This document shows, in pieces, positions 1 to 64,000 of a DNA stretch of 64,000 nucleotides. The translations under genes were made by a program, and so were the position numbers. The notes under the pieces were generated by a model. The model saw only the letters and a list, made by a program, of their open reading frames with translations. It was not told where the DNA came from and searched no databases. This DNA comes from Candidatus Uhrbacteria bacterium RIFCSPLOWO2_01_FULL_47_25 (GTDB lineage: Bacteria; Patescibacteriota; Patescibacteriia; GWA2-46-9): the NCBI GenBank assembly GCA_001791325.1, contig MGEK01000004.1, forward strand, positions 8,566-72,565, in the 5' to 3' direction. Numbering within the stretch: the stretch's first letter is position 1; the number at the start of each line of letters is the position of its first letter.

Positions 1-339
1 CCAGCCGTTGCCAGTGACTTGCTGACGCCGTCGCCTCAAGAGGCAGTTCTCATGCCGGCATCTTCAAAGAGTCAATTGGAAAAGGAAATAGAGGACGTAC
101 TAGCCGAAGATCTTGAAAAATTGTATTGGGAACTGCCGGAACCGGAACGTTTTATTTTTAAGTACAAAGGAGAAGAAACCGCTTCAAAAATTCGTCTGCT
201 TTTAGGAGAAACGGTTGTACGCGCGCAAGAGATATTCCGCTTAATAGTGGAATGGCTTAAACTTTTACCCGGTGTAAATAATTTTTTTATTGAACAGGAA
301 GCAAAGATTAAGACTGATAAATTGTTAAAATTTCGCTAG
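1..339 (+). CDS. hypothetical protein, probably 5'-truncated at window edge (frame open from position 1; listed ORF starts at TTG 19)
   Basis: Open frame 1..339 with no upstream stop; no recognisable motifs. Confidence 0.3.
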   Translation, partial: PAVASDLLTPSPQEAVLMPASSKSQLEKEIEDVLAEDLEKLYWELPEPERFIFKYKGEETASKIRLLLGETVVRAQEIFRLIVEWLKLLPGVNNFFIEQEAKIKTDKLLKFR

Positions 340-357
340 CTTTTTGGTTTTTCTGAA

Positions 358-2916
358 ATGTTAGAAACTATTGTACCGCCACCACCGTCATTGCCGGATG
401 ATTTAACCGGTTCGTTTATGACTTTGGTCTTAATTGTATTGCCCTGGCTTTTGGCGGGAATTGTTTTGGCCGCGCTGTTCATGATTGGGCTATGGATAAT
501 ATATAAGCGCTTACACCATCGTTGGCTGTCAGCTTTTGGACAAGTCATTTTATTAGTAACCGTTCCTAAAGATAGCGCGAAAGAAAAGGAGCGGCAGGAA
601 ACACAGGAAGCAGTGAGGGAAGATATTTCAGTGGCCGAAACCTTTTTTTCTGCCATCGGCGGTATGCGGGCTGAACGGGGCTTAGGGGCTATATTTTTTG
701 GCCGACAGGATCATCTTGCTTTGGAAATAGTGGCGGCCAAGGGGCTTATTTCATTCTACGCGGCTGTGCCAAAACATTTACAGCGATTGATTGAGCAGCA
801 AATAGAAGCGCAATATCCGGAAGCGCAGATTGAAGAAGTGCATGACTATAATATGTTTGTGCCGCGCGGCGCGGCAGTTGGCGCAGTATTGAAATTCCGT
901 CGCCCTTATATTTTCCCCATTAAAACATACCGTGAAATTGAATCTGATCCAATGTCCGCGATAACGAACGCCATGAGCCGGCTGGGGGATGCTGGCGCGG
1001 CTATTCAAATTATCGTGCGTTCGGCCAAGCGTCGTTGGCACTGGTACGGCAAAAAGGTGGCTTCAGAAATGCATCAAGGCAAAACCGTGCTGGAGGCCCT
1101 GCGCCTTGGCCATCCCAACGCTTTTGTGAGAGGATGGTGGGCTGTCATTAAAACCTTGACCGCCAAACCAAAAAAGAAAGAAGAAGCGGAAAATATAAAG
1201 TCGCATCAACTGACCGCTCTTGAGCAAGAGATGGCTAAACGTTTGGAAGAAAAAACCAGTAAAGCCGGCATGGATGCCAATATCAGAGTTATTGTTTCAG
1301 CTGGCACTAAATCGGAGGCGGAACACAATCTTCGCAACATTTTAAACAGCTTTACTCAATATAATCTTTATCAATACGGTAACAGCTTTACCATACAGCG
1401 TCCCCGTAATCAGAAAAAATTGATGCAAGATTTCATTTACCGGCATTATGCAAAGCGACAGCGAGTATTATTGAATACGGAAGAACTTGCCAGTCTGTTT
1501 CATTTTCCTCTGCCCAAGACAGAAACACCAAATATTCGCTGGTTGCGGGCCAAAAAAGCGCCAGCCCCCTTGAATCTTTGTGCCGATGGAGCGATTTTGG
1601 GGCGCAATACTTATCGCGGCGTGACCCAAGCTGTACGCATTGGCCGCGATGACCGCCGCCGCCACGCTTATATTATCGGTACAACCGGTTCAGGTAAGTC
1701 AGTTTTAATGGGAGAGATGGCCAAACAGGATATTGCCGCCGGACATGGTGTTTGCGTGGTAGATCCGCACGGTTCTTTGGTTGACGACATTCTGGAATGT
1801 ATTCCCAAAGAGCGGACCGAAGATGTAATTTATTTTGATCCCTCTGACACGGAGCGCCCCATTGGTCTCAATATGTTGGAAGCGCGGACTGACGCGGAAA
1901 TGGATTTTGTCACTCAAGAAATGATTTCTATTTTCTATAAATTAGTGACTGATCCAGCTATGATTGGGCCGATGTTTGAACATAATATGCGAAACGCGAT
2001 GCTAACGTTAATGGCTGATAAAGAATATCCAGGAACCATTGCCGAAATTCCGCGGATGTTTACTGATCAGGCTTTCCAGAAGTATAAAGTCGACAAGCTT
2101 ACTGATCCTGTGGTCAGAGCCTTTTGGGAAAAAGAAATGGCTAAAACAACCGATTTTCACAAATCAGAAATGCTTGGTTACTTAATTTCAAAAGTTGGTC
2201 GCTTTGTGGAAAACACTATGATGCGCAACATCATCGGCCAGCCGGTTTCCGGTTTCAATGTTCGGCAGATTATGGATAACGGTAAAATATTATTGGTGAA
2301 TTTATCAAAGGGCAAAGTAGGGGAGATAAACAGCAATCTTTTGGGGCTTATTATTGTGAGTAAATTACAAATGGCCGCTTTTGGCCGCGCCGACCGGCCA
2401 GCCAATGAGATTAGCGATTTTTATCTGTATATTGATGAATTTCAGAATTTTATTACGGACTCTATCGCCGTTATTTTGTCTGAAGCTCGTAAATATCGTT
2501 TGAACTTAGTAATGGCTCACCAGTATCTCGGCCAGCTCTCGCAAGGGCAAGATACTAAGATTCGTGACGCTGTTTTGGGTAACGTTGGAACGATGGTGGC
2601 GTTTCGCATCGGGGTGGAAGATGCCGAGGTTTTGGCTAAACAGTTTGATCCGGTTTTTAATGAGTATGATTTGGTGAACATAGATCGGTATCATGCCTAT
2701 GTTCGTCTGCTTGTCAATAATTCAGTAGCTCGGCCGTTTGACATTGATACCTTGCCGCCAACTATCGGGCGGCGAGATCGTGCGGCGCTCTTAAAACAGA
2801 TTTCCCGCTTAAAATACGGCCGTGATCGGGCTATCGTGGAGGCCGAAATTCTTGAGCGCAGTAATTTAGGCGAGGTTAATAGGGCGCCCCAACTCACCAC
2901 GGAGAGCCGTTTATAG
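358..2916 (+). CDS. membrane-anchored P-loop ATPase, TraG/TraD/VirD4 (type IV coupling protein)-like
   Basis: N-terminal TM helix; Walker A IIGTTGSGKS; Walker B-like FYLYIDEFQNF; C-terminal AHQYLGQL...GNVGTMVAFRIG resembles the T4CP Q-x-x-QL / TraM-recognition region. Confidence 0.5.
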   Translation: MLETIVPPPPSLPDDLTGSFMTLVLIVLPWLLAGIVLAALFMIGLWIIYKRLHHRWLSAFGQVILLVTVPKDSAKEKERQETQEAVREDISVAETFFSAIGGMRAERGLGAIFFGRQDHLALEIVAAKGLISFYAAVPKHLQRLIEQQIEAQYPEAQIEEVHDYNMFVPRGAAVGAVLKFRRPYIFPIKTYREIESDPMSAITNAMSRLGDAGAAIQIIVRSAKRRWHWYGKKVASEMHQGKTVLEALRLGHPNAFVRGWWAVIKTLTAKPKKKEEAENIKSHQLTALEQEMAKRLEEKTSKAGMDANIRVIVSAGTKSEAEHNLRNILNSFTQYNLYQYGNSFTIQRPRNQKKLMQDFIYRHYAKRQRVLLNTEELASLFHFPLPKTETPNIRWLRAKKAPAPLNLCADGAILGRNTYRGVTQAVRIGRDDRRRHAYIIGTTGSGKSVLMGEMAKQDIAAGHGVCVVDPHGSLVDDILECIPKERTEDVIYFDPSDTERPIGLNMLEARTDAEMDFVTQEMISIFYKLVTDPAMIGPMFEHNMRNAMLTLMADKEYPGTIAEIPRMFTDQAFQKYKVDKLTDPVVRAFWEKEMAKTTDFHKSEMLGYLISKVGRFVENTMMRNIIGQPVSGFNVRQIMDNGKILLVNLSKGKVGEINSNLLGLIIVSKLQMAAFGRADRPANEISDFYLYIDEFQNFITDSIAVILSEARKYRLNLVMAHQYLGQLSQGQDTKIRDAVLGNVGTMVAFRIGVEDAEVLAKQFDPVFNEYDLVNIDRYHAYVRLLVNNSVARPFDIDTLPPTIGRRDRAALLKQISRLKYGRDRAIVEAEILERSNLGEVNRAPQLTTESRL

Positions 2917-2919
2917 TCA

Positions 2920-2945
2920 CCCCGCTCGGCGGGGCAATTTCTTGC
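2920..2945 (+). terminator. putative intrinsic terminator after the ATPase gene
   Basis: GC hairpin CCCCGC-tcg-GCGGGG followed by caatttctt. Confidence 0.35.
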
Positions 2946-3044
2946 AGAAGCTCAGATACACATTCTGGACTTAGTCGGCAGTTTGTTTTATACTGCTTTG
3001 GCGTAATTTATTAACTAAAATGAAGCACACATGGATTTACGCCC

Positions 3045-3893
3045 ATGGCATCCTTCATTTTTTCGGCGGAATCCGCCGAAGCACCCTCCTTTGCTCATCA
3101 GTGTCGGAGGGTCCGCCATTCGCATTCATCCACGGCTTTACAGCCTTGGTCTTCTGCAAAGGCGGATAAATTAAACAAAAAGCGTATGGTTAGCCAAAAA
3201 ACACAAAGCAACGAGGAAACAAACATTTTACAGAACACGAATTCATCGGACGAATCAGTGGATAGTCCTGATGCTAATACTAATAGCGAAATAACAGCTA
3301 AGACGGCTAGTGCTAAATTGGCTCTTGTTGTGGAACTCATGACGCAAGCCGAGAATATGCTTGTTCAGGCGCGTCAGCTTATTCAAACAACGGTATCATT
3401 GCCGTTGCCTAAAATTGGCCGAACTATTGAGTCCGCTGATATAGGCAACGACGATTCTCCTGTGATTGAAGGAGTTTTTGACGGTCAGCAAATGATCGGC
3501 CCGGACGGCAAGCATTATTCCGTGCCAGCCAATTATGCTTCTAAGTCCAAACTGGTTGAGGGCGATCTCATGAAATTAACTATTACTCCCAAGGGAGCTT
3601 TTGTTTATAAACAAATTGGGCCGATTGCTCGTCGCCGCTTGCGCGGTATTTTAGTGTGCAATCAAGGGGGGAACGATTATTCAGCAAAAGTCAATGATCG
3701 CCTTTATCGTATTTTGACAGCCAGCGTCACTTATTTTCATGGGCGTGAAGGTGATGAAGTCATTATTTTAGTACCGGAAAACGGAGAGAGCAAATGGGCC
3801 GCGGTGGAAAATATAGTCAAGTCGTCAGAGCAGCTGGGGACCACGTTGGCTACTGGACAAGCAGTGTCCGATGAAGAAATAGATGGTATTTAA
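3045..3893 (+). CDS. hypothetical protein (low-complexity N-terminus; real start possibly ATG 3186)
   Basis: 282-aa ORF, no recognisable motifs. Confidence 0.45.
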   Translation: MASFIFSAESAEAPSFAHQCRRVRHSHSSTALQPWSSAKADKLNKKRMVSQKTQSNEETNILQNTNSSDESVDSPDANTNSEITAKTASAKLALVVELMTQAENMLVQARQLIQTTVSLPLPKIGRTIESADIGNDDSPVIEGVFDGQQMIGPDGKHYSVPANYASKSKLVEGDLMKLTITPKGAFVYKQIGPIARRRLRGILVCNQGGNDYSAKVNDRLYRILTASVTYFHGREGDEVIILVPENGESKWAAVENIVKSSEQLGTTLATGQAVSDEEIDGI

Positions 3894-3984
3894 TTAAATC
3901 CCGCGCCACCCCTGCCTGACGGCAGTCAGGGGTGGCGCGGTACTCCGGACGGATGACTTTCTAGAATACGGGACAAACATGTCA

Positions 3985-4020
3985 TATCACCTTTTGTCGC
4001 AATTGCGACAAAAGGTGATA
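3985..4020. repeat. perfect 36-bp palindrome TATCACCTTTTGTCGCAATTGCGACAAAAGGTGATA
   Basis: Checked base by base; sits upstream of the dnaX region. Confidence 0.8.
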
Positions 4021-4059
4021 ATTAATCGCCATTGACTCGTTTTATAGCCTAGTGCTAGG

Positions 4060-4330
4060 ATTATATCGGCTTCTGGAACGGATGCGATTGCGTAGCGCAC
4101 GAACCCCACGAACGTGGGGAGTGGGGCGTCCGCTCAAGAAGCGAAGGGGGGTTCGTTGGTTTGCCCCAACGGCAGCACCGCTCGACGGGGCGTCGCGCAA
4201 CACGCAACACGCGACACCAACGCAATCCTCTGGCCCGGCACCATTCTCTTCCTCTGGTGCCGGGCCCCTTCATTTTGGACATTCCTTCGCTTTTCATAGT
4301 AATATAATGGAGCTTAATCATTATAGTTAA
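4060..4330. ncRNA. GC-rich structured intergenic region; candidate small RNA (SRP RNA/ffs is one possibility given its position upstream of dnaX)
   Basis: About 60% GC in an otherwise AT-rich genome. Several hairpins (CCCCACGAACGTGGGG; GGCCCGGCACCA...TGGTGCCGGGCC). The 5' GAAGGGGGG can pair with 3' CCCCTTC. Only overlapping both-strand ORFs without protein features. Weak resemblance of GGGGGGUUCGUUGGUUUGCCCCAACGGCAGCACC to the 4.5S RNA 5' region. Confidence 0.25.
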
Positions 4331-4333
4331 TTT

Positions 4334-5449
4334 ATGCCAACGGCAATTTATCAAAAATATCGTCCTCGCGTTTGGGCCGAGCTGGCTGATCAAAACCATA
4401 TTAAGACCACGCTGGAACATGAAATTTCCCGCGGTCAAATTACTCACGCCTATTTGTTCGTTGGACCGCGCGGCGTAGGCAAAACAACAGCCGCGCGGCT
4501 GCTGGCCAAATCCGTAAACTGCCAGAATCGCAAGCCGGGCGTTGCTGAACCGTGCAATGAGTGTGAAGTATGCGGTCGCATTCAGGCCGGTCGATCTTTT
4601 GACATTATTGAGATAGACGCCGCTTCGCATACAGGCGTTGATCACGTTCGTGAGCATATTTTGGAAAGCGCCGAGGTGTCCGCCGGGCATGGGACTTATC
4701 GTATTTTTATTATTGACGAAGTGCATATGCTCTCTACGGCGGCTTTTAACGCCATGCTCAAAATTTTAGAAGAACCGCCAGCGCACGTCATTTTTATATT
4801 AGCCACGACCGAAGTGCACAAAGTGCCAGCTACCATTATTTCCCGTTGTCAGCGTTTTAATTTCAAAAAAATTCCGGCTGACGCCATTCGCCAACGTTTG
4901 CGCTCAATCACGCAGGCGGAAAAAATGAACGTTGACGAAGAGGTGCTAAATGTTATTGCCGAACATTCAGACGGCTCATTGAGAGATGCCGAGAGTATGT
5001 TGGGGCAGGTGCTTGCTCTGGGCGGCAAAAAAATTACCATGCTGGAAGCTTCGCTCGTGATTCCTCGCTCCAATCTTAATGAAGCGGCAAATTTAGTAGG
5101 ATTAATTTTGAAAAACGACGCGGCTGGCGCTTTGTCATTGGCCAATAACTTAGTTGAGCAGGGGATATCAGTTTCGGTGTTTATGCAAGATATTATTGTC
5201 TGGTTAAGAAATATGCTTCTGGCTAAAGTAGGGGAACGATTGGATCTTTTTTCTCGCGACACTTTAGGAGAGTTGCAGAGTCGTCTGTTAAAAGACGCGG
5301 TTGGCGTTTCGGCGCGTGAGGCGCAGGAGCTAATAGACATTTTTTTGAGGCGACGACAGAATCTGGGAGAATCGCCCTTGCCGCAGCTGCCCCTGGAGCT
5401 TGCCATTATTGAGGCCTGTACTTTGAAGGCTGATGGAATGGAGTCATAA
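4334..5449 (+). CDS. dnaX: DNA polymerase III subunit gamma/tau (N-terminal ATPase part)
   Basis: YRPRVWAELADQ...LFVGPRGVGKTTAARLLAKSVNC...CNECEVC...IIDEVHML, the canonical DnaX Walker A/zinc module/Walker B. Confidence 0.9.
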   Translation: MPTAIYQKYRPRVWAELADQNHIKTTLEHEISRGQITHAYLFVGPRGVGKTTAARLLAKSVNCQNRKPGVAEPCNECEVCGRIQAGRSFDIIEIDAASHTGVDHVREHILESAEVSAGHGTYRIFIIDEVHMLSTAAFNAMLKILEEPPAHVIFILATTEVHKVPATIISRCQRFNFKKIPADAIRQRLRSITQAEKMNVDEEVLNVIAEHSDGSLRDAESMLGQVLALGGKKITMLEASLVIPRSNLNEAANLVGLILKNDAAGALSLANNLVEQGISVSVFMQDIIVWLRNMLLAKVGERLDLFSRDTLGELQSRLLKDAVGVSAREAQELIDIFLRRRQNLGESPLPQLPLELAIIEACTLKADGMES

Positions 5450-5483
5450 CCGAGCTCTTCTTCTTTTTTCATAAGGTGTTTGA

Positions 5484-5610
5484 GCTGGGAGATCGTCTAA
5501 CTGGCCCCGTTAGAATTTACAAGGACTTCCTCCTAAAGCTGCCGGGTCGTCTAACGGTAGGACGCCAGGTTCTGGCCCTGGTAATCTAGGCCCGCCCCCA
5601 CACTAATAAG
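5484..5610 (+). pseudogene. tRNA-Gln-like 5' fragments. A 5'-fragment CTGGGAGATCGTCTAA is interrupted by a CCCCGTTAGAA element end. B is the 5' two-thirds of a tRNA-Gln(CTG)-like gene ending in the T-stem, followed by stem arm CCCGCCCCCACACTAAT
   Basis: Sequence identity to the intact tRNA-Gln at 5792; anticodon arm CCAGG-TTCTGGC-CCTGG. Confidence 0.5.
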
Positions 5611-5652
5611 ATCATCTCATAAATTTGTGGTGAAATGTAATAATGTAATGTT

Positions 5653-5726
5653 GTACATATGCCTGCGGGGTCGTCTAATGGTAGGACACGACGCTCTGGA
5701 CGTCGGTATCTAGGCACGCCCCGCAC
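5653..5726 (+). pseudogene. tRNA-Gln(CTG) 5' part (acceptor, D and anticodon arms, T-stem 5' strand) followed by stem arm CACGCCCCGCACC. Its 3' partner is at 5881-5920
   Basis: CTGCGGGG...CGACG-CTCTGGA-CGTCG...CTAGG; acceptor complement CCCCGCAG is found at 5901-5908. Confidence 0.5.
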
Positions 5727-5791
5727 CAATTTAACTTTGTCTAGATGTTATTGTATTATACTTTTACATAAAAAGATCTAAGAAGCCGATC

Positions 5792-5863
5792 TGGGAGATC
5801 GTCTAATGGTAGGACACGACGCTCTGGACGTCGGTATCTAGGTTCGAATCCTAGTCTCCCAGA
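5792..5863 (+). tRNA. tRNA-Gln(CTG), intact
   Basis: TGGGAGA/TCTCCCA acceptor, D-arm TCTAATGGTAGGAC, anticodon arm CGACG-CTCTGGA-CGTCG, T-arm CTAGG-TTCGAAT-CCTAG. Confidence 0.8.
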
Positions 5864-5880
5864 TTGGTTTCTTAGAAATT

Positions 5881-5979
5881 GGTGCGGGGTGAAAGTCCTA
5901 GCCCCGCAGGCATGTGTACAATTTGAGAAAGTTGTTAATCTGAACGATTAGTGTGGGGGTGAAAGTCCTAGTCTCCCAG
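5881..5979 (+). pseudogene. tRNA-Gln 3' fragments: GGTGCGGGGTG-AAAGT-CCTAG-CCCCGCAGG (5881-5910) and AGTGTGGGGGTG-AAAGT-CCTAG-TCTCCCAG (5950-5979)
   Basis: Each is a T-stem 3' strand plus acceptor 3' strand, preceded by the complement of the stem arms at 5713-5726 and 5591-5607. Confidence 0.5.
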
Positions 5980-6251
5980 CTTAGCCACTTTATGAACAGT
6001 TAATTAGTGCTGGGTAAGATAGTCTGATTTCAAAAAATAAAAATGAAAGGGCTTGGCTAGAAAATGATATTTTGCTAAAATAGTCGCAGTAATTATTAAT
6101 CGTATAACGTAATCTTTATGGGTGGAAACAGCGCCAAGCGCGCGAGAATGAAGCAGGAAGCAAAACGAGCCAAAAAGCGGCGAGCCAAAAAGTAGTTTTT
6201 GATTATTTTTTTAAATGTCATTGACCACAGAATCAATGGCAAAATTGACTT

Positions 6252-7304
6252 ATGCTATATAATCCTAACCTCTATTCCGTAGAAAGCGTTACCGACGGTC
6301 ATCCTGATAAAATTTGCGATCAAATTTCTGACGCTATTCTTGACGAATGTTTGCGTCAAGATGCCAATAGCCGTGTAGCCATTGAAGCTTTTGGCAGTCA
6401 TGGCATTATTATTGTGGGCGGTGAATTAACGACAAAAGCATGGGTTGATGCGCCAGCGATAGTTAATGGGGTATTGAAAGACATAGGATATGATGATCAT
6501 TATGGCGTAATTTCAAATATCGTTGGCCAATCGCCAGATATAGCAATGGGCGTTGATACTGGCGGCGCTGGTGATCAGGGAATAATGTATGGATATGCCA
6601 CCAATGAAACGCCGGAGTATCTACCTATCGGCGTTGTGCTGGCGCACAAATTGACCAAAGGGCTGGCGGAACTTCGCCAGAGCGGGAAATTGAAATGGTT
6701 ACGGCCGGATGGCAAAGCAGAGGTCATCATACAAAACGGACGAGCGCATAAAGTATTGGTCAGCTGTCAGCACGATGAAGGTGTAAAACAAGAAGAGCTC
6801 AAAAAAGCTTTGATTGAAAATTTAATCATACCCACAATCCGTGATTCATCCGGCGTTGATATTTTTGTAAATCCAACTGGTAAATTTGTGCGCGGCGGTT
6901 TTGACGCGGATACGGGCCTGACTGGTAGAAAAATTATGGTTGATACTTATGGAGGTCTCATTCCGCATGGCGGAGGGTGTTTCTCTGGCAAGGATCCTAC
7001 AAAAGTTGACCGTTCTGCCGCCTATATGGCGAGATTCGCGGCAAAAAATATTGTCGCGAATGGCATGGCGAAAGAATGTTTAGTGTCGGTTGCTTATGCC
7101 ATCGGCATGGCCGATCCTCTAATGCTTGAGGCCGTGAATGAAAAAGGAGAAAGCGTGGTAAAATTGCTTAATCATAAATTTGATTTTCGCCCCTTGGCCA
7201 TTATTGAGCGGCTGAACCTTAGACGGCCGATTTATCGTCAAACCGCGGCTTATGGCCATTTTGGCAAAGCAGGTTTTCCTTGGGAAGAAATAATTAATCT
7301 TTAG
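6252..7304 (+). CDS. metK: S-adenosylmethionine synthetase
   Basis: SVESVTDGHPDKICDQISDAILD, GLTGRKIMVDTYGG, GGGCFSGKDPTKVDRSAAY: MetK signature motifs. Confidence 0.9.
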   Translation: MLYNPNLYSVESVTDGHPDKICDQISDAILDECLRQDANSRVAIEAFGSHGIIIVGGELTTKAWVDAPAIVNGVLKDIGYDDHYGVISNIVGQSPDIAMGVDTGGAGDQGIMYGYATNETPEYLPIGVVLAHKLTKGLAELRQSGKLKWLRPDGKAEVIIQNGRAHKVLVSCQHDEGVKQEELKKALIENLIIPTIRDSSGVDIFVNPTGKFVRGGFDADTGLTGRKIMVDTYGGLIPHGGGCFSGKDPTKVDRSAAYMARFAAKNIVANGMAKECLVSVAYAIGMADPLMLEAVNEKGESVVKLLNHKFDFRPLAIIERLNLRRPIYRQTAAYGHFGKAGFPWEEIINL

Positions 7305-7387
7305 TTCGGAATCTTGGGCGAATCCCGCACTGCGGGGCGAAGAGCATATAGAGTGACCTTGGTTATAATTTAGTTGATGAAACGTCA

Positions 7388-7425
7388 TATATACAAATTG
7401 TGACGATCGTCACAATTTGTATATA
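7388..7425. repeat. perfect 38-bp palindrome TATATACAAATTGTGACGA|TCGTCACAATTTGTATATA
   Basis: Checked base by base; lies between metK and the giant gene. Confidence 0.8.
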
Positions 7426-7542
7426 AATGATTTTGTCTGGAATAATAGAATAGTAAAAATGGAGGAGTTTTTATCCCTATCCCCCGGGGCGGACTGGTTC
7501 GGCGGCAAAGTGCTGGATAAACAAAAAATATGTTATAATATA

Positions 7543-7663
7543 CCCCGTTAGAAGTCTGACTTAGCATAATAATTGCGGCTCTAGTCATGAATAAATACAT
7601 CAACCAGTTAAACACTATAATCATCACAGCCCCGCATAGCGGGGCCGAGGACTTCTAACGGGG
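7543..7663. mobile_element. MITE/RPE-like palindromic element, family 1 (TIR CCCCGTTAGAAG...CTTCTAACGGGG), copy 1
   Basis: 12-bp perfect terminal inverted repeats; internal GCCCCGCATAGCGGGGC hairpin. It is the reverse-orientation relative of copy 3. Confidence 0.65.
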
Positions 7664-7685
7664 TAGATTTTTAAGGTTAGTTCTA

Positions 7686-10600
7686 TTGGTGAAAATGTCT
7701 AAATTATTGGGGGCAAAAAAAAGAAAAAACCCCGCACATCACGGACGCAATAAGCCAGTGGCGCGGGGCCAAAGACAAGAAACTCGCGCAAAAAAACGCC
7801 TCAAAGAACGTGTTTTGGGCGTTATTCAGCGTCAGGTCAAATTAAGGGAACTAAAAGTTTTGGCGCGGCGCGGCGTCATAGGTACGGTAGTGGTCGTTTT
7901 GTTTATTTCCAGTCTTTTTGTCAGAGCCGAGCCCAATCCGTTGCTTGTTCATGAAGTAATTTATCCGCAGTCTTGCCGTGGCACTTGGCAGGGGATGAAT
8001 AATATTTTTACGCAGGAGCTTGATGCCAGAGCCGAGGCCGATGATTTTAATAAGACCAATAGCGCCATGCCCGCCTTGGGCGAACCAACTGTTGCGGCAG
8101 TGCCGGGCAAGGAAGAGTACAACGCTTTCACGGTGTCATTGCCAATTCTTGACCAGCAGTCAAATGTTGATACGTTGATGGATCAGCCGTCAGATACAGA
8201 TCAGGATTTACAATTGATTATTCCACCCATTATTCCTTCTCAAGAGGAGTCGCCCGTTGAAAACGCGCCTTCTCAAAATACACCCATTGAAGATAATGAC
8301 AATAATAGTGAAAATAAGAGTTTAGAAAACGCTCCTTCAGAACAAGTTCTTGGGGAAGAGGACAAAGCAGATGATTCCAGTCAGCCGGTAACAGACGAAC
8401 AGCTGTCAACGGAGAAATCCAATGAGGAACAGGAACAGCCGTTATCGCCACCCTCACAACCTCAACCCCAAGAGCCGCTAGATACTCAATTATTTCCAGA
8501 ACCTGAAACAAAGCCATTGGCGCCACCCGACGATACGTTGCCAATGCCGACAGAACCGCCGGCAACAGAACCGTCAGGAGCGGAACCGTCGTCAACAGAC
8601 CAGCCGATAATCAATTTCAACAATTTGTTGGATAAACTGATTAATAAAGCTTTGGCCGAGGAAGACGCTATCCTGAATACAGATACCAACGCGAGTACGG
8701 CAGATACAAATGGCGCCGAAACTAAAGTTGATTCTAATAGCGAGGCAGACGGCTTTAGTGTTGAAGACATAGTGAAATCAGTGGCGGAAAAGATTGGAGA
8801 TATTGTTAGCGATTCTGCCGATAAGGTGAGTGAAATCATCGCGCCAATTACGGCGGAGCCAGTGGATATACAAAATTTAACACCCGGCACCCCGTCCCTA
8901 GAAACAAAACCGGAGGCTGAAGATTCGCCGTCTTTGCTCGGCACTTTATTTGATGCGGTGGGGCAGGCAATATCTGCAATTACGGATTTAATTTCGCCAT
9001 TGCCGCCGTCAGTTTTAGAGGCTCCATCATTCGCGATACAGGATAGTAATATCTTAAAAACGGAAAATGGCACAATGGCCTGTGCAGACTTCACCCCTCC
9101 TGCCACCACGCAAATTGAACAGGCGTCGCTCGGTCTATCATATACTTTAAAAGATCAATCGCCATTGCCAAACGAGCAGTCTGGATTTCTATGGGCTGAA
9201 TATACTCAAGATAGACAGAATTGGATGATATTAAGTTCCATTGAAGACACGAACTCATCAGTTGAATCGGCTTATCATTTATTTAATTTTCCTCCCGACT
9301 TTGACGCTGGACGCATAAGCGAGACCATTGTTCGTTTGCGCTGGTTTGGCAAATATGATGAGCCGGAAATTTTTATAGATAGTTTATGGCTAGATGTTGC
9401 TCGCCTTGGCGACAGTGAGCAGGAAAAGCCTTCGGAATTAAAAACCGCTAAAAAAGATTTTGCCGCTTTTGAGGACCCGGTTTTTAATTTAAGCTTTGAT
9501 CCGCAAGTGCCCCTATCAGCAAAGAGAGGCGTCATATTTGATAACAGCCAGTCGCAATCAATCATAGAAAAGTATAAAGAAAGATATAAGCAGTGGCTGG
9601 AATCATGGGCGAATTTTATTATTCAAAAACCATTGTCATTCGCGCGTAACGCGCTGGCGCAATCTCCGTCGGCTGATCAAGCGACGCCAAACGACGCGGC
9701 TCTATGGCATGAGACTAATCTGGATATTTCCGCGCGTCTATTGACTAAGGATTATGGACCCACTGACATTGTTCCAGAATTATTGCGCTTAAATTCCGGG
9801 CAATTCAAAATATCGCTTGCCGCGCGCGCCTTCCGCCCTGGCGCCTATATTTTACAAACAACAATTCAAAAAGGGGAGAGTGTCCAAACCCTAGAACAAG
9901 ATTTCACTTGGGGGGTACTCGTCGTAAATACTGACCAGTCGGTTTATAAAACCGGCGACGAAGCTTCATTCTTCTTTGGGGTCTTGAACGATAAGGGAGA
10001 GACTGCCTGCGACGCGACGCTTGAAGCGAAAATTACGGATCCTGCAGGACAGGCGGTGACACTAGCCACGGCTGACGGCACCATCAAGTCCTCTAGTTCA
10101 TGCGCGAAAAACAGCGTCACTGATACGCCTGACTATGGGGCGACTTATCATACAACCACGGCAGGCACCTATGCACTGGCAGTGACGGCTACGACGGTTG
10201 AGGGGAGCCACACCATCACTGACACTTTTTCAGCACAAGATGACCTTCCGTACCGCGTTCGTCGCAGAGGCGCGAGTCGTATTTATCCTTTGGCCAAGTA
10301 CGAGATGTCAATTGAAGTTACGGCACGCAATGATTTTAAGGGAACTGTTACCGAGCGCGTTCCGTTAGATTTTATTGTCACGCCGTCGTCGAATTTTGTA
10401 ATTACTGCAGTAGAAGACGCCCAAGCATTAACGTGGGATGTTGCGCTTCAAGCAGGAGAGAGCCAAAACTTCACGTACGAGTATAACGCACCTGACATTT
10501 CTCCAGCCATTTTTCATCTGGGAGAATTTTCTTTAACCGCTTCCGGCGCCGATCAGCCGATATTTATTGAACCCAATCAGTGGGAAATAGCGAGCGACGG

Positions 10601-13600
10601 ACTTGACCCAGTTATTATCCACGCGCCAGAGGTGGCGCTCCGTCCAGAAGTGCGCGGAAAGGCCGAGCGATTAGCAAGAGAGGTGCCGCTTCCCGAGAAC
10701 GTTCCGCATCACACCCGTTCAATGGAAGGAAATTTTGAAAGCCGGAAAATGAATAGACCCGTCAGTCTTGCTCTGGCTCGCGAGCAGGTGCCGCCAAACG
10801 CAAAGATTTCTGTTGTTGACGCTTATGGTAAAGAAATTACTGACGGTATCGTAGTAAATACAGAAGAAGATACTATGACCGTGGATATTAACCCCGATGC
10901 TAAAGGTATGCGCCCGGGAAAATATACTCTTTATGTGACGGATCCTGACACCGAAGAAGTGCTGGCTGAACAGGATTACACTTGGGGAGTGTTGGCTTTC
11001 AACCCTGATTATGCCGTGTATCCGCCTAACACAACAGCCAATCTCTCCTTTGGCGTGCTTGATGATGCCGGGCGGGTGCTTTGCGATGCGGCCTTGGTCG
11101 CTATTATTGCCGATCCTAGCGGGAATGAAACAGTGCTTGGCACTGGCGATGGTTCGATACGGGTAAACGAGGAATGCTATCAAATGGAAGATACGCAGAA
11201 ACCAGATTATGAAGCCAACTTTGACACAACTATTCCCGGTATCTATCAAATGACCATCATCGCCAAAAGTAAAAACGGCGAGCGGACGCTCAATGATTCG
11301 TTTTCTGTTGATCCAAACGCCGCGTTTTACCTCAAGCGCACAGGGCCGACCCGCACATATCATCCAGCCACTTACAATTATTCCCTCGACTTTACCGCCA
11401 AAGAGGCTGGCACTTATGACATAACGGAAAAAGTTCCTGCTTCATTTACTATAACGGGTGATGGTTTTACCGTAACCGAACAAGACCAAACAAAAATTTT
11501 ACACTGGCAAGTAACGGCCGTGGCGGGGGAAACTAAAACACTGGCTTATCGTTTCAAAGGACCGCCGCTCTCGCCGTATCTTTTTTTACTGGGAGCGGCG
11601 GAAGTAAAAACATCCAGCCCAAATCAAACATGGGTTGAGCCCAGAGAGTGGATGCTGGCCTCTGACAACGCTTGCTCTTCCGACGTTGATCCTTCTGGAA
11701 ACTGGAATACAGCTGGTTCATGGACCTCATGCGGTGGCGTGGTACCGACGACAACTGACACCGTCGCCATTGTTGACGGCGATACTATCACGATCGACTC
11801 CGCGCCTAATTCTGTCATTTCCGTCAACATCAATCTCGGTGGTACGTTAAATGGCGGCTCGGCGACTCTCAATATCAACAATACCGCCGCATCTGGCACT
11901 TCTTTTACCAATAGCGGTACGTGGACCTCCTCAACCGGCACCGTTAATTTTGGCAGCGACGTTGCGTTAACAATGCTTTCAGGAAGCTTTATTGGTTCTA
12001 ATAATTTCAATAACATTACCCATACTTTTACTCCCACTGCTGCAAGAACATACACCGTGGGCGCGGCAGTTGAGATTGGTGGTAATTGGACGTCAACTCC
12101 GGGGTCTACCAGTAACGCCCGCGATTTAACCATTAATTTAAGTGGAGCAACTACTGTTACTGGGACACTAACTCTTGATGGTCGAGGTTGTAATAATGGC
12201 GCTGCTGATGGCACCGCTTCTACCACGCAATTTTCTACCAATGGCCAGAACTTAACAGTTCGCGCGATAGTTGTTGATGGTATTACGAATGGGGATGGTT
12301 GCCGATTTACCACAGCTAACTCTTCTGTTGTTACGTTTACGGGGACGGGTACTACGACGCTTTTCACTTTAGGTCAGACAGGTAGCACCGCCTTGATGAC
12401 TACCGGGACTACTACTGAATGGGATGTTACTTCCGTGTCAGGCACCCCGACGCTTTTTTCCACTTCCGGGACAACAATTACCGTCCACATTTTAAAAATC
12501 GCTGCCTCCGCAACCATTGTCAACCTTGGCGCAGCCTTTACGATTGACGCCAATTCTGGAAATAAATTATGGATTAATTCTGGCATTTTAAATCAGGAAA
12601 ACAGAACTATTACCGCCGGAGCTAGCGCAACTCTGCAGATTGATTCTGGCGGCACTTTGTGCTTGGGCGGGACAACTGCTTCCACCACGGCTAATTGTGC
12701 GTCAGGCGCGACTCAAGCTACGGCTCAAGCAATGCCTTCGTTTACCACCTATACTTTTGACGCCGCCTCAACCGTTTCCTACCTTTCTAACGCTAACGTC
12801 GTGTTTTCCAGTACCCCGAACTATGGCAACTTAACGCTCAACCCGGTCTTGATCAGCACCAACCGTACCTATACACCTGGAGGAGCCATGACCATTAACG
12901 GTGATTTCACTATCAACCCTAATGAGTCGTTTACCGATACTCCCTCGCTCACCGTCGATCCACTTAATAACTATACCGTGGCCTCTGGTAAAACCACTAC
13001 CATTACGAAGACCAATGCCGCCACTTCTGTTCTTATTCTGCCGTTAGCAGTGAGCCAATACCTGTCAACAGGTAAGTTAGTCATTGCCAGTGGTGGAACA
13101 CTCAATGGTGCTATCAGTTCTGCCACGATTATCATTAAGGACACCGGCGCGGCTTTTACCAATAGCGGCACTTATACTTATGGCCTCACAAAAGTGTCTT
13201 ATACGAACACCACTAGCTCCACTGTGTTAGGCATGACCGGCACCAGTGGCACGAATGGATATTATGATTTAGACATAAATGGCACTGGAGGAACCCATAC
13301 GCTGGGGGCCAACACCACGGCCAATAATGCCACCACCATTACCGCCGGCACCTTAAACACTTCGGCAGCCAGCAGCTTCACTTTGACCACTAGCACCTTG
13401 AGCATCACGGGCGGTCTAACGGCCAATGCCTCGTTTATCAATATAACCGGAGCCGGCGCGGCTTTTACTAAGTCTGGCACATTTACTTATGGTACTTCAA
13501 CAGTTGAATATACTAATGCTACGGGAGCGACTGTTTTGTCTATGAACAATGTTGGCAGCACCAACGCCTATTACACTATTTGGGTTGCCAATGGCTCTCA

Positions 13601-16600
13601 TACTCTCGGAGGGGATATCCGAGTTTATGGCGATTTAGCATCAGTATCTGGCACCCTTTCTGACGCGACTGATAGCGTAACGGTAGTTGGTAGTGTTACT
13701 TGTTTTGCTGCGTTTGCGTGTGGAACCATTACATTTACGGGCGGCACTTTTACCCAGATCGTCGCTGCTAATCAGACTTTTGGCACGAATGCATCAGATA
13801 GTACTATAGATTGGACTTTTAATAACCTGACTTTTGATAGTTCTTCTGGATCAAACACTATTACTTTAGGTAATATAGGTTTGACTGGTACCGGTCAAAT
13901 TATTGTTAATGGAACATTAACAATTGGCACAGGGGGCACAATGACCACTCTGCAGGCTGATACCTATGACCGCATCATTGACGCGAACATCGTGACCATT
14001 ACCTCAAAAGGAATCTTGTTCGCCTCGTCTTCGGCGTTGTTCACCGTTGCCGGAGCATTTACTCATACTTCCGGCGGCACTTTCACTCACAGCAACGGCA
14101 TTGTCACATTTGACGGCACCGCGGCCTTGAATTTTGTAAATAATACAACGACTTTTTATGATGTGGTGGTTGCTACCGGGGTAACAAGAACAATTACCGC
14201 AGGAGCCAGCAATGTTCTTACTATAGCCAATACTCTGACAATTAATGGAACAGGAAGAATGGTCTCATTTTCTTCCGAACAATTGTATCTTACAAAAAAT
14301 GGTGAAACGCCGCTCATTGTGGGCGGGGCAACAGCAGTGAATGGACTAACCCTTGTTGTATATAGGCCAGCTGGCACGGCCACTAACGTCGCCGCCACGA
14401 CTTATAATTACCTCTATATATTACCGACCGCGGCGACGACATTAACCCTTCTCGGCGCAACCACAGTCAACGTCAACCTTTTAGTGACAGGTCCTGGTGC
14501 CGGTATAGTTGCCACTCTGGACACGAATGGCCAAACCCTCAATGTCGTCGGCGCTGTCGTCGCCGGTTTTGGTACACCGGGTGCTGTTATTATAGGCGCG
14601 AGCACAGTGGATGTGGACGGGGATGTATTAATTTGGGATGTTTCCGGAAGCTATATCAGCATGACTTCGGGCAGCTTGAATGTTGGCGGCAACTGGTCTA
14701 ATGGAGCGAATTCAGTCTTTACTGCCGGCACTGGCACCGTTACTTTTGACGCCGCGGACGCCGGTAACACCATCGCCACGGGCGGAACTGACAGTAACCA
14801 TGATTTTTACGATGTCATCTTTGATAATTCAGCCGGCTCTTGGATATTCCAGACAAACGACGTCTTAATCTCCAATAATTTAACCGTCACAAATACATCG
14901 GCCACAGGAGTTAACGCCTCGGTGAATGTGACGGTCAACGGCAGTGTTACTGGAGCGGGTGTAATTAACATTACTAATAGCGTGACCTTTACCCAAAAAG
15001 TGGCAGCCGTCAGTAAGACTTTCGGCACCACCTCTGGTGCCAATGATTGGACATTTTATAACTTAGCCTTTGAAAACTCCTCGGGACCCCGGACCATTGA
15101 TACTAATGGAGGGTCGGGACAAATTATCGTTTCCAATACCCTAACTATTGGTAATGCCGATGATTCCACGGTGACCACTCTTGACAACAACACTACTAAT
15201 GACCGCATCATTGACGCGAACATCGTGACTATTACCTCTAAAGGAAGCTTGACCGCTTCTTCCTCGGCTTTATTCACCATTGCCGGCGATTTCACCAATA
15301 ACGGCACCTTCACGCATAGTAGCGGCACAGTTACTTTTGACGGCGCGAGCGCCAACATTAACATACCAGACGCGGGCATAACATTTTATAAGGTTATTAT
15401 TGATATCAGTAGCCCCAATGCTAAAACCTTAGTGAACGGTGCCACGATTGCCGTGATGACTGTGGCTAACACCCTCACCGTTAATGGCACTGGCGCCTTG
15501 ACTTCCGGAGGAGGCAATGAACAGGTTAAGCTCACCAAAGACGGCGATACCGGAGGAGTGCCTTTAACGGTTGGCGGTGCCACAGCCGTTTCGGGGGTGG
15601 CCGCTTTTATTTACGCTCCGGCCGGCGCCGCCACCACGGTTACCGGAACTACTTACAGCTCTCTTACTATTAACCCTACTGCGGCTACCACGTTGACGTT
15701 AGGCGAGGCTGTCATAACAAGTGGCGCTTTGTATGTCTTTGGTCCCAATAGCACTACCGCCGCCACTCTAAATACAAATAACTACGACCTGACAGTTGGT
15801 GGAGCCTTGTTTGTCGGTGCATGGTATTTGGGTTATGCCGATGGAGTGGTTAATTTGGGAAGCAGTACGGTTACGGTGAGTGGGGACGTTTGGATAATGC
15901 AAGATACGGGATCCGAACTTGATGCCGGCTCATCTACCCTGACGGTTGGCGGAAACTGGGTTTGGTTTTCCGCCTTTAGCTCCGGCGGTATTTTTACGGC
16001 GGGCACGAGTACCGTCAAATTTAATGCCGGTGATGCAGGGAATACCATTGATGCCGGCGCCGGCGCGTTTAACAACGTTATATTTGACAACGCCGCCGGC
16101 TCCTGGACGTTTCAGACCACGGCGGCGACAATTTCTGGAGATCTCACCATGACCGCGGCCACGCAGGTTAACGCTTCGGTTAATGTTACAGTGAACGGCA
16201 ATGTATCGTGCGGTGTGACATGCGGAACGATTAATATCACAAACGCTGTTACGTTTACCCAATCCGTTGACGCGGCTAAGAATTTTGGCACCAGCGTTGT
16301 CGATGACGCAACAGTCTGGACATTTAGCAGTCTGACCTTTACAGCCACTACAGATACCATAACTACTAGCTCCAATGGCACCGGCAATATAAATGTTACT
16401 GGCACCTTAACTATTTCCGGCTCAACTACTCTGGATGCCGGCGATCGTAATTGGGTTCTATCCGGCGCTGGCACGCCCTTCGCGCGAACCGGAACTTTCA
16501 CCGGAAACACATCCACTTTTAATTATACTTCAACCACCGGAGTTGACGCCCTTTCCTCGGCCGCCATGACCGGTTCTAATGCCTACTACAATCTCACTAT

Positions 16601-19600
16601 CAACTCTTCCGGCGACACCTTCACGGCTGGTGTGGCTGTTGCGGCTACTAACAAAGTGCTCGTAACCGCCGGTATCCTTGCCATGGGTGCCAATGCTTTG
16701 ACCGCAGGCTCCACAGGTGTCACTGACTCTGGCCAAATTAGTGTGGCTTCCGGTCATTCTCTAACCTCAAGTGGCACCGTCACCATCGTTAGCTCGGCCG
16801 CAAGTACAGCGAGTTGCCTTGGCGGAACAACCCTGCCGGGGTGCACTGGCGCAGTGGGCACACTCACTTTATCCACTCTTGTTATCGGTGACGGAGCCAC
16901 CACCATGACCACGGCTTTTGGTGGTACCACTCCGAGCATGGCCATTTCTACGCTTCTCAATATCACTACGAACGCCACCTTCACCGCCGGTACGGGAAGT
17001 ACTATTACTTTGTCAGCGGCTGGCACTCCCATTACTCGAGACGGGAACTTCAGATGCGGTACAAGCACGGTTGCTTATACTTCCTCCACCGGAGTTGACG
17101 CCCTGTCTTCGGCCGCCATGACCGGTGACTGCACAACCGGAAACGCCTTCTACAACCTAGTTATAAACGGTACAAACAATTTTCCCGTTACTAACGATAT
17201 TATTGTTACTAATAATTTAACCGTGACGGCAGGGTCACTTACTGGTACAAGCAATGTAACCGCCAACAGTAATGTTGCCTGTGGCGTTACTTGCGGCTCG
17301 ATTACTTTGACCGGCGGCACGTTTCTCCAATCAGTAGGGGATGCCAAAAATTTTGGCACAAATGTAGACGAAGACGATACTTGGACATTTAACAATCTTA
17401 CTTTTACAGCCACCACAGATACCATAACCACGAGTTCCAATGGTACTGGCAACATAAATGTTACTGGCGACTTAACTATTTCCGGCTCAACCACTCTGGA
17501 CGCAGGAGACAGAACATTCGTTTTGTCAGGTAGTTCCGGCTCGCCGTTCGTGAAAACAGGCACTTTCACTTACAATACTTCCACGATTAAATATACTGGT
17601 ACGACAGTAACGGTATTATCTATGACCGGCACCGGTGGTAGTGATGGGTACTATAATCTCACGGTGGACGGCACCGGGCCATTTAACGCCGGCGGAGCAA
17701 TTGTAGCAAATAACGATGTCACGGTAACGTCCGGCACACTGGCTATGGGGGCGAACGCCCTCACAGTGAACGGCGGCGACATCTCGGTCAGCGGTATCTT
17801 CTCGCAAACCGCGGGCAGCGCCACCACAGTTGTCACTACTGGCTCCATTGGAGGCGCGGGTACTACGACCTTTGGCGAGCTTAACATTGGCACTGGTTCA
17901 AGTGACCAAACTACTACGGCTGGCGGCGACTTCACTGTCTCCGGCGTTCTGACCACTGTCTCATCTTCCAGCACCAACAATTTTGACGCTTCTTCTAAGA
18001 CCATCACCCTCTCGGGCACAGGCACGCCGTTTGTGAATAACGAGACGTTTACTTATGGGACTTCCACTATAAAATACACTGGCAGTGATACCACCACAGT
18101 TCTTGCGATGACTGGCACCGGTGGGACAAATGGATATTATAAATTGATAACTCAAGGCACAGGTCCGTTTAACGCTGGCGGAAGTATCACAGCCAACAAC
18201 AATATCAACATTACGAGCGGCACTTTTGCCGTTGGCGGAAACACCTTAATTGGTGCCAATATCACTGTTGACGGCGGTTCGTTGTCGGCAACAACGAGCG
18301 GCGGAAAAATTAAAATTTCCGGCGGCGGAGATTTGTCCGTCACGAGCGGAAGCATTGTTACGGCTGATGTGGCGACCCCGGTTGAAATCACAAGTTCTGA
18401 TACCGCTACGCCAACCTATGTTGGCGTGAGCGTTACTGGCGCTTCCAGTACAATAAATATCCCCGAATTGGATATTGATTATTTAAAGAGCACGGGATTT
18501 GTCGTTGGCGCGAGCGTTACCGTCACGGCCATGGATAAGGTGAGATGGGGCGGGAGCGGTGGAACATGGAATGGACAGGCGGCGGTGGGCGAAGTGCTGT
18601 TAGACGCCACGAGTTTAACTAAGACGCTTGATGGTCATGTTTTTCCAAATACATGGGCGAGCCAAGGCGGTTCTGATTGCAACGTCAGAGCGAATACTGA
18701 TGGTACTGTCACCATGACAAATTTTTCCGGAACATATAGTGGCGAAGACTATGATTGCGATAATGGCGGTACGGTAACATGGGTCAGCGGGCTCTCGATA
18801 GCCGGCACGGTTTATACTGACGAAGGGTCAACTCGTATGACCACTGGACCGACCGTGCGCGTAAAAGTTGATGGAGCAGGGGACTTCAGTGATGTGGCAG
18901 ATACTACCAATTGCCCGGGGAGTAGCCCCTGCGGTGAATACCTTATCACAGGTGTCACTCCTACGGACAGCGGAGCAGTGCTTACGATTTATCTTGATGA
19001 TGAAACAGAGAATGCCACCACTGTCACCATATCGAGCGGCTTGGATTTAACGGGCATAGACCTTTACCAAAATCGTGTCATCGTGCGATACGAAACCGGC
19101 AGCAGTATTACTAATACCAATTTAGACCAATATGACTGGGTTAACGAAGGTGATGCGAATATTGATGGAGACATTGGTTTCCAGGTGACAGCCGGCGCTT
19201 TGACAGTCTCTAAAGACAGAGAACTCCACATCTGGACAGGCAAGACTTTCACGCCGGGCGGAAGCGTTACCACAAATACCGGAGGCAGTGGAGTTGGTGG
19301 AGACGTCCATATTGTGGGAATTTTTACAGCCACGACTACCGAGAGTCATTCGGTCGGCGGCTCCTGGACTGATACTGGCACGTTCAATCCCGCCAGCTCA
19401 ACGGTCACGTTTGCCGCCACCTCTGGCACGAAAACCATCACTTCAACCGGCTCGTCATTTTATAATTTGATTATCAACGGTTCGGGCGGCGAGTTTCAGC
19501 CACAAGACGCCATGGTTGTTACAAACGACCTTACTATAACCGCGGGCACGCTGTCGGGAACGCAAAACGTGACGGTTAACGGCCATGCTGTAGGTACCGC

Positions 19601-21356
19601 CGGAATAATCAGTCTTACGGGGGGCACATTTGAGCAGCGAGTAATCGCTAACAAAAATTTTGGTCCAACGACCGCCAGCACCAGCTGGACGTTTAGCACG
19701 CTCATTTTTTCTAACAGCAATGCTGGAGCCACGGAAATTATGATTTTTACTGAACCCTGTAGTACTTGCGGCGTGACCGTTAGCAGTATTCTTTATATTG
19801 GAAAATCTGGCGATGCGGTTGACGCGACAACTACTCTAAATGCTGAAGACAAAATTTGGACACTATCGGGCACGGGCGGCGATCCTTTCCAGATTTTGGC
19901 CTCACCAGCGGGCGATTTAGCGCCAGCTGCTGCCACTTTTGTTTACACTGGCAATAACGAGGCGGGTAATACCACAGTGCAGTCCGAAACCTACATTGGG
20001 TTAGAGTTTAACAACGGTTCAGAAATATATGCCTTGGAAGGGGAAACTAGTGGCAGCACGACAGTGACAATTACTGCCGGCACTTTGAATCTTAATGGAC
20101 AAACATTAACTTCTAACGGCAATCTCATTGTCAATGGTACGTTGTCAGGAGCAACTGATGTTATGGTGAATGGCAATGTTACTGGCAGTGGCATAGTAAC
20201 CTTGACCGGCGGTACGTTTGAGCAGGTTGTGTTTACCGACAAAACGTTTGGCTCAAGCTCTGGTACGAATACGTGGACTTTTAGTGGTTTGAAATTTAAT
20301 AACTCTAGCGGTGCGGCTGGCCGCACGATTACGCCAAACGCCGGTACGGGCGATGTAGTGGTTTCTGGAACACTGACGCTTGGCGACAGCGGAACGCAGA
20401 TAATTACCTTTAATAATGATACTAATGATAGAGTCTTTGACTTGAATGGCGCGATTCTTATATCAACCCAAGGCTCCTTTACTGCTTCAAATAGTGTCGC
20501 GTTCTCTGTAGCAAGTAATTTTACCAATAACGGCGCCTTTGCCCATTCCAGCGGTACCGTGACATTTGACACGACAGGCATAAGCATTCTCGCTGGCACC
20601 GGTTCGCCCGCCATAACTTTTTTCAATTTCACTTCAACCACGGCCGGAAAAACAATCAATTTTACAGCCGGACAAACTTTTAGAATAAACGGCAAATTGA
20701 CTATTTTGGGCGCTGACCTAAATCCGGTTAATCTTCATTCAACTTCATCTCCGACGCTATGGACAATAAATCATCAAGGAACAGAAAGCGTGCAATACGC
20801 CGATATAGACGATAGCGCTTGCGACGGTAGTAGCAACATCAGTCTTGATAGCACGTCCACCGGCACTAACGATGGGACTTGTTGGCTTTTCCCGAGTTTG
20901 TCTTTCACCATCAGTCCGACAAGCGTTAGTCTTAATTTAACATCCCCGACTTTTACTACGACGGCCACTAATACATTGACCGTGACCGCGCGAGCTGAAT
21001 TTGGCTATACTTTGACTGCGTATGAAACTGGCGTGCTAACACATACGGCATATCCGAGCAAGACCATAGATGATTGGACTGGCATCCATCCAACTGGTTC
21101 GGCTTGGTCAAGTACTTGTATCGCGGCAAGTGAATGCGGTTTTGGTTATAATACGAGCGACGCTGATATTGGCATGAGTACTAATTATTCCGCTTTTGCC
21201 GGTTTATTAGACGCGCCCGGCGACGCCGTGGCGAGTTCCTCGGGACCAGTCACTGGCGAGGCCACCACCATCACCTACCGCTCTTCAGTTAGCGCCATTC
21301 AAGCCGCTGGGCCATATCAGACGACCATTATATATATAGTGACGCCACAGTTCTAG
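7686..21356 (+). CDS. giant (4556 aa) cell-surface protein: basic N-terminus plus signal-anchor TM, acidic linker, Ig-like domains, long Thr/Gly-rich parallel beta-helix-type repeats, WxL-like C-terminal domain (likely ATG start at 7695)
   Basis: Single uninterrupted ORF. TM GVIGTVVVVLFISSLF; repeated DFTWGVLVVN.../DYTWGVLAFN... domains; many repeats of ...TFTxxGTxTxSGTVTFDG...; C-terminus shares W...GFGY...AGxYxxTIxYIxTPxF with ORF 23614..24882. Confidence 0.8.
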   Translation: MVKMSKLLGAKKRKNPAHHGRNKPVARGQRQETRAKKRLKERVLGVIQRQVKLRELKVLARRGVIGTVVVVLFISSLFVRAEPNPLLVHEVIYPQSCRGTWQGMNNIFTQELDARAEADDFNKTNSAMPALGEPTVAAVPGKEEYNAFTVSLPILDQQSNVDTLMDQPSDTDQDLQLIIPPIIPSQEESPVENAPSQNTPIEDNDNNSENKSLENAPSEQVLGEEDKADDSSQPVTDEQLSTEKSNEEQEQPLSPPSQPQPQEPLDTQLFPEPETKPLAPPDDTLPMPTEPPATEPSGAEPSSTDQPIINFNNLLDKLINKALAEEDAILNTDTNASTADTNGAETKVDSNSEADGFSVEDIVKSVAEKIGDIVSDSADKVSEIIAPITAEPVDIQNLTPGTPSLETKPEAEDSPSLLGTLFDAVGQAISAITDLISPLPPSVLEAPSFAIQDSNILKTENGTMACADFTPPATTQIEQASLGLSYTLKDQSPLPNEQSGFLWAEYTQDRQNWMILSSIEDTNSSVESAYHLFNFPPDFDAGRISETIVRLRWFGKYDEPEIFIDSLWLDVARLGDSEQEKPSELKTAKKDFAAFEDPVFNLSFDPQVPLSAKRGVIFDNSQSQSIIEKYKERYKQWLESWANFIIQKPLSFARNALAQSPSADQATPNDAALWHETNLDISARLLTKDYGPTDIVPELLRLNSGQFKISLAARAFRPGAYILQTTIQKGESVQTLEQDFTWGVLVVNTDQSVYKTGDEASFFFGVLNDKGETACDATLEAKITDPAGQAVTLATADGTIKSSSSCAKNSVTDTPDYGATYHTTTAGTYALAVTATTVEGSHTITDTFSAQDDLPYRVRRRGASRIYPLAKYEMSIEVTARNDFKGTVTERVPLDFIVTPSSNFVITAVEDAQALTWDVALQAGESQNFTYEYNAPDISPAIFHLGEFSLTASGADQPIFIEPNQWEIASDGLDPVIIHAPEVALRPEVRGKAERLAREVPLPENVPHHTRSMEGNFESRKMNRPVSLALAREQVPPNAKISVVDAYGKEITDGIVVNTEEDTMTVDINPDAKGMRPGKYTLYVTDPDTEEVLAEQDYTWGVLAFNPDYAVYPPNTTANLSFGVLDDAGRVLCDAALVAIIADPSGNETVLGTGDGSIRVNEECYQMEDTQKPDYEANFDTTIPGIYQMTIIAKSKNGERTLNDSFSVDPNAAFYLKRTGPTRTYHPATYNYSLDFTAKEAGTYDITEKVPASFTITGDGFTVTEQDQTKILHWQVTAVAGETKTLAYRFKGPPLSPYLFLLGAAEVKTSSPNQTWVEPREWMLASDNACSSDVDPSGNWNTAGSWTSCGGVVPTTTDTVAIVDGDTITIDSAPNSVISVNINLGGTLNGGSATLNINNTAASGTSFTNSGTWTSSTGTVNFGSDVALTMLSGSFIGSNNFNNITHTFTPTAARTYTVGAAVEIGGNWTSTPGSTSNARDLTINLSGATTVTGTLTLDGRGCNNGAADGTASTTQFSTNGQNLTVRAIVVDGITNGDGCRFTTANSSVVTFTGTGTTTLFTLGQTGSTALMTTGTTTEWDVTSVSGTPTLFSTSGTTITVHILKIAASATIVNLGAAFTIDANSGNKLWINSGILNQENRTITAGASATLQIDSGGTLCLGGTTASTTANCASGATQATAQAMPSFTTYTFDAASTVSYLSNANVVFSSTPNYGNLTLNPVLISTNRTYTPGGAMTINGDFTINPNESFTDTPSLTVDPLNNYTVASGKTTTITKTNAATSVLILPLAVSQYLSTGKLVIASGGTLNGAISSATIIIKDTGAAFTNSGTYTYGLTKVSYTNTTSSTVLGMTGTSGTNGYYDLDINGTGGTHTLGANTTANNATTITAGTLNTSAASSFTLTTSTLSITGGLTANASFINITGAGAAFTKSGTFTYGTSTVEYTNATGATVLSMNNVGSTNAYYTIWVANGSHTLGGDIRVYGDLASVSGTLSDATDSVTVVGSVTCFAAFACGTITFTGGTFTQIVAANQTFGTNASDSTIDWTFNNLTFDSSSGSNTITLGNIGLTGTGQIIVNGTLTIGTGGTMTTLQADTYDRIIDANIVTITSKGILFASSSALFTVAGAFTHTSGGTFTHSNGIVTFDGTAALNFVNNTTTFYDVVVATGVTRTITAGASNVLTIANTLTINGTGRMVSFSSEQLYLTKNGETPLIVGGATAVNGLTLVVYRPAGTATNVAATTYNYLYILPTAATTLTLLGATTVNVNLLVTGPGAGIVATLDTNGQTLNVVGAVVAGFGTPGAVIIGASTVDVDGDVLIWDVSGSYISMTSGSLNVGGNWSNGANSVFTAGTGTVTFDAADAGNTIATGGTDSNHDFYDVIFDNSAGSWIFQTNDVLISNNLTVTNTSATGVNASVNVTVNGSVTGAGVINITNSVTFTQKVAAVSKTFGTTSGANDWTFYNLAFENSSGPRTIDTNGGSGQIIVSNTLTIGNADDSTVTTLDNNTTNDRIIDANIVTITSKGSLTASSSALFTIAGDFTNNGTFTHSSGTVTFDGASANINIPDAGITFYKVIIDISSPNAKTLVNGATIAVMTVANTLTVNGTGALTSGGGNEQVKLTKDGDTGGVPLTVGGATAVSGVAAFIYAPAGAATTVTGTTYSSLTINPTAATTLTLGEAVITSGALYVFGPNSTTAATLNTNNYDLTVGGALFVGAWYLGYADGVVNLGSSTVTVSGDVWIMQDTGSELDAGSSTLTVGGNWVWFSAFSSGGIFTAGTSTVKFNAGDAGNTIDAGAGAFNNVIFDNAAGSWTFQTTAATISGDLTMTAATQVNASVNVTVNGNVSCGVTCGTINITNAVTFTQSVDAAKNFGTSVVDDATVWTFSSLTFTATTDTITTSSNGTGNINVTGTLTISGSTTLDAGDRNWVLSGAGTPFARTGTFTGNTSTFNYTSTTGVDALSSAAMTGSNAYYNLTINSSGDTFTAGVAVAATNKVLVTAGILAMGANALTAGSTGVTDSGQISVASGHSLTSSGTVTIVSSAASTASCLGGTTLPGCTGAVGTLTLSTLVIGDGATTMTTAFGGTTPSMAISTLLNITTNATFTAGTGSTITLSAAGTPITRDGNFRCGTSTVAYTSSTGVDALSSAAMTGDCTTGNAFYNLVINGTNNFPVTNDIIVTNNLTVTAGSLTGTSNVTANSNVACGVTCGSITLTGGTFLQSVGDAKNFGTNVDEDDTWTFNNLTFTATTDTITTSSNGTGNINVTGDLTISGSTTLDAGDRTFVLSGSSGSPFVKTGTFTYNTSTIKYTGTTVTVLSMTGTGGSDGYYNLTVDGTGPFNAGGAIVANNDVTVTSGTLAMGANALTVNGGDISVSGIFSQTAGSATTVVTTGSIGGAGTTTFGELNIGTGSSDQTTTAGGDFTVSGVLTTVSSSSTNNFDASSKTITLSGTGTPFVNNETFTYGTSTIKYTGSDTTTVLAMTGTGGTNGYYKLITQGTGPFNAGGSITANNNINITSGTFAVGGNTLIGANITVDGGSLSATTSGGKIKISGGGDLSVTSGSIVTADVATPVEITSSDTATPTYVGVSVTGASSTINIPELDIDYLKSTGFVVGASVTVTAMDKVRWGGSGGTWNGQAAVGEVLLDATSLTKTLDGHVFPNTWASQGGSDCNVRANTDGTVTMTNFSGTYSGEDYDCDNGGTVTWVSGLSIAGTVYTDEGSTRMTTGPTVRVKVDGAGDFSDVADTTNCPGSSPCGEYLITGVTPTDSGAVLTIYLDDETENATTVTISSGLDLTGIDLYQNRVIVRYETGSSITNTNLDQYDWVNEGDANIDGDIGFQVTAGALTVSKDRELHIWTGKTFTPGGSVTTNTGGSGVGGDVHIVGIFTATTTESHSVGGSWTDTGTFNPASSTVTFAATSGTKTITSTGSSFYNLIINGSGGEFQPQDAMVVTNDLTITAGTLSGTQNVTVNGHAVGTAGIISLTGGTFEQRVIANKNFGPTTASTSWTFSTLIFSNSNAGATEIMIFTEPCSTCGVTVSSILYIGKSGDAVDATTTLNAEDKIWTLSGTGGDPFQILASPAGDLAPAAATFVYTGNNEAGNTTVQSETYIGLEFNNGSEIYALEGETSGSTTVTITAGTLNLNGQTLTSNGNLIVNGTLSGATDVMVNGNVTGSGIVTLTGGTFEQVVFTDKTFGSSSGTNTWTFSGLKFNNSSGAAGRTITPNAGTGDVVVSGTLTLGDSGTQIITFNNDTNDRVFDLNGAILISTQGSFTASNSVAFSVASNFTNNGAFAHSSGTVTFDTTGISILAGTGSPAITFFNFTSTTAGKTINFTAGQTFRINGKLTILGADLNPVNLHSTSSPTLWTINHQGTESVQYADIDDSACDGSSNISLDSTSTGTNDGTCWLFPSLSFTISPTSVSLNLTSPTFTTTATNTLTVTARAEFGYTLTAYETGVLTHTAYPSKTIDDWTGIHPTGSAWSSTCIAASECGFGYNTSDADIGMSTNYSAFAGLLDAPGDAVASSSGPVTGEATTITYRSSVSAIQAAGPYQTTIIYIVTPQF

Positions 21357-21360
21357 TGAA

Positions 21361-21516
21361 GAATATGGAATATTGAATATGGAATATAGGGATGTGCTGT
21401 GAAGAATATGGAATATTGAATATGGAATATAGGGATCGTTGATTTGAGAAAATTAATTGAAGAATATAAAATTTAGAATATAGGGATCGAACGGTGGAGA
21501 ATATTGAATATACATT
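21361..21516 (+). repeat. promoter-proximal block: (GAATATN)4 - 15 bp - (GAATATN)4 - spacer - GAATATAAAATTTAGAATATA - GGGATCGAACGGTGGAGAATATTGAATATACATT. It is near-identical to 26901..27056
   Basis: Direct comparison: 21389-21516 is identical to 26929-27056; the first heptamer arrays differ at 2 positions. Confidence 0.85.
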
Positions 21517-22953
21517 ATGAAAAGTGAGATTAAGTCATTTAGAGATTTGGTGGTATGGCAAAAAGCATCTGCTTTGGCAACTTTGCTGTATAAAGTTACG
21601 GAAAATTTTCCTAAAACAGAAATATATGGAATAACAAGTCAGATGCGACGGGCAGCGGTATCGGTTTCTTCTAATATTGCCGAGGGATTTAAAAGAAATT
21701 CAAAAAAAGAAAAAGTGCAGTTTTATTCAATGGCTTATGGGTCTCTTTCGGAATTGGAAAGTCAAATAGAAATTTCTTTTCGTCTGGAATATTTAACAAT
21801 TACTAACTACGATCAAATTTTATCCGCAATCAACGAAGTTTCTCGACTCCTAGACGGTATTATTAGGTCCACTAATAGAAATTATCAAAGTAGGTTTGAT
21901 GTTCTCGTTGCTGTATCTATATTCTATATTCTATATTCTATATTCCCAATCTCACCGGCTAATGCTGGTGAAATTGGTCTGGCTGTCACAAGAAACCGCT
22001 TTGATATTGAGATGCTCTCGGGCGACACATACAAGGGTGATTTAGCCGTGTATAATAAATCAGCAGACGCCGCCTTGCCTGTGCACGTGGAATTGGCGCT
22101 CTGGAACATTAAAGAGGATTCTGAAGATATTGAGTTTGTTCAAGCGGAGTCATTGCTTAATGCCACACGTTGGTTTGAGGTTCAGCCGAAAGATTTTATT
22201 TTAGACCAAGGCGGCGATAGGCAAATTAAGTTTGAGATCACGGCTCCCAAAGACGCTTCGCCCGGAGCGTACTTGGTAATGATGCGTTTTCAGGCGGTTT
22301 TGCCGGAACATTATTTTTTGAAAGAAGGTCCAAGATTTTTGCCCGAGATTGGCGTTTTGTTTTTCATCAATGTCAGAACACTGGCCATTGACAGCGCGGC
22401 AGAAAATAATCGCTTAAATATCGTTTCATTTGAACCCGAAGGGACGCATCGCTTAACTTTTATTGACCGTTACGTGGTAAGTCCTGCCAATGCTGGCGTA
22501 TTTGACGAAGCAGTAAAAAAATTAGTGGCTAAAATTGAAAATAAAAGCATCTATTATTTTAAAGCCTCCGGCTTTGTCGTTATTAAAAACTTGTTTGGCC
22601 AGACAGTGTCACTCATTAAAATTCCCGAAAAATTTTTACTTCCCAACCGTACTCGCAGCATCCCCATCACCGTTATCACACCACCAACGGAACAATCAAA
22701 ATCCAATATTCTATATTCCATATTCTATATTCTTCAACAACAAACATACCTCGGCCCCTACACCGCGACACTAACGCTCAACGTTCCATCAAGCAATGGG
22801 GGAGTAGAGCCAATTTCAGAATCAATCAATTTCTGGATTATCCCATGGAAGTTTTGGTCGGCCGTTATTATTATAGCGTTGTTAATCGCGTTCATTATAT
22901 TAAAATTGCGGCGTCGGCTTCGGCCGGCACTAAGTGCGCTGATCGGACGCTGA
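21517..22953 (+). CDS. four-helix-bundle (23S rRNA IVS protein / Avd-like) domain fused to TM segment, DUF916-like surface domain and C-terminal TM anchor
   Basis: N-terminus FRDLVVWQKA...FPKTEIYGITSQMRRAAVSVSSNIAEGFKRNS matches the TIGR02436/PF05635 signature. Downstream WFEVQPKDF...VPKDASPGAYLVMMRF and the terminal hydrophobic helix + RRRLR resemble CscA/DUF916 proteins. Confidence 0.7.
   Translation: MKSEIKSFRDLVVWQKASALATLLYKVTENFPKTEIYGITSQMRRAAVSVSSNIAEGFKRNSKKEKVQFYSMAYGSLSELESQIEISFRLEYLTITNYDQILSAINEVSRLLDGIIRSTNRNYQSRFDVLVAVSIFYILYSIFPISPANAGEIGLAVTRNRFDIEMLSGDTYKGDLAVYNKSADAALPVHVELALWNIKEDSEDIEFVQAESLLNATRWFEVQPKDFILDQGGDRQIKFEITAPKDASPGAYLVMMRFQAVLPEHYFLKEGPRFLPEIGVLFFINVRTLAIDSAAENNRLNIVSFEPEGTHRLTFIDRYVVSPANAGVFDEAVKKLVAKIENKSIYYFKASGFVVIKNLFGQTVSLIKIPEKFLLPNRTRSIPITVITPPTEQSKSNILYSIFYILQQQTYLGPYTATLTLNVPSSNGGVEPISESINFWIIPWKFWSAVIIIALLIAFIILKLRRRLRPALSALIGR
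21918..21945 (+). repeat. (TATATTC)4 heptamer array inside the CDS at the 4HB/TM junction (inverted relative to the upstream GAATATN arrays)
   Basis: Read directly; encodes IFYILYSIF. Confidence 0.85.
22705..22732 (+). repeat. second (NATATTC)4 heptamer array inside the same CDS, just before the C-terminal TM anchor
   Basis: AATATTC TATATTC CATATTC TATATTC. Confidence 0.8.
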
Positions 22954-23030
22954 ATATGTGGAACGCTGAATTTACGCTGATAACGACGCTGATCGGACGC
23001 TGAATATGTGGAACGCTGATATTTACGCCG
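22936..23030 (+). repeat. array of about 8 ACGCTGA/ACGCCGA heptamer units (two 45-bp direct repeats) overlapping the last codons of the preceding CDS and ending 1 bp before the GxxExxY start
   Basis: GCGCTGATCGG ACGCTGAATATGTGGA ACGCTGAATTT ACGCTGATAACG ACGCTGATCGG ACGCTGAATATGTGGA ACGCTGATATTT ACGCCGAATGG. Confidence 0.85.
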
Positions 23031-23031
23031 A

Positions 23032-23463
23032 ATGGATATGAACAAGGTTAAGGATTTCTTGTATGAAAAGGAGTCGTATCAGATTAGAGGAGCGTGTTTT
23101 GATGTTTATAAAGCATTTGGTGGAGCATTTAAGGAAAAAATAGTGGATCGGGCGCTTACTAAATCTCTGGCTAAACGCGGATTAAAAGTGGACGAACAAA
23201 AACGTATAAACATTTTGTATGATGGTGAAAAAATTGGTACCTATATTCCCGACAAAATCGTAAATGATGCTATTATTTTAGAAGTGAAGGCAAAAAGTTT
23301 TATCACCAAAGATGATATAGATCAATTTTGGAAATATTTGAAAGGGTCAGACTATAAATTAGGATTCCTTGTAAATTTCGGTCCGGCAAAATTAGAAATA
23401 AAAAGAGTGGTATATGATTCAGCCAGACCAGTTCGGCGTGTTTCGGCGTCCTTATCGGCGTGA
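23032..23463 (+). CDS. GxxExxY family protein (PD-(D/E)XK nuclease-like)
   Basis: YEKESYQIRGACFDVYKAFGGAF...LEVKA...FLVNFGPAKLEIKRV: the family's diagnostic motifs. Confidence 0.75.
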   Translation: MDMNKVKDFLYEKESYQIRGACFDVYKAFGGAFKEKIVDRALTKSLAKRGLKVDEQKRINILYDGEKIGTYIPDKIVNDAIILEVKAKSFITKDDIDQFWKYLKGSDYKLGFLVNFGPAKLEIKRVVYDSARPVRRVSASLSA

Positions 23464-23506
23464 ATCAGCGTTTATATCAGCGTATTCATCAGCGTAAGTC
23501 GGCGGT
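23428..23506 (+). repeat. array of TCGGCGT x3 + TCAGCGT x3 + TCGGCGG (reverse complement of the upstream ACGCTGA/ACGCCGA array), overlapping the GxxExxY 3' end
   Basis: TTCGGCGTG TTTCGGCGTC CTTATCGGCGTG AATCAGCGT TTATATCAGCGT ATTCATCAGCGT AAGTCGGCGG. Confidence 0.85.
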
Positions 23507-23613
23507 ATTATGGTTATCCACAGGCGGGCTTGTGTCAATTCTATTACTTTTATGATATAATTCATTCAATATTAATAAGTCCTAATTATTAAAAATCGTA
23601 ATTCATTCTAAAT

Positions 23614-24882
23614 ATGGTCAAAAAACTACGCAAATATCAACGATTTACAGTAGTTTACGTTTTAATTTTTTCAATAATAACTTTCTTTTCGGGCGCGCAT
23701 ATTTGGGGGCTGTTGCCGCCAGCTCGTGCGGCTGCTCTCACCAGTGTGAAAGACGTGCTCTCGACGTCAGAGTCGGGCGCCAACGCGAACCATACAATTC
23801 AGTTCGTAACTCCTTCAGGAGTACTACTCTCAACCCATACAGTGACACTCACATTTGACGGCTCACCATTGTTTGACGTTAGCGGCCTTGATGAAGATGA
23901 TGTGGATATGAGCGAAGACACTACGGGTGATATTGGCGATTGTGGCTCATTTGCTACGGCTAAGACCACTATAGCTGGAGCACCTGACGGCACCAACTGG
24001 GGTGTTACTTTCTCCGGTCAGACCATTGTATTCACACATCCTTCTGGTGATGATAACCAAGACATTGCCGCCGGTGCGTGTGTTCAGATAAGGATCGGCG
24101 ATGGTACTGTGGCTATGGACTCAGGCACGGGCGATGCTCAGATTAATAATCCGGCTGGTAACGGCGATGGTGTGGCTGAAATTGAAACAATTGACATTGC
24201 CACCGATAGCACCGTAGACGACAGCGGCACAGCTATGACCGCCACCGTAGAGGGTGTGGCCGTGAGTGTTACTGTTGATGAAAGTTTAGCCTTCTCTATA
24301 GCGGTCGTAACATCCGGTAACTGTACAGAAGGCGGAGGCGGGACCGCGGTTACCACGACAGCAACAACCGTGCCGTTTGATAGTATCGCGCTTGCCGTGA
24401 ACACTTTTTATAGAGGTTGCCATGATTTGACGGTGAGCACTAATGCGGCAAACGGCTATACCACAACTGTCGAAGAAAATAAAAGTTTAATTCGCACCGG
24501 TACTGATGGGGGCGACAAGACAATCAATGATGCTATTTGTGATGCGGGTGACGACTGTACCTCGGCCATTGGTGCTGGGACGACGTCGCCTTGGGCCACG
24601 GCCACTGCCAATCACGGTTTTGGCTATACATGCAGTGGCAGCGCTTGTGACGCTGCTTTCGCTACAGCTGCTGAATTTAATGCCTTTCCTTGCCGTAGTT
24701 CAACAGCGTCAGATTGTGATCCTGTTGATGGACCACTGGCTCTGGCTACCCCGATTTCGTCAGGAGGAGTTCCCGTCAGTGCTCAAACTTCAAGAATTGT
24801 ATACAAGCTTTCGTTTTCCGCCACTCAACCGGCTGGAACTTACGGTAACACTATTACCTATATAACAACCCCGACATTTTAG
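23614..24882 (+). CDS. secreted surface protein with WxL-like C-terminal domain (CscB/CscC-like)
   Basis: Signal peptide/TM at N-terminus; C-terminal ~100 aa align with the giant protein's C-terminus (HGFGY...AGTYGNTITYITTPTF vs CGFGY...AGPYQTTIIYIVTPQF). Confidence 0.55.
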   Translation: MVKKLRKYQRFTVVYVLIFSIITFFSGAHIWGLLPPARAAALTSVKDVLSTSESGANANHTIQFVTPSGVLLSTHTVTLTFDGSPLFDVSGLDEDDVDMSEDTTGDIGDCGSFATAKTTIAGAPDGTNWGVTFSGQTIVFTHPSGDDNQDIAAGACVQIRIGDGTVAMDSGTGDAQINNPAGNGDGVAEIETIDIATDSTVDDSGTAMTATVEGVAVSVTVDESLAFSIAVVTSGNCTEGGGGTAVTTTATTVPFDSIALAVNTFYRGCHDLTVSTNAANGYTTTVEENKSLIRTGTDGGDKTINDAICDAGDDCTSAIGAGTTSPWATATANHGFGYTCSGSACDAAFATAAEFNAFPCRSSTASDCDPVDGPLALATPISSGGVPVSAQTSRIVYKLSFSATQPAGTYGNTITYITTPTF

Positions 24883-24959
24883 TTGAGCATTGGACGGTAT
24901 TGAATAATTTAATATCATTATCAACTCCGCCCACATGATACTATAGCGGTAATGTTGTC

Positions 24960-25904
24960 ATGAAAATTCGCTACTCGCCATCATCCTTTATTGCTTTTTT
25001 AGTCGGTGGATTAACGGTGGGCGTGATCATGTCGCCAACCGCAGTGATGGCGCAAGCAGTAAAAACTCTCACTATCTCACCCCTCACTTTTGAACTAACC
25101 GCCAATGCGGGCGAGACTATATCTAATGTCTTAAAGATATATAACAATAACGATTTTAATATATCAGCCAACATTGATGTTGAAGATTTTGCTCCGGCCG
25201 GAGAGACCGGTCAAGCAGTGGTTACCGAACCGCAGGAGGATAATACCTATTCTTTGGCTCGTTGGATTACGGTTGAGGAAGAAACATTTGAAATAGAGGC
25301 ACAAAATTTTCGGCCGATTACTTTTCATGTTAACGTTCCCCTGAACGCCGAGCCGGGAGGGCACTACGGAACAGTACTTGCTTCTATCGCCGATGGTGGT
25401 GGCGAGGGCGGAGTTAGCGTGGCATCTAAAGTAGGCGCGCTTTTACTGCTTCAGGTGGCTGGTACGGCTAAAGAGTCTCTAAACGTCGCCAGTATGGGAG
25501 CGCCGAATTTTTCCGAATACGGGCCCGTAACCATTGCCACGAGATTCCAAAATACTGGCACTGTCCATTTAAAGCCGCGGGGGTTTATTTTAGTGCAAAA
25601 TATGTTTGGCCAAGAAACAGCCAAATTAAATTTAGACCAGAAAAATGTGTTGCCTAACTCGGTGCGTAGGATAGAATCAAAATTAGACGAGAAATGGCTA
25701 TGGGGTAAATATACGGCGACCTTGACGGCGATTTACGGTTCAACCAATGAGCCACTTTCTTACACCACAACTTTTTGGGTGATCCCTTGGCGGGTGAGTT
25801 TGGCTGTCGGCCTCATACTATTGATCGTTTTCATTATTCTTTATCGGGCTCGTCGGCGGATATTTTTGGCGCTCAAAATTCTCTTAAAGGGTGAACATAG
25901 TTGA
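24960..25904 (+). CDS. DUF916/DUF3324-like cell-surface protein with C-terminal membrane anchor (CscA-like)
   Basis: Signal peptide; WITVEEETFEIEAQNFRPITFHVNVPLNAEPGGHYGTVLAS; C-terminal TM LAVGLILLIVFIILY + RARRR. Paralogous to the C-terminal half of 21517..22953. Confidence 0.55.
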   Translation: MKIRYSPSSFIAFLVGGLTVGVIMSPTAVMAQAVKTLTISPLTFELTANAGETISNVLKIYNNNDFNISANIDVEDFAPAGETGQAVVTEPQEDNTYSLARWITVEEETFEIEAQNFRPITFHVNVPLNAEPGGHYGTVLASIADGGGEGGVSVASKVGALLLLQVAGTAKESLNVASMGAPNFSEYGPVTIATRFQNTGTVHLKPRGFILVQNMFGQETAKLNLDQKNVLPNSVRRIESKLDEKWLWGKYTATLTAIYGSTNEPLSYTTTFWVIPWRVSLAVGLILLIVFIILYRARRRIFLALKILLKGEHS

Positions 25905-25974
25905 AGAATATAGAATACAGAATCTAGAATAGAGAACTTGGAACATGGAATTTAAAACATGGAATTTAAAACAC
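25905..25974 (+). repeat. ten tandem 7-bp units (AGAATAT AGAATAC AGAATCT AGAATAG AGAACTT GGAACAT GGAATTT AAAACAT GGAATTT AAAACAC) between the CscA-like gene and the dockerin gene. The dockerin gene start codon lies within the array
   Basis: Strict 7-bp periodicity read directly. Confidence 0.8.
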
Positions 25975-26894
25975 AGATTATCATTTTTTGCGGTTGTGTT
26001 GTCGTTGGTTCATTTTTCGTCATAGCGAGCAACCACGTTATTGCGCAATCAAATTCGCAGGGCGTAGGCGTTTCCATTACTATTGAGCAAACAACAACGC
26101 CGCCTCCCACTCCGCCGCCTAGCGGTGGCGGAGGAGGTGGTGGTGGAAGTACAGTTATTGTTCCATCGCCAACGGATATCGCCACATTTGTAATGAAAGG
26201 TAAGGCTTATCCAAAAGCGATAATAACGATACTGCGCAACGGCGCAGTTACTAAAACGCTGATTGCTGGAAACGACGGATTATTTGAAGCGACCATCTCC
26301 GGATTGCCTGCTGGTTTGCAGACTTTTGGCGTGTACGCGCAAGATACTGAAGGGAAAAAATCCGTCACTTTAAGTTTTACCTTAAGCCTATTGGCTAATA
26401 TGACGACCACGCTGGAGGGCTTAATTATACCGGTAACCATAGAAATATCTTCGCCGGTCGTAAATCAAGGTAATCCATTATTTATATATGGTCAGTCGTT
26501 TCCGGAAAGCAATATCAGTCTTTTTATTCAATCAAAAGAAGTAGTTAAAACGACAGCCACTAAGCCGAGCGGCAATTGGCGATATGAATTGGATACGGCG
26601 CCATTGGATTTGGGCGATCACGCGGTTCGCGCGAAAGCGCAGGCCTTAACCGGCGAGCAGAGTGAGTTTTCAGAAACCAAATTTTTTCGGGTAATACCGA
26701 AAGGAGCTCATGGGACGCCCGGCAGTTGTCCTGCGGATTTGAATGATGATAATCGTGTAGATATTACTGATTTAAGTATTTTATTGTATAATTGGGGCAC
26801 GCCAAAGAATACTCGCGCTGATTATAATAAGGATGGCAGGGTTGATATCGTTGACTTTTCAATTCTGCTTTACTATTGGGGAACGTGTGTATAG
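25959..26894 (+). CDS. secreted Ig-like-domain protein with C-terminal type-I dockerin module
   Basis: Signal peptide; Pro/Gly linker; duplicated calcium-binding segments DLNDDNRVDITDLSILLYNWG and DYNKDGRVDIVDFSILLYYWG. Confidence 0.7.
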   Translation: MEFKTQIIIFCGCVVVGSFFVIASNHVIAQSNSQGVGVSITIEQTTTPPPTPPPSGGGGGGGGSTVIVPSPTDIATFVMKGKAYPKAIITILRNGAVTKTLIAGNDGLFEATISGLPAGLQTFGVYAQDTEGKKSVTLSFTLSLLANMTTTLEGLIIPVTIEISSPVVNQGNPLFIYGQSFPESNISLFIQSKEVVKTTATKPSGNWRYELDTAPLDLGDHAVRAKAQALTGEQSEFSETKFFRVIPKGAHGTPGSCPADLNDDNRVDITDLSILLYNWGTPKNTRADYNKDGRVDIVDFSILLYYWGTCV

Positions 26895-26900
26895 TTGTAA

Positions 26901-27056
26901 GAATATGGAATATAGAATATTGAATATAGGGATGTGCTGTGAAGAATATGGAATATTGAATATGGAATATAGGGATCGTTGATTTGAGAAAATTAATTGA
27001 AGAATATAAAATTTAGAATATAGGGATCGAACGGTGGAGAATATTGAATATACATT
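26901..27056 (+). repeat. second copy of the promoter-proximal block (heptamer arrays + 128 bp identical to 21389-21516)
   Basis: Direct comparison with 21361-21516. Confidence 0.85.
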
Positions 27057-28595
27057 ATGAAAAGTGAAATTAAGTCATTTCGAGATTTGATAGTTTGGCA
27101 AAAATCTTCCAATTTAGCAACTTTAATATATGGCATTACTAACGATTTTCCCAAGAGCGAAATGTATGGTTTGACCAGTCAAATGCGCCGAGCTGTTGTA
27201 TCAGTTTCATCTAACATTGCAGAAGGCTTCAAACGAAACTCTAGAAAGGAGAAGGTACAATTCTACACAATGGCCTATGGTTCTCTTTCAGAATTAGAAA
27301 GCCAGATTGATATTTCAAAAAATCTTCACTATTTATTGGAAAGCCAATACCAAACAATAATTGAGGCAATTAACGAGGCGTCAAGGCTTTTGGACGGTAT
27401 TATTAGAGCCACTAACAGAACTCACAACGATCGTTTTTTTTCGCCTGCCATCTCTGTACTACTTGCCGTTGCGATCTCTGTATTCTATATTCAATATTCT
27501 ATATTCCCAACAGCGCCTGCCGGCGCTGTTTCGTCCGTGCGGCTTTTTTTTATTCCGGAAAATTCCGAGGTCGTTGCCGGTGATATTATAAAAAGTGACA
27601 TTTGGGTAGACACGCAGGGAAATACTATCAATGCGGTGGATATTAGTGTTTCTTATGATTCAATGGTTGAGCTTTTAAGCGCGGAGAAAAATGATTCAAT
27701 TTTGAATTTATGGGTTGAGGAACCGAGCTTTTCCGATACTACGCGCCGCGCTAAATTTACCGGCGGCCGTACTGGCGGGTTTGAGGGTCGGGGAATAATT
27801 GGGCAGTTGTATTGGAGAAATGAAAACGCCGGGGGAAAAGCAACTTTAGGCTTTGATGAGTCGTCTGTTGTTTTATTAAATGATGGATTGGGTACTCCAG
27901 CGGAGCTAGAGAGACGACAATCGGATTATAATATATTGGCCAAGGGAGAGGGTTTATTGAATTTATCTTCGGCCTCGCACCCGGATGAAAATAAATGGTA
28001 TAATCAGCCGTTTGTGCGTTTAAGTTGGCCGACAATAGAAGGCGCGATTTACAGCTATTTAGTTACGAGGGATCCGGCTCAACTACCAGATGACACGTTG
28101 GACGAGCCAGTAGGCAATATTAAGCTAAGCGACCTGACGGACGGCGTATATTATTTTAAGCTTAAACAAAAAAAACTCGGCGAAGAAGGGTGGTCCAGTG
28201 TTGTTTCCAGACAAATTAAAATTGACAAAACGCCGCCGGAATTTATTGAGGCAAAGATTTCACGTGATTCGGAACTTGTTCAAAATAAGTATTTCGCGAG
28301 CTTTGCCGCTAACGACAAGGCATCTATAGCTCGTTATGAAATAATTGAAGGGGATAGCGCTCCGGAGCCGATATTGCAGCCGCCATTTATTTTAAAAAAT
28401 CAAGATAGAAGCGTGGCCGTTACAATTAGAGCCATTGACGCGGCCGGTAATTACAAGGACATAATTATACCGGCCCTGACTTGGTGGCAAAGGCCGTCAA
28501 TTATTTTATATGTGAAAATAGGGCTTATTGTCGGGCTAGCTCTAATTGCAGCGGTGATAATAATTGTGATTATCAGGAGAAAAAAATCAATATAA
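27057..28595 (+). CDS. four-helix-bundle (Avd/23S-IVS-like) domain fused to TM, cohesin-like domain, Ig-like domains and C-terminal TM anchor
   Basis: N-terminus FRDLIVWQKSSNLATLIYGITNDFPKSEMYGLTSQMRRAVVSVSSNIAEGFKRNS. Cohesin-like INAVDISVSYDSMVELLSAE...LWVEEPSFSD. (TATATTC)4 at 27479-27506. Terminal TM + RRKKSI. Confidence 0.65.
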   Translation: MKSEIKSFRDLIVWQKSSNLATLIYGITNDFPKSEMYGLTSQMRRAVVSVSSNIAEGFKRNSRKEKVQFYTMAYGSLSELESQIDISKNLHYLLESQYQTIIEAINEASRLLDGIIRATNRTHNDRFFSPAISVLLAVAISVFYIQYSIFPTAPAGAVSSVRLFFIPENSEVVAGDIIKSDIWVDTQGNTINAVDISVSYDSMVELLSAEKNDSILNLWVEEPSFSDTTRRAKFTGGRTGGFEGRGIIGQLYWRNENAGGKATLGFDESSVVLLNDGLGTPAELERRQSDYNILAKGEGLLNLSSASHPDENKWYNQPFVRLSWPTIEGAIYSYLVTRDPAQLPDDTLDEPVGNIKLSDLTDGVYYFKLKQKKLGEEGWSSVVSRQIKIDKTPPEFIEAKISRDSELVQNKYFASFAANDKASIARYEIIEGDSAPEPILQPPFILKNQDRSVAVTIRAIDAAGNYKDIIIPALTWWQRPSIILYVKIGLIVGLALIAAVIIIVIIRRKKSI

Positions 28596-28601
28596 ACATA
28601 T

Positions 28602-29996
28602 ATGCGAGGGTGGGCGCTTAAATTATTCGTTTCAATTTGCCTAATAACGCTAACGAGTGTCACTGAAGTAAATGCTGCTGGCACCGCTTCTCTATCCCTC
28701 TCGCCGTCACAGGGCGCGTTTATTGTTGGCAACTCTTTTGATGTTTCCATATTTGTTAATACCAATGGCAATGATATTAATACGATAGAGGTTAATGTAA
28801 AATTTTCGCCAGATACCTTGCAAATAGTCAGTCCCAGCGCCGGTCAATCATTTATTTCGGTATGGATTACCCAACCTACGTTTTCCAATGAGCAGGGGAC
28901 TATTCATTTTGCCGGAGGGCTTCCTTCGCCAGGCATTAATACCACGGCTGGACTTGTTTCCACTATAACATTTAGGGCAAAAGCTCCGGGCACTGGCACC
29001 ATAGAAATTTTACCTAACTCAAAAGTTCTCTTGAACGACGGAAAGGGAACAAATATTTTAACTTCAGTTACCAAGGGCTCATACAGTCTAACTTTAGCGG
29101 CTCCTGGCGGTCCAGAAATTTCGTCCTCTACTCATCCTGACCAAAACGCCTGGTATAAAAACAATAATCCGGTTTTTAGCTGGACACGAGGTTTAAGCGC
29201 GGCGCAACCGGTTGAAAATATGACGGAATTTAGCTGGTGGTTTGATCAGGATCCAAGAGGGTATGCTGATAATAAAGCTGACGGAACGGGCTTAAACGCT
29301 TCATATAGCGACGTTCAGAGTGGTATTTGGTATTTCCACGTAAAAGGCAAAATTAGCGATTTATGGGGGCAACAAAGCTCATACGCGGTGCGTATAGATA
29401 ACACGCCGCCAGCCGCTTTTACGCCAAACATATCGCCGGACGGATCAAAGCCAAATGAGCGGCGCATCGTGTCATTTACTACTACTGATCAGCATTCCGG
29501 CCTTGATCATTACGAAGTTAAAGTATTGCCGCTTGATGAAAATACTGGCGCGGAGCCATTTTTTACTGAACATACGAGTCCGTGGCTGACCACTTCTTTG
29601 GGTATTGGTCGCTATCAAATAATTGTGCGCGCTTTTGACAAGGCTGGGAACTGGCAGGATGGGACTTTGACAATCACGAATGAACCGCCGCCGCCAACCT
29701 TAAAAGAGAAATTCAATCAGGGTATTATAGTGAATGGAAGATTCATTGCCTGGTGGATGATTCTTACCGGCAGTATTATTTTATTGCTGTTACTGCTGCT
29801 CATTTTGATATTGTGGCGCCGCGCGCATGAGGATGTTTCAGAGCAAATACAAGAGACTTTGGAAAAAGCGCACGAGCGCTTGCGGCGCCAGCATGGAAAA
29901 ATTGCCGCTGAACTTAAAGAAGAAGAGGAGGTTAAAGAAGTGTTAAGTCAGGAATTAAAAGATTTAGAAAAGGACGATCACGATAAGGGAGAGTAG
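28602..29996 (+). CDS. cohesin-like-domain surface protein with C-terminal TM anchor and charged coiled-coil tail
   Basis: Signal peptide; IEVNVKFSPDTLQIVSPSAGQSFISVWITQPTFSNEQGTIHFAGGLPSPG...TITFRAKAPGTGTIEI resembles the cohesin fold signature; THPDQNAWY domain; TM LTGSIILLLLLLLILILW. Confidence 0.55.
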   Translation: MRGWALKLFVSICLITLTSVTEVNAAGTASLSLSPSQGAFIVGNSFDVSIFVNTNGNDINTIEVNVKFSPDTLQIVSPSAGQSFISVWITQPTFSNEQGTIHFAGGLPSPGINTTAGLVSTITFRAKAPGTGTIEILPNSKVLLNDGKGTNILTSVTKGSYSLTLAAPGGPEISSSTHPDQNAWYKNNNPVFSWTRGLSAAQPVENMTEFSWWFDQDPRGYADNKADGTGLNASYSDVQSGIWYFHVKGKISDLWGQQSSYAVRIDNTPPAAFTPNISPDGSKPNERRIVSFTTTDQHSGLDHYEVKVLPLDENTGAEPFFTEHTSPWLTTSLGIGRYQIIVRAFDKAGNWQDGTLTITNEPPPPTLKEKFNQGIIVNGRFIAWWMILTGSIILLLLLLLILILWRRAHEDVSEQIQETLEKAHERLRRQHGKIAAELKEEEEVKEVLSQELKDLEKDDHDKGE

Positions 29997-30020
29997 CGGG
30001 TAGTGGCAGTTTTGAGTTGA

Positions 30021-30126
30021 AGAATATAGAATATTGAATATGGAATATGGGTATTGAACCGCGAAGAATATAGAATTTAGAATATGGGTTTGAAATTAGA
30101 AGATATAGAATTCAGAATATAGGTGT
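30021..30126 (+). repeat. heptamer arrays (AGAATAT AGAATAT TGAATAT GGAATAT; AGAATAT AGAATTT AGAATAT; AGAATTC AGAATAT) upstream of 30127
   Basis: Read directly; same family as 21361-21431. Confidence 0.8.
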
Positions 30127-31527
30127 ATGAAAAGCGAAATTAAATCGTTTAGAGATTTGATTGTGTGGCAGAAGGCAGCCGCCCTTGTGTTGATCGCTAT
30201 ATTCTATATTCTATATTCTATATTCCCAATCTCGCCAGCTAACGCTGGCTCTGCCTCACTCTCATTGGTTTCCTCAAAGCGAACTTACACCGTCGGCGAA
30301 AATGTCGCGGTTAGCGTTATTTTGAGCACGGGAGATGTTAGCATTAACGCGGCAAGCGCTACGATTACGTTTGACCAAAAGAAGCTCTCAGTAGTAAGCG
30401 TTTCTCGTTCCGGTTCAGTCTTCACTTTATGGGCGGAAGAACCAACCTTTTCAAATTCTCAAGGAGTAATTAGTTTGGGCGGAGGGTTGCCAACGCCGGG
30501 TTTTTCCGGTAGGGGAGCGATTATTATCAGAATTACTTTTCGGGCAAAAGAAGAAGGCACAACGGCTGTCAGATTTGCCGGCGGAACGGTTTTGGCGAAT
30601 GACGGACTGGGCACTAATGTTTTAGCAGGACTCACTGGTCTTGATTTAACTATTCAGGGAAGGGCGGTCGTTACAACGCCGCCGGAGAAACCCCTAGAAA
30701 GAGCGCCGGTTGTTACCCCACCAGGTCAAGTGCCGTTGGCGCCGGTTATTTTGTCGCGTACGCATCCTGACGAGTCTGGTTGGTATCGCAATGCCCAGCC
30801 GGGTATTATTTGGGAATTACCGTCTGATGCTAAGGGAGTAAGTGTTAGTATTGATCAAAACGCGAATGGTGATCCCGGCACAACCTCTGAAGGGCTATTT
30901 AACTTTTACAGCGCCAAGGAGCCGCTTAAAGATGGCGTTTGGTACGCCCATGTCAGGGTAAGCAATAGTCGCGGTTGGGGGGCGATTGGTCATTACCGCT
31001 TAGCTATTGATACCGCGCCGCCGATGATTACAACGGCAAAATTGGTGTTTGAAGCAGCCAGAACCAAGGCCATAGAATTTGCCACTAGCGACCCCTTATC
31101 ATCAACCGACTATGTATCTATTTTAGTCAATGGAGAACAGGTCGCCTCGCAAGCTAGCTCGCCATACACCTTACCGTCATTAATTCCCGGCAATCATGTG
31201 ATTACAGTAATAGCCTATGATAAAGCAGGCAATAAAGCGTCCCAGGATCTCTATTTGAGCATTTTGAGCCAAGAAATATCAAGCGCGCCAAGAACAAGTC
31301 TTTTAATCATTATCATTCTTATTCTCGCCTTGATTTTGCTGGTTATATTTATCATCTGGCACTTCTATGAACGCCATCATCGCCGGGCCATTTTGGAAGA
31401 ATTAGCCAAAACCAGGCGAGAGCTTAAAGGAATGTCGCAAAAGTTACGCTCACTGGAGGGTAAATTAAATGCCCATGCTAATGCAAATGTCAGTGAAAAG
31501 TCCCAAACAACAATTAAAAAAATATAG
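30127..31527 (+). CDS. cohesin-like-domain surface protein whose N-terminus retains only the first ~19 codons of the 4HB module (MKSEIKSFRDLIVWQKAAA) joined directly to the (TATATTC)4-encoded TM segment
   Basis: Compare MKSEIKSFRDLIVWQKAAALVLIAIFYILYSIFPISPANAG with the 21517 protein; heptamer array at 30198-30225; cohesin-like ATITFDQKKLSVVSVSRSG...LWAEEPTFSNSQG. Confidence 0.65.
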   Translation: MKSEIKSFRDLIVWQKAAALVLIAIFYILYSIFPISPANAGSASLSLVSSKRTYTVGENVAVSVILSTGDVSINAASATITFDQKKLSVVSVSRSGSVFTLWAEEPTFSNSQGVISLGGGLPTPGFSGRGAIIIRITFRAKEEGTTAVRFAGGTVLANDGLGTNVLAGLTGLDLTIQGRAVVTTPPEKPLERAPVVTPPGQVPLAPVILSRTHPDESGWYRNAQPGIIWELPSDAKGVSVSIDQNANGDPGTTSEGLFNFYSAKEPLKDGVWYAHVRVSNSRGWGAIGHYRLAIDTAPPMITTAKLVFEAARTKAIEFATSDPLSSTDYVSILVNGEQVASQASSPYTLPSLIPGNHVITVIAYDKAGNKASQDLYLSILSQEISSAPRTSLLIIIILILALILLVIFIIWHFYERHHRRAILEELAKTRRELKGMSQKLRSLEGKLNAHANANVSEKSQTTIKKI

Positions 31528-31578
31528 GTCGTAAGATGTCAGATAGTAGTTAGGAGTGTTTGTAATTAATATCAACCA

Positions 31579-31610
31579 GAAACTATCATACTATATAGTA
31601 TGATAGTTTC
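31579..31610. repeat. perfect 32-bp palindrome GAAACTATCATACTAT|ATAGTATGATAGTTTC, with an imperfect second copy at 51294-51325
   Basis: Checked base by base. Confidence 0.75.
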
Positions 31611-31698
31611 CGCACAAGAGGTGCTAGAAACACCCACAATGAACATGGGCATTCGCGTGCCTTGACTGTATCGTTAGGTTTTTGTAATATGTATGAAT

Positions 31699-31802
31699 CC
31701 CGCACCATGGCTTAACGGCCATGGTATCTGATTAACACTCTTCGGGAATTTTTTAGACATTATGACCCACGCTGATGCGTGGGGTATCCTGCATGGTGCT
31801 GG
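31699..31802. mobile_element. MITE-like element family 2 (TIR ATCCCGCACCATG / CATGGTGCTGGAT), copy E1
   Basis: Terminal inverted repeats; internal CACGCTGATGCGTGG hairpin shared with the copy at 52163. Confidence 0.55.
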
Positions 31803-31833
31803 ATGAACTTAAACTCGCATTATAAATAAAGAT

Positions 31834-32148
31834 ATGAATACAGCCGTCATCAAAACTGGGGGTAAACAATATTTGGTTAAGCCTGACCAACGACTTAAGG
31901 TTGAAAAACTAACCGGTGAAGTCGGCGCGGAGGTAGTTTTTAGCGACGTTTTGTTGGTTGCCAATAATGATCAGCTTATAGTCGGTCAACCAGTGGTAAA
32001 AGAGGCAAAAGTGACAGCCACGATTGCCAAGCAGGGTAGAGGCAAAAAAATTATCGTGCAAAAATATAAACCCAAAGTTCGTTATCAAAGGAAGCGCGGT
32101 CATCGTCAACCGTTCACAGAGATCGTTATTGGAAATATAGAGTATTAA
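31834..32148 (+). CDS. rplU: 50S ribosomal protein L21
   Basis: AVIKTGGKQYLV...KVTATIAKQGRGKKIIVQKYKPKVRYQRKRGHRQPFTEI. Confidence 0.9.
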   Translation: MNTAVIKTGGKQYLVKPDQRLKVEKLTGEVGAEVVFSDVLLVANNDQLIVGQPVVKEAKVTATIAKQGRGKKIIVQKYKPKVRYQRKRGHRQPFTEIVIGNIEY

Positions 32149-32253
32149 CCCCATTAGAGAATGCCCCGCCCCGCTACGCCACGGCGGGGTGCGGGGTGCA
32201 ATTTTCCCATACGAGCACGGGGTCTAATGCCCCGTGCGAGTTCTCTAACGGGG
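32149..32253. mobile_element. MITE/RPE-like element family 1, copy 2 (CCCCATTAGAGAATGCCCCGC...CTCTAACGGGG)
   Basis: TIRs; flanked by TTAA / TTAAC direct repeat; begins immediately after the rplU TAA. Confidence 0.65.
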
Positions 32254-32259
32254 TTAACT

Positions 32260-32319
32260 TACGAAAATACGAAATAATACGAAAGTACGAAATTGATCTT
32301 GACTTACGAAAGTACGAAA
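32260..32319 (+). repeat. six TACGAAA units with 8-10 bp spacing
   Basis: Units at 32260, 32268, 32278, 32286, 32305, 32313. Confidence 0.7.
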
Positions 32320-32322
32320 AGA

Positions 32323-32970
32323 TTAGATTTCTTTTCTATTAAGGAAAGCGCTTTGCAATGTTGCTTCATCCGCGTATTCCAGCCGTGAGCCAGTGGGCAG
32401 GCCTCTGGCTAGACGCGTAATTTTGATTTTAGTTGGTTTTAATAGTTTGGCTAAGTATAAGGCCGTGGCGTCTCCTTCTAAATTGTTATTAAGCGCTAAA
32501 ATAATCTCAATAATTCCGTCTGATTTAATTCTTTCATAAAGCTCTTTAAATCTAAGCTGTTTAGGATTAATGCCCTCAATTGGGTTAAGTAGGCCCCCTA
32601 GCACAAAGTATAGCCCGTGGTAAAGATTTGTTTGTTCAATGGGAAAAATATCGCGCCCTTCGGCAACCACGCATAATTCCATCTTGTTTCTTTTGACATT
32701 ACCGCATATAGAGCAGATTGATTTCTCGCTAAATTGTCCGCATTGTTTACAGGCAGTGACTTGTTTGTGAAGATTTAAAATTGAAGTAGCCAACAGCGCG
32801 GCTGTTTCTTGTTTGCCTTGCAACAGCGAAAAGGCAAATCTTTCCGCGGTACGGCGTCCAATGCCGGGTAAAACCATAAAGGCTTCAATGGCGCGACGTA
32901 ATGGTTCTGGATAGCGAGACATACCCCGTATATCAACATTCATAGGCAAACACTGCACGGCGTTTGCCAA
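32323..32970 (-). CDS. recR: recombination protein RecR (probable true start at Met 17, near 32922)
   Basis: YPEPLRRAIEAFMVLPGIGRRTAERFAF; C4 zinc finger CKQCGQFSEKSICSIC; Toprim domain. Confidence 0.85.
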   Translation of the reverse strand: MANAVQCLPMNVDIRGMSRYPEPLRRAIEAFMVLPGIGRRTAERFAFSLLQGKQETAALLATSILNLHKQVTACKQCGQFSEKSICSICGNVKRNKMELCVVAEGRDIFPIEQTNLYHGLYFVLGGLLNPIEGINPKQLRFKELYERIKSDGIIEIILALNNNLEGDATALYLAKLLKPTKIKITRLARGLPTGSRLEYADEATLQSAFLNRKEI

Positions 32971-33093
32971 TCAATATAAGCTGATACCCAATGTTTATTA
33001 GATATTGGTAATCAGCAAAGAAGTTCATATGATAACAATTTTGTAATGAATGTTGTATTACGGGGCATAGCAGTTGGAGCTATAAGCCGTAAG

Positions 33094-34479
33094 CTAAAAT
33101 ACCGGCACTCCTTGATCCTGCTGCCGCTCAAGATTTTGGAAGCTTACTCGGCCTTCGTCAAAGTATAATTCCACGACACCAGTCGGTCCATTACGGTGTT
33201 TTTCTATTCTAATTTGAGCAATATTACGTTCCTCTGGCGATACATCGCGAACGCTGCGATCCATGGCCTTCCTGTATATAAATAAAACAACGTCCGCGTC
33301 TTGCTCTATGGTTCCAGAATCGCGCAAGTCGGCGAGTTTAGGAATGGCCGGACTACGAGCTTCCACCGCCCTAGACAGTTGCGACAACGCTAATATCGGT
33401 ATATTTAACTCACGCGCCAAGCTTTTAAGGGCTCTGGTGATTTCAGATATTTCTTGCACGCGGTTGTCTGATTTGGTGCGCGATTCCATAAGTTGTAAAT
33501 AATCAATTATCAGTAGCCCCAGTCCTTTTTCCATCTGTAAACGGCGGGCTCTGGCGCGTATTTCCATAATATTAGCCGTGGCTCCGTCGTCAATATATAT
33601 TGGAGCATTAGATAAAACATCCATAGCGTGACCAATTCGGCTAAAATCATTATCGTCGCCTTTGTCAGAAAGACGACCAGTGCGCATTCGCCAGAGATCA
33701 ACGCCCGCCTCAGCGCACAGCATTCTATCCACAAGCTGTTCTTTAGACATTTCCAGACTAAAAATACCAACCGGTATTTTTGACTGAATAGCGGCATGGC
33801 GAGCTATATCCAGAGCTAATGAGGTTTTACCAACCGAGGGCCGCGCGGCAAGTATAATTAAATCTGATTTTTGCATACCAGCCAGCTTAGCGTCCAACTC
33901 TTTAAATTGCGTTGGTATTCCCCTGAGCTTCCCTCCTTCATGATGTAATTCATCAATGCGTTCAAATGCTTCGTTGAGCAGTGATTTTATTGATATGAAG
34001 ACATGGCGAAGATATTTTTGAGTGACAGAAAACAATGTTCGTTCGGCTTGATCTAAAGTGTTATCAATATCTGGTTCCTCTTCGTATCCTAGACCAGTAA
34101 TTTTTACACCCGCTTCCAGTAGCCGCCGAAGAGTCGCCTTCCGTTGAACAATACCAGCATAGTTATCCGCATGGGCGGCCGTGGGCACGGCGTTTACCAA
34201 GCTGACTAGGTAACTTTGACCGCCTATAATTTGAAGTTGCTTTTTTTCATCCAGACGGTTGCTGATGCTTAGTATATCTATTGGTTCATGTTTTAAGAAA
34301 AGATCCATCATGGCCTCATAAATAAAGCGATGAGCATCCCTGTAAAAATCTTCTGCCGTGACAAGATCAATAACCCTAAAGACCGCTTCTTTGTCCAGCA
34401 ATAGGGCGCCCAGTAAGGACTGTTCAGCCTCCAAATTTTGGGGCGGTACTTTGATTACTTCATTTGTATCTGCGGGCAT
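33094..34479 (-). CDS. dnaB: replicative DNA helicase DnaB
   Basis: N-terminal DnaB domain; Walker A LIILAARPSVGKTSLALD; RecA-like C-terminal domain. Confidence 0.9.
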   Translation of the reverse strand: MPADTNEVIKVPPQNLEAEQSLLGALLLDKEAVFRVIDLVTAEDFYRDAHRFIYEAMMDLFLKHEPIDILSISNRLDEKKQLQIIGGQSYLVSLVNAVPTAAHADNYAGIVQRKATLRRLLEAGVKITGLGYEEEPDIDNTLDQAERTLFSVTQKYLRHVFISIKSLLNEAFERIDELHHEGGKLRGIPTQFKELDAKLAGMQKSDLIILAARPSVGKTSLALDIARHAAIQSKIPVGIFSLEMSKEQLVDRMLCAEAGVDLWRMRTGRLSDKGDDNDFSRIGHAMDVLSNAPIYIDDGATANIMEIRARARRLQMEKGLGLLIIDYLQLMESRTKSDNRVQEISEITRALKSLARELNIPILALSQLSRAVEARSPAIPKLADLRDSGTIEQDADVVLFIYRKAMDRSVRDVSPEERNIAQIRIEKHRNGPTGVVELYFDEGRVSFQNLERQQDQGVPVF

Positions 34480-34480
34480 A

Positions 34481-34602
34481 CCCCGTTAGAAGCCCTCGGC
34501 CCCGCTATGCGGGGCTGTGGTGATTAAAATATTTAATTGGTTGATAGATTGTACCATAACTATAAGGATTGATGATTATATTAAATTAGGCTTCTAACGG
34601 GG
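34481..34602. mobile_element. MITE/RPE-like element family 1, copy 3, abutting the dnaB start codon (element...GGGG-T-ATG on the minus strand)
   Basis: TIRs CCCCGTTAGAAG / CTTCTAACGGGG; CATA direct repeats at both flanks. Confidence 0.65.
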
Positions 34603-34713
34603 CATACTGTTAACTTTATAACGGGCTTATGCTTTGGGCAAGAGGAAAGAATGGGGGCTGTCTGTGGATTATTGCGTTTATGTGCCTTATGCTATCATAT
34701 AAAGCAGTAATAT

Positions 34714-35397
34714 ATGTATGAACACACATTGGGGCAAGTGCTTTGGTTGGCCTTTCGAGATACAATTGAAAGCCTGCTTATATATTTGCCTTTAGTTTTT
34801 GGGGGATTATTGATATTTGTAGGCGGATGGGTGGCGGCTGGATTGATTGGCCGAGGGGTAGAGCGTTTAGGGGAATATTTGGGGCTAGATTACGTTTGGG
34901 AAAGGTTACGACTGAATGAGCCATTGATGTATATATGGCCAAAGCAGGCCATATCTCACGCTTTGGGGATGCTTGTTCGCTGGCTTTTGATCTTTTTATT
35001 GCTATCGGCCGTAGCTGAGGCGTTACATTTGTCTGCCGTGACAGGCTTCCTGCAATCACTAGTTAGTTATCTGCCGCACCTCGTGTCGGCTATAGTAATT
35101 TTAATGATCGGCGTGCTAGCAGCCGGTGTTTTGGATAAATTGACGACCATTGGCGTGGTGGCTACTCGCTTTGGGCCGAGTGATTTGCTTGGGGCTGTTA
35201 TTCGCTGGAGTGTTTTGATTTTTTCTTTCTTGGCCGCCGCTAGAGAACTGGGCGTTTCTAATGATTTAATCCAAACGGTAATAACAGGATTTGTGGCTAT
35301 GTTGGCTATAGCCGGAGGCATTGCTTTTGGTCTTGGCGGTAAAGATTATGTGACTGGTCTTATCAGTAAAATTAATCGTGACTTCACGCGCCAATAA
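34714..35397 (+). CDS. small membrane protein with two 'conserved TM helix' (MscS N-terminal-like) repeats
   Basis: Two hydrophobic repeat units; no channel domain. Confidence 0.4.
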   Translation: MYEHTLGQVLWLAFRDTIESLLIYLPLVFGGLLIFVGGWVAAGLIGRGVERLGEYLGLDYVWERLRLNEPLMYIWPKQAISHALGMLVRWLLIFLLLSAVAEALHLSAVTGFLQSLVSYLPHLVSAIVILMIGVLAAGVLDKLTTIGVVATRFGPSDLLGAVIRWSVLIFSFLAAARELGVSNDLIQTVITGFVAMLAIAGGIAFGLGGKDYVTGLISKINRDFTRQ

Positions 35398-35431
35398 TTA
35401 AAACTAAAGCTTATCTTTATGCGCTTAATTT

Positions 35432-35533
35432 ACCCCGTTAGAGAATGCCCCGCTCCGCCCCGCCGCGGCGGGGTGCAATTTCCCCGTACGAGCACGACGG
35501 GGTCTAATGCCCCGTGCGAGTTCTCTAACGGGG
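35432..35533. mobile_element. MITE/RPE-like element family 1, copy 4
   Basis: CCCCGTTAGAGAATGCCCCGC...GTGCGAGTTCTCTAACGGGG. One frame translates without stops to NPVRELARGIRP...GAFSNGV (spurious ORF 35425..35649). Confidence 0.65.
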
Positions 35534-35571
35534 TTTGCTAGATTATTGGCATCTGTTTTATATTCAGATCC

Positions 35572-35647
35572 GTGGGTCCGTAGCTCAATGGTAGAGCAAG
35601 AGCCTTTTAAGCTCGAGGTTCTGGGTTCGAGTCCCAGCGGACCCACC
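35572..35647 (+). tRNA. tRNA-Lys(TTT)
   Basis: GTGGGTC/GACCCAC acceptor; anticodon loop CTTTTAA; T-arm CTGGG-TTCGAGT-CCCAG. Confidence 0.8.
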
Positions 35648-35771
35648 ATAGATAGAGATATAAATAAAATAAAAAGTTCTAGTTGTGATATTATTTTTTA
35701 TAATATGACACTATGGGGCGGGCATAGGGTATTCTGGAAGGTGCGGGATAAATCTATTTAGTAATTATCAA

Positions 35772-36446
35772 ATGGCATTTCTTGATAAGCTTATTCTTAA
35801 TGAAGGCGAGGAGCTTGTCAGCGTCACCAGAGCGCATTGGTTGGCGGTGCTTGCGCCTTATGTGATTATCGCGCTAATTTTCTTAGCGCCGTTCTTTTTT
35901 CTCTGGCCATTGTTTCAATTTGGCTCTATTGGAGTTTATGTTTTTTTCGTTATTATTTTTATTGCTATATTTTTGGCGGCGCGAGAAAATCGTCGCTGGC
36001 AACGCAGTATGCTAGTTTTAACATCAACCCGCCTTTTATGGTTTGAACAAAAAGGCTTTTTTGATCGTACGGTAACTGAAACTTTTTATCAAAACATCCA
36101 GGATATATCTTATCGCATTAAAGGATTTTTTCAGACTATGGCTCATTTCGGGTCATTGCGCGTTCAGATTGCCGGAGCTAGTGGGCCGCTTGAAATCAAA
36201 TATTTGCCCAATCCTGATAAAATTCAACATGTGATTCTTGATTTTCGGGAACAAAAAAGAGCAGTTGTATCTGGCGCCGATAATGAATGGTGGGAGGATC
36301 GTATATCAGCTATGAGTAAGGAGGAGCGGCAAATTTTTTTTAGCAATATTCGCAATCAAATTGGCGAGGAGGCTTGGTATAATTTATTCAGACCAAAAAC
36401 TCAAAGCAGTGTTAAAGACAGAAACTTGCCCGAGGCGCTCCTCTAA
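35772..36446 (+). CDS. membrane protein with bacterial PH (bPH_2, YdbS/YdbT-like) domain
   Basis: Two TM helices then LVLTSTRLLWFEQKGFFDRTVTETFYQNIQDISYRIKGF. Confidence 0.5.
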   Translation: MAFLDKLILNEGEELVSVTRAHWLAVLAPYVIIALIFLAPFFFLWPLFQFGSIGVYVFFVIIFIAIFLAARENRRWQRSMLVLTSTRLLWFEQKGFFDRTVTETFYQNIQDISYRIKGFFQTMAHFGSLRVQIAGASGPLEIKYLPNPDKIQHVILDFREQKRAVVSGADNEWWEDRISAMSKEERQIFFSNIRNQIGEEAWYNLFRPKTQSSVKDRNLPEALL

Positions 36447-36460
36447 AGTAAAATATCCGT

Positions 36461-36874
36461 ATGCATGTGGTCAATCGCCTAGGCGATCTTAAATCGTGGC
36501 TACCGTGGATTATAGGTATTTTGATAGCCTTAATGTCGCTGGCGATTGGAAAACTGGCGGTTAAGAGGTATAGTATACAGCAGGAAATTAAGGCCGAGCA
36601 ACGGGAAATATCCTTAGCGGGCGCTAGGAATGACGAGCTGTTAACGCTTTTGCAATACGTTCAATCGCCGATTTATGCCGAGGAGCAGGCGCGACTGAAG
36701 TTCGGTTTGGCTAAACCGGGCGAGAAGGCAGCTGTTGTGCCAGATGTTAATAGCGGAAATACTGATAATGGCGCGGGAACCCTGTTTGAGAAATCAAATG
36801 GCGACATTGAATCAGGGCAACCAAATTATCAAAAATGGTGGAATTATTTTTTTGCAAGTTATGAATGGCAATAA
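36461..36874 (+). CDS. septum formation initiator (FtsB/DivIC-like)
   Basis: Single TM + coiled coil + EEQARLKFGLAKPGEKAAVV. Confidence 0.6.
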   Translation: MHVVNRLGDLKSWLPWIIGILIALMSLAIGKLAVKRYSIQQEIKAEQREISLAGARNDELLTLLQYVQSPIYAEEQARLKFGLAKPGEKAAVVPDVNSGNTDNGAGTLFEKSNGDIESGQPNYQKWWNYFFASYEWQ

Positions 36875-37853
36875 AGTAACGGAAGATATAAATAAGGCCA
36901 GTGAATCATTTGATTCAAATAAAACTGCGGATAAAGAGAAAAGCCGAGAGGCCATGCGCTCAATAGTTTTACGATGGATTGAAAGCGAGGATGAAAAAAT
37001 AAAAAAACATAATATAGAAGAAGAATCCGTTGTTAAAGATGATAGGGGAAAAAGAATAATTGAAGCGCGGTCATTTGATATCGCCACCGTAGAAAAAACC
37101 GAAAGGGAAAAAGAAACTATTCACAAAGCTCGTCAGCCAAAAGCGTTGTCGGTCAAGAAAAGAGAGCAACCATCAGGAGAAATGGTGGATCGCCGAGAGC
37201 GCGACATTCCGGAATTCCATGTTACTCCCTCATTGCTACCGCGCCGTAAAGTGACCAACGGATTGGCAGTGCTGTATTCTTTTATATGGGTTACGTTTAT
37301 CGCGGGTATAATGATTTTAAGTTTTGGTGTTTACAAACTAGGGTGGAATGACCCTTTGACCAATCAATTATTGAACTACGTGCCATTGCCGTATGGTTTT
37401 GTTCGTTATCATCCAATTTGGTACAGTATTTATCGTCAGGAATACCAAGCCATTAGTCGTTTTCGCGGTCAACAAGCAGTAAGCACTCGTTTAACTGTTT
37501 CGCCCGAAGAGATTGAAGGGATTTTATTAAGGCGAACGATTGCCAATGATTTAGCGTGGAGTAATGGTTTATGGGTTACTAGCGAAGAAGTAGAGGGTGA
37601 ATTTGACAGTATTGCATCAAGGGCTGGATCAACAGAAGAGGTTGAACGTGCCATACAATCATTATGGGGATACAGCCTTGATGAATATAAGCAACGTGTA
37701 ATTAGACCGTATTTGCTCAAAAAGAAATTATTCGCTGTTTTGGCCGCCAACAATTTATTGCGTCGTAAAACCAGTGAGGCTAACGATTTACAAGTACTTG
37801 ACGCCTATCTTGATGGGCTTAGGGCATCAACGCCAGTGGTACTGTTTCGCTAA
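36861..37853 (+). CDS. hypothetical membrane protein with SurA-N/PpiD-like C-terminal region (start set at ATG 36861 overlapping the FtsB stop; the longer listed ORF starts inside ftsB)
   Basis: TM GLAVLYSFIWVTFIAGIMILSF; no strong motifs. Confidence 0.4.
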   Translation: MNGNKVTEDINKASESFDSNKTADKEKSREAMRSIVLRWIESEDEKIKKHNIEEESVVKDDRGKRIIEARSFDIATVEKTEREKETIHKARQPKALSVKKREQPSGEMVDRRERDIPEFHVTPSLLPRRKVTNGLAVLYSFIWVTFIAGIMILSFGVYKLGWNDPLTNQLLNYVPLPYGFVRYHPIWYSIYRQEYQAISRFRGQQAVSTRLTVSPEEIEGILLRRTIANDLAWSNGLWVTSEEVEGEFDSIASRAGSTEEVERAIQSLWGYSLDEYKQRVIRPYLLKKKLFAVLAANNLLRRKTSEANDLQVLDAYLDGLRASTPVVLFR

Positions 37854-37884
37854 TCCCGTTAAAGCCCAAAGATAAAAATTTATA

Positions 37885-38011
37885 TGGAGCTGGAGGCGAG
37901 ATTTGAACTCGCGACCCATCGCTTACGAAGCGATTGCCCCGCCTGCCATCGCCTAAGCTTCCTGTTAGAATTGAACTGACGTCCGCGGTTTACCTGCCCG
38001 CCATTTGCCTA
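37885..38011 (-). pseudogene. tRNA-derived fragments: 3' two-thirds of a tRNA (anticodon arm ATCGC-TTCGTAA-GCGAT, T-arm GCGAG-TTCAAAT-CTCGC, CTCCAGC-T-CCA) without a matching 5' acceptor strand, plus palindromic stem arms
   Basis: Reverse complement read directly; required acceptor 5' strand GCTGGAG is absent. Confidence 0.45.
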
Positions 38012-38083
38012 AGCCAGCGGTGAGATTTGAACTCACGACCTCTGCTTTACGAAAGCATTGCTCTACCTCTGAGCTACGCTGGC
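38012..38083 (-). tRNA. tRNA-Thr(CGT)
   Basis: Reverse complement GCCAGCG-TA-GCTC-AGAGGTA-GAGC-A-ATGCT-TTCGTAA-AGCAG-AGGTC-GTGAG-TTCAAAT-CTCAC-CGCTGGC-T. Confidence 0.8.
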
Positions 38084-38190
38084 AAATCGCGATGGCAGGC
38101 GGGCGATACCGCTGTTCTACCACTGAACTAAGGAGGCTCGGGACATGGCGGGCAGGTCTACCGTTGAGCTACTCCGGCATGCTTTAATAA
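38084..38190 (-). pseudogene. tRNA 5'-half-like fragment (GCCTCCTTAGTTCAGTGGTAGAACAGCGG) plus stem arms complementary to 37937-37954 / 37985-38009
   Basis: D-arm recognisable; no cognate 3' half. Confidence 0.4.
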
Positions 38191-38194
38191 AATA

Positions 38195-38265
38195 AGCGGG
38201 ATACCGGGATCGAACCGGTGCTCTCAGCTTGGGAAGCTGATGTAATGCCACTATACTAATCCCGC
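38195..38265 (-). tRNA. tRNA-Gly(CCC)
   Basis: Reverse complement GCGGGAT-TA-GTAT-AGTGGC-ATTAC-A-TCAGC-TTCCCAA-GCTGA-GAG-CACCGG-TTCGATC-CCGGT-ATCCCGC-T. Confidence 0.8.
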
Positions 38266-38269
38266 AAAA

Positions 38270-38340
38270 GATACGGGTAACCCCGCTTAGCGGGGTGTTC
38301 CTAGCTTGGGAAGCTAGTGTACTGCCATTGTACTACACCC
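38270..38340 (-). pseudogene. tRNA-Gly(CCC)-like 5' two-thirds (acceptor GCGGGTG, D-arm, anticodon arm CTAGC-TTCCCAA-GCTAG) followed by a CCCCGC-TAA-GCGGGG hairpin instead of a T-arm
   Basis: Reverse complement read directly. Confidence 0.45.
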
Positions 38341-38540
38341 GCACGATACACGACCATAGCCAATCGGTTCTTCTTTTGATATAATAAAAAACAAAACTTG
38401 TCAGAATACGTTATACGTTTCTAGAGTATAGAAAATGGAGCATTTATTGGCAAGGTGTTGGGTGATATTTGCCAGTCTGCCGCTCTTTTTTATTAAATTT
38501 CACGAATTCCCGAGCATAAGTTCGGAGATTATTTAGAAGA

Positions 38541-39221
38541 ATGATTCATCTAAAAGGCGTTACCAAACAATATCCCGGCAACATAGTTGCCATCCGTAAT
38601 ATAACCCTGCACATTGAACCGGGTGAGTTTGTTTCCGTAGTTGGTCAGTCGGGCGCCGGCAAAAGCACGATAGTGCGCCTATTGATGGCCGAAGAAGCGG
38701 CTAGCCGCGGTCGTATTATTGTGGGAGGCTGGGATATCACCGGCATTAAAAGACGAGAAATACCAGTTCTAAGACGCCAGATCGGCGTTGTGTTTCAAGA
38801 TTATAAGCTGCTGCGCAAGAAGACAATTTTTGAAAATGTTTCCTTTGCCCTAGAAGTATGCGGGGAGCCGCGCCAAAAAATTAAGACTCTCGTGCCGCAA
38901 CTCTTAAAAATAGTTGGGCTTGAAAATCAGCAGAGAAGATTCCCAGATCAACTATCTGGCGGAGAACAGCAAAGAGTGAGCATTGCGCGAGCGTTAGCCC
39001 ACAGACCCAAGCTTCTTTTGGCGGATGAACCAACGGGCAATCTTGATTCGCTTAATGCTCAAGAGATTGTTGACGTATTACGTAAAATCAATGAACTCGG
39101 CACCACTATTATGTTAGTGACGCACAATCGTGACATCGTTAACGCTTTAAAAAAGCGGGTAATTACGCTTGATCACGGCGAAATAATATCTGATCAAGCA
39201 GTAGGCCGTTATGTTTTATAG
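38541..39221 (+). CDS. ftsE: cell division ATP-binding protein FtsE
   Basis: ABC ATPase with [35 protein letters not shown]. Confidence 0.85.
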
Positions 39222-40128
39222 CATCTGGCGTATTATAAAATTTAGCAGCACAAATATCTGGAGAAATTTTTGGCTGTCTTTTATTACTACCAGTACGATC
39301 ATCATCACCCTCATGAGTGTTAGTCTGGTCTGGGCACTGCAGATTGGGTTAAAACAAATTATTAGCTCGGCCGAAAAACGAATTGATATGTCCGTGTATT
39401 TTTATCCATCAATCACTGATGCCCAGGCCAATAGCGTGATTACTGCCCTAAAGACTATCCCCGGTGTTCAAGAAATTGCTTTTGTGACAAAAGAACAGGC
39501 CCTAGCCAATTATGAAAAAATGGCCAAGGACTCTCCGGAGTTATTGGACCCGCTTTCTGCGATCGGTCAAAATCCTTTTGGTTCATCAATTATTATTAAA
39601 ACCAATGAACCATCGGCGTACTCCGGCGTCATTGAGGAATTAAACAAGCCGCAGTACAAGGATTTAATTGAAGGGCAGAAAAAAGACTATGAGGAGAACC
39701 GACTATTTATTGATTCATTCTCCGCATTTACAAATAAGGTTAGACTATCAGGATTAATCATAAGTTTCATTTTTGCTATTATAGCCGTGCTCTTAATTTT
39801 TAACGCGATCAGAGTGGCTATTTACACGCAACGCGAGGAAATCGCTATTATGAAACTGGTTGGCGCTTCCAACTGGTTTGTCCGCGTGCCATTCTTAATA
39901 GAAACCGCGATTTATAGCGCCATTGCCATTATCATAAGCGGGGGTTTATTCTTTGCTCTTTTATATTTTGTACAGCCATATTTAGGGATCTATTTTGGCG
40001 GAGATGTTGACCTTCTGGGTTATTTCACTGATAATGCAGTAACTTTTTTGGGGCTTGAATTTATAGTCCTAGCATCGTTGAATGTTTTAGTGGGCAGTTT
40101 GGCTCTGCGGCGTTATCTTAAAGTTTAG
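39211..40128 (+). CDS. ftsX: cell division permease FtsX
   Basis: FtsX topology; extracellular domain; IAIMKLVGASNWFVRVPF. Confidence 0.8.
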   Translation: MFYSIWRIIKFSSTNIWRNFWLSFITTSTIIITLMSVSLVWALQIGLKQIISSAEKRIDMSVYFYPSITDAQANSVITALKTIPGVQEIAFVTKEQALANYEKMAKDSPELLDPLSAIGQNPFGSSIIIKTNEPSAYSGVIEELNKPQYKDLIEGQKKDYEENRLFIDSFSAFTNKVRLSGLIISFIFAIIAVLLIFNAIRVAIYTQREEIAIMKLVGASNWFVRVPFLIETAIYSAIAIIISGGLFFALLYFVQPYLGIYFGGDVDLLGYFTDNAVTFLGLEFIVLASLNVLVGSLALRRYLKV

Positions 40129-40160
40129 GTTAGCGGCTGGCGCGAAGTCCCGCCCTCTTC

Positions 40161-40231
40161 TCGGGGGTCGTCTAATGGCAGGACATCACCCTTTGGAGGT
40201 GAGTATGATGGTTCGAATCCATCCCCCCGAG
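40161..40231 (+). tRNA. tRNA-Gln(TTG) embedded in an ~18-bp extended acceptor helix (CCGCCCTCTTCTCGGGGG...CCCCCGAGAAGAGGGCGG)
   Basis: TCGGGGG/CCCCCGA acceptor; anticodon arm TCACC-CTTTGGA-GGTGA; T-arm GATGG-TTCGAAT-CCATC. Confidence 0.8.
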
Positions 40232-40289
40232 AAGAGGGCGGGAGAGCCGTGAACTCAATAGTTTAGAAATGGCATAGAGCTATAAATAG

Positions 40290-40793
40290 ATGAGCATGGT
40301 TAGAAGAAATTATGTTATCGCCGCAAGTATCTGGTTAATTTTAATCTTAGCTGTTTTTTTAATTGCTTTTGCAATGGCCATTAATATCATCGTGTCTAAA
40401 AAACAAAGCAAGGAAATCATTGTTAACGGCGACAAGGCAGTGGTCAGTATTGGCAATACCCAACTGGTTGTTAGAATTGCCGACACACCGGCAAAACAAA
40501 ACAAAGGCTTGGGAGGCCAAACCAATCTGGGCGCAAACGAAGGCATACTTTTCGTTTTTACAAAATCAGATTACTATTCTTTTTGGATGAAAGATATGCT
40601 TTTCCCGATTGATATAATCTGGATAGGGGAGAACGGCCAAGTGATGGGGGTCACTGAACACGTCAAGCCCGATTCATTTCCACGAACGTATCAACCGCCA
40701 ACAGCCGCCCGATATGTTCTTGAGGTTCAAGATGGATGGGCACAACGGTACAAAATTAAAGTTGGTGATTTAGTTACTATTAAAGAAAATTAA
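40290..40793 (+). CDS. DUF192 (COG1430) family protein
   Basis: N-terminal TM; MLFPIDIIWIGENGQVMGV. Confidence 0.65.
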   Translation: MSMVRRNYVIAASIWLILILAVFLIAFAMAINIIVSKKQSKEIIVNGDKAVVSIGNTQLVVRIADTPAKQNKGLGGQTNLGANEGILFVFTKSDYYSFWMKDMLFPIDIIWIGENGQVMGVTEHVKPDSFPRTYQPPTAARYVLEVQDGWAQRYKIKVGDLVTIKEN

Positions 40794-40806
40794 TTTTTAA
40801 GGTATG

Positions 40807-40952
40807 CCCCGTTAAAAGTCTGACTCAATATAATTATCGCATCTTTAACCATGACACTATCTATCAATCAATTAAATATCATCCCGCATGGCGGGACCAC
40901 AGAAGATAAAATTCTTTTGGGAATTTTATCTTCATAAGGACTTCTAACGGGG
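40807..40952. mobile_element. MITE/RPE-like element family 1, copy 5, inserted at the antiporter start codon (TATG duplicated; ...CTTCTAACGGGG-T-ATG)
   Basis: TIRs CCCCGTTAAAAGTC / GACTTCTAACGGGG; flanks AAGGTATG|...|TATGCC. Confidence 0.65.
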
Positions 40953-40953
40953 T

Positions 40954-42651
40954 ATGCCAATTTTTTTGCAATTAAGCGCCATCTTGGGCATTGCTTTGGC
41001 GGTTTCTTTTATTGTTAAACAATTACGTCAGCCTTTGGTAATTGGCTATATCATTACCGGCATTATCGTTGGACCTATGTTTTTGGGATTGGTGCGTCCT
41101 GGCGACACTATTGAGTCATTTGGACAGATAGGCGTAGCGCTTTTGTTGTTTATTGTCGGCCTCGGTCTTAAACCAGAAATAATTAAAGAGGTTGGGCGAA
41201 CATCTGTGGTGACCGGCCTTGGACAAATTATTTTCACCGCCGTTATTGGTTTCGCCATAGGAGTTGCCTTGCATTACGATGTTATTACGGCATTGTATCT
41301 TGCCATCGCTTTTACTTTTTCCAGCACCATTATTGTTTTGCAGCTGCTTTACAGCAAAGATGAGCAGGATACATTATATGGCCGCGTTGCTATCGGTTTT
41401 TTGTTAGTGCAGGATTTTGTCGCTCTTTTGTTATTTTTATTTTTAACCAGCGCTAGCGCAAACGATAGCGGTATTTATGGATTTTTTGCCGCTATGTCTT
41501 TTAAGGTTTTAGCGATTGGCTTAGCCGTTTATTTGTTGAGCCGCGAGTTAGTGCCGCGCATTGATATGGCCTTTGCTCGCAGTCGCGAGGTGTTATTTCT
41601 TTTTGCTTTGACGAGCGCCTTGAGCCTGGCCACGCTTTTTGAGGCTTTGGGATTTTCTTTTCAGCTCGGCGCCTTGTCGGCTGGCGTTATTCTCTCCAGT
41701 TCTCCTTATCAGCGCGAAATTGCCGCTCGTCTGGCTACCTTACGAGATTTTTTTCTTATTATGTTTTTTGTTATTCTTGGCGCGAGCGTATCATTAGACA
41801 TCATTCAAAATTTTTGGCCCGCTATTATAATTTTCTCCCTCTTTATTCTTATTGGGAATCCCTTAATTGTTATTATTTTGATGCGGCATTTGGGTTACAC
41901 TTTGGAGACAAGTTTTTTTGCGGGGTTAACAGTCGCCCAAATCAGTGAATTTTCCTTAATCTTATTAGCCTTAGGAGTGAGTTTAAAGCATATTGCCGCG
42001 CCGGTTATGGGGGCGGCTACCGTAGTTGGGTTAATAACGATTTTTTTCTCTTCTTATTTTATTATTAACAATCGTCGTTTGTTGCGACTAATAGAGCCAT
42101 TGCTCAGGCGTATTTTTGGCGTTGACAAAAATCAAGTCGCGACCATAACGACAGAGCAACCACAAGTGATTTTATTTGGTTGCCACCGACTCGGCGGCGG
42201 GATCGTCGCCACTTTAAAAGAAAGGGAGATATCGTTGCTGGTAATTGATCATGACCCCGATGTTGTGCAAGAGTTGGAAACCGCGCATACTTCCTGCCTT
42301 TTCGGTTCCGCTGACGACATTAATTTTTTGGAAACCCTGCCCGTGTCGCAGTGCCAAACGTTTATTTCAACAATACCAGAGGAGGATGTTAATTTCGTGT
42401 TAGTGGAGTACCTGCGTCGCCGCAATCCCACAGCCATTATTCTATGTATTTCTAATCACCATCACCAGGCTTCTTCTTTGTACACGGCCGGCGCGACTTA
42501 CGTGATTGTGCCCCCGTATCTTGGTCGACGTTATCTGATTGAATTATTGCGCGAACATGGGCTAAACAAGCAAGGGTATTTGGCTGAACGCGAATTGCAC
42601 GAGCGGGAATTAGGCTATATGCAAAACGGCATTAATTCATCTGTGCTATAA
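40954..42651 (+). CDS. monovalent cation:proton antiporter (CPA2/Kef-type) with C-terminal TrkA-N-like domain
   Basis: 12-13 TM helices; Na_H_Exchanger-like N-terminus. Confidence 0.75.
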   Translation: MPIFLQLSAILGIALAVSFIVKQLRQPLVIGYIITGIIVGPMFLGLVRPGDTIESFGQIGVALLLFIVGLGLKPEIIKEVGRTSVVTGLGQIIFTAVIGFAIGVALHYDVITALYLAIAFTFSSTIIVLQLLYSKDEQDTLYGRVAIGFLLVQDFVALLLFLFLTSASANDSGIYGFFAAMSFKVLAIGLAVYLLSRELVPRIDMAFARSREVLFLFALTSALSLATLFEALGFSFQLGALSAGVILSSSPYQREIAARLATLRDFFLIMFFVILGASVSLDIIQNFWPAIIIFSLFILIGNPLIVIILMRHLGYTLETSFFAGLTVAQISEFSLILLALGVSLKHIAAPVMGAATVVGLITIFFSSYFIINNRRLLRLIEPLLRRIFGVDKNQVATITTEQPQVILFGCHRLGGGIVATLKEREISLLVIDHDPDVVQELETAHTSCLFGSADDINFLETLPVSQCQTFISTIPEEDVNFVLVEYLRRRNPTAIILCISNHHHQASSLYTAGATYVIVPPYLGRRYLIELLREHGLNKQGYLAERELHERELGYMQNGINSSVL

Positions 42652-42689
42652 TAGTTTGTATTAATCATTATCTATAAATCTAAAAATAT

Positions 42690-43319
42690 ATGATCAAAGC
42701 TAGCATTATTATCATAACGACCATTATTTTATTATTTATTTTTTTATTTTATGCGCGTCTCAACAAGTCCAAACAAGGCCCTCCTTTATCTAGTGAAAAC
42801 ATTATAGAAAACATATCTGAAGATAATAATATGGTACAATCAACCTCAAAATATACTTTTCCCGGTATACTACCCAACGAACGTATCCATGGCAAACGCG
42901 CGACGATCGCCACTAATAAAGGAAATATCACAATTAAGCTTTTAGACGAGGAAGCGCCCCTAGCGGTAAGTAATTTTGTTTATTTGGTCGAAGCCGGCTT
43001 TTATAATGGTTTAACCTTTCATAGAGTGGTGCCGAATTTTGTGATACAGGGTGGAGACCCTGACGGCGATGGCACTGGCGGACCGGGGTATAAATTTTCT
43101 GACGAGCCGGTTAGCAAAGAATATAAGCGCGGCATTGTGGCCATGGCCAACGCCGGAGCAAATACCAATGGTTCACAATTTTTTATTGTTCTTAAGGATC
43201 AGCCAACATTACCCAAAAACTATACTATATTCGGTGAAGTTATTGATGGCATGGATATTGTTGATAAAATTATTATAGGCGATACAATGCAGACAATATC
43301 ATTAAGTAATAATAATTAG
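42690..43319 (+). CDS. cyclophilin-type peptidyl-prolyl cis-trans isomerase
   Basis: FHRVVPNFVIQGGDP...MANAGANTNGSQFFIV. Confidence 0.85.
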   Translation: MIKASIIIITTIILLFIFLFYARLNKSKQGPPLSSENIIENISEDNNMVQSTSKYTFPGILPNERIHGKRATIATNKGNITIKLLDEEAPLAVSNFVYLVEAGFYNGLTFHRVVPNFVIQGGDPDGDGTGGPGYKFSDEPVSKEYKRGIVAMANAGANTNGSQFFIVLKDQPTLPKNYTIFGEVIDGMDIVDKIIIGDTMQTISLSNNN

Positions 43320-43368
43320 GGTACAAATGTATGGAAAGATCTAAATTATCCTATATCCATCCCGCACC

Positions 43369-43497
43369 ATGCAGGATACCTTCCGCCCGAGGCGCTCGCC
43401 TGCCGGACGGGCAGGGATCGGCGCGGGAGGGAATGCTAAAGAGATTCTTGAAGGGAATTATGCCAGATGCCGAGGTCCACAAGTCATGGTGCGGGAT
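43369..43497. mobile_element. MITE-like element family 2, copy E3 (ATCCCGCACCATG...CATGGTGCGGGAT) lying in the 5' end/leader of the htrA-like gene in an open reading frame
   Basis: 13-bp perfect TIRs; ATCCAT direct flanks; internal GC-rich hairpins. Confidence 0.55.
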
Positions 43498-44632
43498 CCA
43501 TTTAGCGGCGGCTGTTTTAATTATCTCTTTTGTTTTGGGCGGTGTTTCTTTTTCGGCGCCTCCCGGGAATAAATCGCCGGCGGTGTCGGCGCCGTCTAAA
43601 GTAGCTGTCCAAAATACCAAACCGTCTGTGCCAGCGTCCTTACTGCCGGTGGCAACAGTGGATGAGGAAGAAAAAATAATCTCCTTGATTAATAAAGCTT
43701 TGCCCAGTGTTGTGAACATTGTGGGCAGCAAGCTTGACCAAAATGGCAATAAAGAAGTGATTACGAGAGGGACAGGTTTCGTAGTTGATCCAAAAGGACT
43801 TTTGCTAACGAATCGTCATGTGGTTAGTCAAGATAATCTAACCTATACTGTTTTCTTTTCTGATGGTTCTAAATACTTGGCTACTATTCTAGGACGCGAC
43901 CCCTTAAACGATCTTGCCATCGTGCAAATACTGGGCGATAAATTTCCGGCCCTACCGCTTGCCAACTCTGACAAAATTCGTATAGGTCAAACAGTTGTAG
44001 CCATTGGTAATTCACTCGGCCGTTACAGCAATACCGTTACCAAGGGTATTATTAGCGGTCTGGGCCGTTCCGTGGCAGCCAGTGATAACATTACTGGACA
44101 AACCGAAACGCTAGATGATGTTATTCAAACCGACGCGGCGATCAATTTAGGAAATTCCGGCGGCCCTCTCTTGAACTCCAAGGGTGAAGTCTTGGGCATT
44201 AACACCGCCATTGAACAATCTGGCCGCGGCGTTGGATTCGCCATTCCTATTAACGACGCTAAAAAAGTTTTGGAATCATACAGCCATTTTGGTAGAATAG
44301 TGCGACCGTACTTAGGGGTGAGATATGTCACGGTAACTTCCGATATTCAGGATGAATTCAAACTATCATATGATTATGGCGCGTTAATTAACGCCGGGGA
44401 ATTGGCTAGCGGACCGGCGGTAGTTCCCGGCAGTCCGGCCGAAAAAGCTGGCCTCAAAACAGGAGACGTGATCCTTGGGGTAAATGGTGTTTTAGTTCGC
44501 GGTAATATCACGCTCTTGAAACTTATACAGCAAAAAAAGCCAGGTGATTTTATAACCTTGCTAGTGGCAAGAGGCAAGGCCGTTTTAAATATTGAGGCAA
44601 CCATTGTGGAGTTGCCTGCCTATAAGCCATAA
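43433..44632 (+). CDS. HtrA/DegP-family serine protease (trypsin-like domain + PDZ). The longer ORF from 43331 runs through the MITE-like element
   Basis: TM anchor; catalytic triad context LLLTNRHVV, DLAIVQI, GNSGGPLLN; C-terminal PDZ. Confidence 0.8.
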   Translation: MLKRFLKGIMPDAEVHKSWCGIHLAAAVLIISFVLGGVSFSAPPGNKSPAVSAPSKVAVQNTKPSVPASLLPVATVDEEEKIISLINKALPSVVNIVGSKLDQNGNKEVITRGTGFVVDPKGLLLTNRHVVSQDNLTYTVFFSDGSKYLATILGRDPLNDLAIVQILGDKFPALPLANSDKIRIGQTVVAIGNSLGRYSNTVTKGIISGLGRSVAASDNITGQTETLDDVIQTDAAINLGNSGGPLLNSKGEVLGINTAIEQSGRGVGFAIPINDAKKVLESYSHFGRIVRPYLGVRYVTVTSDIQDEFKLSYDYGALINAGELASGPAVVPGSPAEKAGLKTGDVILGVNGVLVRGNITLLKLIQQKKPGDFITLLVARGKAVLNIEATIVELPAYKP

Positions 44633-44713
44633 TCAGCAGTATTAATCGTTGACAATTGAGCATATTTTTGGTATACCTAATCTTATTGTAGTAGGAAGAT
44701 AATAAATAGTTTC

Positions 44714-45193
44714 ATGAATAATTCCAATTTATTTACTAAAAAATATCTGACAACGGAAGGACGTCAAAAGGCAGAGGAAGAATTGTATTATCTTAAAACA
44801 GAGAAACGCCCGTTGATAGCTGAAAAAATAGAAACAGCCAAAGAATTAGGCGATCTTTCAGAAAATGCTGAATACGCTGAGGCTAAAGACGAACAAGCTT
44901 TTGTTGAAGCGCGCATTCTTGAGCTCACTAATCTTATAAAATATGCTGAAGTGGTTCCTCATCAAACTAAAGTTAGCGATATCGTGAACGTTGGTTCAAC
45001 GGTTACCATTGAAGATGAAACGGGACAACGCACCTATATTATTGTGGGTTTTAATGAAGCTAATCCATCGGCGGGGAAAATTTCTAACGAATCACCTTTG
45101 GGACAGGCCTTGCTTGGTCGCCGGGTAGGGGAGATTGTAAGTTTTCAAATCCCGAGTGGTTTTAAGAAACTTACCATAATAGCGATAAAATAA
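44714..45193 (+). CDS. greA: transcription elongation factor GreA
   Basis: LTTEGRQKAEEELYYLKTEKRPLIAEKIETAKELGDLSENAEYAEAKDEQAFVEARILEL. Confidence 0.9.
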   Translation: MNNSNLFTKKYLTTEGRQKAEEELYYLKTEKRPLIAEKIETAKELGDLSENAEYAEAKDEQAFVEARILELTNLIKYAEVVPHQTKVSDIVNVGSTVTIEDETGQRTYIIVGFNEANPSAGKISNESPLGQALLGRRVGEIVSFQIPSGFKKLTIIAIK

Positions 45194-45201
45194 AGCGTCA
45201 T

Positions 45202-46665
45202 ATGGCCACAGACGAGCTAACCGCGAGAAGGCAAAGGCTTGAACAGTTGCGCAAGCAAGGGTTTGATCCTTACCCCAGCACGATTAAGCGTTCGCACAGT
45301 ATTAAGGAAGTACGAGAGCAGTTTGGAGAATTGCAGAAAAAAGTGGAGACGATCACGGTTTGTGGACGAATTATGGCCATAAGGAAACATGGCGGGTCAA
45401 CTTTTTTTACAGTGCGCGACGACGCTCATAATTTACAAGTATACTGCAAGCGTGATGTTATCGGGCAGGATGCATATACTTCTTTGGAAACGCTTGATGG
45501 GGGTGATTTTTTAGAAATTACCGGCACCCTTTTTGTAACCCATGCCGGCGAACAGACCGTTTTAGCTAAAATTGCTCCACGTATTATAGCTAAGGCTTTA
45601 AGACCTTTGCCGGAAAAATGGCATGGCTTAAGCGACGTGGAAACCAGATATCGCAAAAGATATCTTGATCTTTTAATGAATGAAAGTGTGAGAGTCGTTC
45701 ATGAACGTCGCACAGAGATATCAAGTCTTATTAGAAAATTCTTAGAAGAGCGTGGGTTTACTGAAGTGGAAACGCCTATTTTACAGCAAATCCCGGGTGG
45801 CGCTACCGCTCAACCTTTTATGACTCACTTGAATGCCTTGGATCTTGATTTGTATTTGCGTATCGCTCCCGAGCTTTATTTAAAGCGCTTGCTGGTGGGC
45901 GGATTTACTAAAATTTTTGAGATAGCCCGGTGTTTTCGCAACGAAGGTATAGACCATGCCCATAATCCAGAATTCACGAATGTAGAGTTATATCAGGCTT
46001 ATATTGATTATCGTGATTTAATGCGACTGGTAGAAGAGTTAATGGCTGATTTGGTAAGCAAATTAACCGGTTCTTTGGAGTTTAATTTTGAAAAATATCA
46101 CCTTGATTTTACTCCGCCCTACGCGGTCAAGGATTGGATGCTGGTTTTGGAAGAAATATTGGGCGAAACAATAGAGCATATGACTGATGATTCGCTACGG
46201 CTGGTGTTGATAGAACACGGTGTTGAACTGGAAACCGCAGACGGGTATGGGGCAATGCTTGATAAGGCCTACAAAAAATTAGTGCGCCCCAATATCATTC
46301 AGCCAACATTTCTGATAGACCATCCAATTAGATTATCTCCTTTAGCCAAGCGGCATAAAGACAAACCTAATCGGGCGGAAAGATTTCAGCTGGTGTTGGG
46401 CGGAGGCATTGAACTAGTGAACGGCTTCTCTGAATTAAATGATCCGCTTGATCAACGCTCTAGATTTGATGAACAGGAACGTTTAAGGCAGGCTGGCGAC
46501 AAAGAAGCACAACGAATTGATGAAGATTTTTTGGAATGCCTGGAATATGGAATGCCTCCGGCCGCCGGTTTGGGTCTTGGTCTTGATCGCCTGGCCGCTC
46601 TTCTAACTAATAATCATTCGCTAAAAGAGGTTATCCTTTTTCCGACCTTGAGGCCAAAATCGTAA
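45202..46665 (+). CDS. lysS: lysine--tRNA ligase (class II)
   Basis: OB-fold anticodon-binding N-terminus; class II motifs including FRNEGIDHAHNPEFTNVELYQAY and GLGLGLDRL. Confidence 0.9.
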   Translation: MATDELTARRQRLEQLRKQGFDPYPSTIKRSHSIKEVREQFGELQKKVETITVCGRIMAIRKHGGSTFFTVRDDAHNLQVYCKRDVIGQDAYTSLETLDGGDFLEITGTLFVTHAGEQTVLAKIAPRIIAKALRPLPEKWHGLSDVETRYRKRYLDLLMNESVRVVHERRTEISSLIRKFLEERGFTEVETPILQQIPGGATAQPFMTHLNALDLDLYLRIAPELYLKRLLVGGFTKIFEIARCFRNEGIDHAHNPEFTNVELYQAYIDYRDLMRLVEELMADLVSKLTGSLEFNFEKYHLDFTPPYAVKDWMLVLEEILGETIEHMTDDSLRLVLIEHGVELETADGYGAMLDKAYKKLVRPNIIQPTFLIDHPIRLSPLAKRHKDKPNRAERFQLVLGGGIELVNGFSELNDPLDQRSRFDEQERLRQAGDKEAQRIDEDFLECLEYGMPPAAGLGLGLDRLAALLTNNHSLKEVILFPTLRPKS

Positions 46666-46666
46666 T

Positions 46667-47101
46667 TTGTTATTTATGCAAATTAATAATTTAGTAATGG
46701 TATTTGGAACATTTGACGTGCTCCATCCAGGGCATTTGTGGTTTCTTAAAAAAGCGTCTCAATATGGACGATTAATTGTGGCCTTGACGCCGGATAAAAT
46801 GTGCCTCAAATATAAAGATCATTTGCCATGTCATAGTTTTATCCAACGGAAAAGTCATCTAGAGGATATTATTTATTTAGATAAGGTGATTAGCGCTGAT
46901 ACTCGGGCGGGATCTTGGCAAACAGTGCAACAATTGCGCCCATCTATTATCGTTTTGGGTTATGACCAAAAATTATTGAGGCGCCATTTAGAAAAACGTT
47001 TAAGAGAGTTAAATCTAAATCCTAGAATAATCATGTTAAAAGCTTATCGTCAGCATTTTTATCAGTCATCGCGCCTGCGAGCGATAGCCGAAACAGTATG
47101 A
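46667..47101 (+). CDS. cytidylyltransferase-like nucleotidyltransferase (HxGH family)
   Basis: VFGTFDVLHPGHLWFLKKA. Confidence 0.55.
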   Translation: MLFMQINNLVMVFGTFDVLHPGHLWFLKKASQYGRLIVALTPDKMCLKYKDHLPCHSFIQRKSHLEDIIYLDKVISADTRAGSWQTVQQLRPSIIVLGYDQKLLRRHLEKRLRELNLNPRIIMLKAYRQHFYQSSRLRAIAETV

Positions 47102-48342
47102 TTGATCCGATCATTCTTAGAGAAAACTCCAAAATTATTGAAGAAACACTCAAAAAGCGCGGCTGGCGCACAGATATTACTGCCGTTCAATCGGCTGACG
47201 AAAAGTACCGGCAATTGCTTCAGACCGTTGAAAAAATGCGAGCAGCGATCAACGAACGATCAAAAAGTAAGGTGACAATCAAAGAACAGGAAATTTTGCG
47301 TGTCGATAAGCGCAAGTTGAAAGCCAGTGAAACAGCCCTAGCCAAGGCTAAGTTGAAAGCGGAAGCGCTTTTGAGGGAATTACCCAATTTGCTTAAAGAT
47401 GATGTGCCGGCAGGGCAAGATGAAAACGATAACGTGGTCATAAAAGTTGTTGGCAAGCCGCCTCATTTCCCTTTCCCTTTTAAAGATTATTTAACCTTAG
47501 CCGCCGAGCATGATCTTATTGATCTTGAGCGGGCCGCTAAAGTTTCTGGATCCCGTTTTTATTATCTTAAAAACGAAGCAGCTTTGTTAAGCATGGCTTT
47601 AGTGCATTATGGTCTTGATCTGGCGGTCAATGAAGGATTCGTGCCAATTTTACCACCAGTTATGATCGGTGAGGAAGCCATGAGTGGTATGGGCTATCTT
47701 GAGCATGGTGGTGAAGATGAAACGTATCATTTTATAAAAGACAACTTATACTTAGTTGGAACGTCGGAGCAGTCTATAGGGCCTATGCACAAGGATGAAA
47801 TCATTGAAGCCGATCGTCTGCCGCTTCGCTATGTTGCTTTTTCAACATGTTTCAGGCGCGAAGCCGGATCATATGGCAAGGACACGAAGGGCATTTTAAG
47901 AGTCCATCAATTTGATAAGTTGGAAATGTTTTCAATTACTACTCCTGAACGGTCTAACGAAGAACAAGAGTATTTATTGTCATTGCAAGAGAAATTCATG
48001 AACGGACTTGGTCTTGCCTATAGAGTGGTCAAACTTTGCGCTGGAGATTTGGGTGCTCCCAGCGCTCGTACCTATGACATAGAAACATGGATACCATCAC
48101 AGAATCGATATCGCGAAACCCACTCCACCTCAACCACGACAGATTTTCAATCCCGTCGTTTGCGTATTAGGTATCGCCGGCCGGATGGAACAGTCGCGCT
48201 CGTGCATATGCTGAACGGAACCTTGGTGGCGGTTAATCGTCCGTTAATTGCTATTTTAGAATATGGCCAGAAAGAGAATGGAACAATTAATTTGCCGTTG
48301 GTATTGAAGCCCTACCTCTTTGGGAAAGAATATATTGCATAA
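47098..48342 (+). CDS. serS: serine--tRNA ligase
   Basis: N-terminal coiled coil; class II core FRREAGSYGKDTKGILRVHQFDKLEMF. Confidence 0.9.
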   Translation: MIDPIILRENSKIIEETLKKRGWRTDITAVQSADEKYRQLLQTVEKMRAAINERSKSKVTIKEQEILRVDKRKLKASETALAKAKLKAEALLRELPNLLKDDVPAGQDENDNVVIKVVGKPPHFPFPFKDYLTLAAEHDLIDLERAAKVSGSRFYYLKNEAALLSMALVHYGLDLAVNEGFVPILPPVMIGEEAMSGMGYLEHGGEDETYHFIKDNLYLVGTSEQSIGPMHKDEIIEADRLPLRYVAFSTCFRREAGSYGKDTKGILRVHQFDKLEMFSITTPERSNEEQEYLLSLQEKFMNGLGLAYRVVKLCAGDLGAPSARTYDIETWIPSQNRYRETHSTSTTTDFQSRRLRIRYRRPDGTVALVHMLNGTLVAVNRPLIAILEYGQKENGTINLPLVLKPYLFGKEYIA

Positions 48343-48344
48343 GC

Positions 48345-49520
48345 ATGGCTGGTTTAGGTGATACTATTGAGCTATCTCTCATAAAGCAAATGGAGATGCT
48401 GGCTATGAGCCAGCCGGGAGTTATATCATTAGCTCAAGGTATTCCTTCGTTTGATACGCCAGAGCCAATTAAACGCCGTTCTGTTGAGGCTATTAATGAA
48501 GGGCGTGTTGCTCAATATTCATCCAGCTCTGGATTATCGGATTTAAGAGAGGACATTGAGGACGAGCTTGAAAGAGACGGCATGTCGTATGACTTTGCAA
48601 AAGAAATTATCGTGACTGCCGGATCAATTGAGGCTATTTGCGCGACTTTGCTGGCTATTTTAGATCCGGGCGATGAGGTGATATTGCCATCGCCAACCTA
48701 TACTTCATATGTACAAGCTATTTTGGTTGCTCGCGGAGTGCCGATTTTCATTCCGCTTCATGAAGAAAGTGGCTGGACACTTGATTTAGATTGTTTAAAG
48801 AATAAATTAACTTCAAGAACACGCGCCATTCTTTTATGCAACCCCAATAATCCCACGGGCTCTATTTTCTCCAAAAAACAATTATTAGCTATTGGAGCAA
48901 TCGCTGAATCGTATAATTTAATTATTTTGACTGATGAAGTATATAAAGATTTTATATATGATAAAGAGGCAAAAAATAATTTTTTTACCTTAGCCAGCAT
49001 ATCTGCTTTGCGACACCGCGTAGTACGTATTTTTAGTTTTTCTAAGGCCTACGCAATGACCGGATGGCGTATTGGTTATTTGCATACTGACCGCGCTCTA
49101 GCACAACGTATTCTTAGAGTTCATGATAGCTTAATTACTTGCGCTCCCGTGGTCTCGCAACATGCGGCTATGGCCGCTCTGCGGTTAAAGCCGCATGAAC
49201 TACAACATTATATTGACGAATACATGGTAAGGCGACAAATACTTTGCGATGGGCTTAATGCTTTGGACGAGTATTTTAGTCATACTGTTCCGGCGGCGAC
49301 TTATTTTGTTTTTCCGAAAATTAAGATTAAAATGTTTCCTGCCTATAATGGGTCCTTCTCTTTTGCCAAAGAGCTGCTGGAAAAAGTAAACTTGGCTGTT
49401 GTTCCGGGAATCGCTTTTGGTCCAGAAGGGGAGCATCATTTGCGATTATCCTTCGGCCGTTCACGCCATGATATAAACGAGGGGTTGCGAAGATTGAGCG
49501 TATTCATTAAGATGATTTAA
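48345..49520 (+). CDS. class I/II pyridoxal-phosphate aminotransferase (aspartate/aromatic aminotransferase-like)
   Basis: SFSKAYAMTGWRIGYL lysine-PLP region; NPNNPTG. Confidence 0.8.
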   Translation: MAGLGDTIELSLIKQMEMLAMSQPGVISLAQGIPSFDTPEPIKRRSVEAINEGRVAQYSSSSGLSDLREDIEDELERDGMSYDFAKEIIVTAGSIEAICATLLAILDPGDEVILPSPTYTSYVQAILVARGVPIFIPLHEESGWTLDLDCLKNKLTSRTRAILLCNPNNPTGSIFSKKQLLAIGAIAESYNLIILTDEVYKDFIYDKEAKNNFFTLASISALRHRVVRIFSFSKAYAMTGWRIGYLHTDRALAQRILRVHDSLITCAPVVSQHAAMAALRLKPHELQHYIDEYMVRRQILCDGLNALDEYFSHTVPAATYFVFPKIKIKMFPAYNGSFSFAKELLEKVNLAVVPGIAFGPEGEHHLRLSFGRSRHDINEGLRRLSVFIKMI

Positions 49521-49521
49521 T

Positions 49522-50250
49522 ATGCGTATCATGCTAAAAAAATTAGTGGAGCGTTATCTGCGATTTTTGACCGGTATAGTAATTTATCGCCATCAGCCAG
49601 ACATAATAGCGATAGCCGGAATTACCAGCAAAACCACCACAAAAAAATATATTGTTGATCATCTGCGTCAAATTGGTCTGGATGTAAGAGCCAATCCCAA
49701 AAGCTACAATACGGAGATAGGGCTACCCTTGGCGGTTTTATACGTGGAAGTATCAGGATATGCCTGGAAATCCTGGTTAAAAACGATTTGGCAATGTACG
49801 ACAATAGCCTTATTTTCCAAAAGATTTCCTAAAATACTGGTTCTGGAATTCGGGGTAAGCGGGGTGGGGGATATGAAGCACTTACTCAATATCGTTAAGC
49901 CACGCATAGCTGTATTTACGAATATTAGGCCATCTGATTTTAACCCAAACACAACGATTGATGAGCTAAATTCTGAAATGCTTGATCTTATGAAAGTAAT
50001 CCTCAATAACGGGTTGGTTATTTATAATTGGGATGACAATAATTTGCGTGCTTTGGCTAATCAATTTTCAGGGCAAAAGATCAGTTATGGTATCGGAGAA
50101 GGGGCAGATATTCAAGCAACCAATATTCAGCAGCATCTTGATGGGTTGTCCTGGGCTGTCTATGGTCAAAAAAGAAAGACGATAAAGTCCGGTCTGCACC
50201 ATATTTATGCTGAGTTGGCAGCCGATGCGGTGGCTAGAAGTTTTAAGTAA
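49522..50250 (+). CDS. Mur ligase family protein, short (central ATPase domain only; possibly truncated paralog/pseudogene)
   Basis: IIAIAGITSKTTTKKY...NTEIGLPLAVL...ILVLEFGVSGVGDM resembles MurF central domain; only 242 aa. Confidence 0.45.
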   Translation: MRIMLKKLVERYLRFLTGIVIYRHQPDIIAIAGITSKTTTKKYIVDHLRQIGLDVRANPKSYNTEIGLPLAVLYVEVSGYAWKSWLKTIWQCTTIALFSKRFPKILVLEFGVSGVGDMKHLLNIVKPRIAVFTNIRPSDFNPNTTIDELNSEMLDLMKVILNNGLVIYNWDDNNLRALANQFSGQKISYGIGEGADIQATNIQQHLDGLSWAVYGQKRKTIKSGLHHIYAELAADAVARSFK

Positions 50251-50358
50251 CCTATGAATAAAAAATATGCGCGGCAATATCGCGCACTGTGGCTATAATC
50301 TGGCTTCTTCTAGAAGTCTATAAAAATAAAAGGCTCCCTTTAGCTCAAATTTCTGCTT

Positions 50359-51210
50359 ATGCTGGTTTCGCGCTGGGGTCGCCAACCTATAAAGAAAAAA
50401 TGGCCAACTTTGAATTATCCAACAAATAGAAGAAACTATTCAGTAAGAGGCTTTCGGTCATTCAAGAGATATTTTGTGGCGTTATTTCTTTTATTTAGCG
50501 TCTATTTTTTTATTTATTCTTCTATTTTTGACATTAATCGTATCATTATATTGGGTAACGCCACTATAAATGCAAAAATCATAGAAGATATAGTTGATCA
50601 AATAAAAAAAGAAAAAAGATGGTTTATTTTTCCGCAGAAGAATATTTTATTTTTTGACGATAATTTTTTGAAATCTGAATTGATGAACAATATCCATTTA
50701 GATTCTGTACAAATTAAAAAACGTCCATGGGGTACGTTATATATATCTATTTCCGAAAAAACAGCCGTTGCTTTGTGGTTGAATCGTGGTCGTCACTATA
50801 CCCTTGACAAACAGGGAAAAATAATTGATGAAATTGGTTCTGTCTCCAATGATCAAGTTGATAATTTTGTAAAGATTACGAATAACTCATTAATACAAGA
50901 AACTAAAATAGGGGAGAGGGTAATGTCAGACCACGTTCTGGAAACTATCAAAAATATTAATTCCAAACTGCCGCCACAGATTGGAATTAAATTTAATTTA
51001 TTTGATATAAGTGAGGCTGAACAAGGAAAAATTATCGCTCGTACGGCTGAGAATTTTGCGGTTTACTTTAGTACCATTGCTGATGTAGCTCCTGAATTAA
51101 ACAAGCTAATCGCTTTTGTTTTAGAGAAAGATCGAGTTGATCGTAATTGGCGTGATAATATAAGCTATATTGACCTGCGTTTTGGCAGTACGAGAATTTA
51201 TTACAAGTGA
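50359..51210 (+). CDS. FtsQ/DivIB-like cell division protein (TM + POTRA)
   Basis: Basic N-terminus; TM YFVALFLLFSVYFFIY; INRIIILGNATINAKIIEDI POTRA-like start. Confidence 0.5.
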   Translation: MLVSRWGRQPIKKKWPTLNYPTNRRNYSVRGFRSFKRYFVALFLLFSVYFFIYSSIFDINRIIILGNATINAKIIEDIVDQIKKEKRWFIFPQKNILFFDDNFLKSELMNNIHLDSVQIKKRPWGTLYISISEKTAVALWLNRGRHYTLDKQGKIIDEIGSVSNDQVDNFVKITNNSLIQETKIGERVMSDHVLETIKNINSKLPPQIGIKFNLFDISEAEQGKIIARTAENFAVYFSTIADVAPELNKLIAFVLEKDRVDRNWRDNISYIDLRFGSTRIYYK

Positions 51211-51419
51211 ATCTCAGTTTGCGTCGACAGACATAGGGAAGTAACCTTTAAAATAGATTAATTTGTACTAGAATATCCGATATTTATTATGTAAAAACTC
51301 TCATACTACATAGTATGATAGTTTTAGATCATTATAATATTGTACGACACAAAAATTACTGTTAATAATTGATCAATGAGTGCTATACTGAATACAGCCC
51401 ATAATCAAGGAGGGACAAA

Positions 51420-51608
51420 ATGAGACAACAGACGGCGAAAGTTACCCGTCAAAAAACTAAGCTGGCTGGCAAGGAGGCTGATCGTACAGTAAGGCAAGTT
51501 ATGAATCGCATGGTCAAGTTCGTAGGCTGGCCTAAATCAAGGGCAAGGCGTGCCGCCCGAAATTGGGTTAAGGCAATCAATAAGGGTGAGGTGGAATTTG
51601 GCAGTTAA
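51420..51608 (+). CDS. small basic hypothetical protein
   Basis: 62-aa ORF preceded by an imperfect palindrome and followed by hairpin 51634-51662. Confidence 0.3.
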   Translation: MRQQTAKVTRQKTKLAGKEADRTVRQVMNRMVKFVGWPKSRARRAARNWVKAINKGEVEFGS

Positions 51609-51742
51609 CTGGTGCTGTCAGCCGGGCTTGTTCAAGGAAGATACCTCTAGTATCTTCCTTTATCTTCCTTATGATGTCGTAAAAGGTATATTGTGCGACG
51701 CAATATACATATTGTAATAATGTTTTTTTACCTCTCCCCTAG

Positions 51743-52150
51743 TTAAAATCGCTCAACAAACAATCTTTTGCCAGCAAAGAAAGTTATTAGAGCAACTATG
51801 GCTTGCGCTAAACTTATCACAGTGATTCCTGAAGGGGATATTAAGGCCAAGGTTATAATTATTATAAACACAGACCAACCCAATAAATCATATTGCAATT
51901 CAGCCAATGGTGACCACCGTAAGTATGTTTTTGCTTCATTCTCCCCTATTCCGGCGCCTTGCTTGGTTTGTTTGTGATATTTATAGATTGAAAACCAGCC
52001 GCTAAAAATGATGGCGGTTAAGCCCATAATAATCATCGCGGTTTTTGTCAGATTTTCTAGGGCCTCATAATAAGCGATATAAAAAACAAAAAAAGCAACC
52101 AATAAAAATAACCAAAGTAATTGTTTTATCATTTCCGCAAATTGATTCAT
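51743..52150 (-). CDS. hypothetical membrane protein (4 TM)
   Basis: Hydrophobic profile only. Confidence 0.45.
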   Translation of the reverse strand: MNQFAEMIKQLLWLFLLVAFFVFYIAYYEALENLTKTAMIIMGLTAIIFSGWFSIYKYHKQTKQGAGIGENEAKTYLRWSPLAELQYDLLGWSVFIIIITLALISPSGITVISLAQAIVALITFFAGKRLFVERF

Positions 52151-52162
52151 ATTAATTATTTA

Positions 52163-52261
52163 CCTCGCACCATGCCTGCTGAATAGGCAGGGCTTGTGCT
52201 GTGTATTTGAGTATTCCTCCTCACGCTACGCTGACGCGTGGTAATTCTGCATGGTGCGGGG
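52163..52261. mobile_element. MITE-like element family 2, copy E2 (CCTCGCACCATG...CATGGTGCGGGG), 12 bp upstream of the minus-strand membrane-protein start
   Basis: TIRs and shared internal CACGCT..GCGTGG hairpin with E1. Confidence 0.55.
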
Positions 52262-52306
52262 TTCATTTACGGCTTTACAGGCATAATTTTGGTGGTACGG
52301 GGGGTT

Positions 52307-53521
52307 TTACGGCAAAAATGGCAAAGGATCCTGGGGAATTCCGCTGAGACGCGTCTCAAAGTGTAAATGCGGGCCAGTACTAAACGGCCCGGCTCCCGGG
52401 GTGCCTGGAATGCCTCCAGACAAAGCAATTACTTCGCCCTGCGCCACAAATGAATCTTGCTTAACCATTATTTTTGAAACATGGCCATATACGGTGGCCA
52501 GCCCGCCATTGTGAATAATCATGACAAAGCCATAACCTCGCTTGCCGCCGGTTTGGACGCGGGCTACATAACCAGAGGCGGCCGTTCTAATGGGCGTTCC
52601 CTGATAAGCGCGTATATCAATACCAGAATGCTCAAACAGGCGGCGAAATGGGTAATCTGGATCATGAAATAGCGTAGATAATCCGCGATTGCGAGGCACG
52701 GGCCAGATTAAAACCGGTTTCTCGCCGTCCGTGGTTAATCCTTCTTGGCGTAAGCGTTCCCGCACTTCACGTTCAAGATTTGTTATTTCTTGATTGGTTT
52801 GCTCTTGCTCACGACGCGCCTCCTCTAGGAGAGCAGAAAAACGCTGTTCTGATGAACGGGTTTCTTGTAATAAATAAGCTTTGCTCTCTTGTTGTGCCTC
52901 AAATGATAGCTGTTGCTCTTCCAAAATGCTAAGTTCCTCAACCAGTCCTTGCCGTTTATCCTCTAATTGTTTTTTATCATCATTGAGTCTATTTTTTAGA
53001 GCTTCAACATCACTTACTAGACGCCCGATACTGATTTGTACTGTTTTAATTTGTTTCAGTTCTCCATAAAAATCAGCAAACGACGACCGTGTAAATAGGA
53101 TTTGAATTATGCTTCTGCTCTGTTCACGAGCAAGCCATCTCACCAAGGCCCCCAACTGCTCTTTATACTCCGAAATTTGTTTTTCTTTAGCACGAATGCT
53201 GTTTTCTAATCCGCTAATTTCTAAATTAGTAACCTCCACATTAGTTCGCCCCATCTCTATATCAAGAGCTGTTTTATTAAGGCGATCCGTTAGAATAGTA
53301 AGTTGATTTGATAAGGTCAGTCGTTCTTGCCTTTTTTGTTGAAGATTGATTTCGTAAATGGCCGCTTTTTTCTTAAGATCTTCTACTCTTTGCAATTTTT
53401 CTCGCAGAGTGGCTTGCAGGTCATTAACTTCCTCGGCCAAAACAATGGTTGGTAAGATAATAATAAGGGCACTGAAAGTCATTATGAATGTTGTAGAATA
53501 TCTCTGCTTAAAAATACGCAT
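52307..53521 (-). CDS. coiled-coil M23 family metallopeptidase (EnvC/NlpD-like)
   Basis: Long coiled coil then GIDIRAYQGTPIRTAASGYVA...GFVMIIHNGGLATVYGHVS. Confidence 0.8.
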   Translation of the reverse strand: MRIFKQRYSTTFIMTFSALIIILPTIVLAEEVNDLQATLREKLQRVEDLKKKAAIYEINLQQKRQERLTLSNQLTILTDRLNKTALDIEMGRTNVEVTNLEISGLENSIRAKEKQISEYKEQLGALVRWLAREQSRSIIQILFTRSSFADFYGELKQIKTVQISIGRLVSDVEALKNRLNDDKKQLEDKRQGLVEELSILEEQQLSFEAQQESKAYLLQETRSSEQRFSALLEEARREQEQTNQEITNLEREVRERLRQEGLTTDGEKPVLIWPVPRNRGLSTLFHDPDYPFRRLFEHSGIDIRAYQGTPIRTAASGYVARVQTGGKRGYGFVMIIHNGGLATVYGHVSKIMVKQDSFVAQGEVIALSGGIPGTPGAGPFSTGPHLHFETRLSGIPQDPLPFLP

Positions 53522-53522
53522 A

Positions 53523-54989
53523 TTAACTCAATTTTTTTATGGCTTGAGTAATTCTGGATAACGTTTTGGTCTTACCCAAAATAGAGGCGGTGATAAATGG
53601 GCCAGGACTTTCTTTTAAGCCGGTTAAAGCGACTCGCAGAGGCCACAAGGTCTCCCCTACTCCTAATTTTTCTTCATTGATTACCGTCTTAATAATATCT
53701 TCAAGATTGGTTTCGCTAAAATCAGATTCAGGGCAGCTCTCTAAAAGTTTAATCAAGCGCTTTAATTTTTGTAAAGTAACGGCCGGATTAGTGGTTTTCC
53801 AATTTAACAGTTTGGCCTCATAATCCGGTTGGCGAAACAAGAAACCGACGATATCTGGCACTTCGGAAAATTTTTTAGCTCTCTCGGCTACAAGTAAACT
53901 AATTTGCTCAAGCTGGTTATCTGTCAGATTTTTAGCACCAACTTGTTCAAGGTATGGTTTTGCCAAGCGAATGATCTCAAGGGTTGGTAAAGATTTCAAA
54001 TAATGGGCATTAAACCAATCAAGCTTCTGGTTATCAAAAATGGCCCCTGATTTGTTCACGGTGTTAAGATCAAATTTATCAATTAATTCTTCCCGAGTAA
54101 AAAACTCTTTTGATGTTTTTGGATTCCAGCCCAGCAAAGCCAGGTAGTTAATTATGGCCCCTGGCAGATAACCGTCATCACGAAATTTGAGAATATCGGT
54201 GCTACCATGGCGTTTGCTTAATTTGGAACGATCACGGCCTAGGATTAATGGTAAATGAGCGAAGCGGGGGGGTGTCCAGCCAAGAGCTTTGTACATAATC
54301 AGTTGTTTGGGCGTGGAAGGCAGCCATTCTTCGGCACGAATAACTGGATCAATATTCATAAGATGATCGTCAACAACCGAAGCAAGATGATAAGTGGGCC
54401 AACCATCGCTTTTTAAGAGCACCTGGTCATCAATAACGGCATTCTTAAAGTGAACACGTCCGCGTATCAAATCATTAACAGTGGTCTCCCCTATTTTTGG
54501 TATTTTCAAACGAATTATTGATAGTTCTCCAGATTGGACGCGCTTAAATGATTCTTGTGCATTAAGAGATCGACAATGACCATCATAACCTACTGGTTTT
54601 TTTGTTTTTTCTTGTTCCAGTCGTAGTTTTTGCAATCGCTCCGGCGCGCAAAAACAATAATAAGCATCCTCACTCGTCACTAAACGATCAGCGTAATCTT
54701 TATATAATATCAATCGTTCCGATTGACGATATGGGCCGTACGGACCGCCAATATCGGGCCCCTCATCATAATTGATCTGAAACCAGCGTAAAGCCTCAAT
54801 TATTTTGTTCTCAGCGCCCGGCCTCAATCTTGTTTGATCTGTATCTTCAATTCTTAAAATAAAATTGCCGTGATGGTGTTTAGCGTAAAGCCAATTAAAA
54901 AGAGCCGTCCAAATACTGCCAATATGCGGGTCGCCTGTTGGCGAAGGCGCAAAACGGGTACGAACTTTTGTGGGTTTTTTGTTCGGCAT
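53523..54989 (-). CDS. gltX: glutamate--tRNA ligase
   Basis: RFAPSPTGDPHIGSIWTALFNWLYAKHHHGNFILRIEDTD; KLSKR motif LSKRHG. Confidence 0.9.
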   Translation of the reverse strand: MPNKKPTKVRTRFAPSPTGDPHIGSIWTALFNWLYAKHHHGNFILRIEDTDQTRLRPGAENKIIEALRWFQINYDEGPDIGGPYGPYRQSERLILYKDYADRLVTSEDAYYCFCAPERLQKLRLEQEKTKKPVGYDGHCRSLNAQESFKRVQSGELSIIRLKIPKIGETTVNDLIRGRVHFKNAVIDDQVLLKSDGWPTYHLASVVDDHLMNIDPVIRAEEWLPSTPKQLIMYKALGWTPPRFAHLPLILGRDRSKLSKRHGSTDILKFRDDGYLPGAIINYLALLGWNPKTSKEFFTREELIDKFDLNTVNKSGAIFDNQKLDWFNAHYLKSLPTLEIIRLAKPYLEQVGAKNLTDNQLEQISLLVAERAKKFSEVPDIVGFLFRQPDYEAKLLNWKTTNPAVTLQKLKRLIKLLESCPESDFSETNLEDIIKTVINEEKLGVGETLWPLRVALTGLKESPGPFITASILGKTKTLSRITQAIKKLS

Positions 54990-54991
54990 TA

Positions 54992-56236
54992 CTAATTGGT
55001 AATTAAGCCCAGGCGACGTAAATCTTTGATAATAATTTTTGCCAGTGAACGGCGAACCGGATGAATAAAATCTAATAATTTATTTGGTGTTACCCACCGG
55101 AAATCAACCAATTCATGCTGGTCAACCTTGACAGTATCATTCTTGCCATCAAATTTCAAATAAAAAACAGTAACGCTCTGGCCGGCATAACCATGATAAA
55201 GTTTTCGCTTGGCGGTATCACTATCATTTTTAGACCAAATTTTTTGCCAACGGTATTTATATACGTCTGGTTTACTTTGCCCAATAATAGTTAAATTAGT
55301 AAGATTGAGCTCCTCTGCCATTTCTCTTAGCACGGCATTAGACGGCGTCTCATCCGGCTCCCGACCGCCTTGTGGAAATTGCCAATGATTGGGCACCCCA
55401 GCCCTTTCAACCAGAAGTATTTCTCCCTTTTTATTAATTATACAGCCGACCGTTAATGGTCTGTATTTGAATTTCATACTTAATAACCATCCTACCGTTT
55501 TTATCAAAAAAACGATAGTAGCTGTAAAAATTCTTCGCCAGCGACTGGGTGTATAAACGAAACGCCATGACCATTCTAATCCGATGCGTCTCATCCACCA
55601 AGGAGCTCTAACGACGCGATTGGCTAAATAATCAAGAGCGCCGCCCACCCCAATACCAACTTTAACGCTTGGACAGTAGGATAAAAATTTAGCTAACCAT
55701 TTTTCCTGCTGTCCATGTCCCAGGGCCACCACCAAAAAATCTGGTTTAACCTTATTTATGTGTTTGATTAGGCGGTCGTGCAGAGGATGATTAATTATAA
55801 AAATTTCACCCTTCATACTATAGACACCTCCTTTCGGTGGTTCGTTCGTACCGACTATGTTAATGCCATATTTAGCATGCACGTTTTTTGCCGCCTCTTT
55901 GGCCACACCATTCTCTCCGCCCAAAAAGAAAAATGACGTATCCTTTGGCACGCCAGCAAAGATCAAATTTAGAAAATCAGACCCCGTTACTCGTTCCTTT
56001 AAGCGATACCCGGCCAAGCGCAAAGCCAAGATTAAACCAAAACCGTCTACTAGCGCTAAATTAGCTCGCAGAAGAGCATCTCTGAAAGTTAAATCTTTAC
56101 TTGCTAAAACAACCATCTCTGGATTGGGAGTGACAATATAATGTTGTTTGCCGTCATTAAGAAATTTTTGTACTAATTTCAGCGCTTCATCTTGTGATAC
56201 GTTATCAACGGCTATGTTAAAACAATAAATCCGCAT
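54992..56236 (-). CDS. fusion protein: WecB/TagA/CpsF-family glycosyltransferase (N-terminal) + NUDIX hydrolase (C-terminal)
   Basis: TPNPEMVV...LALVDGFGL (WecG/TagA); NUDIX box GGREPDETPSNAVLREMAEELNL. Confidence 0.7.
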   Translation of the reverse strand: MRIYCFNIAVDNVSQDEALKLVQKFLNDGKQHYIVTPNPEMVVLASKDLTFRDALLRANLALVDGFGLILALRLAGYRLKERVTGSDFLNLIFAGVPKDTSFFFLGGENGVAKEAAKNVHAKYGINIVGTNEPPKGGVYSMKGEIFIINHPLHDRLIKHINKVKPDFLVVALGHGQQEKWLAKFLSYCPSVKVGIGVGGALDYLANRVVRAPWWMRRIGLEWSWRFVYTPSRWRRIFTATIVFLIKTVGWLLSMKFKYRPLTVGCIINKKGEILLVERAGVPNHWQFPQGGREPDETPSNAVLREMAEELNLTNLTIIGQSKPDVYKYRWQKIWSKNDSDTAKRKLYHGYAGQSVTVFYLKFDGKNDTVKVDQHELVDFRWVTPNKLLDFIHPVRRSLAKIIIKDLRRLGLITN

Positions 56237-56237
56237 A

Positions 56238-56843
56238 TCAGTTTAAACGTGCCGATTCAACGATACTGTAAATTGGGCCAGAAGCGCGTAATTTGCTTTC
56301 CATAAGATGAATTTCGTTAACTGACCAAGATATCGGTCTCGAAACATACCATTCGGTTGTCAGGGATTTTGTTTGCCGCAGGCGTCCAAGCGTGATATGA
56401 GGCACAAAACGTCGCTCATCTATAACAAAACCCAATGATTTTAGCTGATTAGATAGATTTTTATGCAGGGTATTCAAGACATGGCTCTTAATCTCTTCTA
56501 CGTTAATATACACAACTCTGGCGTTAGACGGTTGAGGAAAAGTCCCAAGACCCTTTAGTACCAATAAAAAAGGCCTTACCTTTATCGTACTCTCTTTTAT
56601 AATCTTAATAATCTCCGGCACTGTCCCCTCTTCCGTGTCGCCAAGAAAATGTAATGTTAGATGAGCTTGTTCAGGATTAACCCATTTAACATCATGGCCC
56701 GCCAACTTTTCCCATTCATGTTCTATCTCGCTGATAATCTTTTGGATAGTTATTGGCGACGGCACAGCAATAAAAAGACGTTTCATAATTCTGTTATTGT
56801 GATATATTTTTTTCATTTTGGCAAATCCAGGGATGCTTGACAT
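56238..56843 (-). CDS. 2H phosphoesterase (RNA 2',3'-cyclic phosphodiesterase ThpR/LigT-like)
   Basis: Two H-x-T-x motifs: AHLTLHFLG and PHITLGRL. Confidence 0.75.
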   Translation of the reverse strand: MSSIPGFAKMKKIYHNNRIMKRLFIAVPSPITIQKIISEIEHEWEKLAGHDVKWVNPEQAHLTLHFLGDTEEGTVPEIIKIIKESTIKVRPFLLVLKGLGTFPQPSNARVVYINVEEIKSHVLNTLHKNLSNQLKSLGFVIDERRFVPHITLGRLRQTKSLTTEWYVSRPISWSVNEIHLMESKLRASGPIYSIVESARLN

Positions 56844-56896
56844 CTATTTGGGCATTTGATAATCTAGCATTAGCACTCAAAGTATGAGAGTGCTAA

Positions 56897-57101
56897 CCCC
56901 GCACCTTTCGGCGTTACGAACGCCAGTACTAAAGCATATTTTTCTTTATGACTTATTATAATACCTATTCAATTCAACCAAGCGTTAATGCCAGCGTTCG
57001 TCATGAAGGCCGTGGCCTTGCAGTTTCAGTTATTGATTCTTTGTGGTCACCCGCGCTAGTGCGGTCAAGCCAAAGAACGCTAACGCCGTAAAGGTGCGGG
57101 G
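56897..57101. mobile_element. palindromic element family 3 (TIR CCCCGCACCTTTCGGCGTTACGAACGC / GAACGCTAACGCCGTAAAGGTGCGGGG) ending ...GGGG-T-ATG at the clpB start
   Basis: About 25-bp imperfect TIRs read directly. Confidence 0.5.
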
Positions 57102-57102
57102 T

Positions 57103-59754
57103 ATGCCGGTGAATAATTTTACGACAAAATCACAAGAGGCTCTTCAGCGCGCTTATCAATTAGCCAGCGAGCGTAACCATCAGCAAATAGAACCATTGCA
57201 CCTGTTGGCGGCTCTGCTTAGTCAAGAAGAGGGCATTGTTTTGCCGGTTTTAAAGCAATTAGAGGGACCCACAGCGACGATCAAGGAGGCCATCGCGACA
57301 GCTTTGGAATCCTTGCCGCATGTTCAATCGGGGGGTCTTTTGCAGGTTTACTTGAGTCCAGAAATGGCAGAAGTCTTGAAGCGGGCGGACGTTGAAGCCG
57401 GTCGTCTTAATGATGAATTTATCAGTACTGAACATCTGTTTTTGGCTATCTCTGAGGTTTCAAGTTCAGCCGCCGATATATTGCGGCGTTTTAAAATATC
57501 CTACGATAAAATTCTGCAGGTTTTGGTAAGTGTGCGCGGCACGCAGCGTATCACTGACGCTGAACCAGAATCAAAGTTTCAGGCCATGGAAAAATACGCG
57601 CGCAACCTGACTGCTCTGGCTCGTCAAAAAAAGTTGGATCCGGTGATCGGCCGTGATGATGAAATACGCAGAGTCATGCAAGTTTTGTCTCGGCGCACAA
57701 AAAATAATCCGGTGCTAATTGGCGAAGCGGGCACGGGTAAAACCGCCATCGTAGAGGGCTTAGCTCAGCGTATCACCGACGGTGATGTTCCAGAATCGCT
57801 GAAAGACAAAGAATTAATCGCGCTTGACCTTGGTTCCGTGCTGGCTGGCGCCAAATTTCGCGGTGAATTTGAAGATAGATTGAAGGCCGTATTGAAAGAA
57901 ATCAGCAACGCCGCTGGCAAAGTAATTTTATTTATTGATGAACTTCATACGTTGGTTGGCGCCGGCGCGGCCGAAGGAGCGATTGACGCTTCTAACATGC
58001 TAAAGCCCCCCTTGGCGCGTGGCGAACTGCATGCTATTGGCGCCACGACCTTGAAGGAGTATCAAAAATATATTGAAAAAGATCCGGCTCTAGAGAGACG
58101 TTTCCAGCCGGTTTATGTGGGCGAGCCGACGTTGGAAGATACGATCGCTATCCTGCGCGGGATTAAAGAAAGATATGAAGTTCATCACGGCGTCCGCATC
58201 ACGGACGCGGCCATTATCGCAGCGGCCAATTTGTCGGCGCGCTATATAACGGATAGATTTCTTCCAGACAAAGCAATTGACCTGATTGATGAAGCTGCTT
58301 CGTCGCTTCGTATGGAAATTGACAGCATGCCAACAGAGCTAGATAAACTCAAACGGCGAATTATTCAATTGGAGATAGAAAAACAGGCCATGCTAAACGA
58401 AACGGACGCGTCTTCATTGGAGCGTCGTCGCACCCTAGAGACAGAATTAGCTTCTTTACAGGAGAAAAATAATCAATTGGCGGTTCATTGGAAAAACGAA
58501 AAGGAAGCAATCGGTAAAATACGTGAAGCCAAAAAGAAAATTAACGCTTTCAAACAAGAGGCCGATATTGCCGAGCGACAGGCACAGTTTCAGCGTGTGG
58601 CTGAAATACGCTATGGTCTAATTCCCGATTTAGAAAAGGAAGTGAAAAAACAAGAGAACAAGCTTCTCTCTATCCAAAAAGAAAGCGGACAAAGCATACT
58701 GAAGGAAGAAATCACAGAACGCGACATCGCCCTTGTGGTGGCGCGCTGGACAGGTATACCTGTCGCTAAAATGCTTGAGGAAGAAACTCAAAAACTTGCG
58801 CGTGCCGAAGAAGAGCTGGGCCGACGAGTAGTTGGTCAAGAACCCGCTATTATATCGGTCGCTAATGCGCTCAGGCGTTCACGCGTAGGCATTAGTGAAG
58901 AAAATAGGCCGATTGGTAGTTTTATGTTTGTTGGGCCAACTGGTGTTGGCAAAACAGAATTGGCTAAAGCTTTGGCAGAATTCATGTTTAATGACGAGCA
59001 AGCGTTGGTGCGCGTGGATATGTCCGAATACATGGAAAAGCACAGTGTGGCCAAATTAATTGGCTCGCCGCCAGGATATGTTGGCTATGAGGAAGGAGGA
59101 CAATTAACGGAAAAAATCAGGCGTCGACCATATGCCGTTATTTTATTTGATGAGATAGAAAAAGCGCATCCAGATGTATTTAATATACTCTTACAAATAC
59201 TTGATGATGGCCGCCTGACTGACGCCAAGGGTCGCGTTACTAATTTCAAAAACACCATTATTATTATGACTTCTAATCTTGGCAATCAGATTATTCAAGA
59301 ATACACTTTGGGGTTTGCTGCGGCCGCTAAAAGCGATACGATGGCAAGCAAAGAAGACGAAATGGAACAAAAAATTATGACTATCATTAAAGAGCATTTT
59401 AAGCCGGAATTCTTAAACCGCGTTGATGATATTATTGTTTTTCATCATTTAACAGAAAAGCATCTCAGAGAAATAGTTGAAAAACAGCTTATAAAGGTTC
59501 AGGAACGGCTGCAGGGCAAGGGCATAATGCTCAAATTTACCGAGCAGGCTAAAATATTATTAAGTAGGGAAGGTTTTAATCCAGAATATGGAGCTCGACT
59601 ACTAAAGCGAGCTATTCAAACTCATCTGCTCGACCCTTTGGCTAAAAAAATCGTTGAAGGAAAGATGCATGAAAATATGACCATAATTGTTGATAGTGAT
59701 GGTAAAAAAATTACGATCAAGGCAGAGAACAAAAAAGCCATGGCCAATATCTAA
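57103..59754 (+). CDS. clpB: ATP-dependent chaperone ClpB (start set at ATG 57103; the listed ORF begins upstream inside the repeat element)
   Basis: Clp N-domain; two AAA+ modules ([15 protein letters not shown]; [15 protein letters not shown]); long middle coiled coil. Confidence 0.9.
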
Positions 59755-59906
59755 CTCACGTGTCTTGAATTATTAACCGTCATGGCTTTATCCCTGCCGG
59801 CCGCCTACCTGCCGCAGGCAGGGTTGGTGCGGCGCCCGAGGCGGATGGCTTTCTCAAGGCGTGGGGTAAATTTAACTTGGCAGGTGGCTTTTAATCAACT
59901 ATAATA

Positions 59907-61295
59907 TTGAGCATGAAAACCGGGATATATTATCTATTGATGTGCTTATTTATTTTTTCTGCAGCACTACATGGTGCGCAAGCGCAAGAATTGAATAATC
60001 ATACTCAAGCCAGGCCATTTAATCCAAATTTTATCATTGATGATTATGAATTTATCGACGTTAGTTCAATGTCGGTGGAAGCAATTAGAAGATTTCTTAA
60101 CAGCAAAAGCGGTATTTTAAAATCATATAGCGTAATTGACATAGACGGGGTAGAGCGCGATGCTGCAGAAATCATTGGACGCGCCGCCCTTAATTACTCT
60201 ATAAATCCAAAATTCATCCTTGCCCTCCTGCAAAGGGAACAAAGTTTAATTGAAGATTCCAATCCCTCCACTCGCGATCTTGATTGGGCTACGGGTTATG
60301 CGGTTTGCGATAGTTGCAGTACGGATGATCCGGGTATTCAAAAGTTTAAGGGCTTTGCCATTCAAGTTGATCGCGCCGCTTGGAGGCAACGATATTATTA
60401 TGAACATCCTTTTGAATTTGGGGTTCGCGTCGGCGGAACGAGTCTTATTGATAATACGCTTATCACGCCCGTCAACCAGGCAACGGCCAACCTTTACATT
60501 TACACGCCACATCTTAACGGAAACCGAAATTTTTGGACTATTTGGAATGATTATTTTTCTAGAAATTATCCCGACGGCACTATTCTAAAAGAGCGAGACA
60601 CTGACAATATCTGGCTTTTAACAAATGGGAAATTGCGATTAGTTACTTCGCGCGCCACTATGATGGCAGACTATGATCCTAATAAAATTATAATCGTTTC
60701 CACGAACGATATCATGCGTTATGACATTGGTGTCCCTATAAAATTTCCTAACTATTCACTCCTACGTTCGCCCCGGGGGACAGTTTACTTATTAGTGAAT
60801 GACGTTCGCCGAGGTATTACCTCGCGCGAAATATTCCGAGGCTTGGGTTTTAACCCAGAAGAAATCATTGATGCCTCATGGGAAGATCTAAACCTATATA
60901 GCGAGGGGGTACCAATCACTTCCACTGAAGCTCAACCGCTTGGAGAATTACTGCAAAATAAAATAACAGGCGGCGTTTATTACGTGGCTTATGGCGTACG
61001 TCATCCGATTAAATCACGAGAAATATTGCGCAATCGCTTCTCCCGCTATCCCATAAAACCTGTATCTCCAGAAATGTTGTCAAAATATTATCTTGGAGAT
61101 GCTGTAAAATTTAAGGACGGCGAGCTGGTAACTACGTCTGGTGAGACAACCGTTTACGTTATATCCAACGGACAAAAAAGACCAGTAGTATCAAGCGAAG
61201 TATTCACCGAGCTTGGCTACAGATGGTCTAATATTATCCATACGACTCCCGATGCTGTAGCAGTTCATCCTGATGGAGCGCCCATAACAGGTTAA
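59907..61295 (+). CDS. secreted hypothetical protein
   Basis: Signal peptide MSMKTGIYYLLMCLFIFSAALHGAQAQ. Confidence 0.5.
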   Translation: MSMKTGIYYLLMCLFIFSAALHGAQAQELNNHTQARPFNPNFIIDDYEFIDVSSMSVEAIRRFLNSKSGILKSYSVIDIDGVERDAAEIIGRAALNYSINPKFILALLQREQSLIEDSNPSTRDLDWATGYAVCDSCSTDDPGIQKFKGFAIQVDRAAWRQRYYYEHPFEFGVRVGGTSLIDNTLITPVNQATANLYIYTPHLNGNRNFWTIWNDYFSRNYPDGTILKERDTDNIWLLTNGKLRLVTSRATMMADYDPNKIIIVSTNDIMRYDIGVPIKFPNYSLLRSPRGTVYLLVNDVRRGITSREIFRGLGFNPEEIIDASWEDLNLYSEGVPITSTEAQPLGELLQNKITGGVYYVAYGVRHPIKSREILRNRFSRYPIKPVSPEMLSKYYLGDAVKFKDGELVTTSGETTVYVISNGQKRPVVSSEVFTELGYRWSNIIHTTPDAVAVHPDGAPITG

Positions 61296-61306
61296 TCTAA
61301 ACATCT

Positions 61307-62113
61307 ATGGCTCTGGTTTTTGCTGCTATTGTTCCCCACTCACCTATTTTTATTCCCGATATCGGTAAAGATAACCTTGCGGAGCTTCAACATACTATTC
61401 AGGCCCTCCAACAAATCAGTAAACAACTAGTTATGGCTAGCCCAGAAACGATTATATGCATAACTAATCATCCCGTCGGTAAAGACAATTTAAACAATGC
61501 TCTCGTTTTTAATTTAAATTCACACTACCAAACAAATTTTGAAGAATTCGGCGAATATGGTAATACTTTTATGATTCCCGGAGACCCGGCTCTAACTTAT
61601 CATTTGAAGCATCGCTTTGATTCAGAGCGTGATAAATACCCTATCGCTGTGACCAGCGAACAAAAATTGGATGGCAGCATAAGCTCTCCGCTTTTTTATC
61701 TTTTGAAAGGACAGCCCAATATACATCTGGTGCCAATGAGCGACACCATAGAGGATGATCGTCCAGAATTTGTGCTTGGCGGGAGGCTGCGGCGACCTAT
61801 TTATCAGGAAAAAAAAAGAATTGGGCTTTTCGCTATAATGAACTTATCTCATCGCCTGAACGATAAATCTCCGGCTGGTTATTCGCCAAAAGCTAAATCG
61901 TTTGATCAACGCGTGATCGCGGCTATTACTAAGAATAAAGTTACTACACTTCTTCGCCTCAAGAAAGAAACCTTGCTGGAAGTCAAAGAATGTGCTGTGC
62001 GTCCCCTATTGTTATTGTTCGGTATATTGAAAAATACCAATTACACACCGGATTTATTATCTTATGAAAGTCCTTTTGGCATAGGCCACGCTGTAATAAA
62101 TCTTAAACTCTAA
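61307..62113 (+). CDS. LigB/MEMO-like (class III extradiol dioxygenase fold) protein
   Basis: AAIVPHSPIF...NLSHRL resembles LigB-family metal-binding motifs; weak. Confidence 0.35.
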   Translation: MALVFAAIVPHSPIFIPDIGKDNLAELQHTIQALQQISKQLVMASPETIICITNHPVGKDNLNNALVFNLNSHYQTNFEEFGEYGNTFMIPGDPALTYHLKHRFDSERDKYPIAVTSEQKLDGSISSPLFYLLKGQPNIHLVPMSDTIEDDRPEFVLGGRLRRPIYQEKKRIGLFAIMNLSHRLNDKSPAGYSPKAKSFDQRVIAAITKNKVTTLLRLKKETLLEVKECAVRPLLLLFGILKNTNYTPDLLSYESPFGIGHAVINLKL

Positions 62114-62131
62114 TGTAGAAAACAGTGAGCT

Positions 62132-64000
62132 ATGTCAATCAGGCGTTCGTCTAATGATCAATTTGCCAGCATAGTTCCGTTAGTTTATATACCTCGCGGA
62201 TTTGATCAGGAGTTTATTTATCGCATACCACGAACAGTGGTAAACCCCGTTAGAGAACTGGCACGGGGCATTAGACCCAGTGCTCGTACTGGTAAATTAC
62301 ACCCCGCGGAATCCACCAGCTGGCGGAGTGGGGCATTCTCTAACGGGGTAAATATAGTCGCCGGTCAGCCGGTCACGGTTAATTTTCGCAAAAAAACAAT
62401 TCAAGGAATAGTGCGTCGCACGTTTAATAAGCCGGCATCTTTAAAAACAATACTAGATATTAAATCAGTACTTCCATATCTCCCGTTAACAAAGGGGCAA
62501 TTGGCGATCATAGATACATTAGAAAATTATTATGGCGCTAGCAGGACTTTAGCCTATAAGACGGTGGTTGTAAAATTCGCTATGAATCTAAGGTTGGAGC
62601 ATAAGCGATCTCATCAAAAAATTAAATATCCAGCGCTTACTGAAACAAATCAACAAACGCTCCTTTTACTTCTTCGGGCTAAACCCAAACTTACCATCAG
62701 CGGCGCGCTTTATGATCCGCGCCATTCTTTATTTATTGAGTATATACGCCAACGCATCAAAAACAAGGGCCAGATCCTTTTGCTTTTTCCAGATAATGAG
62801 TCAGCAGAAATTGTTAAAGAGTCTTATGAAAAATATTTTAATGAGGCCGCTTTGGTAATTTGGTCATCTCAAGCGCCTATTGGTCAGCTCAGTCGAGACT
62901 GGATGCGCATTAGCACGGGAGAGGCTAGCATCATATTAGCCACGCGGAGCGGGCCATTTTTACCATTTAAATCTTTGCGAGCGATCATCCTTTTTGATGA
63001 AGCCGACAATAATTATAAATCATGGGATCAACAGCCATATTACGATACAAGGCTACTTGCCGAAAAGTTATCGGAGACTGAACAAATACCTTTGCTGACA
63101 ACACGGCTTTTGCCGCCCTTACAATCACGTCACCAAGTGCTTAGTATAATTTCCAGAAAAAAAGCTGCTTTAGTAACTATTTTTGATCGTCAAACGCTTT
63201 ATAAAGAAAACCCCAAGGCTATTATCCCCGAAGAAGTAATGACCTTCATTGGAAAATCGTCGCCAAGCGAGCAGAGCTTGGTTTTTATTAATCGTCTCGG
63301 TTACGCGGCTCTTTTTTGTCGCGATTGCGGCTATATTTTTCGCTGCCAGAATTGCGATACACCGTTAATACATGTTTCAAACCAATCCAATGGAGCGAAT
63401 ATACGATGTTACAAATGCAGTCACGTTGCCATAACACCTGTCTTTTGTCCACAGTGTCGTTGTGTCCACCTGCGATATTTTGGCGTCGGAGTAGAAAGAA
63501 TACACGAAGAGTTAATTAAACAATTCCCCCATAAACGTATTCAACGCCTAGACCGCGCTTATTTAAAAACCGGCCCCAGTCTTCAGCAGTTGCTTGATAA
63601 TATTAGAAACCATCGCGTTGATATTACAATAGCTACCTCTATTATTCTGCCGCGTCTGTGGTCTTTACCTTTATTCAACACGACAGTGGTCTTACAGGCC
63701 GAAAGCTTATTTTTGACAACGGGTTGGCGGGCTTATGAAAATGGATTAACCGCTCTTCGTCAACTGCGAACAGCTACTAAAGGGCATTTTTACGTTGAAA
63801 CAAGTTTGCCCAATCATCCAGTGATTAAATCTTTGCAGTCAACAAATCTAAAAAACTTTTTCACTAGTGAGCTTGCTGAAAGAAAAAGATTTAACTATCC
63901 TCCATATTCCAGGTTGATCAAATTAATTGCCAAAAGAAGTGACGCTGGCATAAGCTCTAATGAAATTGGCAGATTGGGCAATATTGAAACGATTGAAATA
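62132..64000 (+). CDS. priA: primosomal protein N' (PriA), 3'-truncated by window end, carrying an in-frame 108-nt insertion (MITE family-1 copy 6 + target duplication) in its N-terminal domain
   Basis: Frame 2 open from ATG 62132 to the window end (not in the ORF track because no stop is reached). IPRTVV[insert]IVAGQPVTVNFRKKTIQGIVRR is a PriA 3'-DNA-binding-domain pattern. Downstream Cys4-Cys4 zinc module CRDCGYIFRCQNCDTPL...CYKCSHV...CPQCRC. Confidence 0.75.
   Translation, partial: MSIRRSSNDQFASIVPLVYIPRGFDQEFIYRIPRTVVNPVRELARGIRPSARTGKLHPAESTSWRSGAFSNGVNIVAGQPVTVNFRKKTIQGIVRRTFNKPASLKTILDIKSVLPYLPLTKGQLAIIDTLENYYGASRTLAYKTVVVKFAMNLRLEHKRSHQKIKYPALTETNQQTLLLLLRAKPKLTISGALYDPRHSLFIEYIRQRIKNKGQILLLFPDNESAEIVKESYEKYFNEAALVIWSSQAPIGQLSRDWMRISTGEASIILATRSGPFLPFKSLRAIILFDEADNNYKSWDQQPYYDTRLLAEKLSETEQIPLLTTRLLPPLQSRHQVLSIISRKKAALVTIFDRQTLYKENPKAIIPEEVMTFIGKSSPSEQSLVFINRLGYAALFCRDCGYIFRCQNCDTPLIHVSNQSNGANIRCYKCSHVAITPVFCPQCRCVHLRYFGVGVERIHEELIKQFPHKRIQRLDRAYLKTGPSLQQLLDNIRNHRVDITIATSIILPRLWSLPLFNTTVVLQAESLFLTTGWRAYENGLTALRQLRTATKGHFYVETSLPNHPVIKSLQSTNLKNFFTSELAERKRFNYPPYSRLIKLIAKRSDAGISSNEIGRLGNIETIEI
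62245..62348. mobile_element. MITE/RPE-like element family 1, copy 6 (reverse orientation of copies 2/4), inside priA, in frame, without stop codons
   Basis: CCCCGTTAGAGAACTGGCACGGGG...GGGGCATTCTCTAACGGGG; flanked by GTAAA direct repeats; encodes NPVRELARGIRPSARTGKLHPAESTSWRSGAFSNGV. Confidence 0.7.

Follow-up and report, generated by a model that had tools for sequence, protein, structure and literature searches.

Nested tRNA genes on a Patescibacteria chromosome, probable relics of small palindrome-ended elements that supply a replacement tRNA

Two tRNA genes in a 64-kb stretch of a Patescibacteria chromosome (64,000 nucleotides, referred to here as the window) lie complete within the split halves of further tRNA genes of the same identity. 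The same anatomy, bounded by a family of complementary arms, occurs widely in metagenomes, with a strict pairing of the enclosed tRNA with the tRNA that encloses it; outer copies show decay, and the distribution departs from host relatedness. These nests are probably stacked relics of small, non-coding, palindrome-ended elements, similar to MITEs and REPINs, that break a tRNA gene and supply its replacement. Here, we describe the nests, the survey of their arm family, and the evidence for and against this and other explanations.

Anatomy of the nests

At the first locus, on the plus strand, an initial annotation had placed an intact tRNA-Gln(CTG) within concentric tRNA-Gln halves, and the repeats were confirmed at these places to within a few bases, with 5′ parts of other tRNA-Gln copies upstream of the intact gene and 3′ parts downstream (Table 1). 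Both long 5′ parts stop right after the T-stem 5′ strand (CTAGG) and both 3′ parts start TGAAAGT-CCTAG, in agreement with the break at the T loop that had been proposed. The middle-layer 5′ part is identical to the inner tRNA (100%) over tRNA positions 9 to 52. The stem arms that were said to find their complement on the other side do so at every position, 14/14 in the middle layer (5719-5732 with 5876-5889) and 13/13 in the outer layer (5595-5607 with 5947-5959); such perfect pairing of both arm pairs, despite arms that differ between layers, could reflect selection for pairing. The extended acceptor-stem palindromes were likewise recovered, with 19/20 positions paired in the middle layer (5651-5670/5902-5921; sole exception T:G) and 20/22 around the inner gene (5777-5798/5855-5876; both exceptions G:T). 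As RNA, positions 5640-5925 fold into a nested cloverleaf of −135.6 kcal/mol (z = −10.7; 0/200 shuffles as stable). The formal description given at the outset, a tRNA with a helix-closed T-loop insert that contains a whole tRNA, holds and extends far beyond the Gln locus. Inserts around inner genes are 118 to 175 nt long and non-coding, with about 71 nt taken up by the inner tRNA; the Gln insert of the window measures 175 nt.

One flaw in the layering had already been flagged, and it is real: the acceptor strand at 5540-5546 (TGCCGGG) and the 3′ part bearing the matching arm fail to pair. The acceptor strand of that 3′ part (TCTCCCA) pairs with 5486-5492 in the outermost stub. The leader of this stub, ggtgtttgag, is also found 5′ of a tRNA-Gln copy that forms an inner layer in locus L083 and of the first copy in L084. 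A MITE end had been reported to cut the outermost 5′ fragment, and CCCCGTTAGAA at this place is the terminal repeat of the window’s MITE family, found elsewhere in six inverted pairs (13 matches versus 1.8 expected). A decayed right-arm-like copy downstream of the nest is possibly the remnant of a still older Gln layer. Misassembly was considered and rejected: the arms are unique and perfectly complementary, and the same architecture is present in independent ENA, JGI, and Logan assemblies. A scan of the window for further copies of Gln-locus sequence gave only tRNA-Gln(TTG) (40161-40231), a gene without a nest that has a perfect 13-bp leader/trailer extension.

The second locus is a cleaner triple nest of tRNA-Thr(CGT) on the minus strand (38178-37885). 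Exact removal of the inner insert gives a callable middle tRNA-Thr(cgt) with 20/21 pairs, and the reconstructed outermost copy also has 20/21 pairs. The arms of this nest (CCTGCCCGCCAT and ATGGCAGGCGGG) are inverted repeats with two fixed irregularities. The innermost gene of each nest exceeds the Rfam tRNA gathering threshold of 29 bits, and only the innermost tRNA-Gln(CTG) and the innermost tRNA-Thr(CGT) (38083-38012) of the window are taken to be functional.

Table 1. Features of the two tRNA nests and of a further arm-bounded element in the window
Feature	Position	Strand	Evidence or remark
Outermost truncated tRNA-Gln 5′ stub, 15 nt (TGGGAGATCGTCTAA; acceptor strand and start of D arm)	5486-5500	+	16/16 match to inner tRNA
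Lone terminal repeat of the window’s MITE family (CCCCGTTAGAA)	5505-5515	+	Abuts stub 5486-5500
Outer, more diverged tRNA-Gln(CTG) 5′ part; acceptor strand TGCCGGG	5540-5590	+	79% identity to reference copy; Rfam tRNA 19 bits
Outer Gln insert, left arm (CCCG + CCCCCACACTAAT)	5591-5607	+	Complementary to right arm
Middle-layer Gln leader, pairs with 5910-5921	5651-5663	+	Inverted repeat
Middle-layer tRNA-Gln(CTG) 5′ part, acceptor to T-stem 5′ strand; acceptor strand TGCGGGG	5664-5714	+	Direct-repeat family
Middle-layer Gln insert, left arm (CACG + CCCCGCACCAATTT)	5715-5732	+	Complementary to right arm
Putative promoter TTAACT-17-TATTAT, in spacer directly 5′ of inner tRNA-Gln	5731-5759	+	Consensus match only
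Leader of inner tRNA-Gln, lengthens acceptor stem by pairing with trailer	5777-5791	+	Inverted repeat
Innermost intact tRNA-Gln(CTG), presumed functional gene	5792-5862	+	Rfam tRNA 60.7 bits; ARAGORN 5791-5863, Gln(ctg)
Trailer of inner tRNA-Gln, partner of leader 5777-5791	5863-5876	+	Inverted repeat
Middle-layer Gln insert, right arm (AAATTGGTGCGGGG)	5876-5889	+	Complementary to left arm
Middle-layer Gln 3′ part: degenerate T-loop remnant TGAAAGT, T stem CCTAG, acceptor CCCCGCA, then G	5890-5909	+	
Middle-layer Gln trailer, pairs with 5651-5663	5910-5921	+	Inverted repeat
Outer Gln insert, right arm (ATTAGTGTGGGGG)	5947-5959	+	Complementary to left arm
Outer Gln 3′ part, TGAAAGT-CCTAG-TCTCCCA-G	5960-5979	+	Direct-repeat families
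Decayed third right-arm-like copy (ATTAGTGCTGGG)	6003-6014	+	Repeat family; weak
Outermost tRNA-Thr(CGT) 5′ part, broken in D stem (..GGTAGA|GC..)	38157-38178	−	
Arm alpha (CCTGCCCGCCAT), left end of outer Thr insert	38145-38156	−	
Middle tRNA-Thr(CGT) 5′ part, broken in anticodon loop after position 35	38104-38137	−	
Arm beta (CCCGCCTGCCATCGC), left end of inner Thr insert; same element family, opposite orientation	38089-38103	−	
Innermost intact tRNA-Thr(CGT)	38012-38083	−	ARAGORN Thr(cgt); Rfam 68.1 bits
Arm alpha′ (ATGGCGGGCAGG), right end of inner Thr insert	37993-38004	−	
Middle tRNA-Thr(CGT) 3′ part	37957-37992	−	
Arm beta′ (GCGATGGCAGGCGGG), right end of outer Thr insert	37938-37952	−	
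Outermost tRNA-Thr(CGT) 3′ part with encoded CCA	37885-37937	−	Rfam tRNA 31 bits at 37888-37946
Further element with Gln-nest-type arms (CCCCGCACCTTT..AAAGGTGCGGGG), non-tRNA site between CIRCE operator and clpB start codon	56897-57101	+	

Arm family and metagenome survey

Metagenomes were scanned with the arm pair of the Thr nest (CCTGCCCGCC..GGCAGGCGGG); exact 20-nt arms were required, which favors young or constrained copies. At least 120 metagenome stretches matched, among them at least 27 tRNA nests. The 28 listed cases discussed below take in the 27 listed scan matches with a tRNA between the arms, locus L082, and the inner Thr insert of the window. They represent nine tRNA families (Thr, Pro, Val, Gly, Arg, Trp, Gln, Leu, and Cys), are broken in the D, anticodon, or T loop, and without exception (28/28) sit within another tRNA that reads in the same direction and has the same amino acid identity. 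Removal of the insert at offset 0,0 restores a callable tRNA in 19/28, with the same anticodon in 16 of the 19; the other three restored outer copies are miscalled because of a defect in or beside the anticodon arm, and a confident call with a different anticodon was obtained for none of the 19. No base is duplicated or lost in these 19 removals, so that the target-site duplication of a MITE is absent, while terminal inverted repeats (the 13/13 and 14/14 Gln arms) and multiple dispersed copies with conserved ends, as in MITEs and REPINs, are both present. Among the matches listed, no arm pair without a tRNA interrupts a tRNA (0/97), and removal of such a pair never reveals one. No tRNA-bearing element was found at a non-tRNA site (0/28 listed cases), an odd result that counts against a freely transposing cassette.

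Relative to the tRNA, the arms may face either way (20:8 among the 28 listed cases), and the single Thr nest contains both orientations. The fixed U:G and C:A irregularities of Thr-type arms therefore swap position with arm orientation, which is easier to reconcile with a DNA element than with a splice signal in RNA. Thr-nest arms also bound an insert in the T loop of the tRNA-Gln of the relative L082, exact removal of which gives TTC|GAAT. At least about 40 intergenic elements of 100 to 105 nt, among the matches listed, have the same 16-nt arms; in intergenic elements of about 101 nt the interior is not copied from the flanks and no coding frame is interrupted. In some elements, the GCC of the arm coincides with the tRNA’s own 5′ GCC. 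High-GC matches of the arm pattern fell inside long open reading frames and were taken as chance. The Gln-nest arms differ from this surveyed family and only resemble it; they recur once more in the window, at a non-tRNA site (Table 1), and in L083. Mini-hairpins (CCCCGC-NNN-GCGGGG) were found in the window at 2920, 7630, 34500, and 38281.

Rfam searches at permissive thresholds of both window nests, L012, and seven metagenome loci returned only tRNA matches, which rules out known ribozymes, introns, and small RNAs. Pfam annotation of 34 of the 44 window open reading frames (≥70 amino acids) returned housekeeping functions only, with no transposase, integrase, recombinase, RtcB, or EndA; the 64-kb window yielded no nuclease or other enzyme that could work on the arms, and no tRNA nests were found on viral contigs.

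Relatives and state of the outer copies

Among relatives, the tRNA-Gln locus is plain in L085 and L224, a tandem relic in L221, single-layered in L082 and L154, and several layers deep in the window and in L083. The initial annotation had likened the Gln locus to intron-containing or permuted tRNAs and had named relatives with a single plain tRNA-Gln as grounds for abandoning that view; a single plain gene stands at the same place in L085 and L224, the outer Gln layers of the window have no canonical T loop, and inner and outer identities agree in 28/28 listed cases, all of which speaks against the likeness. Insert similarity is incongruent with host relatedness: the inserts of L082 and L154 are both 118 nt and 85% identical in hosts whose DnaX proteins are 50% identical, yet the window and L082, with DnaX 83% identical, carry different inserts at the same position, that of the window being the 175-nt one. 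Five contigs (L081, L083, L084, L220, and L222) end within tRNA-Gln copies just 3′ of dnaX, and P0123 and P0128 do not share the gene order on the metK side. Near tRNA-Gln in other Patescibacteria loci (L051, L009, and L008), the 3′ part is duplicated on one side.

The outer Gln layers of the window yield no canonical T loop, whatever is removed, and the 5540-5590 layer is not callable as a tRNA after insert removal. Decay elsewhere takes the form of a deletion (L089), extra mini-hairpins (L109, L133, and L083), and defects in 5/5 outer Arg(CCT) copies, and left and right units need not be equally numerous (4 versus 2 in L147). Many outer copies are structurally perfect, though only 60 to 77% identical to the inner copy (L136, L091, L142, L082, and L190), and at least eight in this identity range have 21 or 22 stem pairs and canonical T loops. 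Between the outer tRNAs of L082 and L154 there are eight compensatory pairs and no broken pair, a pattern to be expected only if the two insertions were independent and very recent or if the outer copy is under constraint. In the young nests L171 and L201, inner and outer copies are 97 to 99% identical.

Origin of the nests

If the nests are relics of elements that carry a replacement tRNA, an element would settle in a loop of a tRNA gene (the T loop at Gln; the D stem and anticodon loop at Thr) and split it exactly, without target duplication, and the complete, co-oriented tRNA copy of the same identity between its arms would take over the function. The new inner gene would be the next target, and repeated rounds would produce concentric layers, to which unequal recombination between the repeated halves would add; the outer halves would decay afterwards. 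The event would have occurred at the DNA level and the insert would have killed the outer gene. The same amino acid identity inside and outside (28/28 listed cases) is expected if a destroyed gene is rescued and would not be required by an intron. On the origin of the cargo we can only speculate that a hairpin element lands in a single-stranded cloverleaf loop, that its tip breaks, and that repair copies the intact allele by microhomology. Counting against the element reading are the perfect but diverged outer copies, the compensatory changes, the want of an enzyme in the 64-kb window, and the weak link between the two arm families.

These same outer copies support the main rival, the nests as functional genes, with one transcript from which RNase P and RNase Z free the inner tRNA while the GC-rich arms hold the outer pieces, the arm helix then being removed and the pieces joined by a bacterial endonuclease and ligase, which would be a tRNA intron or a split-tRNA maturation of a kind new to Bacteria. 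We consider this unlikely. Its more specific form, that Patescibacteria mature nested tRNAs by a protein endonuclease cutting the arm-closed insert from the D, anticodon, or T loop, followed by ligation of the halves, which would make a third bacterial intron kind or split tRNAs with an intron-encoded tRNA, seems to us quite unlikely on the sequences at hand. In favor of maturation, a tRNA is regained to the exact base when the insert is taken out of 19 of the 28 listed cases, eight or more diverged outer copies are well paired, the outer tRNAs of hosts as distant as L082 and L154 differ by compensatory changes, and the Gln region folds as nested cloverleaves in which all three non-Watson-Crick positions of the extended stems are G:U on the sense strand. 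The GC-rich complementary extensions, 12 to 16 nt long, are also like those reportedly carried by the split tRNA halves of Nanoarchaeum. Against it, an intron has no need of the same identity inside and outside, none of the 97 listed tRNA-less arm pairs interrupts a tRNA, several outer copies are plainly dead, and relatives (L085 and L224) have plain genes. There is, moreover, no bulge-helix-bulge, as the helix begins at both exon ends and leaves an ordinary internal loop; the mismatch geometry is not fixed, with arms in both orientations; a break at anticodon position 35/36 would be intolerable without ligation; and no EndA- or RtcB-like gene was found among the window open reading frames scanned.

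The evidence agrees better with the other reading in the initial annotation, stacked insertion scars, but its attribution to an integrase attachment site fails on the presence of both 5′ and 3′ fragments, the inverted arms, the missing target duplication, and the lack of a recombinase in the window. That phage or island elements with tyrosine recombinases repeatedly integrated in a tRNA gene and later decayed or were excised is very improbable, even though tRNA genes are classic integration targets, where crossover reportedly takes place within the anticodon and T loops, one-sided 3′-part duplicates exist in the three loci named above, and the gene for a type IV secretion coupling protein is found 2.5 kb upstream. 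Such integration duplicates only the element-borne segment, which is normally the 3′ part and gives one-sided direct repeats, whereas here nested 5′ parts lie upstream and 3′ parts downstream, bounded by inverted-repeat arms, and the halves sum to exactly one tRNA with no shared core. The inserts are, in addition, short and non-coding, no integrase was found in the window, and viral contigs yielded no nests. A purely local origin, in which a hairpin-flanked tRNA gene underwent tandem duplication, slippage, and gene conversion and its native leader-trailer processing stems were duplicated as arms, with no mobile element, is also improbable. In its favor are the extension on the unnested tRNA-Gln(TTG), the near-identity of inner and outer copies in L171 and L201, repeated-unit arrays such as L147, and the derived TGAAAGT shared by the right-hand Gln units of the window. 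Tandem duplication, however, gives head-to-tail copies and not loop-split halves around a whole copy, the same 16- to 20-nt arms bound inserts in nine or more tRNA families and occur between genes, across many unrelated metagenomes, and the resemblance of inserts is at odds with how closely their hosts are related.

Comparison with known systems

A REPIN consists of two inverted REP sequences around a spacer (PMC3337134). The nest elements resemble REP/REPIN sequences and bacterial MITEs in being short (about 100 to 120 nt) and non-coding, with imperfect inverted ends that form a hairpin around a variable middle, and in their many dispersed, mostly intergenic copies that encode no enzyme. They differ in that the middle of a subset is an entire tRNA gene, and this subset is confined to loops of the cognate tRNA gene (28 listed cases), with no target duplication; to our knowledge, REP/REPIN sequences neither interrupt essential RNA genes nor carry a replacement for them. 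REPINs are mobilized in trans by RAYT transposases, whereas no RAYT (Y1 transposase) or other transposase partner was found here within the 64-kb window. With tRNA-integrating elements and prophages, the nest elements share an essential, conserved tRNA gene as landing site, the function brought along, and an element locked in. Integrative elements, too, recombine within the anticodon and T loops, and their own copy of the 3′ part makes the gene whole again; they span kilobases, encode an integrase, and duplicate part of the tRNA as a direct repeat, while nest elements of 100 to 175 nt hold a complete tRNA and leave both old halves around it. Homing elements, which settle at conserved positions in essential genes and cycle between invasion and decay, likewise occupy the same site of the same gene in distant lineages with a distribution off the host tree, and the layers suggest repeated re-invasion, but no homing endonuclease is encoded here, the host gene is replaced by cargo and not restored by splicing, and decay buries old copies while the element stays.

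Archaeal disrupted tRNAs (bulge-helix-bulge introns at noncanonical positions, and the split tRNAs of Nanoarchaeum and Caldivirga) also have breaks in the D arm, anticodon loop, or T loop and GC-rich complementary sequences that join the halves. The bulge-helix-bulge consists of two 3-nt bulges on opposite strands with a 4-bp helix between them. An archaeal-type intron or split tRNA was rejected after the junctions were read directly: no such motif is present and the arms stand in either orientation, the arm helix spanning the first to the last inserted base with loop residues opposed (e.g., UUUG versus UAA at 35/36 and UUC versus GAAU in the T loop). The nests further differ in their bacterial host, in an insert that holds a tRNA of the same identity, and in the decay of outer copies, and we know of no splicing endonuclease in nest-bearing hosts. 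Mobile elements have been proposed as a cause of archaeal tRNA gene disruption (PMC3293823). If the element reading holds, the nests would be a bacterial counterpart to the debate on the origin of archaeal split and intron-bearing tRNA genes.

Group I introns have a conserved catalytic core (P3-P9) and are usually longer than 200 nt. They are present in Patescibacteria tRNA genes, including at the anticodon-loop 35/36 site (Nakagawa et al. 2026, PMC13011429), and thus share with the nests the phylum, the kind of host gene, and a recurrent break position. Nest inserts differ in their length (100 to 175 nt), the absence of a catalytic core, a simple bounding helix, and the tRNA inside, and a group I intron was rejected with no Rfam intron family at an E value of ≤10 (5400-6100), ≤1 (37800-38420), or ≤10 (L012); self-splicing of nest inserts is not plausible. 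The literature on nested, interrupted, or split tRNAs in Patescibacteria, and on REPIN/RAYT with tRNA, gave no description of the nested architecture.

Patescibacteria genomes are streamlined, and their tRNA genes are usually single-copy. Should the element reading be true, the nests would represent a strategy, so far unreported, by which selfish DNA survives in genomes that are extremely reduced: a tRNA gene is broken by a hairpin element of about 100 nt that itself supplies the only working copy; the decayed outer copy would make the element unlosable, and each round would bury the previous gene. Rapid replacement of tRNA isodecoders and acceptor stems in Patescibacteria would then be accounted for, as would the five contig ends within tRNA-Gln copies. 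Were the outer copies matured instead, Bacteria would have an undescribed protein-dependent tRNA splicing pathway. For annotation, the nests give rise to pseudo-tRNA halves and overlapping calls, such as a 93-nt “tRNA-Gly” called by ARAGORN in the window.

The intact tRNA-Gln(CTG) gene between dnaX and metK lies, as the initial annotation described, inside concentric halves of further tRNA-Gln copies. The observation is real and nonrandom, and this Gln nest (5484-5980, + strand) is one partly decayed example of an architecture widespread in Patescibacteria, in which an intact tRNA gene is enclosed by layers, each made of the 5′ and 3′ parts of a same-type copy. Repeat analysis, ARAGORN, and Rfam recovered the arrangement at slightly shifted coordinates (see table), with only one intact tRNA-Gln(CTG) in the nest. 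The middle-layer 5′ part is identical to this gene (100%) across tRNA positions 9 to 52, with a different acceptor strand. A C-rich arm adjoins the end of both long 5′ parts and has its exact complement directly 5′ of a 3′ part; the complementary arms and extended acceptor-stem palindromes reported earlier thus held up, with three non-Watson-Crick positions (all G:T) in the two extended stems. RNA folding of 5640-5925 returned the nested cloverleaf as it had been drawn (−135.6 kcal/mol, z = −10.7). The MITE end noted beside the 5′ stub was likewise recovered: it is the terminal repeat of a window family (~100 to 145 nt; terminal inverted repeats CCCCGTTAGAR) with six complete copies, seen as six inverted pairs, and this lone end (13 motif matches versus 1.8 expected).

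Features of the window, with coordinates and strand where assigned
Feature	Position	Strand	Remarks
dnaX	4334-5449		Upstream of Gln nest
5′ stub	5486-5500	+	15 nt, exact match to intact tRNA-Gln
Lone MITE end	5505-5515		CCCCGTTAGAA
Outer 5′ part	5540-5590	+	More diverged, 79% identity; acceptor TGCCGGG
Arm pair, outer layer	5595-5607 with 5947-5959	+	13/13 complementary
Middle-layer 5′ part	5664-5714	+	Acceptor strand to 5′ strand of T stem; acceptor TGCGGGG (TGGGAGA in intact gene)
Arm pair, middle layer	5719-5732 with 5876-5889	+	14/14 complementary
Extended acceptor stems	5651-5670 with 5902-5921; 5777-5798 with 5855-5876	+	Leader-trailer pairing
Intact tRNA-Gln(CTG)	5791-5863 (ARAGORN); 5792-5862 (Rfam)	+	60.7 bits (Rfam)
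3′ parts (n = 2)	5890-5909; 5960-5979	+	Both TGAAAGT-CCTAG, then acceptor strand
26-codon reading frame	6119-6199		MGGNSAKRARMKQEAKRAKKRRAKK; between nest and metK; also kept in relatives L082 and L224
metK	6252-7304		Downstream of Gln nest
4,556-codon reading frame	7686-21356		Single frame containing internal repeats; probably encodes a very large surface protein
Three repeated cassettes	21357-31527		Borders are GAATATGGAATAT-type repeats
PD-(D/E)XK nuclease (PF13366)	23032-23463		Within cassettes
Triple Thr nest	38178-37885	−	Two tRNA-Thr(CGT) copies around intact gene
Intact tRNA-Thr(CGT)	38083-38012	−	
tRNA-Gly(CCC)-like gene	38272-38342	−	Rfam 41.5 bits
tRNA-Gln(TTG)	40148-40244		No nest; acceptor stem lengthened by perfect 13-bp leader/trailer pairing (TCCCGCCCTCTTC/GAAGAGGGCGGGA)
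CIRCE operator	56870-56896		Perfect; TTAGCACTC-N9-GAGTGCTAA
Element with Gln-type arms	56897-57101		205 nt; 20-nt inverted ends (CCCCGCACCTTT..AAAGGTGCGGGG)
MITE copies	7543-7663; 32149-32253; 34481-34602; 35433-35533; 40807-40952; 62245-62348		

The genes flanking the Gln nest, which also include a type IV secretion coupling protein gene, are bacterial and chromosomal, and DnaB, RecR, aminoacyl-tRNA synthetases, ClpB, and GreA are encoded farther along. The closest DnaX relatives are patescibacterial, the closest named MetK belongs to a Candidatus Uhrbacteria genome, and the order dnaX, tRNA-Gln(CTG) is widespread across Patescibacteria. Domain scans of 34 window open reading frames found no transposase or integrase and no RNA ligase or splicing endonuclease. 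Within the repeated cassettes, two open reading frames carry PF05635, the 23S rRNA intervening-sequence protein domain, at their start; cohesin/dockerin-like proteins follow.

In the Thr nest, the middle tRNA-Thr(CGT) is split between positions 35 and 36 of the anticodon loop, and the outermost copy, around it, in the D stem. Both inserts are bounded by CCTGCCCGCCAT/ATGGCAGGCGGG-type arms, one family placed in opposite orientations in the two, so the perfect arm complements look interleaved. Exact insert removal leaves both outer genes with 20/21 stem pairs and canonical T loops.

A clean single tRNA-Gln nest was found in relative L082 (DnaX 83% identical to that of the window), laid out as outer tRNA-Gln ..CTTGGTTC, insert CCTGCCCGCCATCGC..tRNA-Gln..CTGGCAGGCGGG, and GAATCCAAG.. 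of the outer tRNA. Its arms are those of the Thr nest, and removing the 118-nt insert restores TTCGAAT exactly. A scan of metagenome contigs (CCTGCCCGCC-N80-110-GGCAGGCGGG, exact arms and hence biased to young or constrained copies) gave at least 120 stretches; high-GC matches in coding sequence are probably due to chance. Among the matches listed, 27 have a tRNA centered between the arms (Thr, Pro, Val, Gly, Arg, Trp, Gln, Leu, or Cys). In all 28 cases (27 listed matches, L082, and the inner Thr insert of the window), halves of a co-oriented tRNA for the same amino acid flank the insert. Breaks fall repeatedly in the anticodon loop, most often at 35/36, as well as in the D loop/stem (GGTA/GAGC) and T loop (TTC/GAAT). 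Removal at offset 0,0 gave an ARAGORN-callable tRNA in 19/28, with the same anticodon in 16 of these; the other three (L115, L123, and L157) owe their miscall to a defect within the anticodon arm or next to it. In L147 (2450-2980), four tandem units of arm, leader, and tRNA-Arg 5′ part with a D-loop hairpin precede an intact tRNA-Arg(CCT) with its own trailer and arm; one more unit of 3′ part, trailer, and arm follows, so the 3′ part is present twice. Tandem 37-nt arm-only hairpins lie upstream of the array. A different tRNA-Gln nest type occurs in L012 (7050-7490, − strand), where 20-nt 5′ and 15-nt 3′ tRNA pieces lie on either side of the intact gene, set apart from it by structured sequences of 150 to 190 nt; a hairpin motif common to these sequences shows compensatory changes (GGATGC..GCATCC versus AAATGC..GCATTT).

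The initial annotation had held that plain tRNA-Gln genes in relatives would point to local degenerate duplication; such plain genes were found in L085 and L224 (DnaX 69% and 64% identical to that of the window) but not in L082 and L154 (one layer) or L083, which like the window has several. With a tandem relic beside an intact tRNA-Gln gene (L221), the dnaX locus shows four states among relatives; five contigs end within it (L081, L083, L084, L220, and L222). The L082 and L154 inserts (118 nt each, same position) are 85% identical at 50% DnaX identity; the window is much nearer to L082 than L154 is, yet its own insert at that position is 175 nt with other arms. Insert similarity is therefore decoupled from host relatedness.

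The most likely reading, which we consider fairly probable, is that the nest is a stack of relics left by palindrome-ended elements, each of which breaks a tRNA gene and supplies its replacement. Cargo matching the broken gene is expected where an insert destroys that gene and only replacement-bringing events survive, whereas a spliced intron would need no cognate cargo, and tRNA-less introns would then be expected; among the matches listed, none of 97 tRNA-less arm pairs interrupts a tRNA. Relative to the tRNA, the arms are found in either orientation (20:8), so two fixed irregularities (U:G and C:A) swap places in the transcript, which favors DNA-level recognition. Outer copies are also visibly decayed, in the window Gln layers and beyond (a U55C change, deletions, additional hairpins, and differing numbers of left and right units). 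The intron-like reading first offered for the window Gln locus found no support: no junction choice gives its layers a canonical T loop (CAC..GAAAGT), and no tRNA is callable from the 5540 layer.

For the class, intron-like maturation of the outer tRNA copies at the RNA level appears unlikely to us, but we keep it as a live rival because the exact-arm scan favors young or constrained copies. Many outer copies are perfect cloverleaves, yet only 60 to 77% identical to the inner copy, and the L082 and L154 outer tRNAs differ at eight compensatory pairs with none broken; relics would thus require that cassettes which had diverged beforehand inserted independently and recently. That no tRNA-bearing element was seen outside a cognate tRNA among the matches listed is likewise awkward for relics, and so are the youngest nests (L171 and L201), where inner and outer copies are 97 to 99% identical and the cargo looks like a copy of the target itself. 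If the nests are relics, one may speculate that the tip of a hairpin element would break and an intact allele would then be copied by microhomology priming.

Nests resemble REPINs and MITEs (PMC3337134) in ends and copy pattern but have no target duplication or known transposase partner. Their logic is that of integrative elements restoring the tRNA gene they enter, except that a whole tRNA is supplied from a 100- to 175-nt noncoding element. Nests are like archaeal split and intron-bearing tRNAs in where they break and in having GC-rich complementary arms, but they occur in a bacterial host and lack a bulge-helix-bulge. With the group I introns in tRNAs of Patescibacteria (PMC13011429) they have only the 35/36 site in common. 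We could not find tRNA genes nested in tRNA genes described in the literature searched, and the architecture is apparently undescribed.

About 40 of the 97 listed tRNA-less arm pairs are intergenic elements of 100 to 105 nt (most 100 to 103), similar to REPINs in size and layout, with perfectly conserved 16-nt arms (CCTGCCCGCCAATGCC..GGCNTTGGCAGGCGGG), an unalignable interior of ~70 nt, and no Rfam match (L088, L090, L095, L097, L102, L104, and ~35 more in metagenomes). Arm-only mini-hairpins occur in L211, L147, and L133. In L131, L139, L149, and L205, arm-bounded elements are directly followed by (C/T)TCTAACGGGA, similar to the terminal repeat of the window MITE family, which suggests from sequence likeness that the two families may be linked or nested. 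Gln-type arms also bound the 205-nt window element that lies between the CIRCE operator and the probable start codon of clpB (57103) and might affect heat-shock regulation. CCCCGC-NNN-GCGGGG mini-hairpins occupy four window sites; one forms the T arm (ACCCC-GCTAAGC-GGGGT) of the tRNA-Gly(CCC)-like gene, which lies 6 nt upstream of an intact tRNA-Gly(CCC) and is fused by ARAGORN into an overlapping 93-nt call (38252-38344).

Follow-up and report, generated by a model that had tools for sequence, protein, structure and literature searches.

Short inverted-repeat elements in Candidatus Uhrbacteria and a candidate parent element encoding a GIY-YIG nuclease

Correia elements make a TA duplication and carry terminal inverted repeats (TIRs) of 26 bp. 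Together with Chunjie (Geobacter; 178–235 bp) and the QMITEs (Coxiella), these Neisseria elements are examples of the prokaryotic MITEs defined in a 2024 review. Such elements are shorter than 500 bp, fold into stable stem-loops and are dispersed in multiple copies; they have short TIRs and target AT-rich intergenic sequence, the direct repeats on their flanks decay as they age, and they originate by internal deletion of a longer element (PMC10969869). The elements described here are alike in all these respects. They differ in that the apparent parent is a ∼280-bp element with a GIY-YIG gene only, rather than an insertion sequence with a transposase, and in that the same 13-bp ends enclose unrelated cores across at least 10 phyla.

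Rickettsia palindromic elements (RPEs) are inserted in frame within genes and translated, and REPs have neither TIRs nor target-site duplications (TSDs) and use a Y1 (HUH) transposase. Like RPEs and REP/RAYT, the present elements are short palindromic repeats proliferating in compact genomes and, as REPs do, they may rely in trans on one domesticated gene of nuclease type; unlike both, their insertions avoid gene interiors and make 4-bp TSDs. The likeness to RPEs and Correia, named as the closest analogues in the first-pass annotation, is one of form only.

Six copies in the 64-kb window

In the window, that is, the whole stretch of 64,000 nucleotides that was analysed, six copies in two subtypes and both orientations had been noted. 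All six were recovered at those places, with the start of copy B2 now set at 35433: the 11-mer CCCCGTTAGAG (at most one mismatch) had 12 matches in the window versus 0.62 expected, a number reached in 0 of 100 shuffles. A relaxed search of the window (at most two mismatches) gave no extra copies (45 matches versus 44 in shuffles). The features are as follows:

5505..5515, + strand: isolated CCCCGTTAGAA, adjoining a tRNA-Gln 5' fragment, no partner end
7543..7663, + strand: copy A1, subtype A, 121 bp, TIR CCCCGTTAGAAGTC / GACTTCTAACGGGG
32149..32253, + strand: copy B1, subtype B, 105 bp, left TIR with one change (CCCCATTAGAG)
34481..34602, − strand: copy A2, subtype A, 122 bp, inverted relative to A1
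35433..35533, + strand: copy B2, subtype B, 101 bp, perfect 13-bp TIR CCCCGTTAGAGAA
40807..40952, + strand: copy A3, subtype A, long variant, 146 bp, left TIR CCCCGTTAAAAG
62245..62348, − strand: copy B3, subtype B, 104 bp, inverted relative to B1

These elements are 101–146 bp long and their ends read CCCCGTTAGAR...YTCTAACGGGG. The division into subtypes was borne out by identity and GC content, with 73–82% identity among the A copies (37–46% GC) and 85–91% among the B copies (60–68% GC). The TSD was perfect in four of the six, namely TTAA at B1 (32145–32148 and 32254–32257), CATA at A2 (34477–34480 and 34603–34606), TATG at A3 (40803–40806 and 40953–40956) and TAAA at B3 (62241–62244 and 62349–62352), and three of four bases matched at A1 (TATA, 7539–7542; TAGA, 7664–7667) and B2 (TTTA and TTTG). 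A TSD of 4–5 bp had been proposed; the 4-bp length stands, whereas TTAAC and GTAAA each take in one base of the TIR, its first or its last.

Several TSD copies coincide with the start or stop codon of a neighboring gene. The left TSD copy of B1 contains the stop codon TAA of rplU (L21), the gene-proximal TSD copy of A2 includes the ATG with which dnaB starts (34479, minus strand), and the ATG of a Na+/H+ exchanger gene (40954) comes from the right TSD copy of A3. The distal TSD copy of A2 reads ATG CCC CGT TAG, a Met-Pro-Arg-stop mini-ORF. A1 (fold z = −6.25) is located between metK and a 4556-aa ORF (start 7686), and tRNA-Lys follows 40 nt downstream of B2.

The sequence at 5505–5515 had been regarded as a solo end. 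One exact 10-mer is present there, and ∼0.12 such matches are expected by chance per 64 kb (2 × 64000/4^10). Its flank, CTGG, is not of the YNNR type described below, its inner sequence is atypical and its position 12 is a T, which is rare in the family. It may be a truncated end or a chance match, and the two are indistinguishable.

Ends, target sites and insertion across the family

Our genome scan demanded exact termini, so positions 1–11 are conserved by construction among the scanned copies, and it is the loci reached through protein searches (see below) that provide independent support. The 132 copies span at least 10 phyla, the hosts including Patescibacteria, Omnitrophota, Planctomycetota, Desulfobacterota, Nitrospirota, Elusimicrobiota and others. 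Thus, the family, described at first as lacking a name for this lineage, is not lineage-specific; no name for it was found in the literature searched.

TIR boundaries were consistent across all 132 copies, and the TIR, previously put at 11–14 bp, proved to be sharply bounded at 13 bp, the modal length of the perfect repeat. It consists of CCCCGTTAGA and three variable bases that are complementary end to end: in 92 of 130 copies the two ends were identical to each other at positions 11–13 (12.7 expected with permuted partners), whereas only 10 of 130 matched at positions 14–16. The flanks were duplicated exactly over 4 bp in 79/132 copies versus 0 at shifts of 1–3. The target was YNNR, mostly TNNA; its first base was T in 84% and its fourth was A in 83%. 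Identical flanks were absent in 53 of the 132 short copies and in six of the eight full-length elements whose flanks were read.

The site of A3 was empty in three syntenic relatives (L211, L212 and L213; exchanger 70–73% identical). In these relatives, 9–11 nt separate DUF192 from the exchanger gene; in the window, a 10-nt spacer is followed by the 146-bp element with TATG on either side. At three loci (L010, L019 and L068), genes were disrupted by the element. Insertion is thus demonstrated by the exact TSDs, by the orthologous sites that are empty and by the disrupted genes, and the six repeats in the window are mobile DNA insertions of a non-autonomous transposable element (MITE) family, as the first-pass annotation had proposed. 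Insertions inside genes were fewer than expected (23 versus 60), and those on stop/start codons were more frequent (15 versus 2.9 with tetramer-matched controls; z = 7.5). That the elements settle at gene boundaries is probably why they survive in compact genomes, and at full-length copies the duplicated target and the terminal base restore the stop and start codons of the neighbors.

The same data bear on the reading that the repeats are immobile and serve the host either as a structured RNA, be it RAGATH-4-like, a terminator or a hairpin that stabilizes mRNA, or as paired DNA-uptake sequences, which can hardly be the explanation. Every copy does fold stably, with the TIR closing the stem (z = −5.0 to −6.8), inner TIR positions co-vary and copies sit at gene ends. 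RAGATH-4 (RF03153) is of similar size (131 nt), its consensus (uuua / CcCaauagg...ccauuGgG / UUUA) has a CCC...GGG inverted repeat with TTTA direct-repeat flanks, and it aligned weakly but end to end with B2. However, B2 is a non-member, with 17.9 bits versus a gathering score of 104.4, and the terminal sequences are unlike; RAGATH-4 may itself be a sister MITE-like family. No Rfam gathering score was reached, 104 of 130 cores had no similarity to any other, promoter/terminator signals were not consistent, and the motif was almost never single, unlike an uptake sequence. An RNA function is compatible with mobility and no substitute for it; as the sole explanation, it is contradicted by the TSDs and empty sites, as well as by the disrupted genes.

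The full-length GIY-YIG element and its proposed role in mobilization

Full-length members of the family are ∼277–281 bp long and comprise the left TIR, a leader of 8–13 nt and a single ORF of 86 codons, which encodes a stand-alone, UPF0213/Slx1-like GIY-YIG nuclease and fills the whole ∼280-bp element. The right TIR forms the last four codons, S-L-T-G (TCT CTA ACG GGG), and the ORF takes its stop codon from the flank (TAA or TGA in five of eight elements read). The same TIRs surround the GIY-YIG ORF (PF01541, E = 5e-14) at L038 6919–7199 and L002 3773–4160. Protein homologs formed 1,744 clusters; among the best 120 listed, 76 were of exactly 86 aa, 65 of these 76 ended in KRFLSLTG, and the catalytic residues were conserved, with Y3, Y5, Y16, T17, G18, R26, H30 and E50 invariant in at least 97% of the 76. 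N-terminally extended variants start with M(S/N)PVR(D/E), which is the translated left TIR. The closest sequence relatives with solved structures are UPF0213/prokaryotic Slx1-like proteins (1zg2, E = 3e-7; 1ywl, E = 0.3, alone not significant), from which the present subfamily is set apart by its C-terminal tail (...GMGKRYLKNRLKRFLSLTG), which is basic and conserved and has its end encoded in the TIR. A minimal GIY-YIG domain of ∼90–107 aa without auxiliary domain is typical of UPF0213/Slx1-like proteins (PMC1564403); their function or mobile context was not found in the sources searched.

Both TIRs were also present at loci fetched by protein identity rather than by DNA motif (L255, L269, L261, L270/L272 and L277). 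L255 and L269 had perfect TGAA/TGAA duplications. The empty site of L255 is an ATGA stop/start overlap, and insertion kept the upstream stop and re-made a GTG start for the downstream gene. The GIY-YIG gene was co-oriented inside operons (pgk-tpi and nuoJ-nuoK), with both called neighbors co-oriented in six of six loci fetched in this way. L277, which is full-length, and the short copy L060 come from one MAG (CAYZYT01).

Phage T4 seg genes are free-standing GIY-YIG homing endonuclease genes that spread by 'intronless homing'. They too are small selfish genes with a GIY-YIG catalytic domain, wedged among conserved co-oriented genes, and a gene of this kind, with the short elements as immobile remnants decayed in place, would fit the fold classic for homing endonucleases (PMC1564403), a weak NCBIfam match to a group I intron endonuclease (23.3 bits versus a cut-off of 56) and insertions without TSD, including L277, for which blunt insertion fits the flanks better. 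Nevertheless, this is very unlikely. Homing leaves no TIRs or TSDs and recognizes an uninterrupted target, not its own ends (PMC1564403), whereas 13-bp TIRs and exact 4-bp TSDs were found here at many unrelated sites. Homing endonucleases also have extra DNA-binding domains and no MITE-like derivatives, and the 86-aa protein lacks a NUMOD-type domain. Moreover, the short copies form subfamilies within a genome at different loci with different TSDs (three A and three B in the window; 73–91% identity), which indicates that gene-less copies multiply.

The ∼120-bp copies are internal deletions of the full-length element. L043 (123 bp) joins parent positions 1–102 to 254–281, and a 3' coding remnant of the gene was matched at 7 or more of 12 positions by 23 short copies (2.7 expected). 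Such deletions would form, for example, between two GAAGCGCTTC repeats within the gene. The A and B copies of the window have only 10–14 bp of terminus in common with full-length elements, and what links them to these is the TIR, the TSD and the continuity of the family rather than internal homology; judged from these sequence features, both subtypes would belong to the same mobilization group as the GIY-YIG elements.

A search for an autonomous partner encoding a transposase had been suggested. It yielded the ∼280-bp GIY-YIG element as a candidate, and no conventional transposase: no DDE transposase was found at the loci searched, no end pair 0.7–4.5 kb apart enclosed a transposase in the loci scanned, and no protein family recurred near the copies, the ORFs adjoining solo ends being housekeeping genes. 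It is still conceivable, though unlikely, that these are conventional MITEs moved in trans by a DDE transposase (for example, IS1380/piggyBac-like), with the GIY-YIG ORF as a passenger. A 4-bp TSD with short TIRs and a symmetric target is the classical footprint of DDE transposases, we know of no GIY-YIG nuclease that carries out transposition, and no GIY-YIG gene lies within the 64-kb window. IS1380 and piggyBac resemble the present family in 4-bp duplications (4–5 bp in IS1380), ends starting CC(C) and a T...A-type target (TTAA in piggyBac), and IS1380 is, to our knowledge (ISfinder table), the sole bacterial IS family with 'CC' ends and 4–5 bp duplications. However, 73 environmental IS1380 elements end in CC[CT][AG][AG]AT and none in CCCCGTTAGA, and no IS1380-like ORF (PF13701) occurred in any MITE locus; IS1380 as the mobilizing family thus found no support. 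Nor is the GIY-YIG ORF loosely carried: an ORF that fills the element, overlaps the TIR and has a near-invariant C-terminus is an arrangement typical of an element's own mobility gene.

Taken together, the GIY-YIG element appears to be the autonomous partner of the MITEs, and the window elements are probably non-autonomous copies of a family whose full-length members encode this nuclease, which we infer to be their mover. Acting in trans, the nuclease would recognize or cut the ends and mobilize full-length and short copies alike. No description of a ∼280-bp transposable element with a GIY-YIG gene as its sole gene was found in the literature searched. The parent element is a new result, and it represents a kind of transposable element that is apparently undescribed.

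Copies in the window and across phyla

With at most one mismatch, CCCCGTTAGAG was matched 12 times in the window, compared with 0.62 matches expected, and none of 100 shuffled sequences reached 12. The matches pair into six elements, which agrees with the six palindromic copies proposed in the first-pass annotation, and these belong to two subtypes, each with copies in both orientations.

Copies in the window (window positions, strand, subtype)
7543-7663, plus strand, subtype A
34481-34602, minus strand, subtype A
40807-40952, plus strand, subtype A
32149-32253, plus strand, subtype B
35433-35533, plus strand, subtype B
62245-62348, minus strand, subtype B

Subtype A copies are 73-82% identical to one another (37-46% GC) and subtype B copies 85-91% (60-68% GC). 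The flanks of the six copies read TATA/TAGA, TTAA/TTAA, CATA/CATA, TTTA/TTTG, TATG/TATG and TAAA/TAAA, that is, a target-site duplication (TSD) of 4 bp that is exact in four copies and matches at three of four bases in the other two. A duplication of 4-5 bp had been suggested; the duplication itself stands at 4 bp, and the 5-bp versions include one base of the terminal inverted repeat (TIR). No additional copy was found in the window by a relaxed search, and matches with up to two mismatches were as frequent as in shuffled sequences. A solo end previously placed at 5505 was not counted, being a single exact 10-mer (∼0.1 expected by chance) with atypical flank and inner sequence. All six copies fold into stable stem-loops (z = -5.0 to -6.8). 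Neither a GIY-like nor any other ORF of at least 30 aa was detected in the copies, and promoter and terminator scans inside them gave nothing consistent.

To characterize the family more widely, one genome per species was scanned with the pattern CCCCGTTAGAR-N(75-105)-YTCTAACGGGG, which gave at least 119 loci (132 copies listed).

Listed loci by group (assigned by record title)
Patescibacteria, 46
Omnitrophota, 20
Desulfobacterota-type, 16
Planctomycetota, 13
Nitrospirota, 4
Elusimicrobiota, 2
Stahlbacteria, 2
Edwardsbacteria, Bdellovibrionales, Gammaproteobacteria and Clostridia, 1 each
Unclassified, 12

The listed copies are 92-146 bp long and those of the window 101-146 bp, all below the 500-bp size limit of miniature inverted-repeat elements (MITEs). 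An exact 4-bp TSD was present in 79 of the 132 listed copies and in none of them when the right flank was shifted by 1-3 bases; it was mostly T-N-N-A (T 84%, A 83%), positions -5 and +5 being a purine and a pyrimidine, respectively. TIR positions 1-11 were imposed by the search pattern in these copies, position 12 was mostly a purine, and sequence conservation was absent from position 13 on. A perfect TIR of at least 13 bp was observed in 90 of the 132 copies. Since positions 11-13 were the same at both ends of one copy in 92 of 130 cases (12.7 with permuted partners) and positions 14-16 in only 10 of 130, the TIR is a sharply bounded 13-bp sequence whose inner three positions co-vary. For 104 of 130 cores, similarity to any other core was undetectable, and only a few short modules were common to different phyla. 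Internal copies of the terminal motif are enriched in the cores, with CCGTTAGA present in 15 of them (0.3 expected). The identical 13-bp ends in many groundwater and sediment phyla point to a shared mobilising enzyme or to repeated transfer of elements between phyla, and the evidence for actual transfer is limited to these few modules, most copies having no core sequence in common. In viral contigs the family is essentially absent: the paired pattern had no match there, and the single-end pattern had 41 mostly chance-like matches, with a MITE-like pair in locus L239 only. An apparent end that recurred in five viral contigs reflects homologous phage genomes.

Some loci carry miniature forms of 29-38 bp consisting of two TIRs and a short loop (L039 1262-1291, L047 2379-2416, L031 6559-6587 and L239 3962-3990), and tandem or nested arrays of copies are seen in L046, L066, L067, L027 and L091. 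The window also contains several other repeats and parasitic-looking features.

Other features in the window
7388-7425, 38-bp perfect palindrome TATATACAAATTGTGACGATCGTCACAATTTGTATATA, directly downstream of metK and upstream of the copy at 7543-7663
31580-31609 and 51295-51324, two copies of the 30-bp near-perfect palindrome AAACTATCATACTATATAGTATGATAGTTT
7686-21356, ORF of 4,556 aa with many internal repeats (families D4, D6, D8, D10-D13), directly downstream of the copy at 7543-7663
21357-21968, 26897-27529 and 30018-30248 (also 22696-22755 and 25900-25944), ORFs of the 23S-rRNA-intervening-sequence type, four-helix bundle (PF05635, E ∼1e-38)
28602-29996 and 30127-31527, neighbouring ORFs with cohesin domains
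23032-23463, stand-alone small PD-(D/E)XK_3 nuclease gene (PF13366, E = 5e-30)
5481-5504, 5539-5590 and 5663-5714, tandem partial tRNA-Gln 5' halves, spacing ∼124-128 bp
37888-38344, minus strand, cluster of duplicated or decayed tRNA genes: tRNA-Thr 38012-38083 and truncated copy 37888-37946; tRNA-Gly(CCC) 38195-38265 and diverged neighbour 38272-38342

The PF05635 ORFs are a second kind of parasitic mini-gene; GAATAT/ATATTC heptamer-like repeats flank them on both sides in inverted arrays, and in-frame fusions join them to the 5' ends of larger genes (ORFs 21517-22953 and 27057-28595). The PD-(D/E)XK_3 gene, found amid the GAATAT-flanked cassettes, may be a further selfish mini-gene. The tRNA-Gln halves lie between a type IV secretion coupling protein gene (358-2916) on their upstream side and an intact tRNA-Gln(CTG) (5791-5863) on their downstream side, and the whole array (5481-5863) resembles the scarring left when integration or recombination occurs repeatedly at a tRNA.

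Empty sites and gene boundaries

The comparison of filled and empty sites proposed in the first-pass annotation was made for the copy at 40807-40952 (one of the six window sites), downstream of which lies a Na+/H+ exchanger gene. Three relatives (L211, L212 and L213), whose exchanger is 70-73% identical to that of the window, keep the gene order DUF192-exchanger-PPIase-protease, and their site is empty, with a spacer of 11, 9 and 9 nt, respectively, between the DUF192 stop and the exchanger ATG. The window has at the same site a 10-nt spacer, TATG, the 146-bp element and a second TATG. Removal of the element and one TATG restores TTTTTAAGGT directly followed by ATG, and the exchanger N-termini align with those of the relatives. 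On the basis of empty sites and disrupted genes, the copies are mobile elements. The contigs of GCA_001002965.1 and GCA_001791155.1 that encode identical flanking proteins represent the same population (99.8-100% identical to the window) and are hence uninformative in this respect; an exchanger homolog annotated as Candidatus Uhrbacteria has 54% identity to that of the window. When all loci were compared with one another, no orthologous sites overlapped. Against contig LCND01000032 (GCA_001002965.1), to which it is otherwise identical, the window shows indels of 108 bp (33370-33477) and 120 bp (43094-43213). One of these falls within dnaB, and the end of another contig is exactly at 33369; the indels may stem from the assembly or from variation in the population.

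Insertion sites were compared with gene positions by reconstructing empty sites, with crude gene calls and controls matched for the target tetramer. Gene interiors were avoided (23 of 78 copies inside genes, 60 expected), in contrast with Rickettsia palindromic elements, which lie in frame within genes and are translated as part of the host protein. A weak frame-keeping excess, with length + 4 divisible by 3 in 55 of 130 copies, was not significant (chi-square p ∼0.08). Among the 55 non-disruptive insertions, 15 had a stop or start codon within the 4-bp target (z = 7.5), stop codons accounting for 9 (1.3 expected) and start codons for 6 (1.6 expected). In the window, the codons concerned are the stop of rplU (target TTAA) and the starts of dnaB (CATA) and of the exchanger gene (TATG). 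Where a start codon is duplicated, its upstream TSD copy begins a mini-ORF of three codons, ATG CCC CGT TAG/TAA (Met-Pro-Arg-stop), which ends within the TIR. A TSD of TATG/CATA is nearly always a gene's start codon (window 34477-34606 and 40803-40956; L051, L062 and L076), and the three A-type copies all have the same direction relative to the downstream gene. It should be noted that copies cause mis-annotated gene ends and starts, visible as PR-stop C-termini, MSPVRD N-termini and upstream-extended ORFs.

Identical flanks were absent from 53 of the 132 listed short copies, in which the left flank was mostly TTYA and the right flank mostly TRAA, and from six of the eight full-length elements whose flanks were read. 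On the coding side, TRAA provides a stop codon for the GIY-YIG ORF of the full-length element, which does not account for the flank bias of the short copies because these have no ORF. A palindromic 8-bp target was not supported for copies without a TSD, their perfect inverted flanks occurring at about the chance rate. One full-length element (L277) is compatible with blunt insertion only, and another locus (L068) with insertion of the element plus 4 bp, with non-identical 4-mers.

A full-length element encoding a GIY-YIG nuclease

Two longer elements with the same ends, both in Omnitrophota loci (L038 and L002), led to a candidate parent. In coding orientation, the L038 element (6919-7199, 281 bp) is preceded by TTAA in the flank and runs CCCCGTTAGAGAT, TGGTTGAGGA, ATG and so on to AAG CGC TTC CTA TCT CTA ACG GGG. 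Its left TIR is followed by a short leader and then by an ORF of 86 codons, the final four of which (S-L-T-G) form the right TIR. This ORF encodes a GIY-YIG catalytic domain (PF01541, E = 5e-14). The same gene in L002 is interrupted by a nested short copy, and a decaying GIY-YIG gene adjoins a short copy in L044 (Saccharibacteria). The protein has 1,744 homologous clusters. Of the listed 120 homologs with the best scores, 76 have a length of exactly 86 aa, and 65 of these 76 end in KRFLSLTG; longer annotated variants read through past L-T-G into the flank or begin at an upstream start, M(S/N)PVR(D/E), which is the translated left TIR. The catalytic and structural residues Y3, Y5, Y16-T17-G18, R26, H30 and E50 are unchanged in 97% or more of the 76 sequences of 86 aa, of which the median pairwise identity is 73%. 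Among solved structures, the closest are those of two UPF0213 proteins, 1zg2 with E = 3e-7 and 1ywl with E = 0.3, a value without significance by itself; they are of a type classed as minimal stand-alone Slx1-like GIY-YIG domains (PMC1564403).

Six further loci were fetched by protein identity, independently of the DNA motif, and both TIRs were present in every one of them.

Full-length elements fetched by protein identity (locus, length, flanks)
L255, 277 bp, TGAA/TGAA, perfect TSD
L269 (982-1258), 277 bp, TGAA/TGAA, both outermost bases changed (TCCC...GGGA)
L270 and L272, 279 bp, TTTA/TAAA
L277, 280 bp, TTTA/CGAG
L261, 279 bp, TGCA/GTAA, then a decayed second copy

In all six, the GIY-YIG gene is co-oriented with both neighbours and wedged into an operon, such as pgk-[GIY]-tpi, nuoJ-[GIY]-nuoK and methyltransferase-[GIY]-glycosyltransferase or glycosidase. 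The reconstructed empty site of L255, CTAAAATGAAAATC, is an ATGA stop/start overlap; after insertion, the upstream stop is kept in the left TSD copy, the GIY-YIG ORF ends at the TGA of the right copy, and a GTG start for the downstream gene is recreated from the terminal G of the element plus TG. In L269, the terminal A and the TSD form an ATG for the downstream gene, and the first base of the left TIR is T, so that the ends are still complementary.

Short copies include deletion derivatives of this element. A 123-bp copy (L043) corresponds to parent positions 1-102 joined to 254-281, with the deletion lying between two GAAGCGCTTC repeats, one coding for ...RKRF... in the early part of the gene and the other for ...LKRF... 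at its end; L073 resembles this copy. The 3' coding remnant is matched at 7 or more of 12 positions by 23 short copies (2.7 expected), and one MAG holds both a full-length element (L277) and a short copy (L060). No GIY-YIG gene is encoded in the window, and its A and B subtypes have 10-14 bp of terminus in common with the full-length elements and nothing more; we infer that they belong to the family from their identical ends, identical footprint and a continuum of intermediates. The ∼280-bp element, with the TIRs and TSD of the MITEs and its deletion series, is not an insertion sequence (IS) with a known transposase.

Mobilisation, known systems and biological meaning

Terminal repeats, duplications, a target preference, overlap of gene and TIR, a deletion series and an intact nuclease signature are all observed in this family. 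We tentatively propose that the 86-residue stand-alone GIY-YIG (UPF0213/Slx1-like) nuclease is the mobility enzyme of the ∼280-bp element, a reading that falls somewhat short of even confidence. The nuclease would act on the ends and mobilise full-length and short copies in trans, and the complementarity of the ends, seen at positions 11-13 and in the T...A pair of L269, would fit a Slx1-like structure-specific enzyme whose substrate is a stem that both ends form together. The main rival, less likely but still plausible, is that an unseen DDE transposase mobilises the copies and the GIY-YIG gene is cargo. No protein family recurs near the copies, the nine ORFs that adjoin solo or relaxed ends encode housekeeping proteins (for example, OEP, SurA, SecD, MoxR, RmuC, S1 and ETF), and longer stretches between matching ends in the 119 loci listed were coincidental pairs of separate copies only. 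No bacterial IS family other than IS1380 is known to combine CC ends with 4-5 bp duplications. Its relatives were collected from an ISEcp1 seed verified as PF13701, a profile was built and 80 metagenome loci were fetched; in the part of the family sampled, 73 environmental elements end in CC[CT][AG][AG]AT and none like CCCCGTTAGA, and no IS1380-like ORF (PF13701) was matched by phmmer in the MITE loci.

Free-standing GIY-YIG homing endonucleases resemble the full-length relatives (not the window copies) in their catalytic domain, the catalytic residues being intact, whereas they carry an auxiliary DNA-binding domain, have no TIR or TSD and recognise an empty target instead of their own ends; here, a single-domain protein of 86 aa is combined with 13-bp TIRs and 4-bp TSDs. 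Correia/IS630-type MITEs duplicate TA, whereas the duplication here is 4 bp at YNNR, and a match of length 2 was found in 9 of the 132 listed copies. REP/RAYT systems have a Y1 IS200/IS605-like gene and no TSD; a TSD is present here, and no such gene was found among the ORFs scanned near copies. Compared with integron attC sites (RYYYAAC ... GTTRRRY), the two motifs stand in reversed order (GTTAGAR left, YTCTAAC right), R replaces Y as the seventh base, and a cassette array is missing. A conserved structured RNA, named in the first-pass annotation as the alternative to mobility, fails as the sole explanation, given that no Rfam threshold was reached and empty sites exist. At gathering and permissive thresholds, Rfam gave nothing except a sub-threshold match of one copy to RAGATH-4 (RF03153; 17.9 bits, gathering threshold 104.4). 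The RF03153 consensus has a CCC...GGG terminal inverted repeat with TTTA on both sides, and RAGATH-4-type ends read CCCAATAGG; what is catalogued as an RNA motif may thus represent a sister family of MITE-like elements.

Among the features that define prokaryotic MITEs (PMC10969869), small size with no coding capacity, a TIR of ∼4-30 bp, a TSD, presence/absence variation and a stem-loop are found here. The same 2024 review names no Patescibacteria, Omnitrophota or Planctomycetota hosts (PMC10969869), and a MITE survey across 183,000 genomes mentions neither these phyla nor GIY-YIG. A non-exhaustive literature search (the motif, MITEs, IS families, RAGATH-4, Chunjie, GIY-YIG with TIR/TSD, and UPF0213) found no description of the family, and the sources searched gave no assigned function for the UPF0213 proteins, of which at least two members (1zg2 and 1ywl) have structures from structural genomics. 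UPF0213 and stand-alone GIY-YIG proteins would gain a likely role and a testable substrate, the 13-bp TIR beside a YNNR flank.

If the nuclease moves the element, TIR/TSD transposition would have a new enzymatic route and an element of ∼280 bp would be autonomous, which bears on how mobile DNA evolves and might offer a very compact insertion tool. Such an element would be the smallest autonomous DNA transposon we know of. It would belong to a class of prokaryotic transposable elements in which a GIY-YIG nuclease takes the place of the DDE, HUH, serine or tyrosine enzyme, with a large MITE retinue across at least 10 bacterial phyla, genome-streamlined Patescibacteria included. It would also be adapted to operons, borrowing host transcription, taking its stop codon from the TSD and regenerating the downstream start codon from its terminal base and the TSD. 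The ultra-small, streamlined genomes of Patescibacteria do carry dense mobile repeats, six copies per 64 kb in the window, and this load is tolerated because copies land exactly on gene boundaries, where stop and start codons are preserved.

What the first reader, a model, noticed from the sequence alone, without database searches (positions are those of the whole stretch)
7686..31527. Cell-surface cluster combining a giant beta-helix protein, Csc-like (DUF916-like/WxL-like) proteins, cohesin and dockerin modules, and Avd/23S-IVS-type four-helix-bundle fusions
Nine consecutive same-strand genes encode signal-peptide or TM-anchored proteins:
- a 4556-aa repeat protein
- two DUF916-like anchored proteins (21517, 24960)
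- a WxL-like secreted protein (23614)
- a dockerin protein (25959)
- three proteins with cohesin-like modules (27057, 28602, 30127)

In Firmicutes, DUF916 + WxL proteins form non-covalently wall-bound Csc complexes, and cohesin-dockerin pairs assemble cellulosome-like scaffolds. Their co-occurrence here points to a modular, self-assembling surface complex in a CPR-like genome. This is consistent with an epibiotic/attachment organelle but uncharacterised. Unusually, three of the proteins start with a cytoplasmic four-helix-bundle domain of the family otherwise found as free-standing selfish/IVS proteins. From memory this is the same family as DGR Avd.
Basis: partly seen in the sequence, partly recalled or inferred. 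Interest (0 to 1): 0.85.

Follow-up and report, generated by a model that had tools for sequence, protein, structure and literature searches.

The report
CPR surface operon colonised by selfish cassettes
A widely conserved but apparently undescribed gene cluster of ultra-small (CPR) bacteria encodes a membrane-anchored surface assembly built around a giant beta-helix adhesin. Its odd "four-helix-bundle fusions" are hairpin-flanked selfish gene cassettes lodged in the signal-peptide regions of the surface genes.

Summary
The ORFs exist as described, in Candidatus Uhrbacteria RIFCSPHIGHO2_12_FULL_46_13.

**Domain calls**
- Confirmed: dockerin, two cohesins above Pfam threshold (the third by paralogy), beta-helix fold of the giant protein, and signal/anchor segments.
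- The DUF916-like call holds at family level: 37 of 40 relatives hit WxLIP_PGBD.
- "WxL" fails every HMM test. What exists is a different C-terminal beta-sandwich shared by the giant and the small protein.

**Conservation**
The gene order giant, A1, small, A2, dockerin, cohesins recurs across CPR. 426 species genomes encode the A2 family. Of 80 loci examined, 74 have the dockerin gene and 65 have cohesin genes.

**The four-helix-bundle fusions**
- Only two proteins carry a four-helix bundle (4HB). The third keeps 17 residues of it.
- Each such ORF lies between inverted arrays of short tandem repeats, like 23S-rRNA intervening sequences.
- The right arm, (TATATTC)4, encodes the hydrophobic signal-peptide core.
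- Most orthologous clusters lack these ORFs. Others carry them free-standing, or carry the unrelated nuclease at the same site.
- One natural variant has lost exactly two heptamers. This unfuses the 4HB and gives A1 its own start codon.

The surface-complex reading is supported. The functional-domain and Avd readings are not.

The parts
7686..21356 (+). Giant surface protein (4556 aa). It has an N-terminal basic region and a TM/signal anchor (aa 63-81), then an acidic low-complexity stretch. Ig/MG2-like domains follow at about aa 700-1330, then beta-helix repeats at about aa 1340-4390.
20883..21353 (+). C-terminal beta-sandwich domain of the giant protein, ending ...AAGPYQTTIIYIVTPQF. It is homologous to the C-terminal half of 23614 and is called the 'W-like' domain here.
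   Evidence: BLASTP against 23614 gives E 5e-08. phmmer with this domain finds both the giant proteins and the small proteins in other loci.
21357..21513 (+). Left-arm region of cassette 1. It holds four arrays of GAATATN heptamers and a sigma-70-like site, TTGAGA-17-TAAAAT, at 21444-21472.
   Evidence: Positions 21389-21516 are 128/128 identical to 26929-27056.
21517..21891 (+). Four-helix-bundle ORF (23S rRNA IVS protein family), read in frame into A1.
   Evidence: PF05635 at 128.9 bits and TIGR02436 at 119 bits. 117 of the 120 closest homologues are free-standing proteins of 101-143 aa. Three longer ones (164-188 aa) are truncated N-terminal pieces of the same kind of fusion.
21918..21945 (+). 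Right arm of cassette 1, (TATATTC)x4. It encodes FYILYSIF, the hydrophobic core in front of the PISPANA|G cleavage-type site. The unit number is polymorphic: 2 units in L087.
   Evidence: Variant. Frame analysis.
21517..22953 (+). A1, a WxLIP-like membrane-anchored protein (478 aa as fused). The ectodomain starts at about aa 151 and the C-terminal TM helix is aa 446-464.
   Evidence: Paralogue of 24960. Orthologues of 337-392 aa without a bundle in L004, L005, L006 and L016.
22704..22734 (+). Solo ATATTC-type heptamer array, in frame inside A1. It encodes NILYSIFYIL.
22934..23510 (+). GxxExxY/PD-(D/E)XK cassette. The left arm is an array of ACGCTGA motifs at 22934-23031, which overlaps the A1 stop codon. 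The ORF is 23032-23463. The right arm is an array of TCAGCGT/TCGGCGT motifs at 23433-23510.
   Evidence: PF13366 E 4.8e-30 and TIGR04256. Repeats. The RNA fold pairs the arms, z -4.8.
23614..24882 (+). Small secreted protein (422 aa): signal peptide, an N-terminal Ig-like domain, and the C-terminal W-like domain ending ...AGTYGNTITYITTPTF.
24960..25904 (+). A2, a WxLIP-like protein (314 aa): signal peptide, a DUF916-type domain, a second beta domain, and a C-terminal TM helix with an RRR tail.
25902..25938 (+). Solo GAATAT-type array in the A2-to-dockerin spacer.
25959..26894 (+). Secreted Ig-like protein (Big_6, Big_13) with a C-terminal dockerin at aa 258-306 (nt 26730-26876). The dockerin has two Ca-loop repeats, DLNDDNRVDITD and DYNKDGRVDIVD.
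26897..27053 (+). Left-arm region of cassette 2, with the same arrays and promoter-like site (26984-27012). Its length varies between assemblies: +58 nt and -90 nt.
27057..28595 (+). Coh1 (512 aa as fused). The four-helix bundle is aa 1-123. The right arm at 27478-27505 encodes VFYIQYSIF. The cohesin-type module is at about aa 157-290, followed by Ig-like modules and a C-terminal TM helix.
28602..29996 (+). Coh2 (464 aa): ordinary signal peptide, cohesin at aa 42-159, Ig-like modules, TM helix and a charged cytoplasmic tail.
30018..30227 (+). Decayed cassette 3. It has left-arm arrays at 30018-30120, the first 17 codons of a four-helix-bundle ORF at 30127-30177, and the right arm (TATATTC)x4 at 30198-30225.
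   Evidence: The RNA fold pairs the arms around the start codon, z -4.1.
30127..31527 (+). Coh3 (466 aa). Its signal peptide is built from the cassette remnant: MKSEIKSFRDLIVWQK plus AAALVLIAIFYILYSIF plus PISPANA|G. The cohesin is aa 53-160, followed by a Big_13 domain, a TM helix and a charged tail.

Best explanation
Two things are superimposed.

**(1) A conserved CPR/Patescibacteria operon for a non-covalently assembled surface structure.**
- Shown: two membrane-anchored WxLIP-like proteins (A1, A2) each follow a protein that ends in the same C-terminal beta-sandwich. One of these is the giant beta-helix adhesin-like protein and the other is a small secreted protein.
- Shown: next come one secreted Ig-like protein ending in a dockerin, then two to five cohesin proteins held in the membrane by a C-terminal helix.
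- Inferred, by analogy with Firmicutes WxL/Csc clusters and with cohesin-dockerin scaffolds: A1 and A2 hold the giant and small proteins at the cell surface. The dockerin protein plugs into the membrane-anchored cohesins. Together they display the beta-helix fibre, plausibly for attachment to a host cell or substrate.

**(2) In this lineage the operon has been colonised by four IVS-type cassettes.**
- Shown: each cassette is a small ORF placed between inverted arrays of short tandem repeats whose two arms pair in predicted RNA folds. The ORF is either a four-helix-bundle protein of the 23S-rRNA-IVS family or a GxxExxY nuclease-fold protein.
- Shown: the 4HB cassettes sit at the 5' ends of A1, Coh1 and Coh3. 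The pyrimidine-rich right arm lies inside the signal-peptide coding region and encodes its hydrophobic core.
- Shown: a 7-nt repeat unit gives the same heptapeptide in all three reading frames.
- Shown: in A1 and Coh1 the cassette ORF has no stop codon, so the host protein must be translated as a 4HB-hydrophobic segment-ectodomain fusion.
- Inferred: the arm-encoded segment acts as an internal signal or anchor, and signal peptidase cuts after ANA/AGA. That would leave the bundle on the cytoplasmic side and release a normal mature surface protein.
- Shown: gain or loss of heptamer units shifts the frame. With 4 units A1 is fused. With 2 units, as in a natural variant, the bundle is free-standing and A1 starts at its own ATG.
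- Computed only: with 3 units A1 would have no start codon.
For: **Operon**
- Domain calls come, and paralogy.
- Synteny holds in L004-L006.
- 426 GTDB species genomes encode the A2 family. Of the 80 best loci, 74 have the dockerin gene directly downstream, 65 have cohesin genes and 37 have W-like genes. The recurring order is W-A-W-A-D-C-C.

**Cassettes**
- Heptamer arrays occur only around these genes: 32 matches against 0.69 expected.
- The arms pair in minimum-free-energy folds.
- Of the 24 4HB/PDDEXK ORFs in the window and related loci that could be scored, 18 have flanking inverted arrays at z >= 3.5. The repeat units are lineage-specific: GAATATN, CAGTATN, GTAGTAA, GAAAC, CACTAAAC, GCGAAT.
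- Mismatches between arms are G:U-compatible on the sense strand 53 times against 22 on the antisense strand, p = 4.5e-4.
- Orthologues in L004 and L005 have ordinary signal peptides and no cassette.
- At the A1 site, the window has a fused 4HB, L006, L021, L025 and L028 have a free 4HB, and L007, L018, L041 and L057 have a fused PDDEXK.
- At the Coh1 site, the window and L016 have a fused 4HB, L009, L027 and L076 a free 4HB, and L054 a PDDEXK.
- 117 of the 120 closest 4HB homologues are 101-143 aa and free-standing. Three contig-truncated longer ones (P0337, P0340, P0352) show the same 4HB-...LYSIFYIL...-ectodomain junction, and P0340 and P0352 continue into cohesin-type N-termini.
- The two full cassettes are 128/128 identical upstream of the ATG but only 213/315 identical in the ORF.
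- L087, an independent assembly, is 99.7% identical over 5.66 kb. Its only indel is the loss of exactly two heptamers.
- The fusion is present in at least 14 other assemblies.
- The frame logic was computed.
Against: **Operon**
- No experiment exists for any component.
- The W-like domain fails Pfam WxL (0 of 56) and lacks the Trp-x-Leu motifs. Pairing of A with W therefore rests on gene order and on the WxLIP_PGBD similarity alone.
- The second domain of A1/A2 is not recognised as DUF3324.
- Which protein binds which was not modelled.

**Cassettes**
- No true empty-site against filled-site pair with target duplication was found, so mobility is inferred from patchy distribution.
- Arms differ even between two Uhrbacteria species, yet they are identical between cassettes within a genome. 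The arms could therefore be host-maintained features rather than element termini.
- Start-flanking inverted repeats are not significantly commoner in cluster genes than in other genes: 6 of 377 against 2 of 444 at score >= 30.
- If RNase III cut the stem as it does in rRNA, the host mRNA would lose its start codon. The RNA-level role is therefore unclear.
- Export and cleavage of an internal signal placed after a folded 125-aa domain is inferred, not shown.
- Only one unit-number variant was seen, and both observed states keep A1 translatable.
Confidence: 0.62

Rival explanations
1. The four-helix bundle (and, in other genomes, the GxxExxY domain) is a genuine functional cytoplasmic domain of A1 and Coh1. 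It might link the surface complex to an intracellular partner or to nucleic acid. On this view the fusion is adaptive, not a by-product.
For: The fusions are intact and in frame, and the fused state is the majority in at least 14 independent assemblies. In-frame fusions recur in several lineages: L016, L007, L018, L041, L057, and the partial proteins P0337, P0340 and P0352. No alternative start codon exists for A1 or Coh1 in the fused state.
Against: Most orthologous clusters lack any such domain: only 19 cassette ORFs were found across 17 of the 80 loci. Two unrelated folds occupy the same site. In eleven loci the ORF is separate and merely start/stop-coupled to the host gene. A natural variant of this very strain is unfused. 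Coh3 keeps only 17 residues. 117 of the 120 closest homologues are free-standing.
Confidence: 0.12
2. The heptamer arrays are primarily host contingency loci. They would be slipped-strand repeats in the leader-peptide region that switch surface proteins on and off, as in Neisseria opa. On this view the small ORFs and the upstream arrays are incidental.
For: The repeats have a 7-nt unit and lie inside the signal-peptide coding region of three surface genes. A loss of exactly two units is the only indel in 5.66 kb between two assemblies. Computation gives a three-state outcome that includes an OFF state. The opa precedent is described in PMC3960869.
Against: The arrays come as inverted pairs that bracket ORFs. 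This is also true where no host coding region is involved, for example the GxxExxY cassette, whose motifs recur at irregular 10-16-nt spacing, and cassettes with no downstream gene in L060, L061 and L085. Both observed states leave A1 translatable and no OFF allele was seen. The Coh1 and Coh3 arrays are invariant in about 24 contigs.
Confidence: 0.15
3. The cluster is a cellulosome-like polysaccharide-degrading machine rather than an attachment or envelope structure.
Against: No glycoside hydrolase, lyase or carbohydrate-binding family was detected in any of the ten proteins. There is only one dockerin protein, and it carries Ig-like domains. The best structural matches of the beta-helix are adhesin passengers. 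Every cohesin protein carries a single cohesin and a membrane anchor, not tandem cohesins.
Confidence: 0.06
4. The fusions are assembly or gene-calling artefacts at repeats, or A1 and Coh1 are pseudogenes in this organism.
For: Many assemblies break exactly at the repeat arms, giving 5,676-nt contigs. The left-arm region differs by +58 nt and -90 nt between deposited versions of near-identical sequence.
Against: The fused reading frames are identical in contigs from NCBI, ENA, JGI and Logan samples. The 28-nt right arms are far shorter than a sequencing read. The ectodomains are full length, contain no stop codons and are 40-51% identical to their orthologues.
Confidence: 0.04

Closest known systems
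WxL / Csc cell-surface clusters of Lactobacillales and Bacillales. These combine WxLIP (DUF916-DUF3324-TM helix) with a small and a large WxL protein (PMC10599100, PMC9772566, PMC1534035).
   Same: The membrane-anchored protein has a DUF916-type first domain, a second beta domain and a C-terminal TM helix. It is encoded next to one small and one very large secreted protein that share a C-terminal domain. All genes are on one strand. Surface assembly is non-covalent, with no sortase signal.
   Different: The shared C-terminal domain is not a Pfam WxL domain and has no Trp-x-Leu motifs; its consensus is AGxYxNTITYIATPTF. DUF3324 is not detected. There are two anchor paralogues. The cluster always continues into a dockerin gene and cohesin genes. 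The host is Patescibacteria, whereas 91% of known WxL proteins are in Firmicutes.
Cohesin-dockerin assemblies: cellulosomes, and non-cellulosomal pairs such as the Clostridium perfringens NagH dockerin (2jnk/2ozn).
   Same: A type-I-like dockerin with two Ca-binding repeats. Single cohesin modules on cell-anchored proteins.
   Different: No enzymes and no multi-cohesin scaffoldin. Anchoring is by a C-terminal TM helix rather than by SLH domains or sortase. The dockerin protein carries only Ig-like domains.
23S rRNA intervening sequences that carry an S23p/four-helix-bundle ORF. Examples are the Coxiella burnetii IVS (PMC4990558) and 23S_rRNA_IVP ORFs in CPR rRNA insertions (PMC11270868).
   Same: The same protein family (PF05635/TIGR02436). 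The ORF sits in the loop of a long stem formed by terminal inverted repeats. Distribution is patchy and decayed copies occur. GxxExxY ORFs occur in the same kind of cassette here.
   Different: These cassettes are located in mRNA, at the 5' ends of protein-coding genes, not in rRNA helices. The arms are tandem arrays of 7-12-nt units rather than unique sequence. The right arm is translated as part of a signal peptide. The ORF can be fused to, or translationally coupled with, the host gene.
Slipped-strand contingency repeats in leader-peptide coding regions, such as the Neisseria opa CTCTT repeats (PMC3960869).
   Same: Tandem repeats whose unit is not a multiple of 3 lie in the hydrophobic leader region of surface-protein genes. 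Unit number differs between otherwise identical genomes and changes the reading frame.
   Different: Here the repeat is one arm of an inverted pair around a selfish ORF. Two of the three frames still give a translatable host protein, either fused or with its own ATG. No OFF allele has been observed.
Autotransporter and two-partner-secretion beta-helix adhesins (Pet, Hap, Ag43, EtpA).
   Different: No beta-barrel translocator and no TPS domain. The organism has a Gram-positive-like envelope. The protein ends in the W-like domain and starts with a TM anchor.

Membership tests
WxL/Csc cluster (Firmicutes) | WxLIP first domain = DUF916 / WxLIP_PGBD (PF06030) | tested here: met
   The window protein 24960 scores 18.0 bits, below the cutoff of 27.3. 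However, 37 of 40 family members hit the model at E<=0.01, best 8.8e-09. About a quarter of homologues carry a precomputed PF06030 hit. 21517 is a paralogue.
WxL/Csc cluster (Firmicutes) | WxLIP second domain = DUF3324 / WxLIP_HBD (PF11797), directly after the first | tested here: inconclusive
   None of the 40 family members hits PF11797. A second beta-rich region of about 100 aa is present. The only PF11797 signal is a sub-threshold hit inside the giant protein, 24.9 bits against 28.9.
WxL/Csc cluster (Firmicutes) | C-terminal transmembrane helix on the WxLIP | tested here: met
   Hydropathy peaks at aa 446-464 of 21517 and aa 279-297 of 24960, each followed by an RRR-type tail.
WxL/Csc cluster (Firmicutes) | At least two adjacent proteins (one small, one large) with a C-terminal WxL domain carrying two Trp-x-Leu motifs (PF13731) | tested here: not met
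   No PF13731 hit for the giant protein or for 23614, nor for any of 56 relatives at E<=1. The conserved C-terminus is AGxYxNTITYIATPTF. A different C-terminal domain is shared by the small and the giant protein. No solved WxL structure or AFDB library was available for a fold test.
Cohesin-dockerin system | Cohesin module (PF00963) above the gathering score | tested here: met
   28602 scores 32.3 bits and 30127 scores 36.4 bits against a cutoff of 24.1. 27057 qualifies only by paralogy to 28602, E 3e-34.
Cohesin-dockerin system | Dockerin with a duplicated Ca-binding segment (PF00404) | tested here: met
   26.8 bits against a cutoff of 22.9 at aa 259-303. The two repeats are DLNDDNRVDITD and DYNKDGRVDIVD. 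phmmer hits solved dockerins 2jnk, 2mte, 1daq and 4fl4.
Cohesin-dockerin system | Physical binding of the dockerin to the cohesins | not testable with these tools
   No multimer prediction or binding assay was available.
Cellulosome (in the strict sense) | Dockerins borne by carbohydrate-active enzymes, and a scaffoldin with tandem cohesins | tested here: not met
   No CAZyme or CBM family was found in any cluster protein. Each cohesin protein has one cohesin.
23S rRNA IVS protein / four-helix-bundle family (PF05635, TIGR02436) | Full-length match above the cutoff | tested here: met
   21517 aa 9-113 scores 128.9 bits and 27057 scores 124.9 bits against a cutoff of 33.8. TIGR02436 scores 119 and 116 bits against 24. 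30127 retains only 17 residues, so for it the feature is not met.
DGR accessory protein Avd | NF033474 equivalog score, and a neighbouring reverse transcriptase with template/variable repeats | tested here: not met
   39.4 and 36.2 bits against a cutoff of 80. bAvd (PF22296) scores 34-36 bits against 40. No reverse transcriptase was found among the cluster proteins or the ten neighbouring ORFs scanned.
rRNA intervening sequence (IVS) element | An ORF enclosed by terminal inverted repeats that form a long stem | tested here: met
   Inverted arrays in the window. Arms pair in the minimum-free-energy folds. 18 of 24 scored cassettes have z >= 3.5. G:U-compatible mismatches are biased to the sense strand, 53 against 22.
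rRNA intervening sequence (IVS) element | Insertion in a 23S or 16S rRNA helix | tested here: not met
   There is no rRNA in the window. The cassettes lie at the 5' ends of protein-coding genes or between them.
rRNA intervening sequence (IVS) element | Excision by RNase III | not testable with these tools
   This needs RNA-end mapping or an in vitro cleavage assay.
Slipped-strand contingency locus (opa type) | A tandem repeat in the leader-peptide coding region whose unit is not divisible by 3 | tested here: met
   (TATATTC)4 at 21918-21945 and 30198-30225, and a 4-unit variant array at 27478-27505.
Slipped-strand contingency locus (opa type) | Unit-number polymorphism between otherwise identical genomes, with ON/OFF consequence | tested here: inconclusive
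   One variant, L087, has 2 units instead of 4, and this is the only indel in 5.66 kb. Both states keep A1 translatable, and an OFF state is only computed. The arrays of Coh1 and Coh3 are invariant in about 24 contigs.

The most novel reading that the evidence does not exclude
The 4HB and GxxExxY 'IVS proteins' travel in a distinct class of RNA-structured cassettes whose arms are tandem-repeat arrays. In CPR bacteria these cassettes settle in the signal-peptide coding regions of surface-protein genes. There they supply the promoter, the start codon and the hydrophobic leader, which is frame-proof because the unit is 7 nt long. Slippage of the units then gives a three-state switch (fused, separate or off) over components of a previously undescribed CPR attachment organelle. 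This organelle is an ancient relative of the Firmicutes WxL/Csc system joined to a cohesin-dockerin anchor.
Probability: 0.25. Interest if true: 0.85.

Novelty: new variant of a known kind. Interest (0 to 1): 0.7.

Why it matters
How CPR/Patescibacteria cells hold on to hosts or surfaces is largely unknown beyond type IV pili. This operon is found in hundreds of species-level genomes across many CPR classes. Its core is strongly conserved, with about 50% identity for the A2 anchor. It gives concrete, testable candidates: a 4,500-residue beta-helix fibre, two WxLIP-like anchors, and a one-dockerin, several-cohesin membrane dock.

It also extends DUF916/WxLIP-type anchoring far outside Firmicutes.

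Separately, the four-helix-bundle 'IVS proteins' and the GxxExxY proteins are among the most abundant uncharacterised small proteins in CPR, cyanobacteria and Bacteroidota. Here they are seen in repeat-armed hairpin cassettes inside mRNAs. A translated arm forms a signal peptide, and a natural two-unit slippage variant exists. This gives a defined system in which to ask what these elements are and how hosts tolerate or exploit them.

Tried and rejected
- **Foldseek against AFDB50.** This would have allowed comparison with predicted Firmicutes WxL domains, but the library was not available.
- **Sequence profiles of the 23614 and 24960 families against PDB.** They found nothing useful.
- **Exhaustive profile search of 1.84 billion representatives.** It showed a large family (4858 hits) but lists only the 150 best. 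All are close relatives, so it could not show a bridge to Firmicutes WxL proteins.
- **Supplements of the WxLIP paper.** They hold no sequence alignments as text.
- **Two metagenome-contig scans for alleles of the A1 array.** Both returned nothing, because that collection does not hold this locus.
- **PADLOC.** It has no model matching the 4HB or GxxExxY proteins.
- **Enrichment of start-codon-flanking inverted repeats in cluster genes against other genes.** No significant difference was found: 6 of 377 against 2 of 444. ORF-less mini-cassettes are real but rare.
- **Whole-cassette RNA fold energy for cassette 1.** It is not significant (z -1.3), because the 400-nt loop dominates. Only the arm pairing is informative.
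- **Differences in LCND01000032.** These are a 90-nt deletion at the Coh1 start and a 109-nt deletion in dnaB. They were not used as biological evidence because they may be assembly errors.
- **Rejected readings.** DGR/Avd: scores are below cutoff and there is no reverse transcriptase. Cellulosome: there are no enzymes.

Full report
**Source and context**

The window matches scaffold_954 of sample SAMN03842431 exactly (L090). It matches GenBank MGEN01000033.1 except for a 58-nt repeat-copy difference. The organism is Candidatus Uhrbacteria bacterium RIFCSPHIGHO2_12_FULL_46_13, a Parcubacteria-group CPR bacterium.

The neighbours of the cluster are housekeeping genes. Upstream are dnaX, metK and tRNAs. 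Downstream are rplU, recR, dnaB and ftsEX. The cluster is therefore chromosomal and not on an obvious island.

**Checking the observation**

The nine ORFs are at the stated coordinates.

- **Dockerin and cohesins.** Pfam confirms a dockerin at the C-terminus of 25959 and cohesin modules in 28602 and 30127, all above the gathering scores. The dockerin also matches solved dockerins. 27057 has no Pfam cohesin hit, but it aligns with 28602 over 368 residues, including that module (E 3e-34).
- **WxLIP-like anchors.** 21517 and 24960 are paralogues. 24960 alone is sub-threshold for DUF916/WxLIP_PGBD, but 37 of 40 members of its family hit that model.
- **Topology.** Hydropathy shows a leader or internal hydrophobic segment in all nine proteins. 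A1, A2 and Coh1-3 also have a C-terminal TM helix.

- A tenth ORF, 23032-23463, encodes a GxxExxY/PD-(D/E)XK protein.
- Only two proteins carry a four-helix bundle (4HB). 30127 keeps 17 residues of one.
- 23614 and all 56 of its relatives that were tested miss Pfam WxL even at E<=1.

What does exist is a C-terminal beta-sandwich shared by the giant protein and 23614 (E 5e-08). It ends in a conserved AGxYxNTITYIATPTF. The AF2 model of 23614 (pLDDT 87) matches Ig-like surface proteins generically.

**The cluster is conserved across CPR**

- The A2 family has 660 close relatives at about 50% identity.
- A scan of one genome per GTDB species found 426 loci, essentially all in Patescibacteria lineages. 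These include Uhr-, Veblen-, Specht-, Colwell-, Terry-, Morani- and Nealson-bacteria, CPR2 and Berkelbacteria. A few labels suggest mis-binning.
- In the 80 best loci the order is W(giant)-A-W(small)-A-D-C-C(-C...). The dockerin-type gene follows A2 in 74 loci. Cohesin-type genes are present in 65 and W-like genes in 37 (also 15-17).
- The most conserved core is the A-D pair.
- No paper combining CPR/Patescibacteria with cohesin-dockerin or DUF916 was found in the searchable library.

**Comparison with the WxL/Csc system**

[quoted passage not shown] A WxLIP is DUF916-DUF3324-TM helix, and the two WxL proteins are one small and one large. 91% of known WxL proteins are in Firmicutes.

The CPR cluster matches in architecture. 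It has a membrane-anchored DUF916-type protein beside one small and one huge protein that share a C-terminal domain. It fails the WxL-domain test, and DUF3324 is undetected. It therefore plausibly works like a WxL cluster, and its anchor is homologous. It should not be filed as a WxL cluster. The constant dockerin-plus-cohesin extension has no counterpart in Csc clusters.

**What the four-helix-bundle fusions are**

Architecture of the cassettes in the window:

- The 4HB ORFs of 21517 and 27057 are each preceded by several arrays of GAATATN heptamers and followed by (TATATTC)4.
- 30127 has the same arms around a 17-codon remnant.
- The downstream array is translated as FYILYSIF, the hydrophobic core in front of PISPANA|G.
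- Because 7 and 3 share no factor, every reading frame of the array gives the same heptapeptide.
- The arms pair in predicted RNA folds.
- The GxxExxY ORF has the same architecture with a different motif, ACGCTGA...TCAGCGT.

Comparison with the related loci:

- Of the 24 4HB or GxxExxY ORFs that could be scored, 18 have flanking inverted arrays at z >= 3.5. The units differ between genomes.
- Arm mismatches are G:U-compatible on the sense strand 53 times against 22 on the antisense strand, p = 4.5e-4. This points to an RNA stem.
- This is the anatomy of 23S-rRNA intervening sequences that carry the same ORF family. The Coxiella IVS has a 28-bp stem cut by RNase III, and 23S_rRNA_IVP ORFs occur in CPR rRNA insertions. 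Here the location is mRNA.

Evidence that the fusion is a by-product rather than a domain of the surface proteins:

- Orthologues of A1 and Coh1 in L004 and L005 have ordinary signal peptides and no arrays.
- L006, L021, L025 and L028 have a free-standing 4HB ORF whose stop codon overlaps or abuts the A1 start.
- L009, L027 and L076 have the same arrangement before a cohesin gene. L016 has a 4HB-Coh1 fusion like the window.
- L007, L018, L041 and L057 have the unrelated GxxExxY domain fused to A1. L054 has it before Coh1.
- In the unfused cases the right arm still lies in the host signal peptide. Examples are LSTVYGILYT, LLTTYYLLPT and LFSVLFSV.
- 117 of the 120 nearest 4HB homologues are free-standing and 101-143 aa long. 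Three contig-truncated longer ones (P0337, P0340, P0352) show the same 4HB-...LYSIFYIL...-ectodomain junction, and P0340 and P0352 continue into cohesin-type N-termini.
- The two full cassettes in the window are 128/128 identical upstream of the ATG, a stretch that includes a good sigma-70-like site. They are 31/34 identical in the right arm but only 213/315 identical within the ORF. The arms are therefore homogenised or constrained independently of the cargo.

**A natural switch**

An independent assembly, ERZ27254845 (L087), is 99.7% identical to the window over 5,662 nt. Its only indel is the loss of exactly two TATATTC units in the A1 right arm.

The consequences are:

- The 4HB ORF now ends after 143 codons.
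- A1 is read from its own ATG as MFSLLYLYSIFPISPANA|GEIG....
- Computation gives a cycle. With 1, 4 or 7 units A1 is fused. With 2 or 5 units it has its own ATG. With 3 or 6 units it has no start codon.

The fused allele is the common one, seen in at least 14 assemblies. The left-arm region before Coh1 also varies in length between deposited versions, by +58 nt and -90 nt. That variation may be an assembly effect.

The parallel with the opa CTCTT leader repeats is close. However, no OFF allele has been seen.

**Mechanism: what is shown and what is inferred**

Shown:
- Domain content, paralogy and conserved gene order.
- Cassette anatomy, and its patchy and interchangeable occupancy.
- The fusion is obligatory in the 4-unit state.
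- The 2-unit allele exists.

Inferred:
- A1 and A2 retain the giant and small W-like proteins at the surface.
- The dockerin protein binds the membrane-anchored cohesins.
- The beta-helix serves attachment.
- The arm-encoded segment acts as an internal signal or anchor and is cleaved.
- The stem forms in RNA.
- Unit slippage is frequent enough to matter.

Unknown:
- How the cassettes move.
- What the 4HB and GxxExxY proteins do.

**Verdict**

It is a pan-CPR surface operon, best described as a WxLIP-anchored, cohesin-dockerin-docked beta-helix adhesin system.

Novelty is rated as a new variant of known kinds. Interest is 0.7.

Noticed in passing
window 7539-7665 and 34479-34606 (inverted); related copies at 32143-32258, 35428-35536 and 62240-62354: A structured repeat of about 125 nt is bounded by CCCCGTTAGAAG...CTTCTAACGGGG termini and has an internal CCCCGC-ATAG-GCGGGG hairpin. 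One copy lies immediately upstream of the giant gene. Another lies, inverted, immediately upstream of dnaB, so the two copies bracket the whole cluster plus rplU, recR and dnaB (26.8 kb). Shorter relatives with CCCCGTTAGAGAA cores occur in three other spacers. It could be a MITE/REP-like element or a shared 5' leader.
   Followed up: partly
window 5539-5863: Three tandem tRNA-like copies are spaced about 125 nt apart (79-94% identical over 52 nt). Only the third, 5791-5863, is called as a tRNA (tRNA-Gln CTG) by ARAGORN and Rfam. The other two may be divergent tRNAs or decayed copies.
   Followed up: no
window 37888-38344: A minus-strand tRNA cluster shows oddities. There is a 59-nt weak tRNA match at 37888-37946 (31 bits). 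ARAGORN also gives two overlapping tRNA-Gly(CCC) calls, at 38195-38265 and 38252-38344, the latter 93 nt long.
   Followed up: no
window 31580-31609 and 51295-51324: A near-perfect 30-nt palindrome, AAACTATCATACTATATAGTATGATAGTTT, lies just after the last cohesin gene and again 19.7 kb downstream. It scores as a terminator-like hairpin and could be a bidirectional terminator family.
   Followed up: no
window 358-2916: An 852-aa protein carries VirD4/TraG-type coupling-protein domains (TrwB_AAD_bind, T4SS-DNA_transf). It lies a few kb upstream of the surface cluster.
   Followed up: no
L004 6247-6957 and 11973-14327: In another CPR genome the same operon carries different insertions at the same junctions. 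A Y1 (IS200/IS605-type) transposase gene lies between the giant gene and A1. A Wzy_C/TPR protein lies between the dockerin gene and Coh1. The giant-to-A1 and dockerin-to-Coh1 junctions look like general insertion hot spots.
   Followed up: no
L007 5300-5500 and 7920-8040; L006 12030-12200: ORF-less mini-cassettes are present. Arrays upstream of the start codon pair with complementary arrays in the signal-peptide region, with no 4HB or GxxExxY ORF between them. The units seen are TACGAAA, ACACCAAT and CAGTATN. The unit differs from the window's GAATATN even in a second Uhrbacteria species.
   Followed up: partly
window 22704-22734 and 25902-25938: Two solo heptamer arrays of opposite orientation lie 3.2 kb apart. 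One is translated in frame inside A1 as NILYSIFYIL. The other lies in the A2-to-dockerin spacer. Neither has a cassette ORF of its own.
   Followed up: partly
L002/L089 (LCND01000032.1) compared with window 27022-27110 and 33370-33477: The 2015 assembly of the same population lacks 90 nt at the Coh1 cassette start, between AATTTAG microhomologies. It also lacks 109 nt inside dnaB, which splits that gene. These are probably assembly errors, but the first removes the 4HB start codon.
   Followed up: partly
proteins P0198, P0224, P0237, P0238, P0258, P0293: Some relatives of the small W-like protein are multi-domain proteins of 770-3,077 aa, with up to ten copies of its N-terminal Ig-like domain. 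The module is therefore reused in larger surface proteins.
   Followed up: no
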